Source: Candidatus Tenderia sp. (lineage in GTDB: Bacteria > Pseudomonadota > Gammaproteobacteria > Tenderiales > Tenderiaceae). From it: 64,000 nucleotides of DNA. Shown piece after piece: positions 1 to 64,000 of the stretch. The notes under the pieces are model-generated. The model saw only the letters and a list, made by a program, of their open reading frames with translations. It did not search any database and had not been told where the DNA came from. A program made the translations under genes and the position numbers. Every line of letters starts with the position of its first letter. Within the stretch, counting starts at the first letter, position 1. The stretch spans positions 72,912 to 136,911 of the forward strand of contig JANOSY010000031.1 in NCBI GenBank assembly GCA_031416075.1. Reading direction: 5' to 3'.

Positions 1-62
1 TGTGTGCAAAGGTCTACTGACACTATAAAAATCCATTCTCCCCCGACATTGAAACTACAGTG

Positions 63-542
63 CTAATCATCGGCCTCTTTTAGCAGCACTACTGCATAGG
101 TTGCAATTCCCTCTTTGCGTCCGGCAAATCCCATACCTTCCGTTGTGGTTGCCTTGATGTTGAGCCGTGTTTCGTTGATCTCCAGATCGGCGGCAAGCAC
201 GGCTATCATCTGCGGGATATGGGGTTTCATCTTGGGTGTTTGGGCAACGATGGTGATGTCGGCATTGCCGATGCTGAAACCACCCGCTTTAAGCTTAACC
301 ATCACCTCACGCAGCAGGATACGGCTATCGATATCTTTGTAACTGGCACTGGTATCGGGAAAGAGTCCGCCAATATCCCCCATGCCGGCGGCACCCAGCA
401 GTGCGTCGATCAGGGCGTGAATCACCACATCACCATCGGAATGGGCCAACATCCCCTGCTCATGGGGGATATTCACCCCGCCCAGTATCAACTTTCTGTT
501 GACGGCAAAGCGGTGGGCATCATAACCGTGTCCTATACGCAT
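63..542 (-). CDS. ispF: 2-C-methyl-D-erythritol 2,4-cyclodiphosphate synthase
   Basis: MRIGHGYDAH and HSDGDV motifs, NIKATTTEGMGF; follows ispD. Confidence 0.98.
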   Translation of the reverse strand: MRIGHGYDAHRFAVNRKLILGGVNIPHEQGMLAHSDGDVVIHALIDALLGAAGMGDIGGLFPDTSASYKDIDSRILLREVMVKLKAGGFSIGNADITIVAQTPKMKPHIPQMIAVLAADLEINETRLNIKATTTEGMGFAGRKEGIATYAVVLLKEADD

Positions 543-1256
543 CTACTCGTGCTCCTGTCGGGCCATGTACATCTCGGCCAGGGTTAAGTCTTCGGGGCGG
601 GTGATTTTAATGTTATCAGCGCGGCACTCAACCATGCGTGGTATATGGCCTGCCCGTTCAATGGCCGCGGCCTCATCAGTCACCAATGTATGGGTATTCA
701 ACGCCTCTGCCAGCGCCTGTTTCAGCAGCCCATAACGGAACATCTGCGGCGTCATGGCGCGCCAGAGATTATCGCGACTGACCGTGGCGATCACTGCGCC
801 CTGTTCATCGGTACGTTTCATGGTATCGGCCACCGGCACACCGAGCAGACCACCCACAGCATGATCGGACAATGCGGTAATCAATCGATCGATGTCGTTG
901 TGATGCAGACAAGGGCGCGCGGCATCATGTACCAGCACCCAGTCATCATCATGGGCGCGACCTTCAAGTTTAAGCAAACCGTTGTAGACCGAGTGGCAAC
1001 GCTCAGCCCCACCCACCGTGGTGAGCAGCTTGTTTTGTTTGGAGAGTTTGGCGACAACCGTTGGCCAGTGCTCGTCATCAGCACCCAGTGCCACCACTAC
1101 AGCATTGATCTGCATATGACGACACAAACGACGGAGGGTATGTTCGATAACAGTGCAACCATGCAGGTTAAGATACTGCTTAGGAATAGCAACGCCCATG
1201 CGTCTGCCCACGCCAGCGGCAGGCACAACGGCCCAATAGTTAGGTGGGTTGTTCAT
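543..1256 (-). CDS. ispD: 2-C-methyl-D-erythritol 4-phosphate cytidylyltransferase
   Basis: PAAGVGRRM..PKQY, VLVHDAARP, NIKITRPEDL. Confidence 0.98.
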   Translation of the reverse strand: MNNPPNYWAVVPAAGVGRRMGVAIPKQYLNLHGCTVIEHTLRRLCRHMQINAVVVALGADDEHWPTVVAKLSKQNKLLTTVGGAERCHSVYNGLLKLEGRAHDDDWVLVHDAARPCLHHNDIDRLITALSDHAVGGLLGVPVADTMKRTDEQGAVIATVSRDNLWRAMTPQMFRYGLLKQALAEALNTHTLVTDEAAAIERAGHIPRMVECRADNIKITRPEDLTLAEMYMARQEHE

Positions 1257-1522
1257 TCGACGATCTGGAAGAAGACTTCATCTTTTTTGACCATGCCCAA
1301 CTCGCTGCGGGCACGCTCTTCAATCGCCTCTACACCCTGCTTAAGGTCTTGCACCTCAGCATCAAGGGCGGCATTACGTTCATGAATCTTGGCGTTCTCC
1401 GCCTTCTGTTTTTCGATGGAGTGATGTAGCCGCGAAACCTCGGCCAGACTCCCCTCGCCTACCCATAGCCGGTATTGCAGACCGGCCAATAGAATAATCA
1501 GTATGACGTTGATCCACTTCAT
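1253..1522 (-). CDS. ftsB: cell division protein FtsB
   Basis: TM segment + LQYRLWVGEGS + coiled coil + EERARSELGM; eno-ftsB-ispD synteny; start placed at the MKW ATG (1522). Confidence 0.95.
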   Translation of the reverse strand: MKWINVILIILLAGLQYRLWVGEGSLAEVSRLHHSIEKQKAENAKIHERNAALDAEVQDLKQGVEAIEERARSELGMVKKDEVFFQIVE

Positions 1523-1564
1523 GAGGTATGCCGTCGGCAATACGCCGACGGCCTCGGTTTCACC

Positions 1565-2887
<1,323 letters not shown>

Positions 2888-2932
2888 CTAAGTACAACAC
2901 TGGGCGCTGACATGCACCAACACCCCAATTTT

Positions 2933-3765
2933 TTATTGATTTTGTTCGATAAAGCCGCTCGACTTCACCGTCATATCTAACTGCTTCAACGTCTGCAACA
3001 GCGCCTCCATCTGACCCAACGGCCAGGCATTAGGGCCATCGCTCAGCGCTTTATCGGGATCAGGGTGGGTTTCCATGAACAGGCCGGAAATCCCCGCCGC
3101 CACCGCCGCCCTTGCCAATACCGGCACAAACTCTCGCTGCCCACCGGAGCTCTGCCCCTGACCACCGGGCTGCTGCACCGAATGGGTGGCATCAAAGACC
3201 ACCGGGCAACCGGTCTCACGCATGATCGCCAGGCCGCGAATATCCGTAATCAGCGTATTGTAACCGAAGGAGGTGCCACGATCGCAGACCATAATCTGAT
3301 CGTTACCCACTTCACGGGCCTTGGCGACGACATTGGCCATATCCCAAGGGGCCAGGAACTGCCCCTTTTTGATATTCACCGGTTTGCCCTGACGGGCAAC
3401 ATTCTGAATAAAGTTAGTCTGACGACAGAGGAACGCCGGGGTTTGCAATACATCCACCACACTGGCTACCTCATCCAATGGAGTATCTTCATGGACGTCG
3501 GTCAACACCGCCACACCCAGCTCATCTTTCACCCGTTGCAGGATACGCAGCCCCTCTTCAATACCGGGACCCCGAAAGCTCTTGCTCGACGTGCGGTTGG
3601 CCTTATCAAACGAAGACTTATAGATAAAAGGGATGCCAAGACGTGAAGTCATCTCTTTCAACGCCGCCGCCGTCTCCAGCGCCAGCGCCTCACTCTCAAT
3701 CACACAGGGACCGGCAATGAGGAAAAAGGGGTGATCAAGTCCTGCTTCAAACCCACATAGTTTCA

Positions 3766-3766
<1 letters not shown>
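2933..3766 (-). CDS. kdsA: KDO8P synthase
   Basis: [27 protein letters not shown]. Confidence 0.98.
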
Positions 3767-5469
<1,703 letters not shown>

Positions 5470-5598
5470 TCAATGCGGGAAGCCGGAATTTTTAACACTC
5501 ACCCATACAAGATTGGCCAAGATCGGCCAAACCCCTCACCACCGGCAAAATTCAGGCACATATAGACACCAGCAACAGCAATCGCTAACATACGCCCC

Positions 5599-5703
5599 GT
5601 CATTGGGGAGTAGCCGCCTTTCTATATTGAAGGGGCTGACGTCAACACACTTGGCCCTCACGGCCATGGCGTCAACAGAACATTTCCTGGCAAGACCTTT
5701 GAC
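5599..5703 (+). ncRNA. yybP-ykoY manganese-sensing riboswitch aptamer
   Basis: GGGGAGTAGC...CGTCAACACACTTGG...CCATGGCG...GGCAAGACC with P1 GTCATTGG/CCTTTGAC; lies directly upstream of a TMEM165/GDT1 gene. Confidence 0.88.
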
Positions 5704-5770
5704 CATACCACCCTTGCATTGGCCGGGGGGGAGTATGGTCATTGGAATTAAACCGGCCAGGAGCTCTAAT

Positions 5771-6337
5771 ATGGACGCATTTTTTATATCAACAGGCATT
5801 GTCGCCCTGGCCGAAATTGGCGATAAAACCCAGCTACTGGCCTTTATGCTGGCCGCCAAATACCGCAAACCCACCCCTATCATCCTCGGCATTTTAGTCG
5901 CCACCCTCGCCAATCATGCGGCGGCTGGGGCATTAGGCGGATGGCTCAGCACGCTGTTCAGTGCCGAAGCATTACGCTGGGCACTGGGGGCATCCTTTAT
6001 TGCCATGGCAATCTGGATATTAATCCCCGACAAACTCGATGATAAACAGAGCCAGCTCACTCACTTCGGTATATTTGGCACTACGCTCATCCTCTTTTTT
6101 CTGGCTGAAATGGGCGACAAAACCCAAATTGCCACCATCGCTCTGGCCGCTCAATACCAGCACATAGTAGCCGTGGTGGCAGGAACCACCCTTGGCATGA
6201 TGATAGCCAACGTGCCTGCGGTCATATTTGGTGAAAAAATAACCCGGCACATCCCACTCAACGTAGTACACGGCATCGCTGCGCTTATTTTTGCCGTGTT
6301 GGGCATTATCACCCTCATAGGGGCGATAACCCTATAA
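5771..6337 (+). CDS. TMEM165/GDT1 (UPF0016, MneA-like) manganese exporter
   Basis: Two E-x-G-D-K-T-Q motifs (AEIGDKTQ, AEMGDKTQ); AGGAG RBS before the ATG at 5771; the longer ORF-track start runs through the riboswitch. Confidence 0.93.
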   Translation: MDAFFISTGIVALAEIGDKTQLLAFMLAAKYRKPTPIILGILVATLANHAAAGALGGWLSTLFSAEALRWALGASFIAMAIWILIPDKLDDKQSQLTHFGIFGTTLILFFLAEMGDKTQIATIALAAQYQHIVAVVAGTTLGMMIANVPAVIFGEKITRHIPLNVVHGIAALIFAVLGIITLIGAITL

Positions 6338-6390
6338 AATGAGAGGCCAAACATCCGCCCCCCACTCTTACCAACCATATCCAACACATT

Positions 6391-6426
6391 AAAAGGCCCA
6401 CTACTGGGGGCAGTAGCGGGCCTCTT
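6391..6426 (-). terminator. intrinsic terminator downstream of efp
   Basis: Minus strand AGGCCCGCTACTG-CCCC-CAGTAGTGGGCCT followed by TTT, between convergent genes. Confidence 0.7.
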
Positions 6427-6451
6427 AACTACAACGCGGTTTTAATGAGTA

Positions 6452-7012
6452 CTATTTGGCGCGGCTGCGGTACTCATCAGTACGGGTATCAATTTCGATT
6501 TTATCGCCAATTTCAACAAAGGCGGGAACCGAAAGTTCATAGCCAGAAGGCAACTTAGCCAGTTTCATCACCTTGCCAGAGGTATCCCCTTTGGCAGCGG
6601 GTTCTGTGTAGATAACTTCACGAACCAGGGTGGTTGGCAGGTTAACGGAGATCGCCTTACCGTTATAGAAGACCACTTCACACGGCATTCCATCTTCGAG
6701 GTACTTCAGCGCGTCTTCGACGTTTTCAGCTTCAATTTCATACTGTTCGTAATCGCCATCCATAAAGACATACATCGGATCGGCAAAATAGGAGTAGGTA
6801 ACCTCTTTGGCATCCAGGATTACCTGTTCAAACTTATCATCAGCACGGTAAACAGTCTCCATCGCCGCACCGTTGAGCAGATTTTTCATCTTCATCTTCA
6901 CAACGGCAGAGTTACGACCGGACTTATTAAAATCAGCCTTCAGCACCACCATCGGATCGTTACCGACCATAATTACCTGACCTGCACGCACTTCCTGAGC
7001 AACTTTCATCAT
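6452..7012 (-). CDS. efp: elongation factor P, Arg32 (EarP-rhamnosylated) type
   Basis: Loop [11 protein letters not shown] with Arg at the modified position; KGDTS and KIEIDTRT C-terminal motifs. Confidence 0.96.
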
Positions 7013-7051
7013 GGGAGCATCAACCTTGGCTAATAAAAAAAGAGAGGGAGA

Positions 7052-7344
7052 TTATAAATATTTTTCACAAAAATGCACTAAATTCGTCATCATGCCCCCC
7101 AAATCACCCAGTCCATCGACCTGTTTCTCACCATAATTCAGCCAACTGCTCGCACCAAACCACAAAGGGCAACCACCACCCAGCCACTCTTCCCTCTGGC
7201 GGAAAACCTTCCCTATCAGGGATCTACCGGCCCACTGGGCGCAAACAAGGAGTCTTCCCCGCTCACAAAATTGAGGCCACGCACCCACAGCAACCGGTCA
7301 TAACCATCCTGCTCCAGGAATGGGCAGATGCACCGTCAAACCAC
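7052..7344 (-). pseudogene. earP: EF-P arginine rhamnosyltransferase remnant (C-terminal part, frameshifted)
   Basis: Across two frameshifts: GGLTVHL / PFLEQDGYDRLLWVRGLNFVSGEDS / VCAQWAGRSLIGKVFRQREE...NLVHFCEKYL*, resembling EarP 'PFxxQDxYDRLLW..NxVRGEDSFVRAQWAGRP'; sits immediately upstream of efp. Confidence 0.82.
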
Positions 7345-7349
7345 CTTAG

Positions 7350-7422
7350 GGAAGCGCTGAATACCCACTCCGTTTATAGTGGATTTGTCGAGCCATGGCC
7401 AGAGAGGATATTCAGAGACTCA
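7350..7422. mobile_element. IS5-like miniature element or IS scar
   Basis: Imperfect terminal inverted repeats GGAAGCGCTGAATA / TATTCAGAGACTCA (10/14) flanked by direct repeat CTTAG (7345-7349, 7423-7427). Confidence 0.5.
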
Positions 7423-7512
7423 CTTAGAGCTATGTACGTTAAGAGTTCAGGTTAAAATCCTCTGCCAGTCCAAAGCAACAACCCATTGGGTTTTTTTGCA
7501 ATGAGCGCAGAA

Positions 7513-9780
7513 CTATTTTAATAACATCTCTACTGCACCACGCCACGCAACAGGTGGTGTCTGCACATAACGCTGACAGAGTTTTAGATAAAAAGCACTG
7601 GGGCCATCCTCTGGGTAACGCATGGCCAGGCGTTGGAACATAATTAGTGACTCATTCCATGCCTGTGAAAAAAACAGCGCTTGTGCCAGTTCAAAGTCAG
7701 CGCATAAAACCTGCTCTGCCATTGAGTGTTGACTGGTATAACCCAGCAGCTCATGAAGGGTGACGGCCTGCTCTTTACCTACCAATATAAAACACCCCAA
7801 TTTTCGCGTGACTATTCCCATTACGTTTTGCAGCACCTCTTCCGAGGCGATGACGTTAGTACCGAGCTGTTTATTCAACCCCTGAATACGTGACGCAGTA
7901 TTAACGATATCACCCACTGCACGATATTCGTAGTGGTCCAACGCGCCGATGTTTCCAATCATCATCTCCCCGGCATGAAGACCTATACGTGTATGCAATA
8001 CCCTGTTTTGCTGCTGACTGAATTTAACCGCAGCAGCAGCAATATCAAGCGCGGCTTCACACGCCTGTTGCCGCAACTGTGGCTCTGGCTGTGGTGAGGA
8101 CCAGAGCGCTAACATTGCATCACCGATAACATCGGAGACGATGCCGTGATGAGCGCGCACCGGTGCAAAGAGTACTTCGTAGTAGGCGTTCATCAAATCA
8201 CTTAATACGTGGGGGGCAAGCCTTTCTGCCAGATGGGTATAACGCTCTGCATCCGTTGCCAGGCAGATGCCGTACATTAACTGGCCGGTGGCTGTGATGG
8301 GGGTGGCGTTGTCTGCAAAATGGTCAGCTACATTGCGTGGTACATAGTGGCTGAATGCCTGATGTATCTGTTGCTGGCTGCGATGCACATCACCATAACG
8401 ACAGAGCAGTGAGACGACTAATGCAATCGGTGTTTGAATAAACAGCGGGACCACCCAGGGCAGCCATATATTGGCCACATTAAACAGGATCGAGGCTGTC
8501 ATCAGGTAGAGTCCCGCGATAGTAACGCTGCCAATCACTATCAACAGGGATGACGGTAACCGCCCAACCCCTGCAATAAAAAACCCATACGCCGCTATTG
8601 ATAACATAAAAACGGTTGCTGTCAGGGGTTGAAGGGTTGTCTCTTCCAGAACATTGGCAAATGTGGTGGCGGCAATCTCCACACCACTTACATCGACACC
8701 GTTTGGTTGGGAGTAGACGGTAAAAAACCCATCTTTCTGTTCAGGCTGGCGATTTTCTGCGAAGCCTACAAACACTGCTTTGCCTCTGAACCGGGCAAGT
8801 GTCTCAGCATCTCCCCTCAATACATCGGCATACTCTATGGTAGGTATGGTGTGGGGGGGGCCATACAGATTTAAATAAGGTCTATTTTCCCCAGTATATG
8901 TAGTCAGTAGCGCTTCGACCTGCTTCTTATTTGCATCGCCGGATAACGCTGACTGAGAGATGTTCTGTTTTATTTTTCTCAAAAGCACGGGATGTGTAAG
9001 CAGCATTTCACGCGCATCGGGGTTAAAACTGGTGGCGTCTTCATTCACTATCTTTTTTTCCAGTAACTGCTGCATTAATGCAGCATCATCACCCGCCAGC
9101 TGCCGTAACCACTGCCTGACGGCTGGTGCGGTATAACGCTCCAGCGCCACAACGGGCAGTGTTGCAACATCGCCGGCAGAGGTATGAAAACTCCAGAACT
9201 GACTAACACGTATGGGGACCTTGGGTAAAACAAAAGGCGCGACACCACTGGCCGCCTCTGCAAGTGCGGGAAAAGGCAGCACCAGCTGCTCCACATAGAT
9301 ATCACTGCTGCTGTTGTCCGTAATTTCACGTTTAAGATAGGCAAACAACAGTACGTTTCCGGCCCGCCGGGTGGCGTCCACCAGCAGCTGATCTGTTTTC
9401 GGATCCCGTGGTTCTTTAAAAAAAACATCAAATGCCACCACAGTGGCCCCTGCCTCGGCCAGCTGGTCTATAATCTGTGCATGCATCTCCCGTGGCCACT
9501 GGGCTGGATCATTGATCAATCCCAAACGATCAGCAGAGCCTTTGTCTATAGACACAAGCACAACATCAGCCGGGGGCACACGATGGCCACGCAGTGTATA
9601 TAGGGTTTCCAGGCCGATGTTTTCTTCCCAATCCAGTCCAAAAGGTAGAAAATAGCTCAACAGGCCAATGGCCGCTGTGGATAGACCTAACAGCAGTACC
9701 TTGTTAAGCGCTACTGTTCTGCTAAAACGACGGCGTTGATCAGGCATTAAAGGTATGGCTCTTATGAGTATGCAATCCAA
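7513..9780 (-). CDS. CHASE2-domain class III nucleotide cyclase with C-terminal TPR-like helix
   Basis: CHASE2 motifs (WPR..HA, FDVFF, GVEIAA), 3 TM helices, cyclase motifs ATDAERYT, IGDA, RIGLHAG, GDIVNTASR; true start may be 9747. Confidence 0.92.
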   Translation of the reverse strand: MDCILIRAIPLMPDQRRRFSRTVALNKVLLLGLSTAAIGLLSYFLPFGLDWEENIGLETLYTLRGHRVPPADVVLVSIDKGSADRLGLINDPAQWPREMHAQIIDQLAEAGATVVAFDVFFKEPRDPKTDQLLVDATRRAGNVLLFAYLKREITDNSSSDIYVEQLVLPFPALAEAASGVAPFVLPKVPIRVSQFWSFHTSAGDVATLPVVALERYTAPAVRQWLRQLAGDDAALMQQLLEKKIVNEDATSFNPDAREMLLTHPVLLRKIKQNISQSALSGDANKKQVEALLTTYTGENRPYLNLYGPPHTIPTIEYADVLRGDAETLARFRGKAVFVGFAENRQPEQKDGFFTVYSQPNGVDVSGVEIAATTFANVLEETTLQPLTATVFMLSIAAYGFFIAGVGRLPSSLLIVIGSVTIAGLYLMTASILFNVANIWLPWVVPLFIQTPIALVVSLLCRYGDVHRSQQQIHQAFSHYVPRNVADHFADNATPITATGQLMYGICLATDAERYTHLAERLAPHVLSDLMNAYYEVLFAPVRAHHGIVSDVIGDAMLALWSSPQPEPQLRQQACEAALDIAAAAVKFSQQQNRVLHTRIGLHAGEMMIGNIGALDHYEYRAVGDIVNTASRIQGLNKQLGTNVIASEEVLQNVMGIVTRKLGCFILVGKEQAVTLHELLGYTSQHSMAEQVLCADFELAQALFFSQAWNESLIMFQRLAMRYPEDGPSAFYLKLCQRYVQTPPVAWRGAVEMLLK

Positions 9781-9935
9781 CGAAAGTGAGCATTTTGCCG
9801 AGCGGGGTCTGCTTGTGCAAGCAATGATGCCGGTATGTGATGGGATTCTAGGCTACACTGAGGCGCTGTTGAATAGATGGCTGGGGGCGCAACCATTATC
9901 CAATTCTCAGGCATGTAACCAAAGGATAGATAGTA

Positions 9936-10613
9936 ATGCACCACAATATTTCTGATGATTTATCTGCCACATTAAAACGTGTGCCACTGTTTGCGGCCCT
10001 GGATGATGATGAGCTGGAGGCTGTTCGCCCCCATATTGTGACGCGAAGTTATGCCAAAAACAGTGTCTTGATCACTGAGGGTGATGTCACGGACTCGCTC
10101 TATATCATTTTAAAAGGCAAAGTCAAAGTCTACCTGAGCGATGACCGCGGCAGAGAGGTTATCCTGAGCCAGCAGGTACCAGGGGAATATTTTGGTGAAC
10201 TGGCTCTGATTGACGACGCCGAACGCTCTGCTTCGGTGATGACTACAGAACCCTGTACTTTTGCAATTATTACCAAACAGGCATTTAAAGATATCCTGGC
10301 AGCCAACCCCAGTATCGCCATTACCCTGATCAAGGATTTGAGCCACCGCGTCCGCACGCTGACCGACAACGTTAAAAGCCTGGCGTTAATGGATGTTTAC
10401 GGCCGTGTCGCCAAAACCTTGTTGAGCCTGGCCCAACAGTCTGGCGATAAGCTATTAATTGATGAAAAGCTGACGCAACAGGATATCGCCGACCGGGTTG
10501 GGTCTTCACGCGAAATGGTGTCCAAGATACTAAAAGACCTGACCAATGGCGGTTATATTAGTGTTGATCACAAGCGTATTGTAATTAATGAACGGCTGCC
10601 TGCACGTTATTAA
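9936..10613 (+). CDS. Crp/Fnr family cNMP-binding transcriptional regulator
   Basis: FGELAL..RSASV phosphate-binding cassette; HTH LTQQDIADRVGSSREMVS; no FNR cysteine cluster. Confidence 0.93.
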   Translation: MHHNISDDLSATLKRVPLFAALDDDELEAVRPHIVTRSYAKNSVLITEGDVTDSLYIILKGKVKVYLSDDRGREVILSQQVPGEYFGELALIDDAERSASVMTTEPCTFAIITKQAFKDILAANPSIAITLIKDLSHRVRTLTDNVKSLALMDVYGRVAKTLLSLAQQSGDKLLIDEKLTQQDIADRVGSSREMVSKILKDLTNGGYISVDHKRIVINERLPARY

Positions 10614-10746
10614 CACTCTCAGAACAGGCACATGCGTAGCCATCCAATAGCTCATATATAAGATGGCTGTCCCCGGTAACGTTATGACACTGGTGATGTA
10701 ACGGCGGCGCTATCGCCGCCGCAGCGACACAGTTATAATAACCCTC

Positions 10747-13095
10747 ATGTCCAGACCACCTAAACACCGCACCCGCCGCACGCCTTCATCCACCCCATCC
10801 AAACGCCGTCTTTTGCCCGCTTTTTTACTGGCAATGGTACTGCCCGCCATAGTGGTACTGACTGTGTATGTGCTTTACCTTGACCATCTGGTACAACAAA
10901 AATTTGAGGGGAAACGCTGGGCCATTCCATCCCGTGTCTATGCACGGGCGCTGGAGCTGTATCCTCAGGCAGCACTATCATCTGAGTCGCTGGAGAGTGA
11001 GTTAAAACTCATCGGTTATCAGCGTTCCAGCGATGGTATCGCTCCGGGCAGTTACTATCGTACCGGCAATACCTTTGTCATTTCCAGCCGTGCTTTTACC
11101 CACTGGGATGGTGAGGAACCCGCCCGTTCGTTGCGCCTGACAATTGGCCAGAATCGTGTGACATCGCTCACCAACAAACGTAATGGCAAGTCACTCACCC
11201 TGGCCCGCCTGCAGCCAATGGAGATTGGCAGCATCTACCCGGCGCAAAAAGAGGATCGTATCCTGGTGAAGCTCAGCGACCTACCGCCCGAGCTGACCAG
11301 CGCCCTGCAAGCCGTTGAGGATCGCAATTTTCAGGAGCATTACGGTGTTGATATCACCGGTATTGCCCGCGCCGCCTGGAGCAACATACGGGCTGGCCAC
11401 GTGGTTCAAGGGGGCAGCACACTCACCCAGCAGCTGGTAAAAAATTTCTACCTTAATAATGAACGCACCCTCTGGCGCAAGGTTAACGAGGCACTGATGG
11501 CGCTGCTGCTGGAGTACCACTACAGCAAGAATGATATTCTCGAGGCCTATGCCAACGAGATCTACCTCGGGCAGGATGGTGCACGTGCCATTCATGGCTT
11601 CGGCCTGGCAGCACAGTTCTATTTCAACAAACCAGTACAGGAGCTGACACTGCCAGAATCAGCAATGCTGGTAGCAATCCTGCGCGGCCCCACCTACTAC
11701 GATCCGCGCCGTTCACCAAAACGGGCATTGGAACGGCGTAACCAGATTATTGACACCCTGCTGGCGGACGGCTTGATCAAACAGGAGAAGGCATTGCCCG
11801 CCAAGCAGGCGTCACTGGGCGTTATTCCCAAACCGGTGCGCGGCACGGGTCTGCACCCCGCCTTTATCGATCTGGTGAAGAGGCAGTTGCAGAAGGATTA
11901 TCAGGAAGAGGATCTGCGCAGCGAAGGACTACGCATCTTCACCACACTCGACCCAATCGCCCAGCGCACTGCCGAACAAGCGTTGGTGCGCTGGACCGAA
12001 AAACTCGAACAGTCACGCAAATTAAAGGCCAACTTACTCCAGGGCAGCGTGGTGATCAGCCGTGTTGGCAGTGGCGAGGTGAGTGCCGTGGTGGGTGGTC
12101 GCGACGTGCGTTTTGATGGTTTTAATCGCGCCCTTGATATCCGTCGCCCGATCGGATCGCTGGTTAAACCTGCGCTCTACCTCACGGCGTTGATGCAACC
12201 ACAAACGTATACACTGACAACACTGCTCAACGATGAACCGCTGCAACTCAAACAGCCCGGCAACGACAAGGTCTGGGCACCTGAAAATTACGACCGTATC
12301 AGCCACGGCTCCGTACCGCTGATCGATGCCCTGGCCCACTCCTACAATCTGGCGGCGGTGAATCTGGGCATGGCGCTGGGTGTTAATCAGGTGATCAAGA
12401 CACTACATGCACTGGGCATAGAAGCGACCATACCTACCTACCCATCGGTGCTGCTTGGCGCAATGGACCTCTCCCCGATTGAGATAGCGCAGATATACCA
12501 GACACTTGCCGATCAGGGTTTCTACACCCAGCTACGGGCGGTACGTGAAGTGCTGACACAGGATGGCAAACCGCTGCAACACTTTGCCATGGATACCGAA
12601 CAGCGCCTCTCCGTACCTCACGTCTACTTAATCAACTATGCGCTCCGAGAAGCCCTGCGCAATGGCACCGGTGCCAACGTTGCCCAACGCATACCGGCCG
12701 ATATTGAGCTGGGAGGCAAAACCGGTACCACCAATGATCTACGCGACAGCTGGTTTGCGGGCTTTGGCAGTGAATACGTCGGTGTCGTCTGGATGGGCAA
12801 CGATGACAACAAGGTCACCGGTCTTACTGGTGCCAGTGGTGCGCTGCAAGTCTGGGCCGACATCATGACCCGCATCAACCTCAGTCGTGGTGAACAACCA
12901 CCACCTGTTGATATCGAGATGGTACGTATCGATCGCACCACCGGACTACGAGCGGACAATGGCTGCAATGATAGCGCGCGTCTACTCCCCTTCATCAACG
13001 ACACCGCCCCTAATGAGGATGCCCTTTGTGCCCACAGCGCTGTCGAAGATACGCTTAATGATTTGCTTGATAATGTGAAAGGGTGGCTTGAATAA
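10747..13095 (+). CDS. mrcB: penicillin-binding protein 1B
   Basis: UB2H region, EDRNF and GGSTLTQQLVKN glycosyltransferase motifs, SLVK/SYN/KTG transpeptidase motifs. Confidence 0.96.
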   Translation: MSRPPKHRTRRTPSSTPSKRRLLPAFLLAMVLPAIVVLTVYVLYLDHLVQQKFEGKRWAIPSRVYARALELYPQAALSSESLESELKLIGYQRSSDGIAPGSYYRTGNTFVISSRAFTHWDGEEPARSLRLTIGQNRVTSLTNKRNGKSLTLARLQPMEIGSIYPAQKEDRILVKLSDLPPELTSALQAVEDRNFQEHYGVDITGIARAAWSNIRAGHVVQGGSTLTQQLVKNFYLNNERTLWRKVNEALMALLLEYHYSKNDILEAYANEIYLGQDGARAIHGFGLAAQFYFNKPVQELTLPESAMLVAILRGPTYYDPRRSPKRALERRNQIIDTLLADGLIKQEKALPAKQASLGVIPKPVRGTGLHPAFIDLVKRQLQKDYQEEDLRSEGLRIFTTLDPIAQRTAEQALVRWTEKLEQSRKLKANLLQGSVVISRVGSGEVSAVVGGRDVRFDGFNRALDIRRPIGSLVKPALYLTALMQPQTYTLTTLLNDEPLQLKQPGNDKVWAPENYDRISHGSVPLIDALAHSYNLAAVNLGMALGVNQVIKTLHALGIEATIPTYPSVLLGAMDLSPIEIAQIYQTLADQGFYTQLRAVREVLTQDGKPLQHFAMDTEQRLSVPHVYLINYALREALRNGTGANVAQRIPADIELGGKTGTTNDLRDSWFAGFGSEYVGVVWMGNDDNKVTGLTGASGALQVWADIMTRINLSRGEQPPPVDIEMVRIDRTTGLRADNGCNDSARLLPFINDTAPNEDALCAHSAVEDTLNDLLDNVKGWLE

Positions 13096-13577
13096 TGGCT
13101 AATCAGATGACTAAAAGCAGAATCAGACTCTACCTACTGGTCAGCATCACAATGGGCGCTGCAGGTTGCAGCAACATCCCCATTCAAACCACTCAACCTG
13201 CTCAACCTCAACCGATCCAATCTCAACCGGCTCAAACCCAACCTGCTCAACCTATTCAACCTATTCAACCTATTCAACCTGCTCAACCTGCTCAACCTGC
13301 TCAACGCAGCGCTGTTTCGGTACAGCTATTAACACAAGCCGAAACGCTGCAACAGAGCGGCAACCTCAGCGGTGCCATTGCCCAGGTCGAGCGTGCCGTG
13401 CGTATTGAACCACGCAATGCGTATGCCTGGTACAGGCTTGCCACACTCCAACTTGCCGCAGGTGATTTAAACAGGGCAGAACAGTTCGCCCGCCGCTCCA
13501 ACCAATACGCAGCGGGCAACCGGGAGCTCATTGAGGCCAATCAGAAGGTGATGGATGAGGTGAGACGTTTGCGGTAA
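13095..13577 (+). CDS. lpoP: TPR lipoprotein, probable PBP1b activator (LpoP-like)
   Basis: Lipobox-like AAGC, QP-rich linker, TPR 'ERAVRIEPRN'; overlaps the mrcB stop. Confidence 0.75.
   Translation: MANQMTKSRIRLYLLVSITMGAAGCSNIPIQTTQPAQPQPIQSQPAQTQPAQPIQPIQPIQPAQPAQPAQRSAVSVQLLTQAETLQQSGNLSGAIAQVERAVRIEPRNAYAWYRLATLQLAAGDLNRAEQFARRSNQYAAGNRELIEANQKVMDEVRRLR
13239..13301 (+). repeat. 9-bp tandem repeat x7 (CAACCTGCT/CAACCTATT) encoding QPA/QPI
   Basis: Read directly: 1x GCT, 3x ATT and 3x GCT units, with degenerate copies upstream. Confidence 0.95.
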
Positions 13578-13719
13578 TAATCAGCGGGATAAAAACCGTC
13601 ATGCCTGCTCTATAAGGTCACTCATATTTACCTACACCCACGATGTGACCATCTAACGCAGAAACACCGGCATATAGTTACTTCGGGCAGCTCCTGACAA
13701 ACATAGTGAAAAGGAAAAG

Positions 13720-14844
13720 ATGAAACTCTCAACATTATGTCTCGGAAGTGTGGCTATCATCACGGCTTATAGCCATCCGGTTAATGCCGCTGCCCCCTCC
13801 TTTGATGCATAGGTAGTGAGCAACAACCCCATTACTGACGGTGCATGCCAGACTGGTTTTTCCTGTGGCACTGCCGTTGCGGACACCGGCTTTTATCAAC
13901 GAATGGTAATTGACACGGTGGGGCAACAGTTTTTTCAAACCATCATCACCGAAAACAGCGCCAGTGATGCAGAGACACAAGCCCTGTTGGCACTATTTCA
14001 AACCACCGATAATACACAGACCAACACCGATCTACCCTGTCTGACTGAATATAGCTGTGGTGACAAAATCACTGGCCTGAATTTCCTTCAGCAAGAGATT
14101 ACCAACGGTACGTCCATCTGATTTCAAACCGTCACCACAAATCTATCTGCCCCAATAAATAGTGAGAGTGGGCTATACCAACCAACACCACACCACCTCT
14201 TCCATACAGAGGCCGGTCTGCTGTTAAAACCAGGCCAACACCTGGTTGCTGCCGCTGGCGACACATTGGCCGATACTCCGGCCAACCTACATCTTGCCCG
14301 CACTGCGCTGATACCAGACCCTGACTACGTTGAACTGAACCAGCAGAGCGCAGCCGATCAGCAGATTTTTCGCATGGTCATGGATGTGCAGATTACTAAC
14401 GTCATAACAGCGGCGGCGGCCAAATTATCAGCGCAGTTGAATGTGCCGCTGAACATGCCCGACAACTATGAATTACAGGCGCGCGTGTTAACCGCCGAAG
14501 GATGGATTGATTTTATCAGTGATGACCATAACCATATCGCTGCCGCACAAAGGCTGAGCAATGGTGATTGCCCGGAGGTGAGTTCTGCTCTCTACCAGAG
14601 CAAATTGAATGCAGGCAGTGAGTGTGTGCAAATCACCATCCAGGATGGTGGTGTTAATGATGGCGATAGCGCAACAGATGGCAATATCGCACTCATTCTC
14701 GGATCAGTATTGAAGAGAGTAGAACCTTTTTCAATACCACTTCCAAAAGATGAAGCAACACCATCTAACCAAGGTGGCGGAGCGTGGTCCTGGTGCATGT
14801 CACTGGTATTGTTGTTCAGATTGAGAAGATCAAAGATGGGCTGA
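13720..14844 (+). pseudogene. secreted GlyGly-CTERM (rhombosortase target) protein broken by two in-frame stops
   Basis: One reading frame from ATG 13720 (signal peptide MKLSTLCLGS..VNA) to 14844 with TAG at 13810 and TGA at 14119; C-terminal CVQITIQDGGVNDGD and GGGAWSW-hydrophobic-RLRR tail. Confidence 0.75.
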
Positions 14845-15176
14845 GGGTGCGGATCAGTATGACAGCGAAGCGCTGTTTCAAGTATCATTAAAAATAACCA
14901 GCTATGTAGTTATTTCTTGGAACCGCGTACTCAAACTTTCACAAAACATATATAAAATACACTTGCCATTCATTAAAGCACCCCCGCCGAACATCCTGTC
15001 CAACAGGGTTTTATTACAGAGGCCTACAGCTTGCCTCAATCCGCATCATCCTTAACGCGTTTCACAACTTTGCTATTCAGTGCAATCTTTCCAATACTGC
15101 ATCCATGCTTTTTATAACTTACATGTGGATTTAAAGAGTCATTCAGCTGGACCAGACGGCCCCACTATTTTTCAAG

Positions 15177-15641
15177 TTACTTCGGTCCCCAGTAAATTAC
15201 GATAATAACTGCTGCTGCAAATATCAACGTAGCAACCACAAGCAGCCAGTTCGCAACCCGAGGGCTAAGTGTTTCACCCTTCGGCTCATCGTGCACCTCT
15301 GAGGCAGCGATACTGTGATCATATGCGTGCTCTTTGTCGACAATGGGAGTATGGCCCATCGCAGACTTTACCTGATAAGGAAATGTGCCACAGACATTGT
15401 TGTGCCCAGCGCCACAGGTACGATAGTTAAACAGTGTATACAGCGGGTCCCATCCTAAAATGGCAGTCAGCGACGGATACAACCCTATGAATATCAAATA
15501 TACCTCTTTACCTACAAACTCATCACCCTGCATACTCAAAAACGGATATCCGATTACAAGCAGCGCAAGTACACCGCGTATAATTCGATCATTAAGCCCG
15601 ATATTTTGAACAGGACCCAATTTTTTTCTTTTAGCAATCAT
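15177..15641 (-). CDS. DUF2892 (YgaP-like) membrane protein
   Basis: NIGLNDRIIR, GWDPLY..F..RTC, additional C-terminal TM helix. Confidence 0.75.
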   Translation of the reverse strand: MIAKRKKLGPVQNIGLNDRIIRGVLALLVIGYPFLSMQGDEFVGKEVYLIFIGLYPSLTAILGWDPLYTLFNYRTCGAGHNNVCGTFPYQVKSAMGHTPIVDKEHAYDHSIAASEVHDEPKGETLSPRVANWLLVVATLIFAAAVIIVIYWGPK

Positions 15642-15875
15642 ATGAATTACACCTCAGTTAGTATGATCATCCATTACTACTTTAGCCATTAATGAATTAA
15701 AAGTTCTGCTAGTTATCAGCCCTGCACAAACAACCTGTCAAAAATTTAATCATTGGCCACAAATGGGTAGAAGTTAACTACACAACCACCGGATTTAAGC
15801 CCGATAAGTGTGTAGTAACATGGAATGAAACTACGTGTAGTGAAACATCACTATTCATTCACACATCACAGTGGA

Positions 15876-16457
15876 CTAGAAGCGGTATCCGCCACCCAGG
15901 TTCCATGCGTGAACATTGTCTTTTGTACCATCCACACCAGAGATATCTGTATATACCTGGTACTCGGCACGCAACATCCAGTTATTATCAAGGTCATACT
16001 TAAAGCCTGCACCTAAATAGGGTTTTGTGCTGTTCTTACTATCCACTCCCACATTTTGAACAGTTCCGCTATTACTAAGGTCATATCTGGCCATACCCAA
16101 CCGACCAAAGAGACCAAAGCGATCGGCAAGTGGCAATGTTCCCAACGCACTGATCGTCCATGCACTGGCGTCTTGCTTGGCACTTACATTATTGTCATCG
16201 GCATTAAACAGAGTTCCAAAGCTGGTATAACCAATCTCGGCGGCGATATTATTGCCAAACTCATAACCGACCTCACCACGCAGCGTGGTATCAGAGCTAT
16301 CGCAGTTAACGATGTTATCGCAGTATTTGCGCGCTTCTGCTTTGCCTACATCCAGCCCTAGATAAAAACCTGCGCCCTCAGCCTGAACAACATTTGTACT
16401 CAATGCGCCCACTAGCGCGATACATAATGAGGTAGCTTTTGTTTTGTTATTTAACAT
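15876..16457 (-). CDS. OmpA-like 8-stranded outer membrane beta-barrel protein
   Basis: Signal peptide, GFYLG, GYEF, AAEIGY, LRAEYQ, terminal GYRF. Confidence 0.88.
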   Translation of the reverse strand: MLNNKTKATSLCIALVGALSTNVVQAEGAGFYLGLDVGKAEARKYCDNIVNCDSSDTTLRGEVGYEFGNNIAAEIGYTSFGTLFNADDNNVSAKQDASAWTISALGTLPLADRFGLFGRLGMARYDLSNSGTVQNVGVDSKNSTKPYLGAGFKYDLDNNWMLRAEYQVYTDISGVDGTKDNVHAWNLGGGYRF

Positions 16458-16785
16458 GGCAATTCCTTTTTAATGAAGGTTGGGAGAGTCATGGCAACCT
16501 AAAGAGATGGCCGTGGATCAAGAATAAGTTTGCCGGGAAAATTGGTCTGTGCGCTGTATAACATAGCGAAATAAAAACTGCGGGTGTGTGCTGATATCAG
16601 GCTGAGAAGACGATATAAAAGTCGCAAATACACAACTACAGGGGGGTGATAAAACTTCCAGATATTGACTATAAAATTGAGAATCATGTGCAATAAATGA
16701 TTCACAAAAAACAGCTCACACTGTATATATCGCAGATCTTGCTATTCGGACCGGGAAAATAAAAACGGTATTAATACAACAGTAT

Positions 16786-16820
16786 TGAGCAGGATGATTA
16801 CAACACCCCCATCCTGCTCA
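16786..16820. terminator. hairpin downstream of ybiT
   Basis: Perfect 11-bp stem TGAGCAGGATG/CATCCTGCTCA; no clear U-tract. Confidence 0.45.
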
Positions 16821-16852
16821 GCAGTTCACTCTGCACAAGTCAATAAAACTTA

Positions 16853-18448
16853 CTACTTGACCCCTTGGCTGCGTAGATACTCGTCATAACTACCGCTGAA
16901 GTTGGTCACACCATATGGTGTCAATTCGATGATTCGTGTTGCCAGTGAGGAGACAAACTCGCGGTCATGGCTGACGAAGATGAGTGTGCCAGGGTAGTTC
17001 TCCAGCGCCAGATTGAGTGACTCAATCGACTCCATATCAAGATGGTTGGTCGGCTCGTCCATCACCAGAATATTGGGACGTTGCAACATCAGCTTGCCAA
17101 ACAGCATACGTCCCTCTTCCCCCCCGGAGATCACCTTGACCGACTTGCCTGTCTCATCGGAGGAGAACAACAGTCGGCCGAGGATAGCGCGGATCGCCAT
17201 GTCATCATCACCGGGACGACGCCACTGGCTCATCCACTCAAACAGTGTCATATCCTGGGCAAACTCTGAGGCGTGATCCTGGGCAAAATAACCGATGTTG
17301 CAGTTTTCTGACCACTTTACACTACCGCTGGTAGGCACCATGTTGTCACCCACCACTGCTCGCAACAGCGTGGTTTTACCGATGCCGTTGGGGCCGATGA
17401 TAGCAACACGCTCACCTACTTCGATCATCAGGTTAAGATTTTTGAAGAGTGGTTTGTCATCATAGCTTTTGCTCAGCCCCTCCACCTCCAGCGCCAGACG
17501 GTAGAGTTTTTTCTCCTGTTCAAAACGGATGTAGGGATTCACACGGCTTGATGGTTTAACCTCATCCAGCTGGATTTTATCGATCTGACGCGCACGTGAG
17601 GTGGCCTGTTTGGCCTTGGAGGCGTTGGCAGAGAAACGGCTGACGAAGTTCTGTAGCTCGGAGATCTGCGCCTTTTTCTTGGCGTTCTCAGAGAGCAGGC
17701 GCTCACGCACCTGGGTGGCTGCCATCATGTAGTCGTCATAGGTGCCGGGGTAGAGACGCAGCTCGCCGTAGTCAAGATCGGCCATGTGGGTACAGACGCT
17801 GTTCAGAAAATGACGATCATGAGAGATGATGATCATGGTGCTGTTGCGCTCATTGAGCACTGTTTCAAGCCAGCGGATGGTATTGATATCAAGATTGTTG
17901 GTCGGCTCATCGAGCAGCATGATATCAGGATCGGCAAACAGCGCCTGGGCCAGCAGCACACGCAACTTCCAACCGGGTGCCACCGCGCTCATCAGACCAA
18001 GGTGCTGCTCAATAGGTATGCCAACCCCCAGCAGCAATTCGCCTGCACGTGATTCAGCGGTATAACCATCCATCTCGGCAAACTCCACCTCCAGCTCCGC
18101 CACCCGCATACCGTCCTCTTCACTCATATCCGGCAGCGAATAGATGCGGTCACGCTCCTGCTTCACCCGCCACAGTTCGGTGTGGCCCATGATGACGGTG
18201 TCGATCGGTGTGAACTCTTCAAAGGCAAACTGCTCCTGCCGCAACTTGCCGACCCGCTGGTTAACATCCACCGAGACGTTGCCAGCCGTTGGCACCAGAT
18301 CACCACCCAAAATTTTCATGAAGGTTGACTTGCCACAGCCGTTGGCGCCGATCAGGCCGTAGCGATTACCGCCGCCAAACTTGACCGAGATGTTTTCAAA
18401 GAGTGGCTTGGCACCAAACTGCATGGTGATATTGGCTGTTGTGATCAC
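16853..18448 (-). CDS. ybiT: ABC-F family ATPase
   Basis: [42 protein letters not shown]; two ABC domains and no TM segments. Confidence 0.95.
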
Positions 18449-18551
18449 GGGAGTGTCCTGGAATTAAGGTCAAAAGTGGCGCACATTATCGCACAGAATG
18501 GGCGGCAACCCTGCGCCTTTGAGGTGGGAAAATTAAAAGCTGGGAGCCATT

Positions 18552-18968
18552 TCAATCATCTGTGACCCGGCCACGCCCGGCCTTTATCTGCCCCTGGCGC
18601 TTTTTGCCCTCCAGCCGCCGTGTCTTGGAGGCGCGGGTTGGCTGGGTGGCCCGGCGGGTACGCTGGACCTCGGCAGCACTCTTGATCAACTCCTGAAGTC
18701 GTTGCAACGCCTCTTCGCGGTTTTTCTCCTGAGAGCGAAATTGCTGCGCCTTGATGATGATCACACCCTCTTTGGTGATGCGCTGGTCGCGCAGGTTCAG
18801 CAAGCGCTCCTTATAGAAATCGGGCAGCGACGAAGCGTTAATGTCAAAACGCAGATGAATCGCGGATGAGACCTTGTTGACGTTCTGGCCGCCACTGCCC
18901 TGGGCACGGATGGCGCTGATCTCGATCTCGTTATCGGGGATGGAGACGTTGTTGGAGATCATCAGCAT
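18552..18968 (-). CDS. arfB: alternative ribosome rescue peptidyl-tRNA hydrolase
   Basis: [17 protein letters not shown], basic C-terminal tail. Confidence 0.96.
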
Positions 18969-19004
18969 GCGGCTGCCTCTATATTAATATACAACCACTA
19001 TTGA

Positions 19005-19069
19005 CGTAGGGTGTGCTGTGCGCACATTGCCGTCCTCCAACAGTGTCCGTGCGCACAGCGCACCCTACG
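19005..19069. repeat. GTAG-type REP doublet (REPIN-like)
   Basis: CGTAGGGTGTGCTGTGCGCAC ... GTGCGCACAGCGCACCCTACG, 21-bp inverted arms matching 20/21. Confidence 0.75.
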
Positions 19070-20453
19070 CTGGTTTGAACCACGCCAACTGCTCATGCAG
19101 CTTTACTACCTCACCGATGATCAGCAGTGTTGGCGCGTGAATCTCATTGTCAGCCACGATCTGATGGAGTGTGGTGACGGTGCCGGTATAGACCCGCTGC
19201 TGCTGCGTGGTGCCCTGCTGCACCAGCGCGGCGGGCATATCGGCGCTCATACCATGGGCGATCAGCTGTTGGCAGATGATGTCGAGCCCGGCCAACCCCA
19301 TGTAGACCACCACGGTCTGGCGCGGCTGCACCAGCGTCTGCCACTCCAGATCCACAGTGCCATCCTTGAGCTGGCCGGTGACAAAGATAACCGACTGGGC
19401 GTAGTCGCGATGGGTGAGCGGAATGCCGGCATAGCTGGCGCAGCCGGTCGCCGCCGTCACACCCGGCACCACCTGAAAGGGGATCCCCTCCGCCGCCAGG
19501 CCGGCAATCTCTTCACCGCCGCGGCCAAAGATAAAGGGATCACCACCCTTCAGACGTAATACCCGTTTACCCTGTTTGGCCAGCTCGATCAGCTGCTGAT
19601 TGATATCCTCTTGCCGCACGGCGTGGAAGGCGCGCTTTTTACCGACGTAGATCTGTTCCGCCTCGCGCCGTACCAGATCGAGAATCTGCGGCGAGACCAG
19701 ACGATCATAGAGCACCACATCGGCCTGCTGCATCAGCCGCAGGGCGCGAAAGGTGAGCAGATCGGGATCACCGGGACCGGCGCCCACCAGATAGACCTCG
19801 CCCTTGGCAAGGCCATCAACATCGGCGTGATCGATGGCGTGTTGCAACGCCGCCTCCGCCTCTTGCCACTTATTGGCATAGGCCAGTTCGGCGACACTGC
19901 CTTGCAGCTGCTCTTCCCAAAAACGACGCCGCTGATCAAAACTTTTGAAATGGTTTTTCACCGGCCCACGGAAACGTCCCGCCAATTCTGCCAGACGACC
20001 ATAAGCAGCCGGAATCAACGTCTCCAACCGGGCACGCAACAACCGCCCCAACACCGGCGAGGCTCCACCAGTGGAGACCGCGACGATAACAGGCGAGCGG
20101 TCGATGATCGACGGCAGGATAAAGGTACAAAGCTCAGGGTGATCCACCACATTCACTGGCAGCCCTAACCGCTTGGCATCATTTGATATTGTGGCATTAA
20201 GCGCACCGTCGTTGGTTGCTGCGATCACCAGCGCGCAACCGGCCAGCTGTTGCTGTTCATAGGTCGTTTTAAGCTGACTGATCACCCCGTCATCAAGCTG
20301 TTGTTGTAATACGGTGCACAGCTCAGGCGCCACCACCACCACGCTGGCCTGCGCCCGCAACAGCAGGCTCACCTTACGTGCTGCAATCTCACCACCGCCA
20401 ACAACAAGTACCGGGCGTTTTTTGATGTCTATGAAAATCGGTAGGTAATCCAT
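19065..20453 (-). CDS. cysG: siroheme synthase
   Basis: [45 protein letters not shown]. Confidence 0.98.
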
Positions 20454-20516
20454 GACGCAGTCCTGTCAGAAGGGGGCAGTTCACCCCTCACGAATGAGGG
20501 GGGATAAATGAATCTA

Positions 20517-21815
<1,299 letters not shown>

Positions 21816-21886
21816 TTAATTCAATTTCTTAGAGTTACTATATAACTTAACGAATTAGACTCAAAGCTATGCCAGTCATGGGTATG

Positions 21887-22261
21887 TTATATCTGCCTGC
21901 CCACAACCACCCCCAGCCAGCAGCCACCCACACAGAGCAACAGGCTCAACACCATATTACTAACAGCCTTGAGATGCTCCCCCGTGTCGATCAGCGCCAA
22001 CGTCTCAATCGAAAAGGTAGAAAAGGTGGTAAAACCGCCCAGCACCCCAAGCAAAATGGCCGCCCGCCATTCTGGTCCCAGGCTCATGCGCTCAATCAGC
22101 ACCACGGTCAACAACCCCATCAGCAGGGAGCCTACAACATTGACCGCCAGTGTGCCGTAGGGAAAACCACGCCCGGCGATGGAGTAGACCCAGCTGGACA
22201 TCAGGAAGCGCAACACCGAGCCAACAGCGCCACCAGCGGCGATGGCGAGCAGTTGGTTCAT
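21887..22261 (-). CDS. crcB: fluoride efflux channel
   Basis: [24 protein letters not shown]. Confidence 0.97.
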
Positions 22262-23610
22262 GATGAGCTGTTGCCCCCTTTTGCCCGCGCCTGCCTATCC
22301 AACTCACGCAAGTGGCTCAGCTTATCGGCAATCTTATTCTCAAGTCCACGCGGTACTGGGTTGTAGTAGCACCGCTCACCCATCGCTTCAGGAAAGTAGT
22401 TTTCACCGGCGGCATAGGCATCGGGTTCATCATGGGCGTAGCGGTAGCTCTTGCCGTAACCGAGCTCTTTCATCAGTTTAGTGGGCGCGTTGCGCAGATG
22501 CACTGGCACTTCATAGGAGCCATGTTTTTTGATCTCGGCCATGGCTGCATTGAAGGCGGCATAAACGGCATTGCTCTTCGGTGCAGAGGCGAGATAGATC
22601 ACTGCTTGGGCGATGGCCAGCTCCCCTTCAGGACTGCCAAGCCGCTCCTGTACATCCCAGGCGTTGAGCGCCACTTCAAGCGCCCGTGGGTCGGCATTAC
22701 CGATCTCCTCGCTGGCCATGCGCACCACCCGTCTGGCGATGTAGAGTGGATCACAACCGCCGTCGATCATGCGCACAAACCAGTAGAGCGCGGCGTCGGG
22801 GCTGGAGCCACGCACCGACTTGTGCAGCGCTGAGATTTGATCGTAAAAGGCCTCACCGCCTTTATCGAAACGGCGTGGCGCGCCACCGCTGAGGATTTCA
22901 TTGATCAGCTCTTCACCAATCACGTCACCCTCCTCCCCCGGCTGCGCCAGATCGGCGGCGATCTCTAAAAAATTGAGGGCGCGGCGGGCATCGCCGTCAG
23001 CCACTTCGGCCAGACGGTCACGCAGCACTTCAGCCATTAACAATGGTTTACCGATACCGCGTTCGTGATCACTCAGGGCACGGTCGATGATCTGACGAAT
23101 CTCCTCAACACTCAGACTGCGCAGCACATAGACACGGGCCCGCGACAGCAGCGCGTTGTTGAGTTCAAACGAGGGATTTTCGGTGGTGGCGCCAATAAAG
23201 GTGAAGGTGCCATCTTCAACGTAAGGGAGAAAGGCATCCTGCTGCGCCTTATTGAAGCGGTGTACCTCGTCGACAAACAGCACTGTTGAACGTCGCTCAA
23301 CATCGCGGGCGTACTGCGCCTGTTCAACGGCGGCACGGATCTCCTTTACCCCACCCAGCACGGCGGAGATACTGAGAAACTGGGCATGGGCGCGATGGGC
23401 CAGCAATCTTGCCAGGGTAGTCTTGCCGGTGCCGGGCGGCCCCCAGAAGATCATGGAGTGGATGCGGTCGGCCTCAATCGCCTGCCGCAACGGTTTGCCC
23501 GGTCCTAATAGATGGCCCTGGCCTACATACTCGGCCAGTGTTTGCGGACGCATGCGGTCGGCCAGTGGTTTCCACACTGGCGCACGGCCCTCATCCAGCA
23601 GGTCCCGCAT
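22258..23610 (-). CDS. rarA: replication-associated recombination protein A
   Basis: [40 protein letters not shown]. Confidence 0.98.
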
Positions 23611-24248
23611 TATTTCTTGGTCGTCTCGTCGATCACATCCACCCCCTTAGGAATGGTGAATGCAAAGGTATCGGCAGCGACGCTGCTATTGGTCTGTACG
23701 TTATCAAACTGAATGTCAGTCTGCTGACCAAAACCATCTTTAATCTCAAGACGATGGAGCTGTTTCTGTTTAAGCCCGAGCAGGATGTTTTCAAAGCCGC
23801 TCTCTTTGGCCTTGGGTGTCAGCTCAAACCACTGCAAACCGTCGTTGCGCTGCACCGTGCGGATCTTGAACTCACTCTCCAACTTGCTGCTATTACTGAG
23901 CAGTGATGCGGGCGAACCGGCCAGTGCCTGATCCTGAGATTTAACGGTTACCTGTTCAAGATCAACATCATAGAGCCAGACCTTTTTGCCGTCGGCCACG
24001 ATTTCCTGCTCATAAGGGGCCTGGTAGTTCCAGCGGAACTTGCCAGGGCGTTGAATCACCAGACGACCCCGCATCTGCTGCTGCACATTGCGCTGCTGAT
24101 CCAAAATCTCCTGGGTAAAATCAGCCTTCAGGGTTTTATAGCTGAACAGCGCCTTCAGCTCGGCCTCACCTTCGGCATGGACCAGCGGCGCAGCCATTAA
24201 TAGAGACGCGGCCATCGTAAAACGGATAAATAACTTTTTCAGAGACAT
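23610..24248 (-). CDS. lolA: outer membrane lipoprotein chaperone LolA
   Basis: [26 protein letters not shown]; start placed at MSLKK. Confidence 0.95.
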
Positions 24249-24326
24249 ACAAATACCTATGTAAAATCGATCAAGCCGCAAGGGCAAAACGCCCCTGACC
24301 CTTGCACATCACTAATGGAACAACCA

Positions 24327-25565
24327 TTACACCCTCCCAGCCCTGGGCAAAATAGTCTTCACGTAATCGTCCGTCGCATCAAAAACTGGTTCAACCTGAT
24401 TAAACTTCATCATCAGAGGAATCACCTTCGTACGTACCCCCATGCCACGAGAATCGACATAGGCGTAATCACGAAGGATATCCATAATTAACGTATTTCG
24501 TGGCGATCGCTGCCCTGCGATCATCTTGCTAATAGTCATAGAGTTTTGAAATTTTCCGGGGCTAATAACTTCTAACCGGTCCGAGTAATTGGTTACTTCT
24601 ATGTCTACCGCCCTAGTCCAGTCACGATGCGCCAGAGCATTGACGACCGTTTCGCGAACCGCTTCCCAAGGATAAAACTCTATCTTTTCTCGGCGCATGT
24701 GTTCGTCAATGCTAGCCGCCTCTAGTGTAATAAAAGGAGCTATGGCTGCCGCGAACTTTTCGATCAGGCCTTCATCGACCAACTGTTTCCCCCCAGTCTC
24801 GTTGATTTTCCATCTCCCAACGAGCGGCGCATCCAGCACTATATCCAGCAAAGCTTGGTACTCTTTTTCTGCCCCGGCAAAGGCCATTACGCGCAATCCT
24901 GCTTGCCGAAGAAATCGCCGTGGATTGATTCCGAAACAGATCAATCCGGCTACTGAGCAAACTGTATTCCCGAGCCCATCGGAAGCCATCAGGCCAAGGC
25001 CCAATAAACGTTCCTCCCATACTGAGTCTAGCGTGGGAACATCAGGGTCGTTTATTATGTTCGATAGGTAATAGTGCAGTCTCTCCAGGTCAAGATCAGC
25101 CAAAGAGGTCCCCGCCACAGGAAGGACTTCAACATGTAGTAGTCCTCCGCTTTCAAAAAGCCGCAACTGTTGTTCTCGGGAAGCCAGTTCTGAACGATTC
25201 CCCATGCGGATGTAAATCTCTTCGCGATTGTTATGTTTCAACATGTAAGGTTTGGAAATGCCGGACGCAATCGTAATAACAGCAACTTGGTGCTGATCAT
25301 CAATCTTTATCTCCTCATAAAAGGGGATAATTTGAGGAAAGATTTTGTCACGAAATACATTCAGAACCCATTCCTGGGTATTCTTTTGTTGGAGCCCTGA
25401 TATTGTTCCATCATCCTCAACGCCGAGGATCAACCTGCCACCTTGAAGGTTTGCCAAGGCTACTATTTCTTTGGCTAACTGTTCTGGACGAATATCGTCA
25501 CGTTTGAATTCCACCCCGGAATTTTCACCGTTAGCGATGATTTCCAATAATTCAGCTTTTAACAT
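24327..25565 (-). CDS. Schlafen/AlbA_2 domain + HATPase_c_4 (RecG-C-like) protein, candidate defence effector
   Basis: GENSGVEFKR, IVALANLQGG.LILGVEDDG; AVRETVVNALAHRDW, RLEVISPG, RN..I, DSRGMG. Confidence 0.85.
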   Translation of the reverse strand: MLKAELLEIIANGENSGVEFKRDDIRPEQLAKEIVALANLQGGRLILGVEDDGTISGLQQKNTQEWVLNVFRDKIFPQIIPFYEEIKIDDQHQVAVITIASGISKPYMLKHNNREEIYIRMGNRSELASREQQLRLFESGGLLHVEVLPVAGTSLADLDLERLHYYLSNIINDPDVPTLDSVWEERLLGLGLMASDGLGNTVCSVAGLICFGINPRRFLRQAGLRVMAFAGAEKEYQALLDIVLDAPLVGRWKINETGGKQLVDEGLIEKFAAAIAPFITLEAASIDEHMRREKIEFYPWEAVRETVVNALAHRDWTRAVDIEVTNYSDRLEVISPGKFQNSMTISKMIAGQRSPRNTLIMDILRDYAYVDSRGMGVRTKVIPLMMKFNQVEPVFDATDDYVKTILPRAGRV

Positions 25566-25573
25566 GGTTGGCC

Positions 25574-28282
25574 TCAGTATCCGTATTTGGCTTTACGCTG
25601 ATTGAAGGCAGTCTTTCCGCCTTCAAGAATATTGGCGGCTTTATCCCGGATTTGTGTTACATCAATGGCGCCTTGCGATTCCGCAGGCATTTTCGATTGA
25701 CCCTCTTGCACCTCAAAAACACCGATCCATTCGGCATCACCAAACACCGGTATATTTGCGTTGTGCGTTGCAAAGATGAATTGGCGGGCTATTTTTGCCG
25801 ACCTTAATTCCGTCACAATGCGATCCGCAATAAAGGCGTTATCCAGATTATCTTCTGGCTGATCCATAAGCAATGGATCAAGATTCTGCAGCAGCAGAAG
25901 ATGCAAAATCGCTGTGCATTGCTGGCCGGTGGATAACCTATCCAGCGGCCTAAAAGTTTCCGCACCCTCATGCGCTGTGTTCAACTCAATACTGATCAAG
26001 TCAGGCAATTCAATCTCTTCCAGCTTAAGAAGCTGTTCGGTTGTGAGGCGTAACAGAGCATTCTCTACTGTAGATGTCATTCCCCATTTTTTGAAATCCA
26101 ACGACACAAGGGCAGCATCAAAAGTTTCCTCACTGTCGTCACGCCTGGCATCGGCGTATTGCCGCACCATTTCAGCCAGTTTAACCGGCGAAAAATCGTC
26201 TGCTTCATGCACCCAGGCAAGCCTGGCTTCGCCAACGTTCTCCAGTTTGCAGCCCAACAGGAATTGAATCACTGGCGCGCGATCAGCTTCAGGTTTAACC
26301 GTCAATTTCAGTTTGCTTGAAAGTCGTTTATTCAAACGCTTCAGTGATCGCTCAAACTGTGCTGATCTATCCGCACGGATGGATGATAAATCATCAAGGA
26401 TGGCTCTGCGTTGCCTGGATAGCTCGGTTACAACCTTGGTGCGGTTATCAATCATCGTTTTCTTTGGCCGAATTCGCTCAATTTCTTTTAACAAGCGCTG
26501 GAACTCAAGACCAATTTCCTTACCCGTTTTTCCTTCAGAGGCTGGCAACTCCTTGAAAGTTTTTTCCAATACCGACTCTTCTTGTTGTATCGCCGCATCC
26601 AGTGCCTGAGCGTGTGATGCCATCGTGGCTTTCGCAGTGGCATATTTTTGTTGCCACTGACTCAGCAGTGCTTCGGCATCCCCACGGAGCGCATCCAATG
26701 TTGCACGCATCTTGCGCAGGTTTTCGGCATGGGGAAGATGGCCAATGGCTGCGTCACTCAGGAATACGGTATCGGGCAGGCTGTCGCGCACAGCCTGGAA
26801 AGCCGTATCAAGATTTGGGCCTTCTTCTTCTATCGCCCTTTTCTGTAGGCGCTTTTCTGTCTCCAGTAGCGGCACTATTTTAAGTTTATCTTCCAGCCCG
26901 AGTACTTTCAATTGGCCTACCTGTTCTTCCAGTTTCGGAAGAAGTGCGACCTCATCTTCAATGGATGCCACAGCAGCTTGTGCTTCGATCAACTTCTTTC
27001 TGTTCTCTGCCAGCTTACTTAACGACTCCTGAATACGCGCCTCGCCGTCCTGTTGTCCAGCGTCCAGAAACCGGGTCAACAATTGCCGCTGACTGGTTTT
27101 GTCTTGGGCAATTTCGTATATCTCGTTCTGCCCGTAGATTTCAATTCCGGGCAACAGGTCAATCGGCGTAAATGTCGATAAGTTCCCGTTCTCATCCTTC
27201 ACACTGGTACTTTCACCATAACGCCGCGCAACCGTAAAACTTTTGCCATTCATTCGAGAGGAACGGATCACCAGCTCTATTCGGCCCTTGGATGGTTTGC
27301 CCAGATTTTCTTTGACGATTTCATCATGTTTTTTTTGTGCATCTTTGCCTATGGGTTTCAGTTGCAAGGCGTAGCGGATGCACTCAAGTAGTGTCGATTT
27401 CCCTGTTCCTCGTCCACCAATCACTGCATTCAGATGTTCGGAAAATTCAATTTGAACGCCATCCAGATACCCGTCCGTGATTCTCAGGCTTTCGATGCGG
27501 GAATAGTATTTCTCGGTAACGTCAGTGTTCAAACGCACCCGTGATTCAGGGTCTTGAAATGCCAGCTTGAAAGACTCAAAACAGGGCCGGGTCATTTTGA
27601 TCAAGCAGGATGCTTTTGGGTTTGTTAGCGTTTCTGGTTGTTCCACATCCTTGGCATTGATAATGGCAACCGGCTGCTCGCGCTTGTATTCCGGCGTCTT
27701 GTTTTGGAGGATTTGTTGATAGCCATAGCCTTCTCCGTTTGTCAGGTCGTCAAGTGTGCCGGGTATCTGAGCGGCCTTTAGCAAGGGATTTTGCCAGACA
27801 TGGTTAAGTTTTTGATACAGGACGCCATTGTCATCCGTGCAGTGAGCCGCAAAAGCAAATCCACCAAGCTCTTCAACCTTTGCAAGTAGATCCTTTCCGC
27901 TGAAATTTGAAGGCCAAACACCATTGGCGGGATTGGTCAAACCTAGCGCGCCTAAAAAACGGTTGAGTTGATCTATTGACGTATTTTCTGGGAAAAGGCA
28001 CACAAAGTGCGCTTTTTCGGTAGAGGCTATCTCGAAGCCGGGAAACACCAGGATGTCATGTTTATTCATCAGAGACCGGATGGCCTCCACTCCATCCACA
28101 TTGCCGTGATTCGCCAAGCCGATGACCTTGATCTCGTGTTCCTTGGCTATGCGCACCAGCTCTTGGTTGTACTGCTCTTCCGTCATTCCGTGATCACCAC
28201 CACGATAGGCGATGTAACCCGCTGGGTTAACTTGTAGAGCGCACTTCCAGAATCTGGCTTTGGTGTATTGCTCAGACATCAA
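25574..28282 (-). CDS. PHP-like domain + SMC/ABC-type ATPase (Ppl/TrlF-like), candidate defence protein
   Basis: N-terminal PHP-like fold (FWKC, FPGFEI, AHFVCLF), Walker A GGRGTGKST, coiled coil, LSTGQQ signature, MDQPEDNLD, FATHN. Confidence 0.85.
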   Translation of the reverse strand: MMSEQYTKARFWKCALQVNPAGYIAYRGGDHGMTEEQYNQELVRIAKEHEIKVIGLANHGNVDGVEAIRSLMNKHDILVFPGFEIASTEKAHFVCLFPENTSIDQLNRFLGALGLTNPANGVWPSNFSGKDLLAKVEELGGFAFAAHCTDDNGVLYQKLNHVWQNPLLKAAQIPGTLDDLTNGEGYGYQQILQNKTPEYKREQPVAIINAKDVEQPETLTNPKASCLIKMTRPCFESFKLAFQDPESRVRLNTDVTEKYYSRIESLRITDGYLDGVQIEFSEHLNAVIGGRGTGKSTLLECIRYALQLKPIGKDAQKKHDEIVKENLGKPSKGRIELVIRSSRMNGKSFTVARRYGESTSVKDENGNLSTFTPIDLLPGIEIYGQNEIYEIAQDKTSQRQLLTRFLDAGQQDGEARIQESLSKLAENRKKLIEAQAAVASIEDEVALLPKLEEQVGQLKVLGLEDKLKIVPLLETEKRLQKRAIEEEGPNLDTAFQAVRDSLPDTVFLSDAAIGHLPHAENLRKMRATLDALRGDAEALLSQWQQKYATAKATMASHAQALDAAIQQEESVLEKTFKELPASEGKTGKEIGLEFQRLLKEIERIRPKKTMIDNRTKVVTELSRQRRAILDDLSSIRADRSAQFERSLKRLNKRLSSKLKLTVKPEADRAPVIQFLLGCKLENVGEARLAWVHEADDFSPVKLAEMVRQYADARRDDSEETFDAALVSLDFKKWGMTSTVENALLRLTTEQLLKLEEIELPDLISIELNTAHEGAETFRPLDRLSTGQQCTAILHLLLLQNLDPLLMDQPEDNLDNAFIADRIVTELRSAKIARQFIFATHNANIPVFGDAEWIGVFEVQEGQSKMPAESQGAIDVTQIRDKAANILEGGKTAFNQRKAKYGY

Positions 28283-28350
28283 ACGCCTTCCCTTTTATAT
28301 TTATTCTCGTGAATAACATGGCTTCAGCGGATTTAAAAAAATGCCCACAC

Positions 28351-30663
28351 TCAATCCTTGGGAGGGGGGGGAGCCAGCACTTCACGGTTGCCGTTGGACT
28401 GCATCGGGCTGACGACGCCGGCGCGTTCCATATCTTCCACCATGCGGGCGGCGCGATTGTAGCCGATTTTAAGGCGGCGCTGAATGCCAGAGACCGAGGC
28501 GCGGCGCGATTCAGTGACGATCCTGACCGCTTGATCATAAAGCTCGTCGGCCTCATCGCTGCCGTCAAAACCACCGCCCATGCCATCACCATCGGTACTT
28601 GGGCCATCGAGGATCTCGTCGATGTATTCCGGGGTACCGAGCTGTTTCAGTGCATCGACCACCTTATGTACCTCATGGTCGGCTACAAAGGCACCGTGTA
28701 CCCGTGTCGGCACATTGGTGCCGGAGGGTTGATAGAGCATGTCACCGTGGCCAAGCAACGACTCGGCGCCACTCTGGTCGAGGATGGTACGTGAGTCGAT
28801 CTTCGATGAGACCTGAAAGGCGATACGGGTCGGGATATTGGCCTTGATCAGACCGGTGAGTACATCAACCGAGGGGCGCTGTGTGGCCAATACCAGATGG
28901 ATGCCGGAGGCACGGGCCTTCTGCGCCAGGCGGGCAATCAGCTCTTCCACCTTTTTGCCCACCACCATCATCATGTCCGCCAACTCATCCACAATCACCA
29001 CAATGTGTGGCAGCGGCTCCAGCGGCGGACGGATCTCGTCCGGTGACATCATCTCAATAAAGGGATCGCGGATCGGCTCGTCACTCTCCAGCGCCTCTTT
29101 TATCTTTTTGTTGTAGCTGCTCAGGTTTCTCACCCCCACATAGGCCATCAGCCGGTAGCGACGATCCATCTCCACCACACACCAGCGCAGGGCATTGGCG
29201 GCGTTTTTCATATCGGTGACAACCGGCGTCAACAGATGGGGAATCCCCTCATATATAGAGAGTTCCAGCATCTTGGGGTCGATCATGATCATGCGTACCT
29301 CTTCGGCGGTGGCCTTGTAGAGCATGCTCAGGATCATGGCGTTGATACCGACCGACTTACCGGAACCGGTGGTACCGGCCACCAGCAGATGGGGCATTTT
29401 GGCCAGGTCGGCCACCAGCGGCTGACCGGAGATATCCTTGCCCAGCGCCAGGGTGAGGGGCGATAGCGCATCGTCATACTGCTTTGATTGCAGGATCTCG
29501 CTCAGACGTACCGTCTCACGATGTTCGTTGGGGATCTCCAGACCCACCGTAGTTTTGCCAGGGATGATCTCCACCACCCGCACACTGATAGCCGAGAGTG
29601 AACGGGCCAGATCTTTTGAGAGATTGCTGATCTGGCTGACCTTAACACCTACACCAGGCTGCATCTCAAAACGGGTAATAACCGGGCCGGGGTGAACCTC
29701 CACCACTTCAACCTCGATACCAAAATCCTTAAATTTAATCTCCACCAGACGTGAGAGTGCCTCCAACGCCTCCACCGAAAAACCTTTGCCGGTATGTACC
29801 GCCCGATCCAGTAGCGCCAGGGGTGGTAACCCCCGCCTCTTATCTTCGTCGGTCAAAAAGAGTGGCTGCTGACGCTCCTGCTCTACACGTTTACTCACCT
29901 CAACCTTTTTGATCACCGGTTCGATGCGTGGTGGCAACCGTTTTTCCTGCTTTTTAGTCTCTGTCTGCAAGGCTACCGCACGTTCATGGCGCATCTGGCG
30001 CGCCGCCAGCCACTCACGCAGCCCACCAAACCAGCTGCGTACCAGAGCCGCAAACTCCAGACTCCAGCGCCCGGTCACATCCATCAGCCACAACCAGGAG
30101 AGACCGGTAAAGAGTGTCACACCCGTCAGGAAAAGCGCCAGCATAAACAGCGTCGCCCCCACAAAACTGAACGGTTCTTCCAGAGAGTCGCTCACCACCC
30201 CCCCCAGAATCCCCCCCGGCGTCAGTGGCAATCCCAGCGGGGCCTGAAAATGGAGTGCGGCCAATCCACACCCGGCCATGACAGTCAGCACAAAACCACC
30301 AAACCTCAGTACAAACTCTGTGGAGGTGACCGTCTCTTCCGACTTACGATCATGAAATATCAACCAGCCGCTGTAAGCGACCATAATAGGTATTAGATAA
30401 GAGAAGTACCCAAACAGATGCAATCCTACATCCGCAAACCAAGCCCCCACCACACCGCCGCTGTTGGCAATCTCATTGACATGACCACTGTGTGACCAGC
30501 CTGGATCGGTCGGTTCATAACTGCCCAACGAAATCATCAGGTAGAGCGCTACTGCGCCAAACAGGAATAGCGCCCCTTCACGTAAACCGCGCATCCCTTT
30601 AACCAAGCGCGCTGGACGTCCCAATCCACCCGCTGCATCCTTTTTTCGTCTTGCCTGTGCCAA
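28351..30663 (-). CDS. ftsK: DNA translocase FtsK
   Basis: 4TM N-terminal domain, [18 protein letters not shown], gamma domain [13 protein letters not shown]. Confidence 0.98.
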
Positions 30664-30926
30664 GTGTGTCCCGTACCTTTTTTCAGAAACAAAAAACTTA
30701 CATATCAGCGCATTATACCCGCATCAGCGGTGAATGCTCACTACTGGCTTTACATCATAAAGGGCAGGACAATAGCAGAGGGGGTCCGTTGCAATCACCT
30801 TTATCCCGCACACAATACCTTGTTATTGCTAAACGTCCGAACATTAACACCCCATAATGTTCCACACCCCTCTCCCTCTTTACCCAACCATTAACATCAC
30901 CTATGATGGGACAACCCGTTTTTAGA

Positions 30927-30964
30927 GTGCGTGTCAGACACTATATATAGTGTCTGACACGCAC
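30927..30964. repeat. perfect 38-bp palindrome in the ftsK/trxB divergent intergenic region (NrdR-box-like core or REP-like doublet)
   Basis: GTGCGTGTCAGACACTATA|TATAGTGTCTGACACGCAC is exactly self-complementary. Confidence 0.85.
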
Positions 30965-30997
30965 CAGAAACACTGGATATACTGCATCATACCTTAA

Positions 30998-31972
<975 letters not shown>

Positions 31973-32049
31973 CTGATACGGTGAATGGAGGGGGCGCATA
32001 TCGCCCCCCTCGATTCGTGGATAGACCATGACAATATGGTGACCGCCTT

Positions 32050-32343
32050 ATGATTTTAAGCAGAGACGAAAAACGGGCCTTTATGCGGATGAATATTGAG
32101 TCGGAGGTCAGCTTTAGCCGTTCCGGCTCAAACCAGACCTACACCGGCCAAAGCATCGATCTCAGTGCATCCGGCATGCGCTTTACCACCCAGATGCCGA
32201 TCGCGGTTGGTGAAACGCTGGCGGTACTTGTCAATCCCGGGGTCTCTATTACCCCTCCTCTGGCGGTCACCCTCTCTGTGATGCGTGTTATCGAGGATGG
32301 GGATGGACAATACGATGTGGCCGGCCTGACCCAACCAGGTTAA
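32050..32343 (+). CDS. single PilZ-domain c-di-GMP receptor
   Basis: EKRAFMR (RxxxR) and DLSASG (DxSxxG). Confidence 0.85.
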   Translation: MILSRDEKRAFMRMNIESEVSFSRSGSNQTYTGQSIDLSASGMRFTTQMPIAVGETLAVLVNPGVSITPPLAVTLSVMRVIEDGDGQYDVAGLTQPG

Positions 32344-32427
32344 ACATGTAGGGTAGATAGATACCAGCAACAGGGGCTTGTCTGCTGTTCTGCCCACCCC
32401 TAACCCTAGTGATGTAAAGAGCCAACA

Positions 32428-33168
32428 ATGCGCGGTCCCTTCTGGATAGATCAACGTGATACCACTTACATCTTCCCCCCCGTAGATCTGGCACTGGATG
32501 AGCCTGACGGCCTGCTCGCCGCAGGTGGAGACTTAACGCCGCGCCGTATCATCAACGCCTACCGCCAGGGGGTTTTTCCCTGGTACAGCAGCGATCAACC
32601 GATCCTCTGGTGGTCACCCAACCCCCGCTCCATATTAATCCCTGCACAACTGAAGGTTAGCCGCAGCCTACGCAAACAGCTTCGCAAACAGCCCTTCCGC
32701 ATCACCATCGATCACTGTTTTAAAGAAGTGTTACAGCAGTGTGCAGCCCCCCGCAGCTATGCCGATGGCACCTGGATTACGGCTGAGATGCAAACCGCCT
32801 ATTGTGAACTGCATGATCAGGGGGTTGCCCACTCGTTTGAGGCATGGCAAGGTGAGACCCTGGTGGGTGGGCTGTACGGGTTGGCGCTGGGCAAACTGTT
32901 TTTTGGTGAATCTATGTTCAGCCGTGCCACCGATGCCTCTAAAATTGCCTTTGTGTATGCTGTAAAACAGCTGGAGGCGTGGGGCTTTGCCTTGATTGAC
33001 TGTCAGGTTGCCACTGAGCACCTCAAATCCTTTGGCGCAATCCAGGTACCACGTAACCGTTTTATAGAATATACATTGCAGCTAACCAGTCTTTCGCCTC
33101 ATCCACTCCCCTGGCAGTTTGATGAGGGGTTTGACCCTCTCATAAACACAGGGCATAGCGATGACTAA
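32428..33168 (+). CDS. aat: leucyl/phenylalanyl-tRNA--protein transferase
   Basis: GLLAAGGDL, GVFPWY, WWSPNPR, FFGESMFS, IDCQ. Confidence 0.97.
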   Translation: MRGPFWIDQRDTTYIFPPVDLALDEPDGLLAAGGDLTPRRIINAYRQGVFPWYSSDQPILWWSPNPRSILIPAQLKVSRSLRKQLRKQPFRITIDHCFKEVLQQCAAPRSYADGTWITAEMQTAYCELHDQGVAHSFEAWQGETLVGGLYGLALGKLFFGESMFSRATDASKIAFVYAVKQLEAWGFALIDCQVATEHLKSFGAIQVPRNRFIEYTLQLTSLSPHPLPWQFDEGFDPLINTGHSDD

Positions 33169-33877
33169 CCAGACGAATGAACAGACAATCCGTTGTTTTT
33201 CTTCCGTACCCTTTGCATGCAGCTATCTGCCCCAGCATGAAGCACGCAACCTGATCATTGACCCGGCAATCCCATTAACATCATCACTGTTAGGCACACT
33301 GCTGAACACTGGTTTTCGCCGCAGCGGCCAGCACCTCTATCGACCTGACTGCCAGCAGTGCCAAAGCTGCATCCCGGTGCGTCTGGAGAGCCGCCATTTT
33401 AAACCCAACAGGAGCCAACGCCGCAACTGGCGGCAAAACAGTGAGTTAATCCACCAGACTACCGTTGGTTTTAGTGACGAGCAGTTTGAACTGTATAAAA
33501 AATACCTCGATGCACACCATAGTGACAGCAATATGGCCAACCCGAGCATCAAAGAGTACATCGGCTTTTTAACCGCCAGTGGCGTTGATACCCGCTTCCA
33601 TGAGTTTCGTTTAAAAGGCCAGCTGATAGCCGTGGCCGTTACCGACCACACACCACTCGGACTCTCCGCTGTGTATACCTTTTACCACCCCGATTTCCAG
33701 CAACGGGCACTCGGCACCTACGCCATCCTCTGGCAGATCCACCATGCTCAACAGCTCGAACTACCTTGGGTCTACTTAGGTTATTGGATTAAAGAGTGCG
33801 ACAAGATGAGTTATAAAAACCATTTTCAGCCATCGCAGGGGTACCAACAAAATCGCTGGCACGACCTAACTCGTTAA
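33161..33877 (+). CDS. bpt: arginyl-tRNA protein transferase family (Asp/Glu-specific leucyltransferase)
   Basis: CSYL, GFRRSG, YRPDCQQCQSC, YLGYWI..KMSYK. Confidence 0.93.
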   Translation: MTNQTNEQTIRCFSSVPFACSYLPQHEARNLIIDPAIPLTSSLLGTLLNTGFRRSGQHLYRPDCQQCQSCIPVRLESRHFKPNRSQRRNWRQNSELIHQTTVGFSDEQFELYKKYLDAHHSDSNMANPSIKEYIGFLTASGVDTRFHEFRLKGQLIAVAVTDHTPLGLSAVYTFYHPDFQQRALGTYAILWQIHHAQQLELPWVYLGYWIKECDKMSYKNHFQPSQGYQQNRWHDLTR

Positions 33878-34067
33878 TATCAAATAAAAAACAGTACTAT
33901 CCATCTTTATAAATCTAAATATTACAATCATTTCCACATCATGAATTGAGGTATCCGCCGGTAATGGTATGATCAAACCCGACACCGAGCCGCACTTTAA
34001 TAACCACTGGAAGTACATTTTTTGGGTGTAACCACCAAAAATTGGCGTGACTATACTGGAGCTAAAA

Positions 34068-35993
34068 ATGTATCCGATGAATTCCCTGCGCAATCCCCTC
34101 AACCTAATGGGTCTCTTTCTGATCGCTGCGCTACTGACGGCATGTAGCGGTGGCGGTGGCAGTTCAAAATCTCCGACGCCCACTCCGCCGCCCGCCAACA
34201 CCGGTTCCTTACCCACACAACCCACACTTGCACTTGGTTACGGCACCAACCAATTCAACTTCACTTGGGGCGCAATAAGCAACGCCACCAATTACCAACT
34301 ACTAGAAAATCCCGACGGTGCGTCGGGCTATACCCTGATAGGCGCTGACCTCACAACCACCGCTTATGACCACGCCATCGCCCTGCCGCAGCGGGTCAAT
34401 GCCAGCTATCTGCTTAAGGCCTGCAACAGCGAAGGCTGCACCAGCTCGACAGAGGTTTTTGTAAGCGCCAGTGTGGTGGCAGCTATTGGTTACGTAAAGG
34501 CTTCAAACACGGGGGCAGGTGATACCTTTGGTTACGCAGTTGCCTTAAGCGGCGACGGCACTACCCTTGCCATCGGCGCCGCAGGCCCTAACCCCAGCAA
34601 TACCCCCCCCATAGACAACCTGCTTCCTGGCGCGGGTGAAGATAGCAATGCTACCGGCATTGGTAGCGATCAGGCCAACAACAGCGCCAGCAGTGCCGGG
34701 GCGGTCTATCTCTTCAGCCGCAACAACGGTGCATGGGTACAGCAACAGTACATCAAGGCGACCAACGCCGAGAGCAACGACTATTTCGGCTGGTCACTGG
34801 CCCTGAGCAATGATGGCAATACCCTCGCGGTCGGTGCCCCGGGAGAGTCGAGCAACGCCATAGGTATTAATAATGGCGGTCAGGGCGACAACAGCGCCCT
34901 CCAGTCAGGTGCAGCCTACGTCTTCAACCGCGCTGGCAACACTTGGGCACAACAGAGCTACATCAAGGCATCAAATACCGGAGCGGGGGATTTCTTCGGT
35001 TGGTCACTCGCCTTGAGTGCCGACGGCAATACCCTGGCCGTTGGTGCCTATGGTGAAGACAGCAACGCCAAAGGCGTAGGCGGCAGCCAGAGCAATAACA
35101 GCCACAGTCTTGCCGGCGCGGCCTACATCTACACCCGCAATGCAGACACCTGGGCACAACAGGCCTATCTCAAAGCCTCCAATACAGATCTAGCGGCAAG
35201 CCCTCTAACTCCAGACGCAGGAGTCGACTATTTTGGCTGGTCACTCGATTTAAGCAGCGATGGCAATACCCTGGCTGTGGGTGCCTTTGGGGAAGATGGT
35301 GGTGCCACGGGGGTGAATAGCAACCAGAACAATAACGACGCCTACGACTCCGGCGCCGTTCACACCTTTAGCCGCGCTGACAACGTCTGGGCACCACAGG
35401 CCTACATCAAGGCATCCAATACCAACATCAGCGATAAATTTGGCATGTCTGTCAAACTCAGTGGCGACGGCACCACCCTCGCCGTCGGCGCCCCTAACGA
35501 GGATAGCAACGCCATCAACGTTGGTGGCAGCCAGAGCGATAATAGTGTCGCAGAGTCCGGCGCGGTCTACATCTTCAGCTACGACAGTGTGAATTGGGTA
35601 CAGCAGGCCTATATCAAGGCCTCAAATACCGGCACGGGTGACTGGTTTGGCATGGCGACCGCCTTGAGCGAGGATGGCGATACCCTCGTCGTCGGCGCCC
35701 CCTACGAGGCCAGCAACGGCACCGGCATCAATGGTGATCCAAACAACAACAGCGCGACCTACTCCGGCGCCATCTACCGCTACAGCCGCAGCAATGATCT
35801 CTGGTCGTCCCCGCTCTATGCCAAGGCACCCAATGCCGAGGCTAACGACTCTTTTGGTCGTTCACTCGACCTGAACGCCGACGCCACCAGCATCGCAGTG
35901 AGTGCCCCTTATGAGTCCAGCAGCGCCACGGGCATAGGTGGCAATCAGAGTGACAACAGCGCAGCACGTGCTGGTGCGGTCTATATTTACTGA
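34068..35993 (+). CDS. FG-GAP / integrin-alpha-like beta-propeller lipoprotein
   Basis: Lipobox LLTAC, FN3-like segment, repeated YIKASNT..D.FG.S.ALS.DG.TLAVGA..EDS..GAVY units; exact start uncertain (34047-34077). Confidence 0.88.
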   Translation: MYPMNSLRNPLNLMGLFLIAALLTACSGGGGSSKSPTPTPPPANTGSLPTQPTLALGYGTNQFNFTWGAISNATNYQLLENPDGASGYTLIGADLTTTAYDHAIALPQRVNASYLLKACNSEGCTSSTEVFVSASVVAAIGYVKASNTGAGDTFGYAVALSGDGTTLAIGAAGPNPSNTPPIDNLLPGAGEDSNATGIGSDQANNSASSAGAVYLFSRNNGAWVQQQYIKATNAESNDYFGWSLALSNDGNTLAVGAPGESSNAIGINNGGQGDNSALQSGAAYVFNRAGNTWAQQSYIKASNTGAGDFFGWSLALSADGNTLAVGAYGEDSNAKGVGGSQSNNSHSLAGAAYIYTRNADTWAQQAYLKASNTDLAASPLTPDAGVDYFGWSLDLSSDGNTLAVGAFGEDGGATGVNSNQNNNDAYDSGAVHTFSRADNVWAPQAYIKASNTNISDKFGMSVKLSGDGTTLAVGAPNEDSNAINVGGSQSDNSVAESGAVYIFSYDSVNWVQQAYIKASNTGTGDWFGMATALSEDGDTLVVGAPYEASNGTGINGDPNNNSATYSGAIYRYSRSNDLWSSPLYAKAPNAEANDSFGRSLDLNADATSIAVSAPYESSSATGIGGNQSDNSAARAGAVYIY

Positions 35994-36001
35994 GTCTTAC
36001 C

Positions 36002-36034
36002 TTTATCCGGCCTCGGCAACGGGGCCGGATAAAA
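36002..36034. terminator. bidirectional hairpin between convergent genes
   Basis: TTTATCCGGCCTCG-GCAA-CGGGGCCGGATAAAA. Confidence 0.7.
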
Positions 36035-36067
36035 CCACACACTCCAGGCGCGTCAGCTATTCACCTC

Positions 36068-37807
36068 TCAGCACGACCAGAGTGGTTCGATATAGTCGAT
36101 CAACAGCTGCACATCACAGGCACCACGAAACTCGTTTACATCCAATTTATAGGCGGCGTGCAGTTGCCGCACACCGCTTGGCCAGTCGTTATCATCGGTA
36201 TTAAAGGCGATAGCGCCGATGGTGATGTCACTCCCTTCAGGTTTAAGCGTTAGCTTGAGATGGCGCTCCCCCACAATGCGGCGATTCACAATCTCAAACA
36301 TGCCATCAAACAACGGTTCTGGGAAGCCTTGTCCCCATGGGCCGCCATGGCGCAACGTCTCGGCCAACTCTAAGGTGAAATCGGCGGGCGTTAACTCACC
36401 GTCACTCCAGAGTCTGCCGTGCAGATCATCACTATTAAGATGGCGACGCGCCTCCTTATCAAAGGCCACCACAAACTCCTCAAAACGGTTTTTATCGAGA
36501 CCCAACCCAGCGGCCATGGCGTGGCCACCAAACTTCTGGATCAGACCTGGGTGGCGGGTCGCCACCGCATCCAGGGCATCACGGATATGAAAGCCAGGCA
36601 CAGAACGAGCCGAGCCTTTGAGTGTATCCGCATCCGCCTCGGCAAAGGCGATCACCGGGCGGTGGTAACGATCCTTGATACGCGAAGCGAGGATGCCAAT
36701 CACCCCTTGGTGCCAGTCCGGTTGAAAGATACACAGCCCGGTGGGCAGCGCCTCGGCATCGCCCAACTGCAAAGAGTCCAGATGGGCCAGGGCCTGACCC
36801 TGCATCTCTGTTTCAATAGAGCGACGTTCACGATTGAGTCCGTCCAGTGTCTTGGCCAACTGCTGCGCCTGACCATGATCATCCGTCAGCAGACAGTGAA
36901 TACCGATGGCCATATCCTCCAGTCGTCCGGCGGCATTGAGGCGCGGCCCCACCACAAACCCCAGGTCAGAAGCCACCGCCCGCCCACGTGAACGACCCGC
37001 CACCTCCAGTAGCGCCGTGATGCCGGCACAGCACTGCCCCGCCCGAATCCGCGCCAGCCCCTGGGCCACCAGAATACGGTTGACCTGATCCAGCGGCACC
37101 ACATCGGCCACCGTGCCAAGCGCCACCAGGTCGAGCAGCTGCGCCAGATTGGGCAGTGGCACCGCCCGCTGTTCAAACCAGCCCGCATCACGTAGAGCAC
37201 CACGTAGCGCCATCATCACATAGAAGATAACCCCCACACCGGCCAACATCTTGCTGGGAAACTCACAACCGGGCTGATTGGGATTGACGATAGCATCGGC
37301 CAGCGGCAGCGTCGCGCCCGGCAGATGGTGGTCCGTCACCAGCACCTGAATACCGAGCTTTTTAGCTGTGGCCACCCCGTCAATACTGGCAATGCCGTTG
37401 TCCACGGTAACGATGAGATCAGGCTTCATCTTTGCCGCCACCGCCACGATCTCCGGCGTCAGGCCGTAACCGTACTCAAACCGATTCGGCACCAAAAACT
37501 GCACATCACGCGCCCCCATCAGACGCAACGCCCGCAGCGCCACGGCGGTACTGGTGGCACCATCACAATCAAAGTCACCCACCACCAGGATGCGTTGCCC
37601 CTGCTGCACGGCACGGGCAAGCAGCGCCACAGCAGCGTCGATTCCCTTCATGGCGCTAATAGGGTGCAAGCGGCCGAGACCACACTCCAGCTCATCAACA
37701 GACGCCACCCGGCGGCTAGCATAGAGCCGCGCCAGCACCGGCGGGAGATCAGGGAAGGTGACAGCCCAGTTATCGGGCAGCGGACGACGGAGGATTTTAT
37801 GACTCAC
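36068..37807 (-). CDS. recJ: single-stranded DNA exonuclease RecJ
   Basis: GDFDCDG, TVDNG, TDHH, GTVADV, PRLNAAGR, GGHAMAAG. Confidence 0.98.
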   Translation of the reverse strand: MSHKILRRPLPDNWAVTFPDLPPVLARLYASRRVASVDELECGLGRLHPISAMKGIDAAVALLARAVQQGQRILVVGDFDCDGATSTAVALRALRLMGARDVQFLVPNRFEYGYGLTPEIVAVAAKMKPDLIVTVDNGIASIDGVATAKKLGIQVLVTDHHLPGATLPLADAIVNPNQPGCEFPSKMLAGVGVIFYVMMALRGALRDAGWFEQRAVPLPNLAQLLDLVALGTVADVVPLDQVNRILVAQGLARIRAGQCCAGITALLEVAGRSRGRAVASDLGFVVGPRLNAAGRLEDMAIGIHCLLTDDHGQAQQLAKTLDGLNRERRSIETEMQGQALAHLDSLQLGDAEALPTGLCIFQPDWHQGVIGILASRIKDRYHRPVIAFAEADADTLKGSARSVPGFHIRDALDAVATRHPGLIQKFGGHAMAAGLGLDKNRFEEFVVAFDKEARRHLNSDDLHGRLWSDGELTPADFTLELAETLRHGGPWGQGFPEPLFDGMFEIVNRRIVGERHLKLTLKPEGSDITIGAIAFNTDDNDWPSGVRQLHAAYKLDVNEFRGACDVQLLIDYIEPLWSC

Positions 37808-37898
37808 AGGTGACTACCCTTAAAATACACTTTCAACATCATCTCCTCTGCTTGCATACGTTTCTTCATGCAGCCTGGTTGAATTTTGCGCATGATCG

Positions 37899-38981
37899 CT
37901 AAAGATACCGGCTGAATGGACGGCGCCGCTGCCACCAGCGCCCCAGCTGTTTGCGGTTGAGCTGAAAATGGTGACCATCACTGATCAGGCTGATTTCACT
38001 CAGATCACCACTTTTCAGCGCTGCCAGCAGGGGCACAAACCAGCTCTGGTTTAGTTCCTGCACAACTCCTTGCCACTGCATCAGCTCTTCCGGCTGGTTA
38101 TAGCGTTGGCGCATGCCGTCGATCACCACCAAGTGCTGCCCCGCTACGCTTGCCTGCTCCAGCCACTCTTCGCCGGTGGCTGGCAGGCTTGAGGTTTTCA
38201 CCTGAAATAGGTGCGCCAGTCCGCGACTCAGCAGCTCATTGCTCCAGAGCTGATGCCATGGCGTGGTTGTAGTGTTGACTACGGGCAACTGGCCGCCGCC
38301 CCAGAACCAGAGGCTATTGATCTCCGGCAACCCCTGCTGACGGCGCTGCTGATTAACACTGCTGCCATAAAAGAGCATCTGCACCTCACTGAGCAGTCTA
38401 TTCCAGTAGAGTCCCTCGGCCCCCTGTGGCAGGTGGGGATAGATGCCCTGCCCCACCACTGCCGACAAGGGCGTGGTGGTGATTTGTGGTGTACGTTCGA
38501 CCCGCAGGTACCAGCGCTGATTGACCGGTGTTTCAAGTTGCAGACCATCGTCGCGACAGAGTTGGTTGAACTCATCACGCAGCTGCGCCATCTCTGCGCC
38601 GCTGACGTTAAGCTGGTGGTTGCCGGCCATGATCACCTGATCATGGCTCGGCTGCATGTGTACCGGATCGGCACGTAGCCAGTAGTGACCGTCCGCTGTG
38701 CCGCCATCAATCAACCGCGTTACCGCCGCCACCGGCCAATCCCCCATTGCGGCGTGGATGCCAAACAGGGTGAACAACCGCTGCTCGATACCACTATGTT
38801 CGCTGCGTTGTTGTTGGGCGCGGGCCAACAACAGCTCCAGCGCCGTCAAATCATCAAAGGGCATCTCTTTAAGCAGTGCCGTCAACTGCGCGGGTTCAGC
38901 GGCTGCGGCAAACAGACCGGGAATGTATAGAGTGATAGAAGGTTGCGGCATTGGCAGGTGATTGAGTGAAAGGGGGTACAT
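37899..38981 (-). CDS. RpfE-type / phosphoglycerate-mutase-like conserved protein
   Basis: WLRADPVH, L.E.QML, NSLWFWGGG; typical position upstream of recJ. Confidence 0.75.
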   Translation of the reverse strand: MYPLSLNHLPMPQPSITLYIPGLFAAAAEPAQLTALLKEMPFDDLTALELLLARAQQQRSEHSGIEQRLFTLFGIHAAMGDWPVAAVTRLIDGGTADGHYWLRADPVHMQPSHDQVIMAGNHQLNVSGAEMAQLRDEFNQLCRDDGLQLETPVNQRWYLRVERTPQITTTPLSAVVGQGIYPHLPQGAEGLYWNRLLSEVQMLFYGSSVNQQRRQQGLPEINSLWFWGGGQLPVVNTTTTPWHQLWSNELLSRGLAHLFQVKTSSLPATGEEWLEQASVAGQHLVVIDGMRQRYNQPEELMQWQGVVQELNQSWFVPLLAALKSGDLSEISLISDGHHFQLNRKQLGRWWQRRRPFSRYL

Positions 38982-39078
38982 GATAGTGCCTCAGCCACGC
39001 AGTGGCCACCGCAAATAAAAAAAGGGCTCCTACCCTGGCACCCCGAACAACTCCAAATATTCGACTACCGATTTATTA

Positions 39079-39414
39079 CTAGCCAGCTTTCAACAGCCCC
39101 ATCAGGTCCTGTGTGAGGTTGCCCGTTTGAGCGGCCAAGCCTTGGCCGCTGTTTGCACCAAACAGCGCACCCAACCCTTTTGCCAGCTGTGCGGCTTGGT
39201 CGGATGATTTGATCACCCCTTCACCACGCAGGTTGGTTTGCTGGTTTAGTACTTGGGCCGCTCGGCTTACCATTACATCGTCGTCATCACTGCCACTGCC
39301 TGCTGCGGCTGGTTGCTCTTTCTCTTGCCCTGACACCTGCCGCTGCGTCTCTGGCGGCAACGTTTTATTGCTGCCTATCAGCGCCGGGGAGTTGTTGGTG
39401 ACTGGTGTGGCCAT
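39079..39414 (-). CDS. small hypothetical protein (FlgM-like architecture)
   Basis: AGGAG RBS, low-complexity N-terminal half, DDVMVSRAAQVL resembling FlgM 'D.V.lS..A..l'. Confidence 0.5.
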   Translation of the reverse strand: MATPVTNNSPALIGSNKTLPPETQRQVSGQEKEQPAAAGSGSDDDDVMVSRAAQVLNQQTNLRGEGVIKSSDQAAQLAKGLGALFGANSGQGLAAQTGNLTQDLMGLLKAG

Positions 39415-39550
39415 CTGATCTTGCTCCTATTGGTATGACATTTTCTTGACGAACAGAGGGGTTGATCGCCGCTTGATAACAACAGGAGCAAAGAGCGGGC
39501 CATCTCTGCTAGGCTTTGGCTTCAATCGACGTTTGAGACTCGATGTTCAT

Positions 39551-39949
39551 ATGCGCTACCACCCACAAATCCGCCACATCCCACGCCTGATAACGGTGTG
39601 GCTGCTGACCTGCACTGCCACAGCGCTGGCCGATGTGCCAGCCGCGCAGCAACATGAGGTGCAACATCTGCTGACGTTTATTGCTAAAAGTGATTGCACC
39701 TTGATGCGTAATGGCAAACCGCACACGGGGGAAGAGGCGTTGGTCCACATAGAGCGTAAATACGATTATTTGAGGAAGAAGATCACAACGACAGAAGGAT
39801 TCATCGAACTTGCCGCCAGTTCTAGCAGCATGAGTGGCAGCGATTACCGGGTAAGGTGCCCAAGGCTACCAGAGACCAAAAGCAGAGAGTGGTTGATGCA
39901 GGAGCTGAGGCGTTACCGCCAACTGCCACCTAAAACCAACCCGCCGTAA
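39551..39949 (+). CDS. DUF5329 (YfeK-like) secreted protein
   Basis: Signal peptide; C..RNG, HIERKYDY, FIELAAS.SS.SG..Y. Confidence 0.8.
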   Translation: MRYHPQIRHIPRLITVWLLTCTATALADVPAAQQHEVQHLLTFIAKSDCTLMRNGKPHTGEEALVHIERKYDYLRKKITTTEGFIELAASSSSMSGSDYRVRCPRLPETKSREWLMQELRRYRQLPPKTNPP

Positions 39950-39952
39950 TGG

Positions 39953-40669
39953 TTAGAGATGCAGCCCACACTCCGCTTTGGGGGTGTCGATCCAACGGCC
40001 GCTGCGGTCATCGCCCGGCTTGGTGCAGTGTGTGCAGCCGATGGAGGAGTACCCCTCGGCTACTAATGGATGAAACGGCAGTTGGTGATCGCGGATGTAG
40101 GTATCACGCTGTTCTTTGGTGACGTCGATAAGGGGATAAAATTTGATGATACCGCCACGGTATTCAAAAACATCCAGCGATGAGCGATGCTCGGTCTGCC
40201 AGCGCATCAAGCCGGAGACCCACACCTTGAAGTTCTTCTTGATCTCCTGCAACGGCTCAACCTTATTGATGGAGCAGCAGAAGTCAGGGTCTGTTTTCCA
40301 GGTCTGATCCTTGACGGTGTACTCATGTTTCCACGCCTCGGCACGTACATCCTCAACCTTAAGATGGTAAAGCTCAGTGAGTTTGGCCTTATACTCCAGC
40401 GTCTCGGAAAAATGGAAACCAGTATCAACAAAATGGACCTTCTGCTGTGGCGCAACCGTTGCGAACAGGTGCAGCAAAAAGGCGGAGTTGGCGGCAAATG
40501 AGGAGGTGAGCATCACCTCCTGCTCAGCAAAGTCATGATAGAGCGCCCTGACACGCGCTTCCGGGGTTAAGTCACGGTAGCGGGTATTGAGTTCGTCAAT
40601 GACGGCCTCTACGCTCAACCCGTGCACTGTTTTCTCAACGGCGGCTGTCATCATGGCATAGGATTCCAT
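39953..40669 (-). CDS. cysH: thioredoxin-dependent (P)APS reductase, Fe-S APS-reductase type
   Basis: SSF, DTGFHF.ET, CCSINKVEPL, SIGCTHCT, ECGLHL. Confidence 0.9.
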   Translation of the reverse strand: MESYAMMTAAVEKTVHGLSVEAVIDELNTRYRDLTPEARVRALYHDFAEQEVMLTSSFAANSAFLLHLFATVAPQQKVHFVDTGFHFSETLEYKAKLTELYHLKVEDVRAEAWKHEYTVKDQTWKTDPDFCCSINKVEPLQEIKKNFKVWVSGLMRWQTEHRSSLDVFEYRGGIIKFYPLIDVTKEQRDTYIRDHQLPFHPLVAEGYSSIGCTHCTKPGDDRSGRWIDTPKAECGLHL

Positions 40670-40796
40670 ATTATTTAAACGGGTTACGCTGCAAGGTTAG
40701 CGTCGCAATGTATATAAAATTACACTATATGAAATGTCAGGCGTTATAAATTAAACAGATATAATATAGCCACCGGCTATTAGGCTTTTGCAAATA

Positions 40797-41102
40797 CTAC
40801 GGTTTAACAGGGTCTCTATCGCTAACAAACAGCTGCTGGTAGTAACCAAGCTGACGCCGTAAAACCTCCCGTTCAACCGGCCGAAATATCTCATCCACCA
40901 CGGTAAATTGGAGCCTCTCAACAACAGCATCGGGGGACTCTGTTTGCCAGGGGATGATGGTGAGCCCCTTCGGCAATTCACTACTACCAAATATGCTTAT
41001 CCCCTTTTTAATCTCCATCACCTCTTCCGCTGGCGCTGTAGTAACCACACCCGCCATTATGAATAGTAGAAAGATCGGGGCCAACCTCAGTCGCACCATC
41101 AT
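40797..41102 (-). CDS. small secreted protein (GltF-like position)
   Basis: Signal peptide, SIFGSSELPKGLTIIPWQ, PVEREVLRRQ; overlaps the upstream TPR gene. Confidence 0.65.
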   Translation of the reverse strand: MMVRLRLAPIFLLFIMAGVVTTAPAEEVMEIKKGISIFGSSELPKGLTIIPWQTESPDAVVERLQFTVVDEIFRPVEREVLRRQLGYYQQLFVSDRDPVKP

Positions 41103-41728
41103 CTATTGGGCCCTGTTGTTGCTGCAGGCGTTTTAAGGCGCTGAGTCAGCTCTGCAATCCACATGGAGACCTGAGCATCATCATTGGAGGTCATAAATTG
41201 ATAACGGATGTAGTGCTGTAACGCCTTTTCGCCCTCAAACAGATAGAGGTCATAAAGAATGCCAAGATTCAGGTAGGCATCGGCATACTCTTCATCCGCC
41301 GCAATGGCACTCTTGTATGCAGCCAGTGCTTCGTTGAAACGTCCACGCTCACGGTAGACCATGCCAAGACGATTTTGGGCTACAGCACTTTTAGGATTCA
41401 GCGCCACCGCCTTTAACAACGCTTCCTCCGCCTCATCGAGGCGACTCATTCTGTGATAGAGAATGCCCAGATTGACATAAGGACCGGAATAATCAGGATG
41501 GCGCTCAATAAAAATATTGAGTTCTTTAATCGCCAGCGGATAGTTACCCTCGCGGATGCTGGTGAGCGCCAGATCATACTCCTGTTTCTGCAGTTCAAGC
41601 TGTCGTAACTGCTCCGCCGTTAAAGGTATAGGCGCTGCATCACTCTGCTCAATCGACGTTGTTGCACATCCACTCAAGTACAGCCCCAGCAAGATTGCCG
41701 CCACCGCTTTACTGCAACGCTTCAACAA
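41099..41728 (-). CDS. TPR lipoprotein (GltE/AglT-like)
   Basis: Lipobox LSGC; 3-4 TPRs (NLGILY, NRLGMVYR, AYLNLGILYDLY). Confidence 0.8.
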   Translation of the reverse strand: MLKRCSKAVAAILLGLYLSGCATTSIEQSDAAPIPLTAEQLRQLELQKQEYDLALTSIREGNYPLAIKELNIFIERHPDYSGPYVNLGILYHRMSRLDEAEEALLKAVALNPKSAVAQNRLGMVYRERGRFNEALAAYKSAIAADEEYADAYLNLGILYDLYLFEGEKALQHYIRYQFMTSNDDAQVSMWIAELTQRLKTPAATTGPNR

Positions 41729-44504
41729 TGCTGGCCCCTTTTTCAGATTTTGAATACCGTACCGGCAATAACTCTTTGAGCTTGCCGTAGCTCTTTTTCA
41801 CCCAGGTATCGTAAACGCCGCTGGAAACACGCTGGGTATTTGACTCAAGAATCGCAATGGCCTTCTCCTCAAATGGAAAGGCCTGCTCTTCAAGCATGAT
41901 GTTGTACTCCTCCAGCTCATCCCGCCCCAACTCTTTGGGCCGTTCGGACTCCATCAAGTTTTTACTGAACTGGTAATAAATTTCACCTATGCGATAGGTA
42001 GAGGCTGTCACCACGTCAGAGACACTGTATGTGGCCGCCTGGTTATAGGCGCTCAGTGCATCTTCCATGCGCTCTTTTTTTATCAGCAGATTTTTGGCCA
42101 ACGGCTCAACCAGTTTAACGCTCTGAAATGCACTCAACTTTCCCTCTGCCATATCCAGGGCCGCCTGTGCCACAAGGTATCGGCTTCGATCGGTATGCCC
42201 AGGGCGATCCAGCTCAACATCCATCAGCTGTGTTGTTATAAAATTGGACCGTGCAGTCTGCCCCAGTGCCAGGTAAAGCTGGCTCAGGCGATAACGTGCC
42301 TCGATCTGCTGACTGTAAGGCTCTGCAAATTGCAGCAGATAAAACTCATACACATTGGCGCTGCGGTCGAGCTGTCTGGCCTTTTCATAAAGCTCGGCTG
42401 ACTGCCACGCGGCCTCCCTTTTTACATCCACTGAGTGGTCGGCACGGGCGATTTTCTCATACTCTTCCGCGGCCTGAACCCCTTTGCCAGACTCCATGTA
42501 GACCAGTGCCAGTTTAAAGGGCAGCTCCTGCTGCAGCCCATGCTCTGGATAGCTTTTTCGGAAATGTTCCAGTGTTGTGATCGCTGCATCCCACGCCTTC
42601 ATCTCAATCAGGACTGAGGCCGCTTCATATTCTGCCTGTATGCGAATATCCGCCGCTGGGGCAACGGCGGATATTCTCAGGTAGTCATCCACCGCTGCGG
42701 TCATGTTGCCCACCGCCTGTTTCTCTTTTGCCTGTTTGTAGATGGAGGCTGCCAGCCACTCAAACGCCACCGGCTTAACACTTCCTTTACTTCGCGCCAG
42801 TGCTATCGCCTGCTGATATGAACGTTCAGCGTTGCGGTACTCTTTCTGCTCGTAATAGCCGTGGGCATTCACCGTCCACGCCGCCTCAAGCAACTCAGGC
42901 GCTGCATTCTCACCCATGGTGATTACGCGCTGGGCCAACATCTGTGCCTTATCGAACTCTTTGGCACCGTAGGCCTCTTGCGCCAGAGTGGTCATGATCG
43001 TCGCCATGCGGCTATCGTCTGGATAACGCTCGGCATACTGCAATAGATTGGCAGTCTGTTTATCACTCCACTCTTTCTGTGTCTCCGGGCCGATCGTTTT
43101 CAGTAGTTCGCGGTAGGCCAGGATGGCGGCGTAACCCGCCTCCTGAGAGTTGGTGCTGGCAGGAAACTCGTACGCAACACGTTCATACTCTTTGCTGGCC
43201 TCGGCGTAACGTTTGCCCTCGTAGAGCATGTCCGCCAACAGGTAGTGGATCTTGGCCTCATCTTTGTCATTGGGCAGATCCCGCAAATAGGCGCGATACC
43301 AGTTCTCTGCCAGATTGTAATCGGACTCACGTTTCTCTCTCTGCGCCACCGCATGGTAATACTGGGTAATATCGGTCAGCGCCAACCGCACATTGGGCAT
43401 CAACTGGGCGCGAACTTTATCGTTGTAATTTATCCACAGACTACTACTAGGGCCATAGACCTGAACAAAGTGCTTTTTAGCACTCAATACCGCATCAGGC
43501 TTCTCTGCCAGGGCAAAGATATCAAACAGTTTCAACTTGAAAAATGCCGCCTGCGGCTCCTTCAGATAACGGACAGAGTAGGTTGTGTAGATGTTCACCG
43601 CGTCCTGATAACGCTTTTGGCGCAGATAAAAATCGGCCAACGTCTGGTAGATCACGTGGTCGTAGTTTTTGCGGCCACGTTTGGCAATCTGTGCCTCGAT
43701 GCGATCGACACTGTTGACGTATGAGAAGACCAGCGCGACAGCGTAGAGGGTATCGTCGATCAGCTCCTGATCCGTCTGCCCCACAGGTAGCGCGGCAAAC
43801 GGGTCTCCATCCAGCTCCAGTGGTACCAATTTAAGATCGAGAAGGGAGAAAAACGATACCAGCGCCTGGTCAAACTGGTCCAGCTTCAACATATTCCAGC
43901 CATGTTTATGCAAGGCCAACTCATAAAAGCGGGATGTTTCACCAAGCTCCACCACACTATGGAACACCCTGGCCGACGCTTCGTACTCACCATCCACAAA
44001 AAACAGCTCACCGCGACGGAACTGCACCTCGGCATAAAGTGGGCTACTGGGGTACTCTTCTGCCAGCCTTGCCAAGGCTGCCATTGACTCATCCACCATT
44101 CCCAGCCGTTCATAGGCCTGGGCCAGTTGGTAGAGCACCTGATCATTACCAACAAAATCGGGGTAACTCTGGAGCAACTCCTTATATATATCAATGGAGA
44201 CCTGATACTCCTTAATATCACCAGCACTTAATGGCGTGACGGTTTTGACCTCTTTGTCCAATCCGGTCTCCAGCTCCAGATCGGCCAGCCGCTTCATGGC
44301 TCGGGCACGAAAACGGTTATCAATATCCTGCTCCATCGTCGAACGGTAATATTTCATGGCATCGTTGCGATTCACCTCAACCGGTGTATCAACATCAATC
44401 ACCACCTTGGAACGCTCCATGCTCCCTAACGTCAACTCCTTTGAGCCACTACAGGCGACCAGTAACAGGGTCGCCAGGACGAGCAGGGATATACGACGCA
44501 TCAT
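41709..44504 (-). CDS. large TPR lipoprotein (GltD/AgmU-like)
   Basis: Lipobox LVAC; many TPRs; C-terminal EYNIMLEEQAFPFEEKAI. Confidence 0.8.
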   Translation of the reverse strand: MMRRISLLVLATLLLVACSGSKELTLGSMERSKVVIDVDTPVEVNRNDAMKYYRSTMEQDIDNRFRARAMKRLADLELETGLDKEVKTVTPLSAGDIKEYQVSIDIYKELLQSYPDFVGNDQVLYQLAQAYERLGMVDESMAALARLAEEYPSSPLYAEVQFRRGELFFVDGEYEASARVFHSVVELGETSRFYELALHKHGWNMLKLDQFDQALVSFFSLLDLKLVPLELDGDPFAALPVGQTDQELIDDTLYAVALVFSYVNSVDRIEAQIAKRGRKNYDHVIYQTLADFYLRQKRYQDAVNIYTTYSVRYLKEPQAAFFKLKLFDIFALAEKPDAVLSAKKHFVQVYGPSSSLWINYNDKVRAQLMPNVRLALTDITQYYHAVAQREKRESDYNLAENWYRAYLRDLPNDKDEAKIHYLLADMLYEGKRYAEASKEYERVAYEFPASTNSQEAGYAAILAYRELLKTIGPETQKEWSDKQTANLLQYAERYPDDSRMATIMTTLAQEAYGAKEFDKAQMLAQRVITMGENAAPELLEAAWTVNAHGYYEQKEYRNAERSYQQAIALARSKGSVKPVAFEWLAASIYKQAKEKQAVGNMTAAVDDYLRISAVAPAADIRIQAEYEAASVLIEMKAWDAAITTLEHFRKSYPEHGLQQELPFKLALVYMESGKGVQAAEEYEKIARADHSVDVKREAAWQSAELYEKARQLDRSANVYEFYLLQFAEPYSQQIEARYRLSQLYLALGQTARSNFITTQLMDVELDRPGHTDRSRYLVAQAALDMAEGKLSAFQSVKLVEPLAKNLLIKKERMEDALSAYNQAATYSVSDVVTASTYRIGEIYYQFSKNLMESERPKELGRDELEEYNIMLEEQAFPFEEKAIAILESNTQRVSSGVYDTWVKKSYGKLKELLPVRYSKSEKGASIVEALQ

Positions 44505-46372
44505 GGATGCTCCTTCTGTATATGTTGGGCCTCATCATAAATCTGCGCCACGGCAAACAGTGCCTGACTTCGATACGCTTCAACCTGAAATTTCACACCC
44601 GCCACGGCTGATTGTGCCAAGTGCTGCAAACGCGCCTCTGACGCCTGTGCCAGATTTTTTGTCTGTTGTTGCAGGCGTTCTGTCTGATGACGTCGTGCCT
44701 GCAACGTTTGGCGATAATGGTCAAAATTGCCGGGGCTCCGCTCAAGAACACTGTTCAACCGCTGCTGCTGGCCACGACTCTCAGCCAACCTCTCATCCAG
44801 CTGCTGTAGCTGCTGTTTTGCCCGCCATAAACGTGCCGGATACTCACTCTCCAGCTGCCAGAGTAGCCCTCCTTGCAGCACGGTGAGTTTACGCCGCTGC
44901 TTATCAATCTCTACGCGCCCCTCAAGCTGCTGCAACCGTTTTTCAACCTGGGTCAGTTGTACCCAGCGCTGCTGCTCTTCCGCTGTTGTCAGGTCCATGG
45001 CATCTTCCTGCGCCTCGATCCCCTGTAACCTCTGGGTGTGGGCATCACGTTGCTGCTGAAGTCTCTCCCCTTCGAGCTTGGCCAGCGCCTTCAAAATGGT
45101 TGGCAGGCGTCTTTCGTAGCCGGTTTGGCGCGTATCTACCATCGCCTCATAGGCCTCCAGATCATCCCGCCAGCGGGATAAGTTCGTCTCCAGATGGAGC
45201 AGATCACGATAGTTGCGTAACGCCTCCTGAAATTCATGGCCCGCCATCACGCGGTAGAGGTAAGGTGTCAATGTCGTCTCCGGGGTCAGCTCGGTACGCC
45301 AGTGCCAGCCTGTTTCAGCTGCGCCACGTGGGTCCACTAATTCGTGTGCCAGGGCGGTAAAATTCATGCCGGCAATAATTCCTTCCAGGGTTGTCAGCGC
45401 TTCGTTATAGTGCTCAATCGCTGTTTGATAATGATCCAGCGCCTGCTGTCGTGCGCCAAGTTGATTGAAGGTATAGGGTACCGCTAAAAGCCCCTCCAAT
45501 ACAGCGGGGTCTGAAACATTCCGTTCAATCAAAGGCAGCCAGATCGCCAACGCCTCTTTGCCGCGCCCCATGCCAGACTCTACCCATCCCAACCCCAACA
45601 GCGCCTGGCTGACAAACGGGCTGTTAAGCCGCACATGTTCAAACCAGCCCTTGGCTGCAACAAACTCTTTTTTTCGTAAGTGGCTGTACCCTAAAGCAAT
45701 TCTGCTTTTATCGTACAGCTCAGTACGTCCTGGCTCACCGCTATCACCCTGTTGCAGCAGCGCTGCCAGCAGGGGCCGGCCCTGCTCATCACGTCCCTCG
45801 CGGATATGGTGAAGTGCCAGATTGTATTGGGCAAAACCGCTATCCAGGGAGTTGGGCCGATAACTGGCCAACTGTGCCGCTGCTTCGGTATAGAGACCTC
45901 GCTGGGCCAGCAGGATACTGGTTAACTGCTGACGTTCATCCTCCTGCCCGGTTGGCAACTGGGTATCGAGCCGTTGTAACAGTTTTGCCGACTCAGTGTG
46001 GCTACCACTCTTGTAATGGATGTTTGCCAGCGCTAACCAGACACGGTTGCGCTGTGTTGGGGTGAGCTGGTTTTTAAGCAGTCGGCTAAAGATCGCTTCG
46101 GCATTTTTTTGCATGCCGTAGGAAAAATAGAGTCCCCCCAACAGCAGCTCCGCCTCAACCCCCTGATTAGGCAGACGCCCTACCTGTTGCGCGGCACTCA
46201 GCTGGATGATGGCGGAAAAGTAGTTCTGCTGATAAAAATCAAACAACACCTCTCCATAAAAGGGGTCTTTGACTACCGCTGGGAGCGCCTGCTCTGCCTT
46301 AACGGCAGCAGTCACCGCCATCAAACAGGGCAACAGGCAGAGCAAGACAGAACCTTTCACCCCTACTCCCAA
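44501..46372 (-). CDS. secreted TPR + coiled-coil protein (GltC-like)
   Basis: Signal peptide, YGEVLFDFYQQNYFSA, ALLGLGW, long Q/L-rich coiled coil. Confidence 0.75.
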   Translation of the reverse strand: MGVGVKGSVLLCLLPCLMAVTAAVKAEQALPAVVKDPFYGEVLFDFYQQNYFSAIIQLSAAQQVGRLPNQGVEAELLLGGLYFSYGMQKNAEAIFSRLLKNQLTPTQRNRVWLALANIHYKSGSHTESAKLLQRLDTQLPTGQEDERQQLTSILLAQRGLYTEAAAQLASYRPNSLDSGFAQYNLALHHIREGRDEQGRPLLAALLQQGDSGEPGRTELYDKSRIALGYSHLRKKEFVAAKGWFEHVRLNSPFVSQALLGLGWVESGMGRGKEALAIWLPLIERNVSDPAVLEGLLAVPYTFNQLGARQQALDHYQTAIEHYNEALTTLEGIIAGMNFTALAHELVDPRGAAETGWHWRTELTPETTLTPYLYRVMAGHEFQEALRNYRDLLHLETNLSRWRDDLEAYEAMVDTRQTGYERRLPTILKALAKLEGERLQQQRDAHTQRLQGIEAQEDAMDLTTAEEQQRWVQLTQVEKRLQQLEGRVEIDKQRRKLTVLQGGLLWQLESEYPARLWRAKQQLQQLDERLAESRGQQQRLNSVLERSPGNFDHYRQTLQARRHQTERLQQQTKNLAQASEARLQHLAQSAVAGVKFQVEAYRSQALFAVAQIYDEAQHIQKEHP

Positions 46373-46920
46373 CTGCTAATGGTAAATTCAGGCTGCTGTT
46401 TGGCTGCGGAGTCACTGATCCTAATCTCGATAAATTGAGGCTCCAGCCCCTTTTCAAAAAGATAGCTGGCGGCACGGCGATAGTCGCGGCCATTAGGACC
46501 CTTGCCGCTAAACAGGGCGACCAGCTCATGTTGGCCACTGCGCAGGTTTTCAATATGGAGCCGCTGCACACCGCCCTTGGCCAACGCGTTCACTTCACGT
46601 TCGGTATAGAGGTAGTGGGTCACCGATTTACCATCGATTTTCAACTCGACCGCGTCAAGCGCAAAAAAGAGCCCACTGTTCATGGCAAGAAAAATGGTGG
46701 TCTGGGTGGTGGCAGGAAAGAGTAGCTCCTCTTCCAGAATAAACAGTTCACGGTTGAGATCAAGCACCTCTTTTTTTAGATCCTCCACCTGCTCACTCAG
46801 GCCACCTGCTGCGGCTCTACTAACCTCCTCCGCCATCACTATCGACATACTCACAGGCAACAGCCAGAGCAAAAACAGCCCCGCCAACAACCGTTTTATT
46901 GCACCCTTCATCACATCCAT
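46363..46920 (-). CDS. secreted coiled-coil + beta-sandwich protein of unknown function
   Basis: Signal peptide, LKKEVLDLNRELFILEEELLFP, HYLYT.RE..AL..GGVQRL; no HTH. Confidence 0.75.
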   Translation of the reverse strand: MDVMKGAIKRLLAGLFLLWLLPVSMSIVMAEEVSRAAAGGLSEQVEDLKKEVLDLNRELFILEEELLFPATTQTTIFLAMNSGLFFALDAVELKIDGKSVTHYLYTEREVNALAKGGVQRLHIENLRSGQHELVALFSGKGPNGRDYRRAASYLFEKGLEPQFIEIRISDSAAKQQPEFTISSWE

Positions 46921-46930
46921 TCCTACAACC

Positions 46931-48523
46931 TTAAGACGGGGTTAGAATTTTGCCATTCACAATCGGTGTAAAGGCGGAGAGGCTGTCACGCATCGCCACA
47001 CCGCCCAAACCATGTTTCGGAAAGCGGGTGGCAAAGTTACCCTGCTCACCATGCAGTGCCATGTAGTTCAGGATGACTGTCTCCACTAGCAGATTGACAT
47101 TATTGGCCGCCGGCGTAGCCGATGTTTCGACCGATGCATCAGGGCGGAACCAGCCAATCTGTTGGTGGCGCGCCTGCTGTGTCACCGTATCGCCCATCAA
47201 AACCGGGCGTCCGGCGGGATTATATACCAGGAAAAACGAGCTGGCGGTATCCGAATTATCCCCGGTCCAGACACCTTTACCGCCCCCCTCTGCTGAGTTG
47301 TCCAACATACCGTTACTGAAAACCGAACCATCACTACAGACGTACAACATAAGTGGCACACCGATACGCGCCGCATATTCGAGGCAGGCACCGATACAGC
47401 GCCCAGCGCGCAGATCACGCACTTCCCCCGCTGCCCGGTCGCCCGTATGGTAGTCATAACCACCCAGTTCAATAGTCCCGGCCCCCGCATTACCATTGAT
47501 CACCAGCTTCATCACTGAAGCGGTTTTGCGGAACTCGCCGTTTTTCATCTCATCGACACTAAAGATAGGACCGACGATGTCAGGGTCAATCTCTGGATTC
47601 AACATCGCAGGATTACCGTAACGATCCACCAGATCCGCAGCCTTCACATATCCACAATCGATCAGATCCTTAATTACCGCATCAGCGGTGACCTGGGTAT
47701 TAACCTTTTTTAACTTCATGGAACTGATACGTTCGATGGACTCCAGTACCGCCACCGCATCCTCCTGGCTCAACAGTCCCACCAGTTTGCCGGTATCCAC
47801 CAGCCCCGTCACGTCGCTGGGGCGATCAATTTTGGTGGGGCGAACGGCAGGGTTCATCATGGTTGCCGGTGCCATGGAGTTGCCGCCCGAGTCGGAGTTG
47901 CGCGAACCGATCAGCGTCAGCAGCGCCCCATCGGCCCCGGCCCGGTTAATGCCATACATTGGATTGTGTGGATTGTTGCCCGTATCGTTTTCAGATCGGG
48001 CCGGGAGCACAGCGCCGTTAATTTTGGCGGCTGTTGCTGGTGAAACCTTCTCCAGTATGCCACGCAAAAACGCACTCTCAGAATGGAATGCCAACCCCAA
48101 GGTGGTGTTGGCAAAGGGGAGCCCTGTCGCCAGATTGGTCAACGACGGAATCATATCCCCCGGTAACCCCAATTTGCTGTAACCCGCCGTGGTCAGAAAA
48201 TCGAGCTGCCCGCCCTGTTTGCCTACCAGTACATTGGAACCGGCAATGTTGGCACCACCGGCCAGATCAAAACAGATAAACGGGATCTTGCCAGCCCCCT
48301 GGGTGGCGATACCACAACTGGTTTTAAGTGTCTGCAGGTCCGCCGACAGCGCCGCCCGCGCCTCACGTGGGTTGGCAAACAGCCCGAAAATTGTCGGCCC
48401 CACCACCAGACCAAGGCCGGAGGTAAGCCCGTAACCAAGAAAATCCCGCCGTGTTACGGGCCGTTGATGGTCCGCATGTAACAGCGGTGTATCGGGTGAA
48501 AGTGGAGTCTTTTGTCTGGTCAT
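46931..48523 (-). CDS. Tat-exported DUF1501-like protein
   Basis: Twin-arginine TRRDFL + hydrophobic segment + ARA; FDLAGGAN, GGYDYH, CSDG motifs. Confidence 0.7.
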   Translation of the reverse strand: MTRQKTPLSPDTPLLHADHQRPVTRRDFLGYGLTSGLGLVVGPTIFGLFANPREARAALSADLQTLKTSCGIATQGAGKIPFICFDLAGGANIAGSNVLVGKQGGQLDFLTTAGYSKLGLPGDMIPSLTNLATGLPFANTTLGLAFHSESAFLRGILEKVSPATAAKINGAVLPARSENDTGNNPHNPMYGINRAGADGALLTLIGSRNSDSGGNSMAPATMMNPAVRPTKIDRPSDVTGLVDTGKLVGLLSQEDAVAVLESIERISSMKLKKVNTQVTADAVIKDLIDCGYVKAADLVDRYGNPAMLNPEIDPDIVGPIFSVDEMKNGEFRKTASVMKLVINGNAGAGTIELGGYDYHTGDRAAGEVRDLRAGRCIGACLEYAARIGVPLMLYVCSDGSVFSNGMLDNSAEGGGKGVWTGDNSDTASSFFLVYNPAGRPVLMGDTVTQQARHQQIGWFRPDASVETSATPAANNVNLLVETVILNYMALHGEQGNFATRFPKHGLGGVAMRDSLSAFTPIVNGKILTPS

Positions 48524-48542
48524 GGTTATCTCTCAATCCCTG

Positions 48543-51062
48543 TCACTGCAACAGCATCACAGCGCTACCCAATGTGGCGGCACAGCTGGCCTTGACCACG
48601 GTCTGGGTACGATCAGCCGCACAGCTTCCACCACAAGCCGTCAGTCTGTCGATCAAACTGTTTAGCTCTGTTTTAACACTGGCCACACTTGGTTGGGTTG
48701 CCAGATTGATGCCCAGCACCCTATTCAACAGTGGGTCCAGCACTTGATCACGTTTAGCCATAGCATTAAAGGCGGTGACCGCCCCTGCCCCAAAGTCAAA
48801 ACCGGGGAAGTAACTGCTACGCAGCGGCGCATCACTTACCAATGCATTGCAATACTCAATGGCCAGCTGTGATACTGCCACCTGATGGGCGGCAAGAAAG
48901 CCGTTGATATTTTCCACCGTCGGCAGCTGCTGCATGATGGTTTGGTAGGTCTGTTTGACATCCGCATGGGTGAGACTCACCCCAGTCATCACCGCCATAG
49001 TGGCGTTGATCTCGGCAAACGTACGCAGGCCAATCTCTGGTTTTGGCGCAGCATCCACAGGGGCTGCTTGTTGCAGCGGCTGTGGCTCTACCACCACATT
49101 GCGGGCGCTGCCCAGCTGCTCAAAACTGAGGAAAAACTGATCAACCAGCGGTCCCTTCTCCAGCGCAATCACCGTACCTAACGTTGAGAGCCGTTGGGCA
49201 CGGGCATTAAACTGCTCGCTAGGCAATAACTGACTGTTGCTGACTGTTGTTTCAAGATGGCGATAGGCCTGCCCCACACTCGCCTCTTTGCCGTTGATGC
49301 CAATACGCATCGCCCGAATGGGTATGTCCGCCACCACACTGTCACCATTCAGGTTGATAAAGGTAGGGCGGTTAAACAGATAGCTGTAACTATCAAACTG
49401 GCTCACCTCAAACAGGATGTAACTCTGTGGTGCCTTCACTACATCACTCACATCAAACAGCAGGAAAAATTTCTCACCCACGCCCACATTAAAGTTACGC
49501 GATACCTGCTCTTGGGTCAGCGCTCGATTATGGATGGCCACCAACCGCAACTTGCCCTGCCACTGCCGATCATTGGTCACTTCGTTGCCCAACACCAGGG
49601 CAAAGGTATCATCCCAGTCATTCAGATTACCGGCTGCCTGGGCATCGATGTGATTAACAAGCAGACCGTTGACATAGATGCGGCGTCCATTCAGCGGATC
49701 AAAGCTGACCACCACATGCTGTTCAGTGGCCTGCAGCAGCTCATCAGCATCAGGGGTAGAAAAGGCTGGCTGCCCGTTACCGTTGGTGGTACTGCTACGG
49801 TGGAGAAAATTGTAATTGTAGAGCGTCTGCCCCAGGGTAAAGTTACGGCTATTGGTACCGGCAGAGTAGCTGATGATGCGCGCCGGTCCATCTTGCGTCA
49901 CGTTGGCCGGTACGACCCACGCCTCAATGGAGTACTCCCCCGTGGCACGAATAAAGTTGTGGAGTTTACGGCTGGCGCTAGTGCTGCCCTGCGCCTTGCT
50001 GTTAACAAACTCCACGCCCCAGCCACCGACCCACTTATAATCGACCTCCGCCAACCCCGAAAGCTGTAGATGCAGGGCAGGTTCAATACCGCTGGTATCG
50101 TATATATAGTCACCAAAGCCGGTCTTAAACTCGTACAACGCAATTACATTCTCATCATAACGGGTACCACCACTGGCAATAATGCCCTGCCCCAGGGTCA
50201 GCGCCTTGCTCACCACCAGCTGTGGATCAATCTGGGTCAGCGGCACACCATCAGCAAATGCTTTGATAGCATCTTCCATCTTTTGTGAGTCCTGCTGACA
50301 ATCACCACTCCAGCAGTTATGAAACTCATTCCGCAGGCGGACCACCAGCCGTGAATTGGCGGGGGTATCAAGATCCAGCTTGTGGCTACTCTTCACCGAC
50401 TCATAAGCAGTGGCCGCATCCGCCGCCGCAAAATAGGGCGCTTGTGGTACCGGCGCTGAGTTGATGTGGCAACCGCTGCAATAGGTCACTAACAACGGAT
50501 GAACTGTAGTGGCAAACAGGGCTGCGTTATCAGGAAAGGCCTTGCTGTCAGCCGCATTCATCACCGGTGGTGGTGTGAGCTGAATCTGCCGTCCAACACT
50601 ATCCCCACCCTTCCCAGCCCATTGGGTTATGTAAGCGGTCATGATTTCACCACACGCCTTGCTGCTCACCTCCCAGCAGTTATGGCCACCCGCCACCTTG
50701 GTGACCAGACGGGAATCCGCTGGCGAGTTGAGATTCAATAGTGTAATTGCCTGACTGTAGGCAAGGTTCACATCATCAGTACGGGCAAAGTTGGGGGACT
50801 GTTTGCTTTCACCACTGCCGTGGCAATTGCCACATTTATTGACCAGCTCTGGCCAAAGGGTGGTCTGAAAAGTACGGGTTGCCTCCGCTTGAGCCTGCGG
50901 GCCTTGATAGTTTTGAACACCTGTAGAGTTTGTCTGCGGTGTCGCACCAGGCACAGCCTGTGTCGAAACGCTATCACAACCACTGACTCCAACCAGAAAC
51001 ATCAACATCAACACCGCGCTGATGAGCCGATGAATATCAACCATAATCACCCTCACCATCAC
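48543..51062 (-). CDS. lipoprotein with two c-type haem domains and a LamG/concanavalin-like domain
   Basis: Lipobox VSGC; CGNCH and CSGCH; YSIEAWV, HVVVSFD, RIYVNG, LVAIHNRALT. Confidence 0.85.
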   Translation of the reverse strand: MMVRVIMVDIHRLISAVLMLMFLVGVSGCDSVSTQAVPGATPQTNSTGVQNYQGPQAQAEATRTFQTTLWPELVNKCGNCHGSGESKQSPNFARTDDVNLAYSQAITLLNLNSPADSRLVTKVAGGHNCWEVSSKACGEIMTAYITQWAGKGGDSVGRQIQLTPPPVMNAADSKAFPDNAALFATTVHPLLVTYCSGCHINSAPVPQAPYFAAADAATAYESVKSSHKLDLDTPANSRLVVRLRNEFHNCWSGDCQQDSQKMEDAIKAFADGVPLTQIDPQLVVSKALTLGQGIIASGGTRYDENVIALYEFKTGFGDYIYDTSGIEPALHLQLSGLAEVDYKWVGGWGVEFVNSKAQGSTSASRKLHNFIRATGEYSIEAWVVPANVTQDGPARIISYSAGTNSRNFTLGQTLYNYNFLHRSSTTNGNGQPAFSTPDADELLQATEQHVVVSFDPLNGRRIYVNGLLVNHIDAQAAGNLNDWDDTFALVLGNEVTNDRQWQGKLRLVAIHNRALTQEQVSRNFNVGVGEKFFLLFDVSDVVKAPQSYILFEVSQFDSYSYLFNRPTFINLNGDSVVADIPIRAMRIGINGKEASVGQAYRHLETTVSNSQLLPSEQFNARAQRLSTLGTVIALEKGPLVDQFFLSFEQLGSARNVVVEPQPLQQAAPVDAAPKPEIGLRTFAEINATMAVMTGVSLTHADVKQTYQTIMQQLPTVENINGFLAAHQVAVSQLAIEYCNALVSDAPLRSSYFPGFDFGAGAVTAFNAMAKRDQVLDPLLNRVLGINLATQPSVASVKTELNSLIDRLTACGGSCAADRTQTVVKASCAATLGSAVMLLQ

Positions 51063-52288
51063 TCCCCCTTACAGTAGACAGCAGTATCGGAAAATACCTG
51101 CTTGAGGTTGTAATTACTGCCCTTGAAATTGGCGATAATGGTATCGACTATGCTGCGATCAGCACTGTTACCCGGTTCACGAAAGCAGACTGTTGCAAAG
51201 ACCTTTTTTACCTGACAGCGGGCAAAGGCCTCACTGTTGGCCAACTCCATCCCCAACGACTTGGCACCAGTGCCAGAGGCAGGCAACGATAACTGCTGAG
51301 TGTCCCAACCCAACCTTGCATTGGGGCCATGACGCCAATAGTTGTGCCAGCCATCATCTGCTGTGACATACCCCGGTTTGAAATTACTGGCATTGATCAG
51401 ATTTTTAGCCTGCACACGACTCCCCGTTTTAGGGTCAACCGTGCCCACACCGTTGTAGACCAGTTTGCCATTGGCGGCATCGGGGTCGATCTCAACGTTG
51501 TAATCGTAATTATAATAGGCAAACGCTTGAGTCATGGGGTCCATGCCCGCATGGCAACCGACACAGGCGTTAAGATAGATCCGGCTATCACCGCCCGGAC
51601 TGCGCGACACATCCTGGCGCACACGATCGGGCGAACGTGTCACATCTTTGACCTGTTCCATGTCATTACAGAGATGGTTCATAAACGTAAAGCGGAACAT
51701 GGCCCGATTAGTACCGTCAATAAAAAAAGCCTTGGCCGCCGCGCGACTGGTCATAACACCCGCCGTGGCGGCAACAGGCAGGCCGGTGACGACAGATTGT
51801 GTGGTTCGGACCAGCCCACTCTTAAGATCAAGACCACGATCATCCAATGCCTCGTAGTGGGCATTACTGGTATTGGCGTACGCTGGCAGCGTGAGTGTAT
51901 TTTTGCCCACATAAAGAATGTCGTCATACAGAATGCGGCGGAAATCAAGCTCATCACGCACCACCCCAATCACCGTGGCGGTATAATCATTCAGTGGTGC
52001 AAAGAGTGTTTGCGCCTCATTAGTCCACGGGGTGACAAAATTTTTCAACGTCACATTGTAGAAAGAGGGGTGCTCAAGTGCGCGTTGGGCCGCCTTGTTG
52101 TAATCACCTGCTGCAATAAATCCCGCCATTGCATCAAGCGTAGCGGCATCGGCAGGCACGCCGGCAACACGGTCATGAATCCGCTTGGCCTGCTCCCTCG
52201 GCCCTGCCTCAACCACTGCAACGGCGACCAGTAATGCACAAAATAGAGATGCACGAAATGACAGATTCAACACTTTTTTGCAACCCAT
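51059..52288 (-). CDS. secreted monohaem cytochrome c protein (DUF1588/DUF1585-like)
   Basis: Signal peptide, AGVMTSRA, TNRA, CVGCHAGMDP, FARCQVKKVF. Confidence 0.75.
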   Translation of the reverse strand: MGCKKVLNLSFRASLFCALLVAVAVVEAGPREQAKRIHDRVAGVPADAATLDAMAGFIAAGDYNKAAQRALEHPSFYNVTLKNFVTPWTNEAQTLFAPLNDYTATVIGVVRDELDFRRILYDDILYVGKNTLTLPAYANTSNAHYEALDDRGLDLKSGLVRTTQSVVTGLPVAATAGVMTSRAAAKAFFIDGTNRAMFRFTFMNHLCNDMEQVKDVTRSPDRVRQDVSRSPGGDSRIYLNACVGCHAGMDPMTQAFAYYNYDYNVEIDPDAANGKLVYNGVGTVDPKTGSRVQAKNLINASNFKPGYVTADDGWHNYWRHGPNARLGWDTQQLSLPASGTGAKSLGMELANSEAFARCQVKKVFATVCFREPGNSADRSIVDTIIANFKGSNYNLKQVFSDTAVYCKGE

Positions 52289-52522
52289 AATATTTTAATA
52301 GCAACCATTCTAACGCCCCTCCAGCGCCGCCCATTCTATAACATGGATGGGCCACTGGGATAATTATTCATCCCCTTGAATACATCACAAAACACTTATA
52401 TTCCATGATTGTACGTGACAAAAGATTTTATATTTTTACCATCGCAAGATAGCAATACTTTATAATCACTCTCAATAAAAAAATTAAGTGTCTCTGTTCC
52501 GCGACACACCAGAGTTGAAGGC
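52289..52522. promoter_or_regulatory. AT-rich divergent promoter region of the envelope locus
   Basis: 234-bp AT-rich gap between divergent operons, with TATAAC and TATAAT hexamers. Confidence 0.5.
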
Positions 52523-55150
52523 ATGGGTAGAATTAAACATCAGATAACCAAGTGGGTTGGCCGCGCTATTACGTTGCTGATAGCCACATCCGTAATCAGT
52601 GGCTGTCTATCAAAGACAGAGACCAGCGACCCCGTTGTCATTGATTTCCCCGTTGCCTATGTCAAACGCCCTATCCCCGTCAACAACCAGAACCAGCCCC
52701 GCAATCTGGATATACGGGCGTTGGATGATTTTAATGCCGGGGCAGACCTTTACCTGAAGGCGCGCTCCACCGCCGGTGCAGCAGAGCGCAATATCACCGC
52801 CACATTCACACAGGGCATGGGGGACGTTAAAGATATTGAGGTCTCATACGATGGTGGAAAACTCCTCTTCAGCATGCGTGCCGCCGAAATTGAAGATGCT
52901 GATGAAGACGATCAGCCAACGTGGAATATCTGGGAGTATACAATCGCTGAAAACAGCCTACGCCGCATTATCACTTCCGATATCACCGCCGAAGCAGGCG
53001 AAGATGTAGCCCCCCACTATCTACCCGATGGCCGCATCATATACTCATCCACACGCCAGCGCCAAAGCGGGGCCATCCTGCTTGATGAAGGCAAACCGAA
53101 GTTTACCGCAGGGCATGAAGGAGGTAACGGACCGGCCTTTTCACTCCATGTAATGAATAGTGATGGCAGCGACATTCATCAGGTATCGTTTAATCAGAGC
53201 CACGATTTTGATGCCAGCGTAATCGCCTCCGGCGAAGTTGTATTCAGCCGCTGGGACGCTATGGGGGAGAACAACGCTATCAACCTCTACAAAATAAATC
53301 CCGACGGCACCAACCTGCAACTATTATATGGTGGCCACAGCCATGATAGCGGCAACCCCAACATCGACATACAGTTTACAGCGCCGCGTGAACTGCCCGA
53401 TGGTCGACTCTTATCCACCCTGTTACCCTTTCGTGGCAGCACACTGGGTGGCAATATTATTGCGATCGATATCAACCACTACGGCGACAACCAACGTGCG
53501 CTGGATAATCTGCAATCACTCTCCACCACCACAGCACAGAGCTCACTTGTTAATGATGTAACACATAACGGTAACGCTATTTCACCTGGTGGCCTCTACC
53601 GCTCTGCCACACCCCTGTGGGATGGCACTGGACGGCTATTGGTGAGCTGGAGTCCATGTCGACTGATCAACGGCAATGCCATTGTTACCTGTAATAAGAC
53701 GTTACTGGCACAATCCAATACAGTAGCCGCACCACCACTTTATAGTGTGTATATCTATGATCCCATCAAACGTACACACGCTCCACTGGTGGTCCCCGTG
53801 GAGGGCACCATCATTGCTGATGCGGTGATCGCCCAACCTCGCCCACGCCCTACAGTCATTATCGACAGCCAGATCAATAGCAGTCTCGACCAAATACTGG
53901 CCAATGAAAATAGCGGCATACTTCACATCCGCAGTGTTTATGACTTTGATGGCAATGACAACGCTACGCCCAACATTAAAGCAGTGGCCGACCCTCTATT
54001 AACCAGTGCCGACAATCGCCCGGCCCGTTTTTTACGTATCATTAAAGGCGTAGCACTACCCGATCGCCAGGTATTACAAATCCCCAACAGTGCCTTTGGT
54101 GTGACCGGCAGATCAATGCGTGAGATCATCGGTTACGCAACCATTGAACCCGATGGCTCGGTGATGGTTAAACTACCGGCCAATGTGCCCCTGACCCTTG
54201 ACGTCTTGGATAAAAATGGCCGCAGCATCACCCCGCGTCACCAAAACTGGCTACAGCTGCGCCCCGGCGAAACACAACATTGTAACGGCTGCCATACACA
54301 CAGCAGCGGCATACCTCATGGCCGTAATAATCTACCGACCACAGTGAACAGTGGCGCTACTACCAGCGGTCTCCCGTTTCCCAATACCAACACCACGCTG
54401 GTTGCACAGATGGGTGAAACCATGGCACAGAGCCGCATCCGCATCAGCTGCGCCAGCAACTGTGCTGCACTCACCCCCAGTGTCGATATTCTGTTTGACG
54501 ATCACTGGACCAACACCTCACAACGGACAAAAGATAGCAGCATCGCTTATCGCTATGCCGATCTCACCACCGCCATCCCCGTCAGCAGCAGCTGTATCAA
54601 CCAGTGGAACTCACTCTGCCGCACTGTCATCAATTACGAAACACACATTCATCCACTCTGGAACAAAGATCGTGGTGGTGATAGCTGTATCCTCTGCCAT
54701 ACCAGCACCAACAGTAGCGCCATGCCTCAGGTGCCTGCAGCCCAGCTCGACCTGAGTGACGGTCCCAGCGGTGACGTGGCCACCAACTTCAACAGCTACC
54801 GTGAGTTGCTGTTTGCTGACAATGAGGTGGAGCTGGATTTGGTTAATAATATTCTGCGCGACCGTTTGGTAGCGGACACCGATAACAACGGCAACCCCCG
54901 TTTTGAAACAGATGCTGATGGCAATCAAATCCTCGACAACAGCGGCCAACCTATTCCCATCATGATACCGGTCCCGGCAAACGGCCCGGTGCTCTCTGCC
55001 AACGGTGCCAATGGCAGTCTGTTTTTCACTAAATTTGATGTCGGCGGCAGCCATGCGGGGCGACTCAGTGCCGCAGAGTTACGGCTGATTGCCGAATGGA
55101 TTGATATTGGTGGCCAGTACTACAACAACCCTTTTGATGTCCCACAATAA
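52523..55150 (+). CDS. HzsA-like lipoprotein: TolB/PD40 propeller + hydrazine-synthase-alpha middle domain + two haem c motifs
   Basis: Lipobox ISGC; SYDG.KLLFSMR, PHYLPDGRIIYSSTR, REIIGYA.IEPDGS...PAN, RPGE...CNGCH, CILCH...IAEWIDIG. Confidence 0.8.
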   Translation: MGRIKHQITKWVGRAITLLIATSVISGCLSKTETSDPVVIDFPVAYVKRPIPVNNQNQPRNLDIRALDDFNAGADLYLKARSTAGAAERNITATFTQGMGDVKDIEVSYDGGKLLFSMRAAEIEDADEDDQPTWNIWEYTIAENSLRRIITSDITAEAGEDVAPHYLPDGRIIYSSTRQRQSGAILLDEGKPKFTAGHEGGNGPAFSLHVMNSDGSDIHQVSFNQSHDFDASVIASGEVVFSRWDAMGENNAINLYKINPDGTNLQLLYGGHSHDSGNPNIDIQFTAPRELPDGRLLSTLLPFRGSTLGGNIIAIDINHYGDNQRALDNLQSLSTTTAQSSLVNDVTHNGNAISPGGLYRSATPLWDGTGRLLVSWSPCRLINGNAIVTCNKTLLAQSNTVAAPPLYSVYIYDPIKRTHAPLVVPVEGTIIADAVIAQPRPRPTVIIDSQINSSLDQILANENSGILHIRSVYDFDGNDNATPNIKAVADPLLTSADNRPARFLRIIKGVALPDRQVLQIPNSAFGVTGRSMREIIGYATIEPDGSVMVKLPANVPLTLDVLDKNGRSITPRHQNWLQLRPGETQHCNGCHTHSSGIPHGRNNLPTTVNSGATTSGLPFPNTNTTLVAQMGETMAQSRIRISCASNCAALTPSVDILFDDHWTNTSQRTKDSSIAYRYADLTTAIPVSSSCINQWNSLCRTVINYETHIHPLWNKDRGGDSCILCHTSTNSSAMPQVPAAQLDLSDGPSGDVATNFNSYRELLFADNEVELDLVNNILRDRLVADTDNNGNPRFETDADGNQILDNSGQPIPIMIPVPANGPVLSANGANGSLFFTKFDVGGSHAGRLSAAELRLIAEWIDIGGQYYNNPFDVPQ

Positions 55151-55151
55151 G

Positions 55152-55886
55152 ATGTATCGTCTGCTGCCATCACTGCTGATGTTGCTGGTCTGTGCAACAA
55201 CCGTAGCGGCTAACGAACAGAACCGTGTCAAAATCGCCGATCCTTTTATCGAACTACGCAGCGGTCCTGGGCGTGGATTCCCTATCTTCTATATTGAAGA
55301 GCGTGATCAATGGATCAACATCATCAAGCGCAAAACCGACTGGTTCAAAGTAGAAATTAACAATGACACCCAAGGTTGGGTCCACTACGATCAGCTGCTG
55401 TTAACACTCATGCCTGACGGAGAGCACACCCGAATTCACGAATCTGACAGTGAGGACTTTCTCCGCCGCCGTACTGAGGCAGGGTTGACTGGCGGGAAAT
55501 TCAGCGGCTCAGAGGTGATCACCCTATACGCTGGCTACGCCTTCACCCGCAATATCTCCGCTGAAGTTGCCTTATCACAAGCACTTGGCTCCGTATCCAG
55601 CAAACAGCTTGTTAACGTGCGGCTCATTCATCAACCGATCCCTGAATGGCCACTCTCCCCCTTTTTTGCCATGGGGGCAGGTAACCTTGCAAGCAAAGCC
55701 AGCGCCACACAGGCACAGGCACAAGATCGTAGCGACAGCATCGCACACGTCGGCATCGGGCTACGCAACTACCTAACGCGCAACTTCATGGTGCGCGCTG
55801 AATACAACCAATACGTCGTCTTCTCCAGCGACGACTACAACGAGGACCTTAGGGAATGGAAAGTCGGTCTCGCCTTTTTTTATTGA
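55152..55886 (+). CDS. SH3b domain + outer membrane beta-barrel protein
   Basis: Signal peptide; LRSGPG, W.KV...GWV; SPFFAMGAG, VRAEY, terminal AFFY. Confidence 0.78.
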   Translation: MYRLLPSLLMLLVCATTVAANEQNRVKIADPFIELRSGPGRGFPIFYIEERDQWINIIKRKTDWFKVEINNDTQGWVHYDQLLLTLMPDGEHTRIHESDSEDFLRRRTEAGLTGGKFSGSEVITLYAGYAFTRNISAEVALSQALGSVSSKQLVNVRLIHQPIPEWPLSPFFAMGAGNLASKASATQAQAQDRSDSIAHVGIGLRNYLTRNFMVRAEYNQYVVFSSDDYNEDLREWKVGLAFFY

Positions 55887-56518
55887 TCAGCAGGTCGCTA
55901 CTCTGCACGCTGCCGTTACTGTGCTGGCAAAATATTGCAACAGCCACAGAAACAAGTAACGGCGAGCCATTGATTCAACCCCAGATCAAACCCAAACCCG
56001 CCAAAATGGCCAAAATTGATAGCGAAAATTTTGAAGTGGGACTCTACACTGGCCTGCTCAGCATTGAAGACTTTGGCAGCAACTCTGTTCGTGGCATACG
56101 CTTTGCTTATCACGCCAGCGAAGATATTTTCATCGAAGCCGCCTACGGCAAAAGCACCACAGAACAGACCAGCTATGAACGGCTGTTAGGCTCCGTTACC
56201 CTACTCACCGCCGAAGAGCGGCAGCTCACCTACTACAATCTCTCCCTGGGTTTCAATCTATTGCCGGGGGAATCCTTTATGGGGAGCAGCTATACCATCC
56301 ATACCGACCTCTATCTGATTGGTGGTATTGGCAATACAAAATTTGCTGGCGATAACCGCCGAACCCTCAACCTCGGTTTTGGCCACCGTATGATCATCAA
56401 TGACTGGCTGGCACTGCACCTGGATGCCCGCAACCATATCTTTGATATCGATCTACTCGGCCAACAGAAGACTAATCATAATTTAGAGCTACATACCGGG
56501 CTCACACTCTTTTTCTAA
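55856..56518 (+). CDS. outer membrane beta-barrel protein (GltA/GltB-like family)
   Basis: Signal peptide; IDSENFEVG, LSIEDFG, NLLPGE, terminal TLFF. Confidence 0.78.
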   Translation: MESRSRLFLLISRSLLCTLPLLCWQNIATATETSNGEPLIQPQIKPKPAKMAKIDSENFEVGLYTGLLSIEDFGSNSVRGIRFAYHASEDIFIEAAYGKSTTEQTSYERLLGSVTLLTAEERQLTYYNLSLGFNLLPGESFMGSSYTIHTDLYLIGGIGNTKFAGDNRRTLNLGFGHRMIINDWLALHLDARNHIFDIDLLGQQKTNHNLELHTGLTLFF

Positions 56519-56530
56519 ACGGAGAGGCAC

Positions 56531-57040
56531 ATGTTTATAAAACGTACACTACTACTGGGCTGGCTCTTCTGCCTGACATTAGGACTTGGCACATATGCCC
56601 TGGCCAACAACGATACCCAGCCTGTTCCAGCACCCGACTTCACATTAAAAAGTAGCAGCGGAAAAAACATCAAACTCAGCGAGCTACGGGGACAGGTGGT
56701 CATGGTCAACTTCTGGGCATCGTGGTGCAGCCCCTGTCTGCAGGAGATGCCCATGCTCAATCAGCTCTACAAAAAATATCAGCCACTCGGTTTCACACTA
56801 CTGGGGGTCAATGTTGAAGAGGACAGTAACGACGCCATCAAATGGCTAAAAAAAATTAACATCGATTTTCCTGTTTTATATGACACTGAAAACAGCGTCT
56901 CAGAGCGCTATAGTGTCAGCATCATGCCAACCACTATCATTGTCGACCGCAGTGGCAACGTACGTCACATCCATCATGGCTATACACCCGGCGTTGAAAA
57001 AAGCTATCAAAAACAGATTCGTGCCCTGCTCAAAGAGTGA
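56531..57040 (+). CDS. TlpA-family periplasmic thiol-disulfide reductase
   Basis: APDFTL, VNFWASWCSPC..EMP, MPT. Confidence 0.92.
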   Translation: MFIKRTLLLGWLFCLTLGLGTYALANNDTQPVPAPDFTLKSSSGKNIKLSELRGQVVMVNFWASWCSPCLQEMPMLNQLYKKYQPLGFTLLGVNVEEDSNDAIKWLKKINIDFPVLYDTENSVSERYSVSIMPTTIIVDRSGNVRHIHHGYTPGVEKSYQKQIRALLKE

Positions 57041-57279
57041 ACAGAGAGATGCTCAAAGCTGCACTGTTACCCATATTGGCCATCGGCATAATGATCACGC
57101 TCAGCGGCTGTACATTAAAACCTTGGGTAAAACCCTACGAACGGGCCAATCTGGCCGACCCTATCATGAGCTTTGACCGTAACCCAATCTCATCAAGCTA
57201 TCTCAACCACGTATACGAGGCACGTGAAGGGGCGCGTGGTGCAGATGGCGGCCAAGGGGGCGGCTGTGGTTGCAATTAA
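57037..57279 (+). CDS. DUF4266 lipoprotein
   Basis: Lipobox LSGC, VKPYER..LA, C-terminal GGGCGCN. Confidence 0.9.
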   Translation: MNREMLKAALLPILAIGIMITLSGCTLKPWVKPYERANLADPIMSFDRNPISSSYLNHVYEAREGARGADGGQGGGCGCN

Positions 57280-58462
57280 CAAAAGTAGAGATGCAGCGGT
57301 GCAACACAACATCAACCAGTCAGGACAGGGGCAGATCAAACTAATCTGGATGCTCGCTGGCACCCTCTTCATGGCTGCAGCACTGCCACTCACTGCTGCC
57401 ATTTTGCCAGACGAACGTATTGACGCACTGTTTCACTACTACAATGGTGGCGGCATCACGGTACAAGGTCCTGCACTACAAGCCAGCAAGCAGATTGGCA
57501 ATCACACATCACTCTCTGCCAAATATTATGTTGACGCCATCAGCAGCGCCTCCATCGACGTCGTTACCTCTGCCAGTCGATATACAGAAAAACGTGAAGA
57601 GTACAGCGTCGGCACCACCTATCTGCGCGACAAAAGCACCCTGAGCCTCAATTATAGCAACAGCAAAGAGAACGACTTTATTGCCAACAGTGCCAACTTC
57701 AATATCAGTCAGGATATGTTTGGTGATCTCACCACCCTCTACATGGGCTACTCAAAGGGATGGGATGCAATCTATAAAACAGTGAATACCAACGCTGGCT
57801 TCGACCGTGACCCCAGCTTTGAAAAAGAGGCAGACCGCCAAAAATTTCGCCTTGGTGCCAGTCAGATTATCAGTAAAAACCTGGTCACCAATCTCAACTA
57901 CGAACTCATCACTGACTCAGGCTATCTCAACAACCCCTATCGCACCGTGCGTTTTAGTGATGGTTCAACGCTAGCTGAAGTCTATCCCAATACCCGCTCC
58001 AGCAATGCCATCGCCCTTAGCGCCAACTACTATCTCCCCTACCGTGCCGCACTACACGGCAGCTACCGCTTTTATGGTGATACCTGGGGCATTAGCGCCA
58101 ATACACTGGATATTGGCTACACCCACACCTATCGCGACAACTGGATTGTTGGCAGCCACTATCGCCACTACAGACAAAACCGTGCCAATTTTTATCAGGA
58201 TTTCTTTGACCCCTTTGCCCCACAAAACCACATGGCCCGCGACAAAGAACTCAGCAGCTACAACAGTCAGACCATCGGACTTAATATCAGTTACAACGTG
58301 ATACCACAGGGGTGGCGCATGTTTGATAAAGGCACATTAAATTTCAGCATCGATCACATGCGTTATCAGTATGATGATTTTAGTGACTTGCGTAACCCCA
58401 CGCCCAGTCCTTATGGTTTCTCCGCCAATGTAGTGCAGGTTTATATGTCCGTCTGGCATTAA
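57266..58462 (+). CDS. DUF3570 outer membrane beta-barrel protein
   Basis: YYVDAISSASIDV, S.ENDF, GYLNNPYR, YRFY.DTWGI; start uncertain (GTG 57266 overlapping the DUF4266 end was chosen). Confidence 0.85.
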   Translation: MVAINKSRDAAVQHNINQSGQGQIKLIWMLAGTLFMAAALPLTAAILPDERIDALFHYYNGGGITVQGPALQASKQIGNHTSLSAKYYVDAISSASIDVVTSASRYTEKREEYSVGTTYLRDKSTLSLNYSNSKENDFIANSANFNISQDMFGDLTTLYMGYSKGWDAIYKTVNTNAGFDRDPSFEKEADRQKFRLGASQIISKNLVTNLNYELITDSGYLNNPYRTVRFSDGSTLAEVYPNTRSSNAIALSANYYLPYRAALHGSYRFYGDTWGISANTLDIGYTHTYRDNWIVGSHYRHYRQNRANFYQDFFDPFAPQNHMARDKELSSYNSQTIGLNISYNVIPQGWRMFDKGTLNFSIDHMRYQYDDFSDLRNPTPSPYGFSANVVQVYMSVWH

Positions 58463-58616
58463 AACAGGTGGGGAATTGGTGGTTTTTTTGTGCCAGCCAT
58501 ACCCCCCCTATATAACCAGAAACATCTGACACACCACCTCAACACCCAAACAGATCCCTCTGCAGCCCTTTCACCCGACAACAAAGGGCTAACAATAAGT
58601 GGAACAACCGAATATT

Positions 58617-59294
58617 TTATATCTTCTTTGCCGCCCTCTTGGTTGTCGTTTTTTTACTGCCCACTGTTTTCACCTTGGCCTTGGTTGTTTTAGGCGCTTC
58701 TTTTTTTGGACTTTTCATGATCTGTTTAACAGGCTCTGCCTGTACTTGTTTATCAACAGCGGTTTTTTTATCTTGAACAGATTTTTTATATTTTTCATTG
58801 CCACTTGTATCACCCAGCCAACCAGCAACGATATGCCTTATATCATCCAGCTCATGTTCAATCATGCCCCCTGCCGAAGACAGGGCCTTATGCCCTTTTT
58901 CAACCAACCCTGATGCCTTTGCCAACCGTTGATCAATCTCTTGTTCAGCCATGTGCCAATCCTCATCAGCTGATCCCGCTGAAAAGCCGCGACGTTCTGC
59001 GCGCAAGTAGGCCGCCTCCCGTATCATCTTTTCACGCTCCTCCAGATCAATATGGGCACCAAGGATGGTTTTTTTTGCCGCTTTTCCCAATCCCTTTATT
59101 TTAATGCGCCCCCTGCTAATATCTTCTGAAAACTCGTGCAAATAGGGTGTAACCGTGTCACCAAATTTCTCCAGCGCAAAATCACCAAATTCACGTACAT
59201 TACGGCCAGCAGCCAACATCTGCTCTAAAGCCGTTTTTAAATATGTTTTTGAGTTTCCAGAGGCCAGTTTTTCATCTTGACTATGTTTTCCCAT
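58617..59294 (-). CDS. DUF2934-domain protein with Lys-rich C-terminal tail
   Basis: IREAAYLRAERRGF..G....DW..AE.EI; tail rich in K/T/A. Confidence 0.8.
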   Translation of the reverse strand: MGKHSQDEKLASGNSKTYLKTALEQMLAAGRNVREFGDFALEKFGDTVTPYLHEFSEDISRGRIKIKGLGKAAKKTILGAHIDLEEREKMIREAAYLRAERRGFSAGSADEDWHMAEQEIDQRLAKASGLVEKGHKALSSAGGMIEHELDDIRHIVAGWLGDTSGNEKYKKSVQDKKTAVDKQVQAEPVKQIMKSPKKEAPKTTKAKVKTVGSKKTTTKRAAKKI

Positions 59295-59615
59295 TGCTTT
59301 GATTCCTCTTTAAATAGGTCACGATTAATTAAAGCAGCTACATTAACACCTTCAACATACCTCACGCCTAATTGGCACTACCCTTTGGAAGTAGTGCGAT
59401 CAATGCATATGATCCAGCTATCCCATTATAGACACAGATACACAGGGATTATGGAAGTGCACACTTTACGGGCTGATTACCCAAGAATAGTGGCGATTAT
59501 ATGCCAAAGTTTTTAGACATCGTCACCACAACCCCATACAATGAACCACACAAATCAACATAGCGTAATAAAAATCAGTTATTACCGTGCTATAGCGACT
59601 CAGGGACTAGTAATT

Positions 59616-60368
59616 ATGAATAACAGCTGTGACTGTCCTGTATGTGGCGGATCGAGCCCTTTGCTTGATGTCGTGGACTTCAACAAATCGTGCATGGAGG
59701 CAAACGGGGAGTTCCTGGAGATCTCCGGCACGCCTATCTATTATTCACTCTGCAATAGCTGCGGCTTCTGCTTTGCACCTGAGCTTTTAAGCTGGAGCAT
59801 GGAGCAGTTTAAAGAGCATATTTATAACGACACATATGTTCGTGTAGACCCAGACTATATCGAAACCAGACCCCGCCAAAATTCTGAAAACTTAATCAAT
59901 AGTTTTGGAAGCCGTGCTTTTGGTATTAAACATCTGGATTATGGTGGTGGAAACGGCCACCTATCCCGGTTGCTCAATGGGTCAAACTGGAAATCCACCT
60001 CTTACGACCCTTTTGCAAATACTGAGGAGGATATTAATACCATTGGAAAATTTGATCTCATAACAGCATTCGAGGTTTTTGAACACGTTTCTGACGTCAA
60101 ACAACTCATGTCAAATCTACAAACTCTGCTCGCTGCCAAGGGGATAATACTTTTCTCCACACTACTGACAGATGGCAACATTCAAAAAAACAGCAGGATC
60201 AACTGGTGGTATGCCTCGCCGCGCAATGGCCATATCAGCCTCTTTTCAAGAAACAGCCTCTCGCTGCTTGCAAAACAGTATGGACTGAATTTTGGAAGTT
60301 TCTCGGCCGGGTTCCATATATTTTATACAGAGTTGCCTGAATGGGCTGATCATATGGTAAAAAAGTAG
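59616..60368 (+). CDS. class I SAM-dependent methyltransferase with N-terminal Zn ribbon
   Basis: CPVC...CNSCG, LDYGGGNG, FDLITAFEVFEH, HISLF. Confidence 0.88.
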   Translation: MNNSCDCPVCGGSSPLLDVVDFNKSCMEANGEFLEISGTPIYYSLCNSCGFCFAPELLSWSMEQFKEHIYNDTYVRVDPDYIETRPRQNSENLINSFGSRAFGIKHLDYGGGNGHLSRLLNGSNWKSTSYDPFANTEEDINTIGKFDLITAFEVFEHVSDVKQLMSNLQTLLAAKGIILFSTLLTDGNIQKNSRINWWYASPRNGHISLFSRNSLSLLAKQYGLNFGSFSAGFHIFYTELPEWADHMVKK

Positions 60369-60395
60369 CACCACTATATAAAGATGTAAAACACC

Positions 60396-60422
60396 GGCTC
60401 AGCCACCGGTCGTGGCAGAGCC
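60396..60422. terminator. hairpin between convergent genes
   Basis: GGCTCAGCCAC-CGGTC-GTGGCAGAGCC (10/11 stem). Confidence 0.4.
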
Positions 60423-60447
60423 TGACATACCACCCTAAAAACCCGGA

Positions 60448-61155
60448 TTAAAAGTTCAAATCCTTCACCCGACTTCTATTGTTTATTTTTATTGCATGTA
60501 CTTTACGCGTCATAAAAGTCGCCAGGTACTCACCAATCGACGCATCATATATACCGTAGTTATCTTCAAGCATAACATTGCCAACATTCCATATCTTGGC
60601 ATCATCACTTCCGCCAACCCAGTAAACAAAGTGATTAATATCTTTATTCAGAGTAAACGAAAATATACCCGCCATTTTTTCTGTTGGTATCGTGTCACTC
60701 AATGAAAACCCACTAAAAGGCAAGTGCCAGCCAATTACACGATTAAACACACCGTCAGCATCGGTATCAGAAAAACCCTCCTCTGCTGACCCACTAAATG
60801 CGGTACGGGCATTGGTAATAGATGTAACTTCTACATCATCACTTTGGGTATCAATACCAAAAAGAACAATGTTCTCATCTTCACTCAGACTTTTTCCACC
60901 TGCTGGTGCCATGCTCTGAGACTGTCTATTAAAAACCATATGGTTAGGCGGTGTCGAAAACTCCGTCCCTATAGGCTGGTCGAGATTTTTTATGATAAAG
61001 AAATATGTGTATGTACCATCCCTGTTGTCTATATACATCATTTTCACATCAGCTAATGGACTAGCATACACTGGGCTTTGCAGTCCTATCATGGACAAAG
61101 CAAAAAATAGTATGAATGTCATATTTTTCATCACCGGCTCCTTGGTTACTTTCAT
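60448..61155 (-). CDS. secreted hypothetical protein
   Basis: 235-aa ORF with GGGAG RBS and signal peptide; AT-rich. Confidence 0.6.
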   Translation of the reverse strand: MKVTKEPVMKNMTFILFFALSMIGLQSPVYASPLADVKMMYIDNRDGTYTYFFIIKNLDQPIGTEFSTPPNHMVFNRQSQSMAPAGGKSLSEDENIVLFGIDTQSDDVEVTSITNARTAFSGSAEEGFSDTDADGVFNRVIGWHLPFSGFSLSDTIPTEKMAGIFSFTLNKDINHFVYWVGGSDDAKIWNVGNVMLEDNYGIYDASIGEYLATFMTRKVHAIKINNRSRVKDLNF

Positions 61156-61234
61156 GAACTCCCATACATCAAAATGTATATGACCTCTCGAAATTAGAAC
61201 ACGGTCATTGCTTTGTCAATGGCAATGAATGCCA

Positions 61235-61585
61235 CTACTCCTTGTTTTTAAGCATCTCTGCCAAATCAGCAAATGGATTATGGCTGGCGCTAACTGCTTT
61301 AGATTTTTTATCACGCGTACCAACATTGTCGATATAACGGGAGTGTTCATTGTCATGACAGTAAATACAGAGCAACTCCCAGTTACTGCCATCTTCCGGA
61401 TTGTTATCGTGATTATGGTCACGATGGTGCACAGTCAGCTCTTGTAAGTTGGCACGGGCAAACTCACGTGTACAACGACCACAGATCCATGGATACATTT
61501 TCAGTGATTTTTCACGATACCCCTGTTCGCGTTGATCACGATTACGGTGCGTTTGAGCAACAATATCGTCTAGTTTTTTACTCAT
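61235..61585 (-). CDS. yajD: YajD-family HNH nuclease
   Basis: YREKSLKMYPWICGRC, LTVHHRDHNHDNNP.DGSNWELLCIYCHDNEH. Confidence 0.93.
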   Translation of the reverse strand: MSKKLDDIVAQTHRNRDQREQGYREKSLKMYPWICGRCTREFARANLQELTVHHRDHNHDNNPEDGSNWELLCIYCHDNEHSRYIDNVGTRDKKSKAVSASHNPFADLAEMLKNKE

Positions 61586-62154
61586 TTTTCAACCTCTTCT
61601 ATTTTGCACATCTGTTGCTGTCTTTTTATCTCATCCAACCCAATTGTTTGCAACAGCTTCATATTCACCACGGGTATTGAATCAACATCCGGATGGCTGT
61701 TTCTAGCCCGTTCAACTGCCTCCTCCAAGATCAAATGAAACATCGGATAGAGTGAACGGTTGGTATAGTTACGTACATCCTCATAATCAAGATCAGCAAA
61801 CTGATAATCCGGATGAAAACTGGCTATCTGAATCGTGCCATTCAAGCCAAACTGGGTGACAAGCATATCGGCCACATCAAGAAATTTGTTGTAACTTTCA
61901 AATTGGTTAAGGCAGTTAGGAACAATAAGAATCGTGGTTTCAATCTTGCTGACATCGGCGTCACGCAATAACAACAGCTCATCAATCAGGTCATTGACCA
62001 ACTCGTTGTCACTGTTAGCGTGCGAAACGGCATAGCGGATCAGCTCATTACGAGAGGGCTTGTGGGCAAAGGGACAGAGGTTGTGGCGGATGACAATATC
62101 GTTTACCCACTGACGAGTTTCAGCGATGACTATTCTATCGCTAATACTATTCAT
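61582..62154 (-). CDS. DUF1415 family protein
   Basis: NLCPFA, QIASFHPDYQF, NYTNRS.YP. Confidence 0.9.
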   Translation of the reverse strand: MNSISDRIVIAETRQWVNDIVIRHNLCPFAHKPSRNELIRYAVSHANSDNELVNDLIDELLLLRDADVSKIETTILIVPNCLNQFESYNKFLDVADMLVTQFGLNGTIQIASFHPDYQFADLDYEDVRNYTNRSLYPMFHLILEEAVERARNSHPDVDSIPVVNMKLLQTIGLDEIKRQQQMCKIEEVEK

Positions 62155-62587
62155 CGATCAGCACCACGTCATCACCTACCTCTACCACCCCTGCTGTCAG
62201 TACCCGGCAGCAGACACCACCACGCCATTCGCTGGCCAGCGCAGCAAGCAGCCCTGGCGCAACATGCTCCATCCGTTCACAGGGGTCCGTCTCCTGGGTA
62301 ATCAGCAGCCTCAGCTTGCCTATTCCAACTATCTGCCCCTGGCTCTGTGGCAATGCCAGCCCTTCTATATAAAGGTTGGCGCGACGTTTGTGCCAAGGTA
62401 ATGATCCCCCAACATCTGCACACGCTGCCTGCCACCCTTCTTGAGTTAATACTGTGACCTGACGTTTGCCCGGCTTGCCTCGAAAGTCACCCACAGTACC
62501 GTTCTCTGGCGTAACCTCTGCCCGCTGCAACAGGATCATTTCACCACGGGCCTTGTTGCGAATCGCAATGCCCAATAAACTCGCCAT
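62147..62587 (-). CDS. MOSC domain protein
   Basis: RQVT, RRANL, ETDPCERME, RGG. Confidence 0.88.
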   Translation of the reverse strand: MASLLGIAIRNKARGEMILLQRAEVTPENGTVGDFRGKPGKRQVTVLTQEGWQAACADVGGSLPWHKRRANLYIEGLALPQSQGQIVGIGKLRLLITQETDPCERMEHVAPGLLAALASEWRGGVCCRVLTAGVVEVGDDVVLIDE

Positions 62588-62588
62588 C

Positions 62589-62936
62589 CTATATCCCTCC
62601 CAGCTTTAAAAAAGGTGTCACGGAGATATAAAGCACCAACAAAATAAGAGCGACATAGATCAGATACCGAAATGGCTGCTCGCTCACCATCTCAAACAAC
62701 GTACGAGGGACACACTCTTCCCGGATAATACGCTGCCGTTCCAGCTGATACGCTTCGATCAAGGCGCGTGCCTGCTCCAGCTGCATTTCATCGTTGAGCC
62801 AGATAGAAGGCATGGATATGCCCCAATTCCCGGCAGGTGTTTCATAATAGTCGATGGCATGATCGCCCAGTATGGTACGGATCTCATCGGCCTCATCATC
62901 AGGGACACCACGAAGTTTAAATAACTGTACTGGCAT
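62589..62936 (-). CDS. DUF6164 family membrane protein
   Basis: LRGVPDDEADEIR, YETPAGNWGIS...IW, C-terminal TM helix. Confidence 0.75.
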   Translation of the reverse strand: MPVQLFKLRGVPDDEADEIRTILGDHAIDYYETPAGNWGISMPSIWLNDEMQLEQARALIEAYQLERQRIIREECVPRTLFEMVSEQPFRYLIYVALILLVLYISVTPFLKLGGI

Positions 62937-63081
62937 AGGCACTTTTAGTTGATTGATATAGATGGCCAGTATATCCACCACAATAGAAAGCTGGAACAGC
63001 TAAACCCAATTAATGCTTTAATTTAAGCATGGTTAACATTGGTGCTATTGCCTGCTCTTACGCCACTGTACAATAGCCCTT

Positions 63082-63858
63082 ATGCTAAAAACCCTCTTCA
63101 CCTGCTGTCTCATCCTGCTCGCCAACGCCTCATGTGCAACTCCGTCTGCGCTCACGTTAAACAGCCATGACGCCATGATGATAGGGCAAAAGATCTGGCA
63201 TAACGAGGGGTTAGGTAAGGCTGAAAACCTCACCGTATGGAATAAGGGCGAGGAGTTTCCCTCCCTTGGCATAGGCCACTTCATCTGGTACCCCGCAGGC
63301 ATCACCGGCCCTTTTGAGGAGAGTTTCCCGCAACTCATCACATCACTGCGCCAGGAACGGACACTGCCACAGTGGTTGATCAACACCCATCAGGCTCCCT
63401 GGAGCAGTCGGGAACACTTTTACGCGGAAATCAACAGCCCACGCATGAATGAGTTACGCCAGCTCTTACAGGAAACCATCCCTCAGCAGACTGCGGTTAT
63501 CGTCAAACGGATGGGGGCAGCCCTGCCCAAAATGGTCACCAGCATCAGTAACAAAAGCCAACGCCAACATGTAGAACGGCAGTTCTACCGTGTGGCCAAT
63601 CAACCCAACGGCCTTTACGCCCTGATCGATTACGTCAATTTCAAGGGAGAAGGCACTTCACTAAAAGAGCGTTACAACAACCAGGGCTGGGGATTACTGC
63701 AGGTTTTGGAGTCAATGCCCGGCAAGGAGGATGCCATGGTTGAATTTGCCCGCGCTGCCGACTTTGTACTGACCCGCCGGGTACAAAATGCCCAGCGCGA
63801 CGAGTCACGCTGGCTACCGGGCTGGCGCAACCGCCTGAAGAGTTATTTGCCAGAGTAA
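63082..63858 (+). CDS. secreted conserved protein, lysozyme-like motifs
   Basis: Signal peptide; NEGL...SLGIGHFI, ALIDYVNFKGEG, SRWLPGWRNR. Confidence 0.65.
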   Translation: MLKTLFTCCLILLANASCATPSALTLNSHDAMMIGQKIWHNEGLGKAENLTVWNKGEEFPSLGIGHFIWYPAGITGPFEESFPQLITSLRQERTLPQWLINTHQAPWSSREHFYAEINSPRMNELRQLLQETIPQQTAVIVKRMGAALPKMVTSISNKSQRQHVERQFYRVANQPNGLYALIDYVNFKGEGTSLKERYNNQGWGLLQVLESMPGKEDAMVEFARAADFVLTRRVQNAQRDESRWLPGWRNRLKSYLPE

Positions 63859-63861
63859 TCC

Positions 63862-64000
63862 CAGGGCTCCCTCATTAAAATTTAGCCCTAAGAACGGTAT
63901 CCATAAAGCCGTAGTCCCAGCCGGCGAGCTTTCTCATCCTCTTCAAGCTCACTCGTGGATGATCCTTCTTCACCAAACGCAACAGATTCAGCACCGCCTT
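63862..64000 (-). mobile_element. ISAs1-family IS, right end with transposase C-terminus (63875-64000, truncated by the window)
   Basis: Minus-strand KAVLNLLRLVKKDHPRVSLKRMRKLAGWDYGFMDTVLRAKF* resembles the ISAs1 transposase tail (LNLL..S.KR.R..AGWD); terminal CAGGGCTCCCTCATTAAAA begins with the ISAs1-type CAGGGC. Confidence 0.72.

What the first reader, a model, noticed from the sequence alone, without database searches (positions are those of the whole stretch)
24327..28282. Two-gene candidate anti-phage system: Ppl-like PHP-ATPase plus Schlafen/AlbA_2-HATPase
Seen: two co-oriented genes only 8 bp apart, visibly more AT-rich than their flanks. One is a 902-aa PHP-like/SMC-type ABC ATPase. 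The other is a 412-aa AlbA_2 (E..EFK, GVEDDG) + GHKL-like ATPase protein that ends without the usual C-terminal winged helix. Known: Ppl is described as a single-gene PHP+ATPase anti-phage system, and Schlafen/AlbA_2 domains are RNase/tRNase effectors. Inference: a sensor-effector pair in which the ATPase detects infection and the Schlafen nuclease halts translation. I do not recognise this pairing as a named system.
Basis: partly seen in the sequence, partly recalled or inferred. Interest (0 to 1): 0.75.

Follow-up and report, generated by a model that had tools for sequence, protein, structure and literature searches.

The report
Conserved ATPase plus Schlafen defence pair
Two adjacent foreign-looking genes, an SMC-like ATPase with a PHP-type domain and a Schlafen-type RNA nuclease, form a widely conserved pair that often sits inside known anti-phage systems, so it is most likely a phage-defence module not yet described as a pair.

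Summary
Two minus-strand genes, 8 bp apart, lie between ftsK and lolA and have lower GC than their flanks.

- **Upstream gene** (902 aa from TTG; more likely 901 aa from the next ATG): passes NCBIfam's TrlF-family model. It is homologous to Ppl but far below the Ppl cut-off. It has a divergent PHP domain and an SMC/Rad50-like ABC ATPase with a coiled coil.
- **Downstream gene** (412 aa): a "Schlatpase", meaning a Schlafen nuclease plus a GHKL ATPase domain. The motifs are intact and there is no C-terminal HTH.

The pairing is real. The partner sits directly downstream of TrlF in 64 of 80 related genome loci, down to 30% identity and including an archaeon. The distances of the two proteins co-vary (r=0.85), and one natural fusion exists.

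The pair is embedded in type I RM, type III-like RM, BREX and Hma-like loci. TrlF also occurs alone in many lineages. All four close partner homologues on plasmids sit beside TrlF.

My best reading is a two-gene defence module in which TrlF senses and the Schlatpase cleaves tRNA. Protection and mechanism are untested. I found no description of this pairing in the literature I could search.

The parts
25574..28282 (-). TrlF-family gene (Ppl-like): 902-aa ORF from TTG 28282; the likely start is ATG at 28279 (901 aa); stop at 25574-25576
   Evidence: ORF; translation; NCBIfam NF045780 563.8 bits, cut-off 350; identical 901-aa database protein P0003; RBS and ATG read
27518..28282 (-). N-terminal divergent PHP-like domain (about residues 1-255). 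Q17/N19, H59, E84, H147 and D212 are invariant in 36 relatives
   Evidence: Pfam PHP E=0.018 here and in 17 of 36 family members, best 9e-7; NCBIfam CehA/McbA metallohydrolase 4.2e-4; invariant columns. That Q17/N19 stand where HxH is expected is my reading from recalled PHP motifs, not an alignment
27059..27517 (-). ABC ATPase head, N-terminal half (about residues 256-408), with Walker A G289-x-x-G-x-G-K295
   Evidence: Invariant columns; AF2 model pLDDT 87.3; Foldseek matches to SMC, MukB, JetC, Rad50 and LmuB heads
26324..27058 (-). Long helical coiled-coil insertion (about residues 409-653)
   Evidence: DSSP helices 409-445, 469-500, 519-577 and 606-653 in the AF2 model; Foldseek matches cover SMC-type heads with coiled coils
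25577..26323 (-). ABC ATPase head, C-terminal half (about residues 654-902): signature S784-x-G786-Q787, Walker B/D-loop D807-Q-P-E810-D811, H-loop H840
   Evidence: Invariant columns; Pfam AAA_21 and SMC_N
25566..25573 (-). 8-nt spacer between the two genes; GAGG (25575-25572) overlaps the TrlF stop codon, 6 nt before the partner's ATG
   Evidence: Sequence read. In 55 of 57 intact related pairs the gap is -4 to +32 bp
24327..25565 (-). Schlatpase gene (Schlafen nuclease plus GHKL ATPase-like domain, no HTH), 412 aa; stop at 24327-24329
   Evidence: ORF; Pfam; AF2 pLDDT 89.0; Foldseek 3LMM 1.2e-19, mammalian SLFN N-domains, SAMD9 tRNase, histidine-kinase CA domains
25146..25565 (-). Schlafen (AlbA_2) nuclease domain, about residues 1-140, with E14-x4-E19-x-K21
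   Evidence: E14 in 51 of 51, E19 in 49 (D in 2), K21 in 51 of 51 partner sequences. The motif matches the catalytic Ex4(E/D)xK described in the passages
24330..24683 (-). GHKL/HATPase_c_4 domain, about residues 295-412, with N-box E305...N309 and G374-x-G376
   Evidence: E305, N309 and H313 in 51 of 51; G376 in 51 of 51. E...N with the same spacing binds ATP/Mg in RzAgo (E314, N318; passage)
28280..28350 (-). 71-nt AT-rich spacer between the ftsK stop (28351-28353) and the ATG of the TrlF gene; holds the RBS and possibly a promoter
   Evidence: Sequence read. The consensus scan found no minus-strand promoter here
24288..24326 (-). Spacer between the partner's stop and the lolA ORF; holds a short GC hairpin (GGGC-gtttt-GCCC), not called as a terminator
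   Evidence: Sequence read; scan found no terminator there

Best explanation
The two genes form one horizontally acquired, two-gene anti-phage or anti-mobile-element module, inserted between ftsK and lolA.

Gene 1 (TrlF family, a sister of Ppl) is an SMC/Rad50-like ABC ATPase with a coiled coil and an N-terminal PHP-type phosphoesterase-like domain. I take it to be the part that detects infection. The likely signal is foreign DNA, DNA ends or replication intermediates, or a phage protein. It may also act on nucleic acid itself.

Gene 2 is a stand-alone Schlatpase, a Schlafen nuclease plus a GHKL ATP-binding domain, with no sensor domain and no HTH of its own. I take it to be the effector. Once licensed by TrlF it would assemble in an ATP-dependent way and cut tRNA, stopping translation and aborting the infection.

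Shown here: domain identities and intact motifs; conserved adjacency and co-variation; one natural fusion; embedding in known defence loci.

Inferred: that the proteins bind; which one senses; the substrate (tRNA); that the PHP-like domain is catalytic; and that the module protects at all.
For: Identity:
- TrlF model 563.8 bits against a cut-off of 350; Ppl model E=6.4e-53 over residues 72-896; PADLOC Ppl 3.2e-37.
- All ABC motifs are invariant in 36 relatives, and the fold is SMC/Rad50/JetC/LmuB-like.
- The partner hits SLFN_AlbA_2 and HATPase_c_4. Foldseek finds 3LMM, SLFN11/12/13/14/5 and the SAMD9 tRNase domain.
- Ex4(E/D)xK and the GHKL N-box are invariant in 51 of 51 partners.

Pairing:
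- The partner is directly downstream in 64 of 80 genome loci, at 30-76% TrlF identity, across many phyla and including an ANME-1 archaeon.
- The gap is -4 to +32 bp in 55 of 57 intact pairs.
- Distance matrices correlate at r=0.85, with 0 of 999 permutations as high.
- At least 26 listed close homologues of each protein share a contig length with a homologue of the other.
- P0363 (1354 aa) is a TrlF-Schlatpase fusion, 37% identical to the partner over residues 5-408.
- All 4 of 4 close partner homologues in 72,556 plasmids lie beside TrlF.

Defence context:
- The pair lies between hsdS and hsdR on plasmid L001 and in L014, L019 and L080.
- It lies between pglX and pglZ on plasmid L002, and before PglZ-BrxL in L009 and L018.
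- It lies between a Mod-like methylase and a Res-like helicase in L043 and L044.
- It lies inside DUF1156/DUF499/SNF2 (Hma-like) loci in L072, L078 and L079.
- About 25 of 80 loci have RM, BREX or Hma-type genes within three ORFs.
- Flanks are otherwise very diverse: 438 ORFs fall into 388 clusters. With the low GC3, this points to mobility.

Mechanistic precedent (papers, passages read):
- Prokaryotic Schlafens protect against phage by cutting tRNA.
- In SLFN-pAgo, the GHKL domain's ATP binding drives tetramerisation and a separate sensor licenses tRNA cleavage.
- ABC ATPase plus nuclease pairs such as WonAB and HEC-02/03 need both genes.
Against: - No experiment of any kind supports protection here.
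- In this window the pair has no defence neighbours: 0 of 48 other ORFs scanned.
- TrlF stands alone in 16 of 80 genome loci and 18 of 22 full-length plasmid hits, scattered over the tree as at least 9 separate groups. TrlF probably works without the partner. That fits an autonomous TrlF with an accessory as well as it fits a sensor-effector pair.
- The PHP-like domain is divergent. Pfam E is 0.018 in this protein, and the invariant Q17 and N19 lie where I expect the HxH metal ligands. It may not be a nuclease.
- The 80 loci are the best-scoring of at least 591, not a random sample.
- Co-variation of two genes carried in one genome is partly expected from shared descent.
- Five of seven Schlafen genes tested by others gave no protection on the phages used. 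I could not see which architectures those were.
Confidence: 0.55

Rival explanations
1. Two layers rather than sensor and effector. TrlF is a self-sufficient, Ppl-like defence enzyme with ATPase sensor and PHP nuclease in one chain. The Schlatpase is an add-on back-up that fires, by tRNA cleavage and abortive infection, only when TrlF is blocked or overwhelmed by the phage.
For: TrlF is often solo (16 of 80 genome loci; 18 of 22 plasmids) and the solos are scattered in the tree, whereas close partner homologues on plasmids are never without TrlF (4 of 4). Ppl is treated in the literature as a system of its own (passages; its single-gene nature is recalled). A BREX survey calls Schlafen RNases 'backup suicidal effectors' (passage).
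Against: Nothing shows that the PHP-like domain is catalytic, and its motif I looks altered. Tight coupling, co-variation and the fusion protein fit direct control at least as well.
Confidence: 0.25
2. A toxin-antitoxin-like addiction module. The Schlatpase is a toxin held in check by TrlF, and the pair mainly stabilises the mobile DNA or RM/BREX locus that carries it.
For: A nuclease next to an ATPase on plasmids and inside mobile defence loci, with toxin-antitoxin genes nearby in several loci (ParE, HigB, HipA, Zeta). In WonAB the nuclease is toxic when overproduced (passage).
Against: A 900-aa SMC-like ATPase with fully conserved catalytic motifs is far more than an antitoxin needs. Solo TrlF is common, which an antitoxin without its toxin would not explain. 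In WonAB a simple sequestration model was excluded.
Confidence: 0.08
3. A cellular DNA-repair or chromosome-maintenance pair (SbcCD/Rad50-Mre11-like) with an RNA-binding regulator, unrelated to defence. This is how automatic annotation labels it ('DNA repair protein', 'RecN', 'double-strand break repair').
For: The fold resembles Rad50, SMC and RecF. Source names include 'DNA repair ATPase RecN', and RefSeq attaches a GO term for double-strand break repair. In this window it sits beside ftsK and rarA.
Against: Patchy distribution with 67-92% identical copies in unrelated phyla; low GC3 against the flanks; 388 different flank clusters; repeated embedding within RM, BREX and Hma loci. The names are electronic inferences.
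Confidence: 0.05
4. An accessory of restriction-type systems: the pair only works together with the type I RM, BREX or Hma genes that surround it elsewhere, and the copy in this window is an orphan without function.
For: Eight genome loci and two plasmids have the pair sandwiched between subunits of such systems.
Against: Four unrelated host systems are involved. Most loci (about 55 of 80) have no such genes within three ORFs. The window copy and many others have intact motifs in housekeeping contexts. Genes embedded in Hma systems worked on their own when tested by others (passage).
Confidence: 0.07

Closest known systems
Ppl (single PHP plus ABC-ATPase defence protein; cited to Gao et al. 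2020 in the passages; the paper itself was not seen)
   Same: Same architecture, and homologous over nearly the whole length: NCBIfam Ppl model E=6.4e-53 over residues 72-896; PADLOC Ppl model 3.2e-37.
   Different: It scores 179.9 against the Ppl cut-off of 1000 and instead passes the TrlF-family model. The PADLOC Ppl model aligns only from residue 224, so the N-terminal domain differs. Here a dedicated Schlatpase gene follows.
Prokaryotic Schlafens (pSlfn) and the 'Schlatpase' supradomain (bioRxiv 10.1101/2025.07.24.666596; 10.64898/2026.05.29.728809)
   Same: Schlafen Ex4(E/D)xK nuclease plus PF13749 GHKL domain, with the ATP-binding E...N pair. P0001 aligns with the N-terminal third of PADLOC's SLFN-type pAgo model, 2e-17.
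   Different: No fused sensor (pAgo, NACHT, Ig-like, DUF262) and no HTH, which more than 90% of Schlatpase tails are said to carry. The candidate sensor is a separate TrlF gene. Neither preprint contains 'PHP', and the pSlfn preprint has no 'ABC' or 'operon'.
Two-gene ABC-ATPase plus nuclease defence systems: PARIS (AriAB), WonAB, HEC-02/HEC-03, Lamassu, Septu
   Same: An ABC ATPase encoded next to a nuclease effector. In WonAB and HEC-02/03 both genes are needed, and WonAB shuts down translation (passages). LmuB and JetC are among the structural matches.
   Different: The effector here is a Schlafen-GHKL protein, not TOPRIM, PD-(D/E)xK, NERD, PIN or HNH. The ATPase carries its own PHP-like domain. 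PADLOC models of these systems hit only weakly, 1e-5 to 1e-10.
SbcCD / Mre11-Rad50
   Same: An SMC-like ABC ATPase with a coiled coil, combined with a metal-phosphoesterase-type domain.
   Different: The phosphoesterase is PHP-like, not calcineurin-like, and is fused in one chain. There is no CxxC zinc hook in the sequence. Distribution is mobile and linked to defence loci.

Membership tests
TrlF family AAA-like ATPase (NCBIfam NF045780) | Whole-protein score at or above the curated cut-off of the equivalog model | tested here: met
   563.8 bits against a cut-off of 350, aligned 9-901 of the protein to 3-944 of the model. RefSeq gives the same name to 50%-identical plasmid homologues.
Ppl (NCBIfam NF042955; PADLOC PDLC02208) | Score at or above the curated equivalog cut-off | tested here: not met
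   179.9 bits against a cut-off of 1000. The PADLOC Ppl model gives E=3.2e-37 but covers only residues 224-896.
Ppl | PHP-type domain fused N-terminally to an ABC ATPase | tested here: met
   Pfam PHP in 17 of 36 family members, best 9e-7, and 0.018 in this protein. ABC motifs are invariant.
Ppl | Acts as a single gene (recalled, not seen in a paper here) | tested here: inconclusive
   Here a conserved second gene follows (64 of 80 loci), yet solo TrlF genes are common. No functional test exists.
PHP phosphoesterase domain | Full set of metal-binding His/Asp/Glu motifs, including N-terminal HxH (motif list recalled) | tested here: inconclusive
   Invariant H59, E84, H147 and D212, but invariant Q17 and N19 near the N-terminus where I expect HxH. 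A profile comparison with a DnaE2 PHP domain gave only E=0.069 over 58 columns. No PHP structure match could be isolated from the whole-protein fold search.
ABC ATPase, SMC/Rad50-like | Walker A, Q-loop, signature, Walker B/D-loop, H-loop, and a coiled coil inserted between the head halves | tested here: met
   G289..K295, Q385, S784-G786-Q787, D807..E810-D811 and H840 are invariant or nearly so. Helices span 409-653. Foldseek finds SMC, MukB, JetC, Rad50 and LmuB at 4e-13 to 1e-6.
Prokaryotic Schlafen nuclease (pSlfn) | PF04326 domain with the catalytic Ex4(E/D)xK motif | tested here: met
   81.1 bits against a cut-off of 25.3. The motif is kept in 51 of 51 partners. Foldseek matches SLFN and SAMD9 nuclease domains.
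Schlatpase supradomain (SLFN plus PF13749 GHKL) | Both domains in one chain, with the ATP/Mg-binding E...N of the GHKL N-box | tested here: met
   PF13749 scores 57.2 bits against a cut-off of 26. E305 and N309 are kept in 51 of 51, matching E314/N318 of RzAgo (passage). Histidine-kinase CA domains appear among the fold matches.
Schlatpase / pSlfn | tRNA cleavage and ATP-dependent oligomerisation | not testable with these tools
   Known only for RorSlfn5 and RzAgo.
Anti-phage defence system (generic) | Protection against phage when expressed | not testable with these tools
   Only genomic context is available: embedding in type I RM, type III-like RM, BREX and Hma-like loci.
Named multi-gene system in PADLOC-DB v2.0.0 | Both proteins match components of one named system | tested here: not met
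   P0002 matches Ppl (single gene) and weakly other ATPases. P0001 matches pAgo, Aga and PDC-S50 models only in part. Newer PADLOC or DefenseFinder releases could not be run.

The most novel reading that the evidence does not exclude
TrlF-Schlatpase is a distinct, ancient and widespread two-gene immune system. In it an SMC/Rad50-like ATPase with a re-purposed PHP domain (QxN in place of HxH, so perhaps a ligand or DNA-end reader rather than a nuclease) controls in trans the ATP-driven assembly of a Schlafen tRNase. This would be the first case of a Schlafen effector governed by an SMC-type DNA sensor. It could also explain why stand-alone Schlafen-GHKL genes may fail to protect when cloned without their neighbour. 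The frequent solo TrlF genes would then be a stripped-down form that keeps only the direct, DNA-level arm.
Probability: 0.3. Interest if true: 0.75.

Novelty: new variant of a known kind. Interest (0 to 1): 0.62.

Why it matters
- Schlafen nucleases are antiviral effectors in both humans and bacteria. How the most common bacterial form, Schlafen plus GHKL, is switched on is known only for one fusion to Argonaute. A dedicated, separately encoded SMC-like partner would add a new control logic and a testable one.
- It would give a function to the TrlF family, which NCBI names but for which I found no paper.
- It would show that relatives of Ppl come in one-gene and two-gene forms.
- The pair is compact (4 kb) and found in many phyla. 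It is repeatedly nested inside type I RM, BREX, type III-like and Hma loci, so it is a good case for 'guilt by embedding' and for studying how layered defences cooperate.

Tried and rejected
- **Complex prediction (result):** I sent the TrlF head as two chains (residues 256-408 and 655-902) with the full partner. The verdict was 'no answer', score 0.00 against a mark of 0.32, and controls were not run. This says nothing for or against binding. The PHP-like domain and the coiled coil were left out because of the size limit.
- **Origin of the name TrlF:** full-text searches and one look-up gave only unrelated meanings. My guess that it relates to Campylobacter 'rlo' genes also led nowhere.
- **Literature on the pairing:** searches, and term look-ups in nine papers, found no PHP/ABC-ATPase plus Schlafen pair. 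Krishnan et al. 2020 on ABC ATPases is not held and may bear on this.
- **Sequence search of solved structures:** only weak SMC hits for TrlF, and 3LMM for the partner.
- **Profile comparison of the TrlF N-terminus with a DnaE2 PHP domain:** too weak to map motifs.
- **Longer forms of the partner:** 3 proteins. P0394 shows no similarity to TrlF. P0392 and P0393 show only Schlatpase or DUF4062 domains in Pfam and were not compared with TrlF. The only fusion seen is P0363, from the representative search. Its cluster size could not be looked up.
- **Mobile-element signs in the window:** no flanking direct or inverted repeats and no tRNA gene in the window. No consensus promoter or terminator above shuffled expectation.
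- **E. coli genomes:** no match to the Citrobacter plasmid copy of the pair at megablast level.
- **Phage records:** only distant relatives, 24-33% identity.

Full report
**1. What is in the window**

One search lists two minus-strand ORFs: 25574..28282 (902 aa, TTG start) and 24327..25565 (412 aa, ATG start). The spacer is 8 nt, and a GAGG overlaps the upstream stop codon. The second codon of the long ORF is an ATG (28279) preceded by GGGAAGG. The protein collection holds a 100% identical 901-aa entry (P0003), so I take 901 aa as the likely product.

The flanks are housekeeping genes on the same strand: ftsK (28351..30663) upstream, then lolA, rarA/mgsA, serS and cysG downstream. The pair therefore fills the ftsK-lolA gap, leaving 71 nt and 39 nt of spacer.

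The pair's GC is 0.482 against 0.56-0.57 for the flanks, and its GC3 is 0.48-0.50 against 0.61-0.65. This is suggestive of foreign origin but not extreme: 11.8% of 601 windows of equal size are as AT-rich or more. I found no flanking repeats, no tRNA gene anywhere in the window, and no other recognisable defence gene among 48 further ORFs of the window.

**2. The upstream protein**

- **Family.** NCBIfam places it in the "TrlF family AAA-like ATPase" (563.8 bits, cut-off 350, nearly end to end). The Ppl model also aligns over residues 72-896 (E=6.4e-53) but reaches only 179.9 bits against a cut-off of 1000. PADLOC's Ppl model gives 3.2e-37 from residue 224 onward. It is thus a sister of Ppl, not Ppl.
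- **Conserved residues.** An alignment of 36 relatives (25-86% identical) keeps every ABC ATPase motif invariant or nearly so. It also keeps a set of N-terminal residues invariant: Q17, N19, H59, E84, H147, D212.
- **PHP domain.** Pfam's PHP model hits this protein weakly (0.018) but hits 17 of the 36 relatives, best 9e-7. From recalled PHP motifs I read Q17/N19 as standing where HxH is expected. I could not confirm that by alignment, so whether the domain is catalytic is open.
- **Structure.** The AlphaFold2 model (pLDDT 87.3) shows a head split by about 245 residues of long helices. Foldseek returns SMC, MukB, JetC, Rad50, cohesin/condensin and Lamassu LmuB. No solved close relative exists by sequence.

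**3. The downstream protein**

- **Domains.** Pfam finds SLFN_AlbA_2 (1.2e-22) and HATPase_c_4 (1.8e-15), the latter ending at residue 405 of 412.
- **Structure.** The model (pLDDT 89.0) matches 3LMM, a bacterial protein of the same type with a longer tail (1.2e-19). It then matches the nuclease domains of SLFN12, 11, 13, 14 and 5, the SAMD9 tRNase domain, and histidine-kinase catalytic domains.
- **Motifs.** In 51 partner sequences E14, K21, E305, N309 and H313 are kept in 51 of 51, and E19 is E in 49 and D in 2.
- **Match to published work.** These are the Ex4(E/D)xK nuclease motif and the ATP/Mg-binding pair described for bacterial Schlafens (bioRxiv 10.1101/2025.07.24.666596, sections 3 and 12 read) and for the SLFN-pAgo RzAgo (bioRxiv 10.64898/2026.05.29.728809, passages).
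- **Name and rarity.** The second preprint names the SLFN+GHKL combination "Schlatpase". It states that 58.6% of 103,533 prokaryotic SLFN proteins have it and that more than 90% of their tails hold an HTH. Partner lengths in the 57 intact related pairs are 342-482 aa, mostly about 400-430.

**4. Is the pair conserved?**

Yes.
- **Close homologues.** Both proteins have 67-92% identical homologues in unrelated phyla. At least 26 listed TrlF hits share a longest-contig length with a listed partner hit.
- **Genome scan.** tblastn with the partner finds it directly downstream on the same strand in 64 of 80, at TrlF identities of 30-76%. One of these is an ANME-1 archaeon. Three partners are cut by contig ends, and one TrlF is frameshifted.
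- **The 16 loci without a partner:** L012, L023, L034, L035, L036, L042, L045, L046, L048, L050, L051, L053, L065, L066, L076, L077.
- **Gene spacing.** In 55 of 57 intact pairs (55 genome loci and 2 plasmids) the gap is -4 to +32 bp.
- **Co-variation.** Pairwise distances of the two proteins over 51 pairs correlate at r=0.85. None of 999 label permutations reaches that. Shared ancestry contributes to this, so it shows co-inheritance as a unit rather than physical contact.
- **Fusion.** One representative protein, P0363 (1354 aa), is a fusion: TrlF over residues 86-941, then a full partner over 955-1354, 37% identical. I could not learn how many sequences it stands for.

**5. The dependency is asymmetric**

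- On plasmids, 22 records hold a full-length TrlF, but only 4 hold a close partner homologue. All 4 are next to TrlF.
- In a FastTree tree of 51 paired and 17 solo TrlF proteins, midpoint-rooted, the solos fall into at least 9 separate groups, one of them a Bacillota clade.
- So TrlF persists without the partner, while this HTH-less Schlatpase subfamily was not seen without TrlF in the one collection where I could ask.

**6. Context elsewhere**

I scanned 325 flanking ORFs of the 80 loci against Pfam: up to three per side, 100 aa or more (one search failed on size).
- **Type I RM:** the pair lies between hsdM-hsdS and hsdR in L014, L019, L080 and plasmid L001.
- **BREX:** it lies between pglX and pglZ on plasmid L002, and before PglZ-BrxL in L009 and L018.
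- **Type III-like RM:** it lies between an N6_N4 methylase and a Res-type helicase in L043 and L044 (L044's helicase was assigned by BLAST cluster only).
- **Hma-like:** it lies inside DUF1156/DUF499/SNF2-NOV_C loci in L072, L078 and L079.
- **Solo TrlF genes** follow hsdMSR in L012 (with McrBC after it) and L036. They sit in BREX loci in L045 and probably L051.
- **Overall count:** about 25 of 80 loci have RM, BREX or Hma-type genes within three ORFs.
- **The rest:** others carry toxin-antitoxin genes, integrases, transposases or conjugation genes, and a good number are plainly housekeeping (for example L007, L008, L016, L025, L041).
- **Flank diversity:** 438 ORFs fall into 388 clusters.

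I have no matched baseline of my own. The pSlfn preprint reports 1.9 defence genes within 10 kb for pSlfn genes against 0.13-0.19 for ribosomal protein genes, by its own method. Nesting inside four unrelated multi-gene systems is the pattern used as "guilt by embedding" in bioRxiv 10.1101/2024.01.29.577857, where seven of nine embedded candidates protected (passages).

**7. How it most likely works**

Inference from the anatomy and from relatives:
- TrlF is the ATP-driven, SMC/Rad50-like component able to engage DNA or a phage factor.
- The Schlatpase is a tRNA-cutting effector whose GHKL domain mediates ATP-dependent assembly, as in RzAgo.
- Because it has no sensor or HTH of its own, TrlF supplies the control in trans.
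- Two-gene ABC ATPase plus nuclease systems with this logic are known. WonAB needs both genes and causes translation shut-down (PMC12137116, passages). HEC-02/03 are another example.

The main rival is that TrlF is autonomous, like Ppl, and the Schlatpase is a back-up suicidal arm. The solo TrlF genes favour this. A BREX survey uses that very term for Schlafen RNases (PMC12839542, passages). Toxin-antitoxin, DNA-repair and RM-accessory readings are less likely, for the reasons given under the rival explanations.

**8. Is it known?**

- The parts are known kinds: a Ppl-like ATPase family named by NCBI, and the pSlfn/Schlatpase effector family.
- I found no text describing the pair. This rests on full-text searches.
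- Term look-ups gave the same answer. "PHP" or "TrlF" is absent from the two Schlafen preprints and the BREX paper. "Schlafen" is absent from the embedded-defence, modularity-network and DefensePredictor papers.
- PADLOC-DB v2.0.0 has no system joining the two.
- The CRISPR-linked Schlafen paper (PMC13462974) was seen only as a search listing.

**9. Verdict**

This is a conserved two-gene module with strong genomic signs of a defence role. I rate it a new variant of known kinds. Function and mechanism are untested.

Noticed in passing
window 27518-28282 (residues 17 and 19 of the TrlF protein): Q17 and N19 are invariant in 36 relatives of 25-86% identity, at the spot where I expect the HxH metal ligands of a PHP domain. 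H59, E84, H147 and D212 are kept. The site may be re-purposed rather than lost.
   Followed up: partly
L045 (Oribacterium asaccharolyticum) 3670-15883: A BREX locus with a different, longer (526 aa) Schlafen-GHKL protein before PglZ-BrxL, then a solo TrlF, then a 993-aa TOTE-type primase-helicase-PLD protein. Schlafen and TrlF are in one locus but not adjacent.
   Followed up: no
L088 (Halapricum desulfuricans plasmid) 2038-12529: An archaeal Hma-like locus in which a 26%-identical TrlF is followed by a DUF262 (GmrSD-like) protein rather than a Schlatpase, between DUF1156 and DUF499 genes. This may be an alternative partner or a second embedded system.
   Followed up: no
L035 12695-17563: A solo TrlF is followed on the same strand by a LexA-like S24 peptidase, an ImuB-like protein and a DnaE2-like polymerase, a damage-inducible mutagenesis cassette.
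   Followed up: no
proteins P0392, P0393, P0394: Rare longer relatives of the partner. P0392 (824 aa) has DUF4062 and a second HATPase_c_4 before the Schlafen domain. P0393 (785 aa) has about 380 unassigned N-terminal residues. P0394 (1203 aa) has a truncated GHKL domain followed by about 870 residues with no similarity to TrlF.
   Followed up: partly
phage record OM046624.1 / NC_070913.1, 8633-11230 (hits H31, H32): Yersinia phage vB_YenM_42.18 encodes a full-length, 24%-identical relative of the TrlF/Ppl type, annotated 'chromosome partition protein'.
   Followed up: no
L027 13942-18215 and L029 7574-8332: Next to two paired loci lie an Hsp70-like protein with two unassigned genes (L027) and a DUF2760 protein (L029), which I recall as being linked to Hsp70-type genes.
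   Followed up: no
window 41099-52288, minus strand: A run of seven co-oriented genes: TPR-repeat proteins of 209, 931 and 623 aa, an 839-aa protein with a Laminin_G_3 domain, and three proteins with no Pfam match. Function unknown.
   Followed up: no
window 7513-10613: A CHASE2-domain adenylate/guanylate cyclase lies divergently next to a Crp-type cyclic-nucleotide-binding regulator.
   Followed up: no
window 15000-16500: This is the most AT-rich stretch of the part of the window I profiled (15-38 kb; GC 0.43), lower than the pair itself. It holds an OmpA-like beta-barrel gene and a YgaP-like membrane protein gene.
   Followed up: no
L037 and L038 (two contigs of one MAG): The same pair with identical upstream flanks appears on two contigs of one assembly, with different downstream genes. 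This is either a duplication or an assembly artefact. I dropped L038 before the co-variation test.
   Followed up: partly

Follow-up and report, generated by a model that had tools for sequence, protein, structure and literature searches.

Genes for a GltD-like TPR scaffold, outer-membrane barrels and exported haem, flavin and thiol proteins probably form one conserved envelope system in Candidatus Tenderia

A locus of Candidatus Tenderia sp. raises the question whether genes for TPR proteins, haem proteins, outer-membrane barrels and thiol-redox proteins lying side by side belong to a single envelope system, and what such a system could do. The window analysed is a stretch of 64,000 nucleotides. 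An earlier note, made from its letters alone, had described 14 genes in two divergent arms and likened them to the Glt gliding machine. The arrangement was confirmed, with eight genes on the minus strand (A1–A8) and six on the plus strand (B1–B6):

A1, 51059..52288, minus strand: exported monohaem protein, 409 aa
A2, 48543..51062, minus strand: dihaem lipoprotein with LamG (Laminin_G_3) domain, 839 aa
A3, 46931..48523, minus strand: Tat-exported (RR motif) protein of predicted alkaline-phosphatase-superfamily fold, 530 aa
A4, 46363..46920, minus strand: secreted protein, long helix and beta-sandwich, 185 aa
A5, 44501..46372, minus strand: secreted TPR and coiled-coil protein, 623 aa, GltC-like position
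A6, 41709..44504, minus strand: TPR lipoprotein, GltD homologue, 931 aa
A7, 41099..41728, minus strand: small TPR lipoprotein, 209 aa, GltE position
A8, 40797..41102, minus strand: small secreted protein of 101 aa that closes the left arm
Divergent spacer, 52289..52522: 234 bp between the arms
B1, 52523..55150, plus strand: HzsA-like dihaem beta-propeller lipoprotein, 875 aa
B2, 55152..55886 (open reading frame from 55089), plus strand: SH3 domain and predicted outer-membrane beta-barrel, 244 aa from an internal ATG; first of a tandem barrel pair
B3, 55856..56518, plus strand: predicted outer-membrane barrel, TIGR04565 (OMP_myx_plus), GltA/B-type
B4, 56531..57040, plus strand: TlpA/ResA-like thiol-disulfide oxidoreductase, 169 aa
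B5, 57037..57279, plus strand: DUF4266 lipoprotein ending CGCN (CXC motif)
B6, 57350..58462 (open from 57173), plus strand: DUF3570 outer-membrane protein

Four junctions (A1/A2, A5/A6, A7/A8 and B4/B5) are 4-bp overlaps. The remaining ones range from -31 to +19 bp, except for B5/B6, which is +70 bp if B6 begins at an internal ATG. The most likely starts of B2 and B6 are the internal ATGs at 55152 and 57350, respectively. Three sigma-70-like sites, on both strands, were found in the spacer against 1.2 expected, and Rfam gave no match in 40000-59500, spacer included. The flanking genes, cysH (39953-40669) and a DUF2934 gene (58617-59294), are unrelated to the cluster. Pfam and NCBIfam searches agreed with the earlier domain calls, i.e. 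the CxxCH counts, Laminin_G_3, TPR in A5-A7, HZS_alpha, SH3, the barrels, TlpA-like, DUF4266 and DUF3570. Export signals were judged by eye: the N-termini are hydrophobic, A2, A6, A7, B1 and B5 carry lipoboxes, and A3 has a twin-arginine motif.

The coupling of the two arms holds in other genomes. A1-A2-A3 lie divergent from B1-B6 in 70 of 80 A3-anchored loci, the sequence of the other ten ending within 3.1 kb upstream of A3; every one of the 70 with enough upstream sequence carries B1 on the opposite strand. Across 151 sampled genomes of the class, A3 was found in 17 and B1 in 16, with both present in 14 of the 19 that have either marker. The A6 family occurs in 13 of these 14. The position of the TPR genes is more variable, with A4-A8 following A3 in 28/80 loci and following B6 in Alteromonas, Paraglaciecola and Ningiella. 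Viewed from A6, using the 80 closest out of at least 589 loci (i.e. not a random sample), redox genes lie directly upstream in 39 of the 51 loci with at least 9 kb of upstream sequence, 20 of left-arm and 19 of right-arm type. A8 follows A7 in 17/80 loci at E<=1e-5 and, with the copy on contig C58 as query, in 71 of the 80 A6-anchored loci.

These data suggest four modules that travel together in Gamma- and Betaproteobacteria. The scaffold module would comprise A6 as the GltD homologue, the GltC-like A5 and A7 in the GltE position, with A4 and A8 as proteobacterial extras. B2 and B3 would make up the barrel module, B4, B5 and B6 a thiol-flavin relay, and B1, A1, A2 and A3 a haem/enzyme module. 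We put the probability that the 14 genes constitute one such conserved four-module envelope system, with true homology to GltD and to the Glt barrels, at about 0.6.

The homology to GltD is carried by A6. No model for GltD was found in NCBIfam, and the reference used was the Myxococcota protein encoded directly upstream of matches to the GltE model. It was placed by means of the gene order, which we take to be gltD-E-F-G-H-I. The corresponding open reading frame sizes fit PMC11761067. A6 matches the GltD-position protein over 862 colinear residues by BLASTP (115 bits, E 4e-30), and hhalign gives a probability of 100% over 857 columns (E 1.4e-51). In the reciprocal search, the three A6 paralogues are the top matches in the present genome. 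The family displays a C-terminal signature, ...ERP..L...LEQY..LLEEQA[FY]PFEEKAI..., and on these alignments A6 is a GltD homologue. In the A6-family tree, which contains spurious antisense open reading frames from GC-rich loci (a 25-sequence clade and two Myxococcota rows), the window A6 groups with one relative (L001) and the C56 copy of its own genome with support of 0.97.

The other TPR proteins are less specific. A7 scores 37.7 bits against the GltE model NF033758, for which the cut-off is 225 bits; it is outscored by further TPR proteins from the same genome, which reach up to 50 bits. Myxococcota matches to this model score 107-184 bits, and at E<=0.001 it finds matches in 12 of 14 control genomes, always under the cut-off. 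The GltE model is non-discriminating outside Myxococcota, and the likeness of A7 to GltE would be that of a generic TPR protein, with gene position and lipobox alone in agreement. A5 has Pfam TPR matches and aligns with Myxococcota GltC-position proteins by hhalign (probability 96%, E 4e-9) over only 255 TPR columns; no direct match to A5 was found in three Myxococcota genomes by tblastn and genome search. Its sequence likeness to GltC-like proteins is only moderate and not specific. A4 is the best-conserved gene of the TPR module, belonging to an 82-member family with conserved motifs; its AF2 model (pLDDT 84) matches only generic beta-sandwich structures, with Z at most 9.

B3 exceeds the TIGR04565 cut-off of 60 with 162.7 bits, while B2 combines SH3 matches with OMP_b-brl (37.8 bits) and a partial TIGR04565 match (36 bits). 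They are the only clear TIGR04565 members in the genome, one match on another contig reaching 21.4 bits. In Myxococcota, TIGR04565 barrels are found as tandem pairs at the head of C-D-E (Nfs-type) clusters; direct BLASTP between these and B2/B3 gives a weak match (E 3e-6 in a set of four sequences). Judged by these profiles, B2 and B3 are a tandem pair of GltA/B-type outer-membrane barrels. A complex prediction of B2, B3 and the TPR part of A5 with their own alignments, run without controls, scored 0.01 and has no bearing on binding. The Glt likeness claimed earlier goes beyond a generic fold for A6 (GltD) and B3 (TIGR04565), is not specific for A7 against GltE, and is moderate for A5 against GltC. 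Of the two outcomes that the earlier note had named as refuting its reading, arms that fail to co-occur and a Glt likeness that is no more than generic, neither was observed. NF033759 proved to be the model for TraA and has no match in the genome. The model for the adhesin CglB (NF033757) also gave no match in the genome; it was silent in all 14 control genomes as well, which validates this negative only weakly.

The haem proteins display conserved motifs. The single CxxCH of A1 (CVGCH at residue 242) is kept in 71/71 aligned orthologues, the two of A2 (CGNCH and CSGCH) in 72/72 and 74/74, and the two of B1 in 68/69 and 69/69. This retention indicates that the 14-gene arrangement is not chance. 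The A1 C-terminus is weakly PSD2/DUF1585-like (Pfam PSD2 19.2 bits, under the 25.8 cut-off), with precomputed PF07624 annotation on 8 of 120 listed orthologues. A2 carries Laminin_G_3 (Pfam, 74 bits) and a VSGC lipobox followed by Asp, and has no PDB sequence relative at E<=0.1. B1 passes for Pfam HZS_alpha (middle domain PF18582, 62 bits) and has a weak colinear match to 5c2v_A (E 1.4e-7). Like HzsA in PDB 5c2v, it would begin with a propeller, carry the first CxxCH in a middle domain and bind its second haem at the C-terminus; unlike HzsA, it is a lipoprotein, and it reaches only 54.4 bits against the hydrazine synthase alpha equivalog NF052339, for which the cut-off is 800 bits. According to the available text of PMC12758564, none of the 'HZS_alpha domain' relatives of HzsA has a confirmed function.

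A3 was placed by its predicted structure. No Pfam family was found in the 62 members scanned, and DUF1501 (PF07394) matched 0/62 at E<=1. Matches of an A3-family profile to PDB sequences were signal-peptide noise only and were discarded. Because Foldseek found no PDB match to the AF2 model (pLDDT 88) at E<=0.001, VIA was used to place the fold; its top 50 matches are all alkaline-phosphatase-superfamily chains (Z 8.8-11.6). Furthermore, an Atlas lead (score 0.92) leads to clusters with DUF1501 in 45% of their members. The model assigns A3 an alkaline-phosphatase-superfamily fold, and the family, for which Pfam has no model, would be distantly DUF1501-like. Orthologues are more than 70% identical across orders, with R25, R26, D180, D357, H359, D398 and D422 invariant. 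The arrangement recalls the planctomycete and Verrucomicrobia PSCyt-PSD genes paired with DUF1501 or DUF1552, whose function is given as not known in the accessible part of PMC5615132: in both cases a Tat-exported protein of this fold is adjoined by CxxCH proteins, of which one carries LamG and another ends in a PSD2-like part. It differs from those pairs in that A3 has no Pfam match, the PSD2 match of A1 is below cut-off, and the haem protein is split over two genes.

The TlpA-DUF4266-DUF3570 genes match a flavinylation module already in print. B4 matches Pfam AhpC-TSA (112 bits) and Redoxin (101 bits), and ResA with 122.6 bits, below the 170-bit cut-off. B5 (DUF4266, 83 bits) adjoins the DUF3570 gene B6 (153 bits). 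[quoted passage not shown] 2021 (PMC8238504). As in the 'DsbD-type' clusters of that work, DUF3570, DUF4266 with CXC and a thioredoxin-fold protein stand in a row, and ApbE joins them in many relatives: 53 of 165 related loci contain it, often ahead of B1 or in the gap from A3 to A4. Unlike those clusters, the window contains no ApbE or DsbD, its thioredoxin-fold protein B4 is AhpC/Redoxin (TlpA/ResA-like) instead of PF13899, and the two positions of B6 where the published flavinylation motif [S/T]GA[S/T] would stand read SSAS and TSAS. At the first position, 86 DUF3570 homologues show SSAS (35), SGAS (26), SNAS (17), TSAS (7) and SCAS (1). The genome has a single ApbE, on contig C7, and one DsbD, both outside the window.

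A motor is likewise missing from the window contig (C31), which holds no ExbB/ExbD/ExbD/TonB-like genes; the genome's matches are on C58 and C56, where two paralogous TPR sets carry motor genes. ExbB follows A8 in 22 of the 28 A3 loci that contain A6. Among the 80 A6-anchored loci, ExbB is found in 67 and a TonB-like gene in 59, and Pfam confirmed the motor genes as MotA_ExbB, ExbD twice and TonB_C. The window copy has lost its motor, which most relatives keep after A8. A Myxococcota GltG-like protein matches only the C58 TonB-like gene in the present genome. The motor after A8 in relatives, and ApbE as a frequent cluster member elsewhere, had been overlooked in the earlier note.

The locus shares with the Myxococcus Agl-Glt and Agl-Nfs machines a GltD homologue (A6) that has a TPR protein on its upstream side (A5) and a TPR lipoprotein immediately downstream (A7), and also tandem TIGR04565 barrels (B2/B3). 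It is unlike them in that the window has no motor, the genome has no CglB match and the likeness of A7 to GltE is generic. To our knowledge, the carriers of the present cluster are not gliders. A gammaproteobacterial 'core complex' of GltC, D, E, G and AglR, Q, S, with an extra gene that has no Myxococcales homologues, was described by Luciano et al. 2011 (PMC3169522). Relatives and the C58 paralogue of the present genome share with it the TolQ-, two TolR- and TonB-like genes in one operon; unlike that core, the module in the window is linked with cytochromes, with an AP-fold enzyme and with a DUF3570 relay, which go unmentioned in the accessible part of that paper. The function of the Glt core outside myxobacteria was called unknown there and in the text available of a 2020 preprint (10.1101/2020.07.22.216333).

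How the proposed system might work can be sketched from these parts. With neither motor nor ApbE in the window, energisation and flavinylation would rest on genes in trans. The window copy, if energised at all, would have to borrow one of the genome's two motors, by analogy with Nfs, which borrows AglRQS in Myxococcus. Force could then pass from a proton-motive-force motor via a TonB-like protein and the GltD-like pillar to the B2/B3 barrels, and barrel action would position, expose or gate the outer-membrane redox set B1, B5 and B6. Electrons may be exchanged among thiol carriers (from DsbD via B4 to B5), the flavin of B6 and the haems of B1, A2 and A1, to serve the A3 enzyme or a cell-surface substrate. 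Extracellular electron transfer and oxidative attack on a polymer or mineral, the roles put forward in the earlier note, are speculative. Both the force-transduction and the electron-path details are tentative and have less than even odds. More speculative, and in our view unlikely, is the wider idea that the non-gliding proteobacterial Glt core is a proton-motive-force-driven device exposing or gating a haem-flavin redox set through GltA/B-type barrels, and that the myxobacterial gliding and spore-coat machines descend from such a surface-redox-lipoprotein machine, CglB later replacing the cytochrome cargo.

The ExbB/ExbD/TonB-like genes linked in relatives could instead point to TonB-type uptake, with motor and TPR proteins energising import of a metal or chelate via DUF3570 or small barrels while the haem, flavin and thiol proteins act as its periplasmic reductants, comparable to what happens in iron or copper assimilation. 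This would agree with the wide distribution of the cluster in free-living marine and soil bacteria and with the 25 DUF3570 clusters that contain the iron transporter VIT1, for which Meheust et al. suggested iron assimilation in the part consulted (PMC8238504). We nevertheless consider uptake improbable: neither a plug-and-barrel TonB-dependent receptor nor an importer of ABC or permease type was seen among the 14 genes, the GltD-type TPR pillar lies outside known Ton systems, and Rfam found no metal-responsive riboswitch in 40000-59500. The same TPR pillar argues against a reading in which the TPR proteins and B4 are assembly factors (BamD-, NrfG- or ResA-like) devoted to maturing and inserting the cytochromes and barrels, with no force transduction. 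The sub-threshold BamD/YbgF-like matches of A6 and the best match of B4 to ResA, a cytochrome c maturation reductase, would suit such a role, and TPR/BamD-like orthogroups were read as export and assembly factors in a Tenderiales preprint (10.1101/2022.05.06.490989, as far as its accessible text goes). The full-length homology of A6 to GltD and the TolQR/TonB-like motor linked in relatives make it very unlikely.

It could also be that the locus merely juxtaposes neighbours working alone, namely a PSCyt-like/DUF1501-like pair, a flavin module made up of the HzsA-like and DUF3570 proteins, and a Glt core. Every module does occur somewhere without the others: the A6 family is found without A3 or B1 in 12 of the 151 genomes sampled, and the complete genome G049 has A3 and B1 with no A6-family match at E<=1e-20; the modules can therefore work apart. 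Stand-alone TPR-motor sets are also present in the same genome, in Microbulbifer and in Gilvimarinus. Against this, the linkage outlasts at least three gene orders and crosses orders and classes, and the genome's only clear TIGR04565 barrels belong to the haem/flavin arm instead of neighbouring the other TPR sets, which renders independent neighbours quite unlikely. A single four-module system remains the preferred reading.

The earlier suggestion of an undescribed system holds for the whole combination, for which no describing paper was found in the literature searched, which was thin on subscription journals, and fails for the TlpA-DUF4266-DUF3570 part, already in print (PMC8238504). Where the available text of that paper deals with TonB, ExbB, TPR or hydrazine, it says nothing on the present cluster type, and in the accessible parts of the Tenderia papers the TPR and cytochrome clusters discussed are different from this one. 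If the supercluster is indeed one system, a Glt core hitherto without a function gains a concrete, testable partner in exported proteins of the haem, flavin-barrel and thiol kinds. DUF3570 relays, HzsA-like cytochromes and PSCyt/DUF1501-type pairs likewise have no known role, and because four orphan modules form one conserved supercluster, each gains testable partners. Culturable carriers include Alteromonas, Paraglaciecola, Microbulbifer, Piscinibacter and Rivibacter.

The envelope cluster consists of two divergent arms separated by a 234 bp spacer. ORF listing and translation place eight co-directional genes (A1-A8) on the minus strand, from 52288 down to 40797, and six (B1-B6) on the plus strand, from 52523 to 58462. 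Four junctions are 4-bp overlaps and most others short overlaps or gaps; the B5/B6 gap is 70 bp, provided B6 begins at an internal ATG. The flanks carry housekeeping or unrelated genes (cysH, DUF5329, recJ and DUF2934). Domain content was determined using Pfam and NCBIfam models plus motif counts, reproducing the gene and domain list that an earlier note had given for both arms; export signals were judged by eye only.

Genes of the envelope cluster
A1, minus strand: one CxxCH motif; PSD2/DUF1585 end, sub-threshold
A2, minus strand: lipoprotein with two CxxCH motifs and Laminin_G_3
A3, minus strand: twin-arginine leader; without family match
A4, minus strand: without family match
A5-A7, minus strand: TPR proteins
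A8, minus strand: small protein
B1, plus strand: HZS_alpha middle domain and two CxxCH motifs
B2, plus strand: SH3 and OMP barrel
B3, plus strand: TIGR04565 barrel (162.7 bits)
B4, plus strand: TlpA/ResA-like
B5, plus strand: DUF4266; C-terminal CGCN
B6, plus strand: DUF3570

The proposal that both arms co-occur was borne out in relatives. A3 is >70% identical across orders, and B1 adjoins A1 on the opposite strand in 70 of 80 A3-anchored genome loci, the remaining 10 ending ≤3.1 kb upstream of A3. All six right-arm genes were found in 62 of the 80. An even sample of 151 genomes of the class contained A3 in 17 cases, B1 in 16 and the pair in 14; genomes with a single marker include one contig-end fragment and one 73%-complete genome. 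The A6 family occurs in 29 of the 151, including 13 of the 14 with both markers. The complete genome G049, which has A3 and B1, gave no A6-family match at E≤1e-20.

The position of the TPR module (A4-A8) varies. It comes after A3 in 28/80 A3-anchored loci, sits on the opposite arm, downstream of B6, in Alteromonas, Paraglaciecola and Ningiella, and is detached both in Gilvimarinus and in Microbulbifer, where it forms a second copy, these stand-alone modules being followed by MotA/ExbB, two ExbD and a TonB_C protein. ExbB lies directly after A8 in 22 of the 28 A3 loci containing A6. Among the best 80 of at least 589 A6-anchored loci, which are not a random sample, ExbB was found in 67 and a TonB-like gene in 59. 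Within this same best 80, redox genes lie directly upstream in 39 of the 51 loci with ≥9 kb of upstream sequence: 20 have the order A1-A2-A3-A4...A8-motor (Steroidobacteraceae and others) and 19 the order B1...B6-A5...A8-motor (Burkholderiales, Acidiferrobacterales). One contig assigned to a Myxococcota MAG (L294, G156:C41) has A5-A8 and ExbB in their proteobacterial form, with 36% identity to A6, rather than a Glt-type module; the cause is gene transfer or else faulty binning.

The window's contig gave no ExbB, ExbD or TonB-like match. Two more A5-A7 sets are found in the same genome, on contigs C58 and C56. The C58 set (L090:4961-13406) is a complete A4-A5-A6-A7-A8-ExbB-ExbD-ExbD-TonB-like series beside phosphoribulokinase, in a neighbourhood that lacks cytochrome and barrel genes; the A6 of this set shares 80% identity with a locus titled Candidatus Tenderia. 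The C56 set (L091:5050-13832, L092) directly adjoins BatD and type VI secretion genes (a ClpV-like AAA protein and TssG), with a motor set ~25 kb away on that contig. In a FastTree phylogeny of the A6 family, in which spurious antisense ORFs were left, the window A6 falls together with the C56 copy and with that of the L001 cluster, which has no motor (support 0.97). The C58 copy instead joins L093 and L094, of which L094 bears the title Candidatus Tenderia.

We compared the module with gliding-type (Glt) proteins of Myxococcota. Myxococcota loci were entered through a GC-rich back-translation of the striking C-terminal signature of the A6 family, which led to a contig of a Myxococcota MAG. 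The GltE model NF033758 scores 107-184 bits in 44/81 Myxococcota genomes. Four matching loci share a consistent gene order: a 540-606-aa ORF, a 1066-1150-aa TPR protein, the GltE-like gene, a small ORF, and then a TonB-C-terminal protein, a ~330-345-aa ORF and a giant TPR protein. Such an order agrees with the G1 cluster, and the ORF sizes match those in PMC11761067. Two further loci are Nfs-type, with two tandem TIGR04565 barrels and C-like, D-like (1149-1152 aa) and E-like proteins.

Over 862 residues, signature included, A6 and the D-position protein are colinear (115 bits, E 4e-30), and the family profiles match with 100% probability (E 1.4e-51, 857 columns). Searching the Tenderia genome with three Myxococcota D-proteins returned A6 and the C58 copy at the top, the C56 copy next for two of them, and other TPR proteins at E 1e-6 or worse. 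A GltG-like protein matched solely the C58 TonB-like gene. The genome's only clear TIGR04565 members are B3 and, as a partial match, B2; a further match on another contig reaches 21.4 bits. Of 14 control genomes, 0 or 1 gave a match to this family. The full-length, reciprocal A6 matches and the rarity of TIGR04565 show that the GltD and barrel homologies are specific. The Glt likeness proposed earlier holds for A6 and the barrels. That of A7 to GltE is generic: A7 scores 37 bits with NF033758 (best anywhere in the genome, 50 bits), and GltE-like queries returned unrelated TPR proteins first. The A5 family matches the C-position family with 96% probability over 255 columns, moderate support for a GltC-like A5. 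The A4-A8-plus-motor module fits the proteobacterial core complex described, without function, by Luciano et al. (GltC, D, E, G, AglR, Q, S and one extra gene; PMC3169522).

On the redox side, no Pfam family was found among 62 diverse A3 members. The A3 AF2 model is confident (pLDDT 88), all 50 of its 50 best VIA matches being alkaline-phosphatase-superfamily chains (Z 8.8-11.6), with a further Atlas lead towards clusters that contain DUF1501. PSD2 was detected in 8 of 120 listed A1 orthologues, recalling the PSCyt/PSD-DUF1501 pairs reported, without function, from Planctomycetes and Verrucomicrobia (PMC5615132). A4 is predicted to form a helix plus beta-sandwich, with no telling structural match for the model, and its family lacks any [S/T]GA[S/T] motif. 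B1 is colinear with HzsA (5c2v_A), yet falls far below the equivalog cut-off; PMC12758564, as far as available, lists no HzsA relative with confirmed function. B4-B5-B6 correspond to the DUF3570/DUF4266/thioredoxin-like clusters with ApbE described by Meheust et al., who showed flavinylation of a DUF3570 protein at two [S/T]GA[S/T] sites (PMC8238504). In contrast, the B6 sites read SSAS and TSAS, site 1 being SGAS in 26/86 homologues, and the window has no ApbE. The genome encodes one ApbE and one DsbD, both outside the window. ApbE is found in 53/165 related loci; frequent positions are the A3-A4 interval, just ahead of B1, and next to TPR-motor sets that stand alone.

The evidence supports a single system of four modules. 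The action of a Tol/Ton-like motor would reach the B2/B3 barrels by way of the TonB-like protein and the GltD-like pillar, a path following the published Glt model (PMC11761067) and one that would fit the 2020 proposal that the Glt core could suffice for protein secretion (10.1101/2020.07.22.216333). The outer-membrane redox set would be the cargo of this machine, with thiol, flavin and haem centres possibly handing on electrons, either to the AP-fold enzyme or to a substrate at the surface. Alternatively, the cluster may serve TonB-type uptake with reduction, or its TPR proteins and B4 may be pure assembly factors. The modules may also be independent systems that are merely neighbours; the TPR module changes place but stays attached to redox genes. 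Each module is already known as a bioinformatic family without function. Our literature searches returned no paper on their union, nor one in which a haem-flavin locus contains a GltD homologue together with GltA/B-type barrels.

ApbE homologues also adjoin stand-alone TPR-motor modules in L084:5178-6080, L110, L118, L130, L131, L135, L148, L156, L157, L165 and L170. DUF3570 is absent from the stretches covered around these modules, which hints at some flavinylated partner. A 648-aa FG-GAP repeat protein (34047-35993, plus strand) lies ~5 kb past the left end of the cluster. FG-GAP proteins adjoin some HzsA-like clusters according to PMC12758564; a link here is doubtful, as recJ and other genes intervene. 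Close to the cluster, a further gene of the alkaline-phosphatase superfamily (37899-38981, minus strand) encodes a 360-aa protein with no family above cut-off and weak similarity to cofactor-independent phosphoglycerate mutase.
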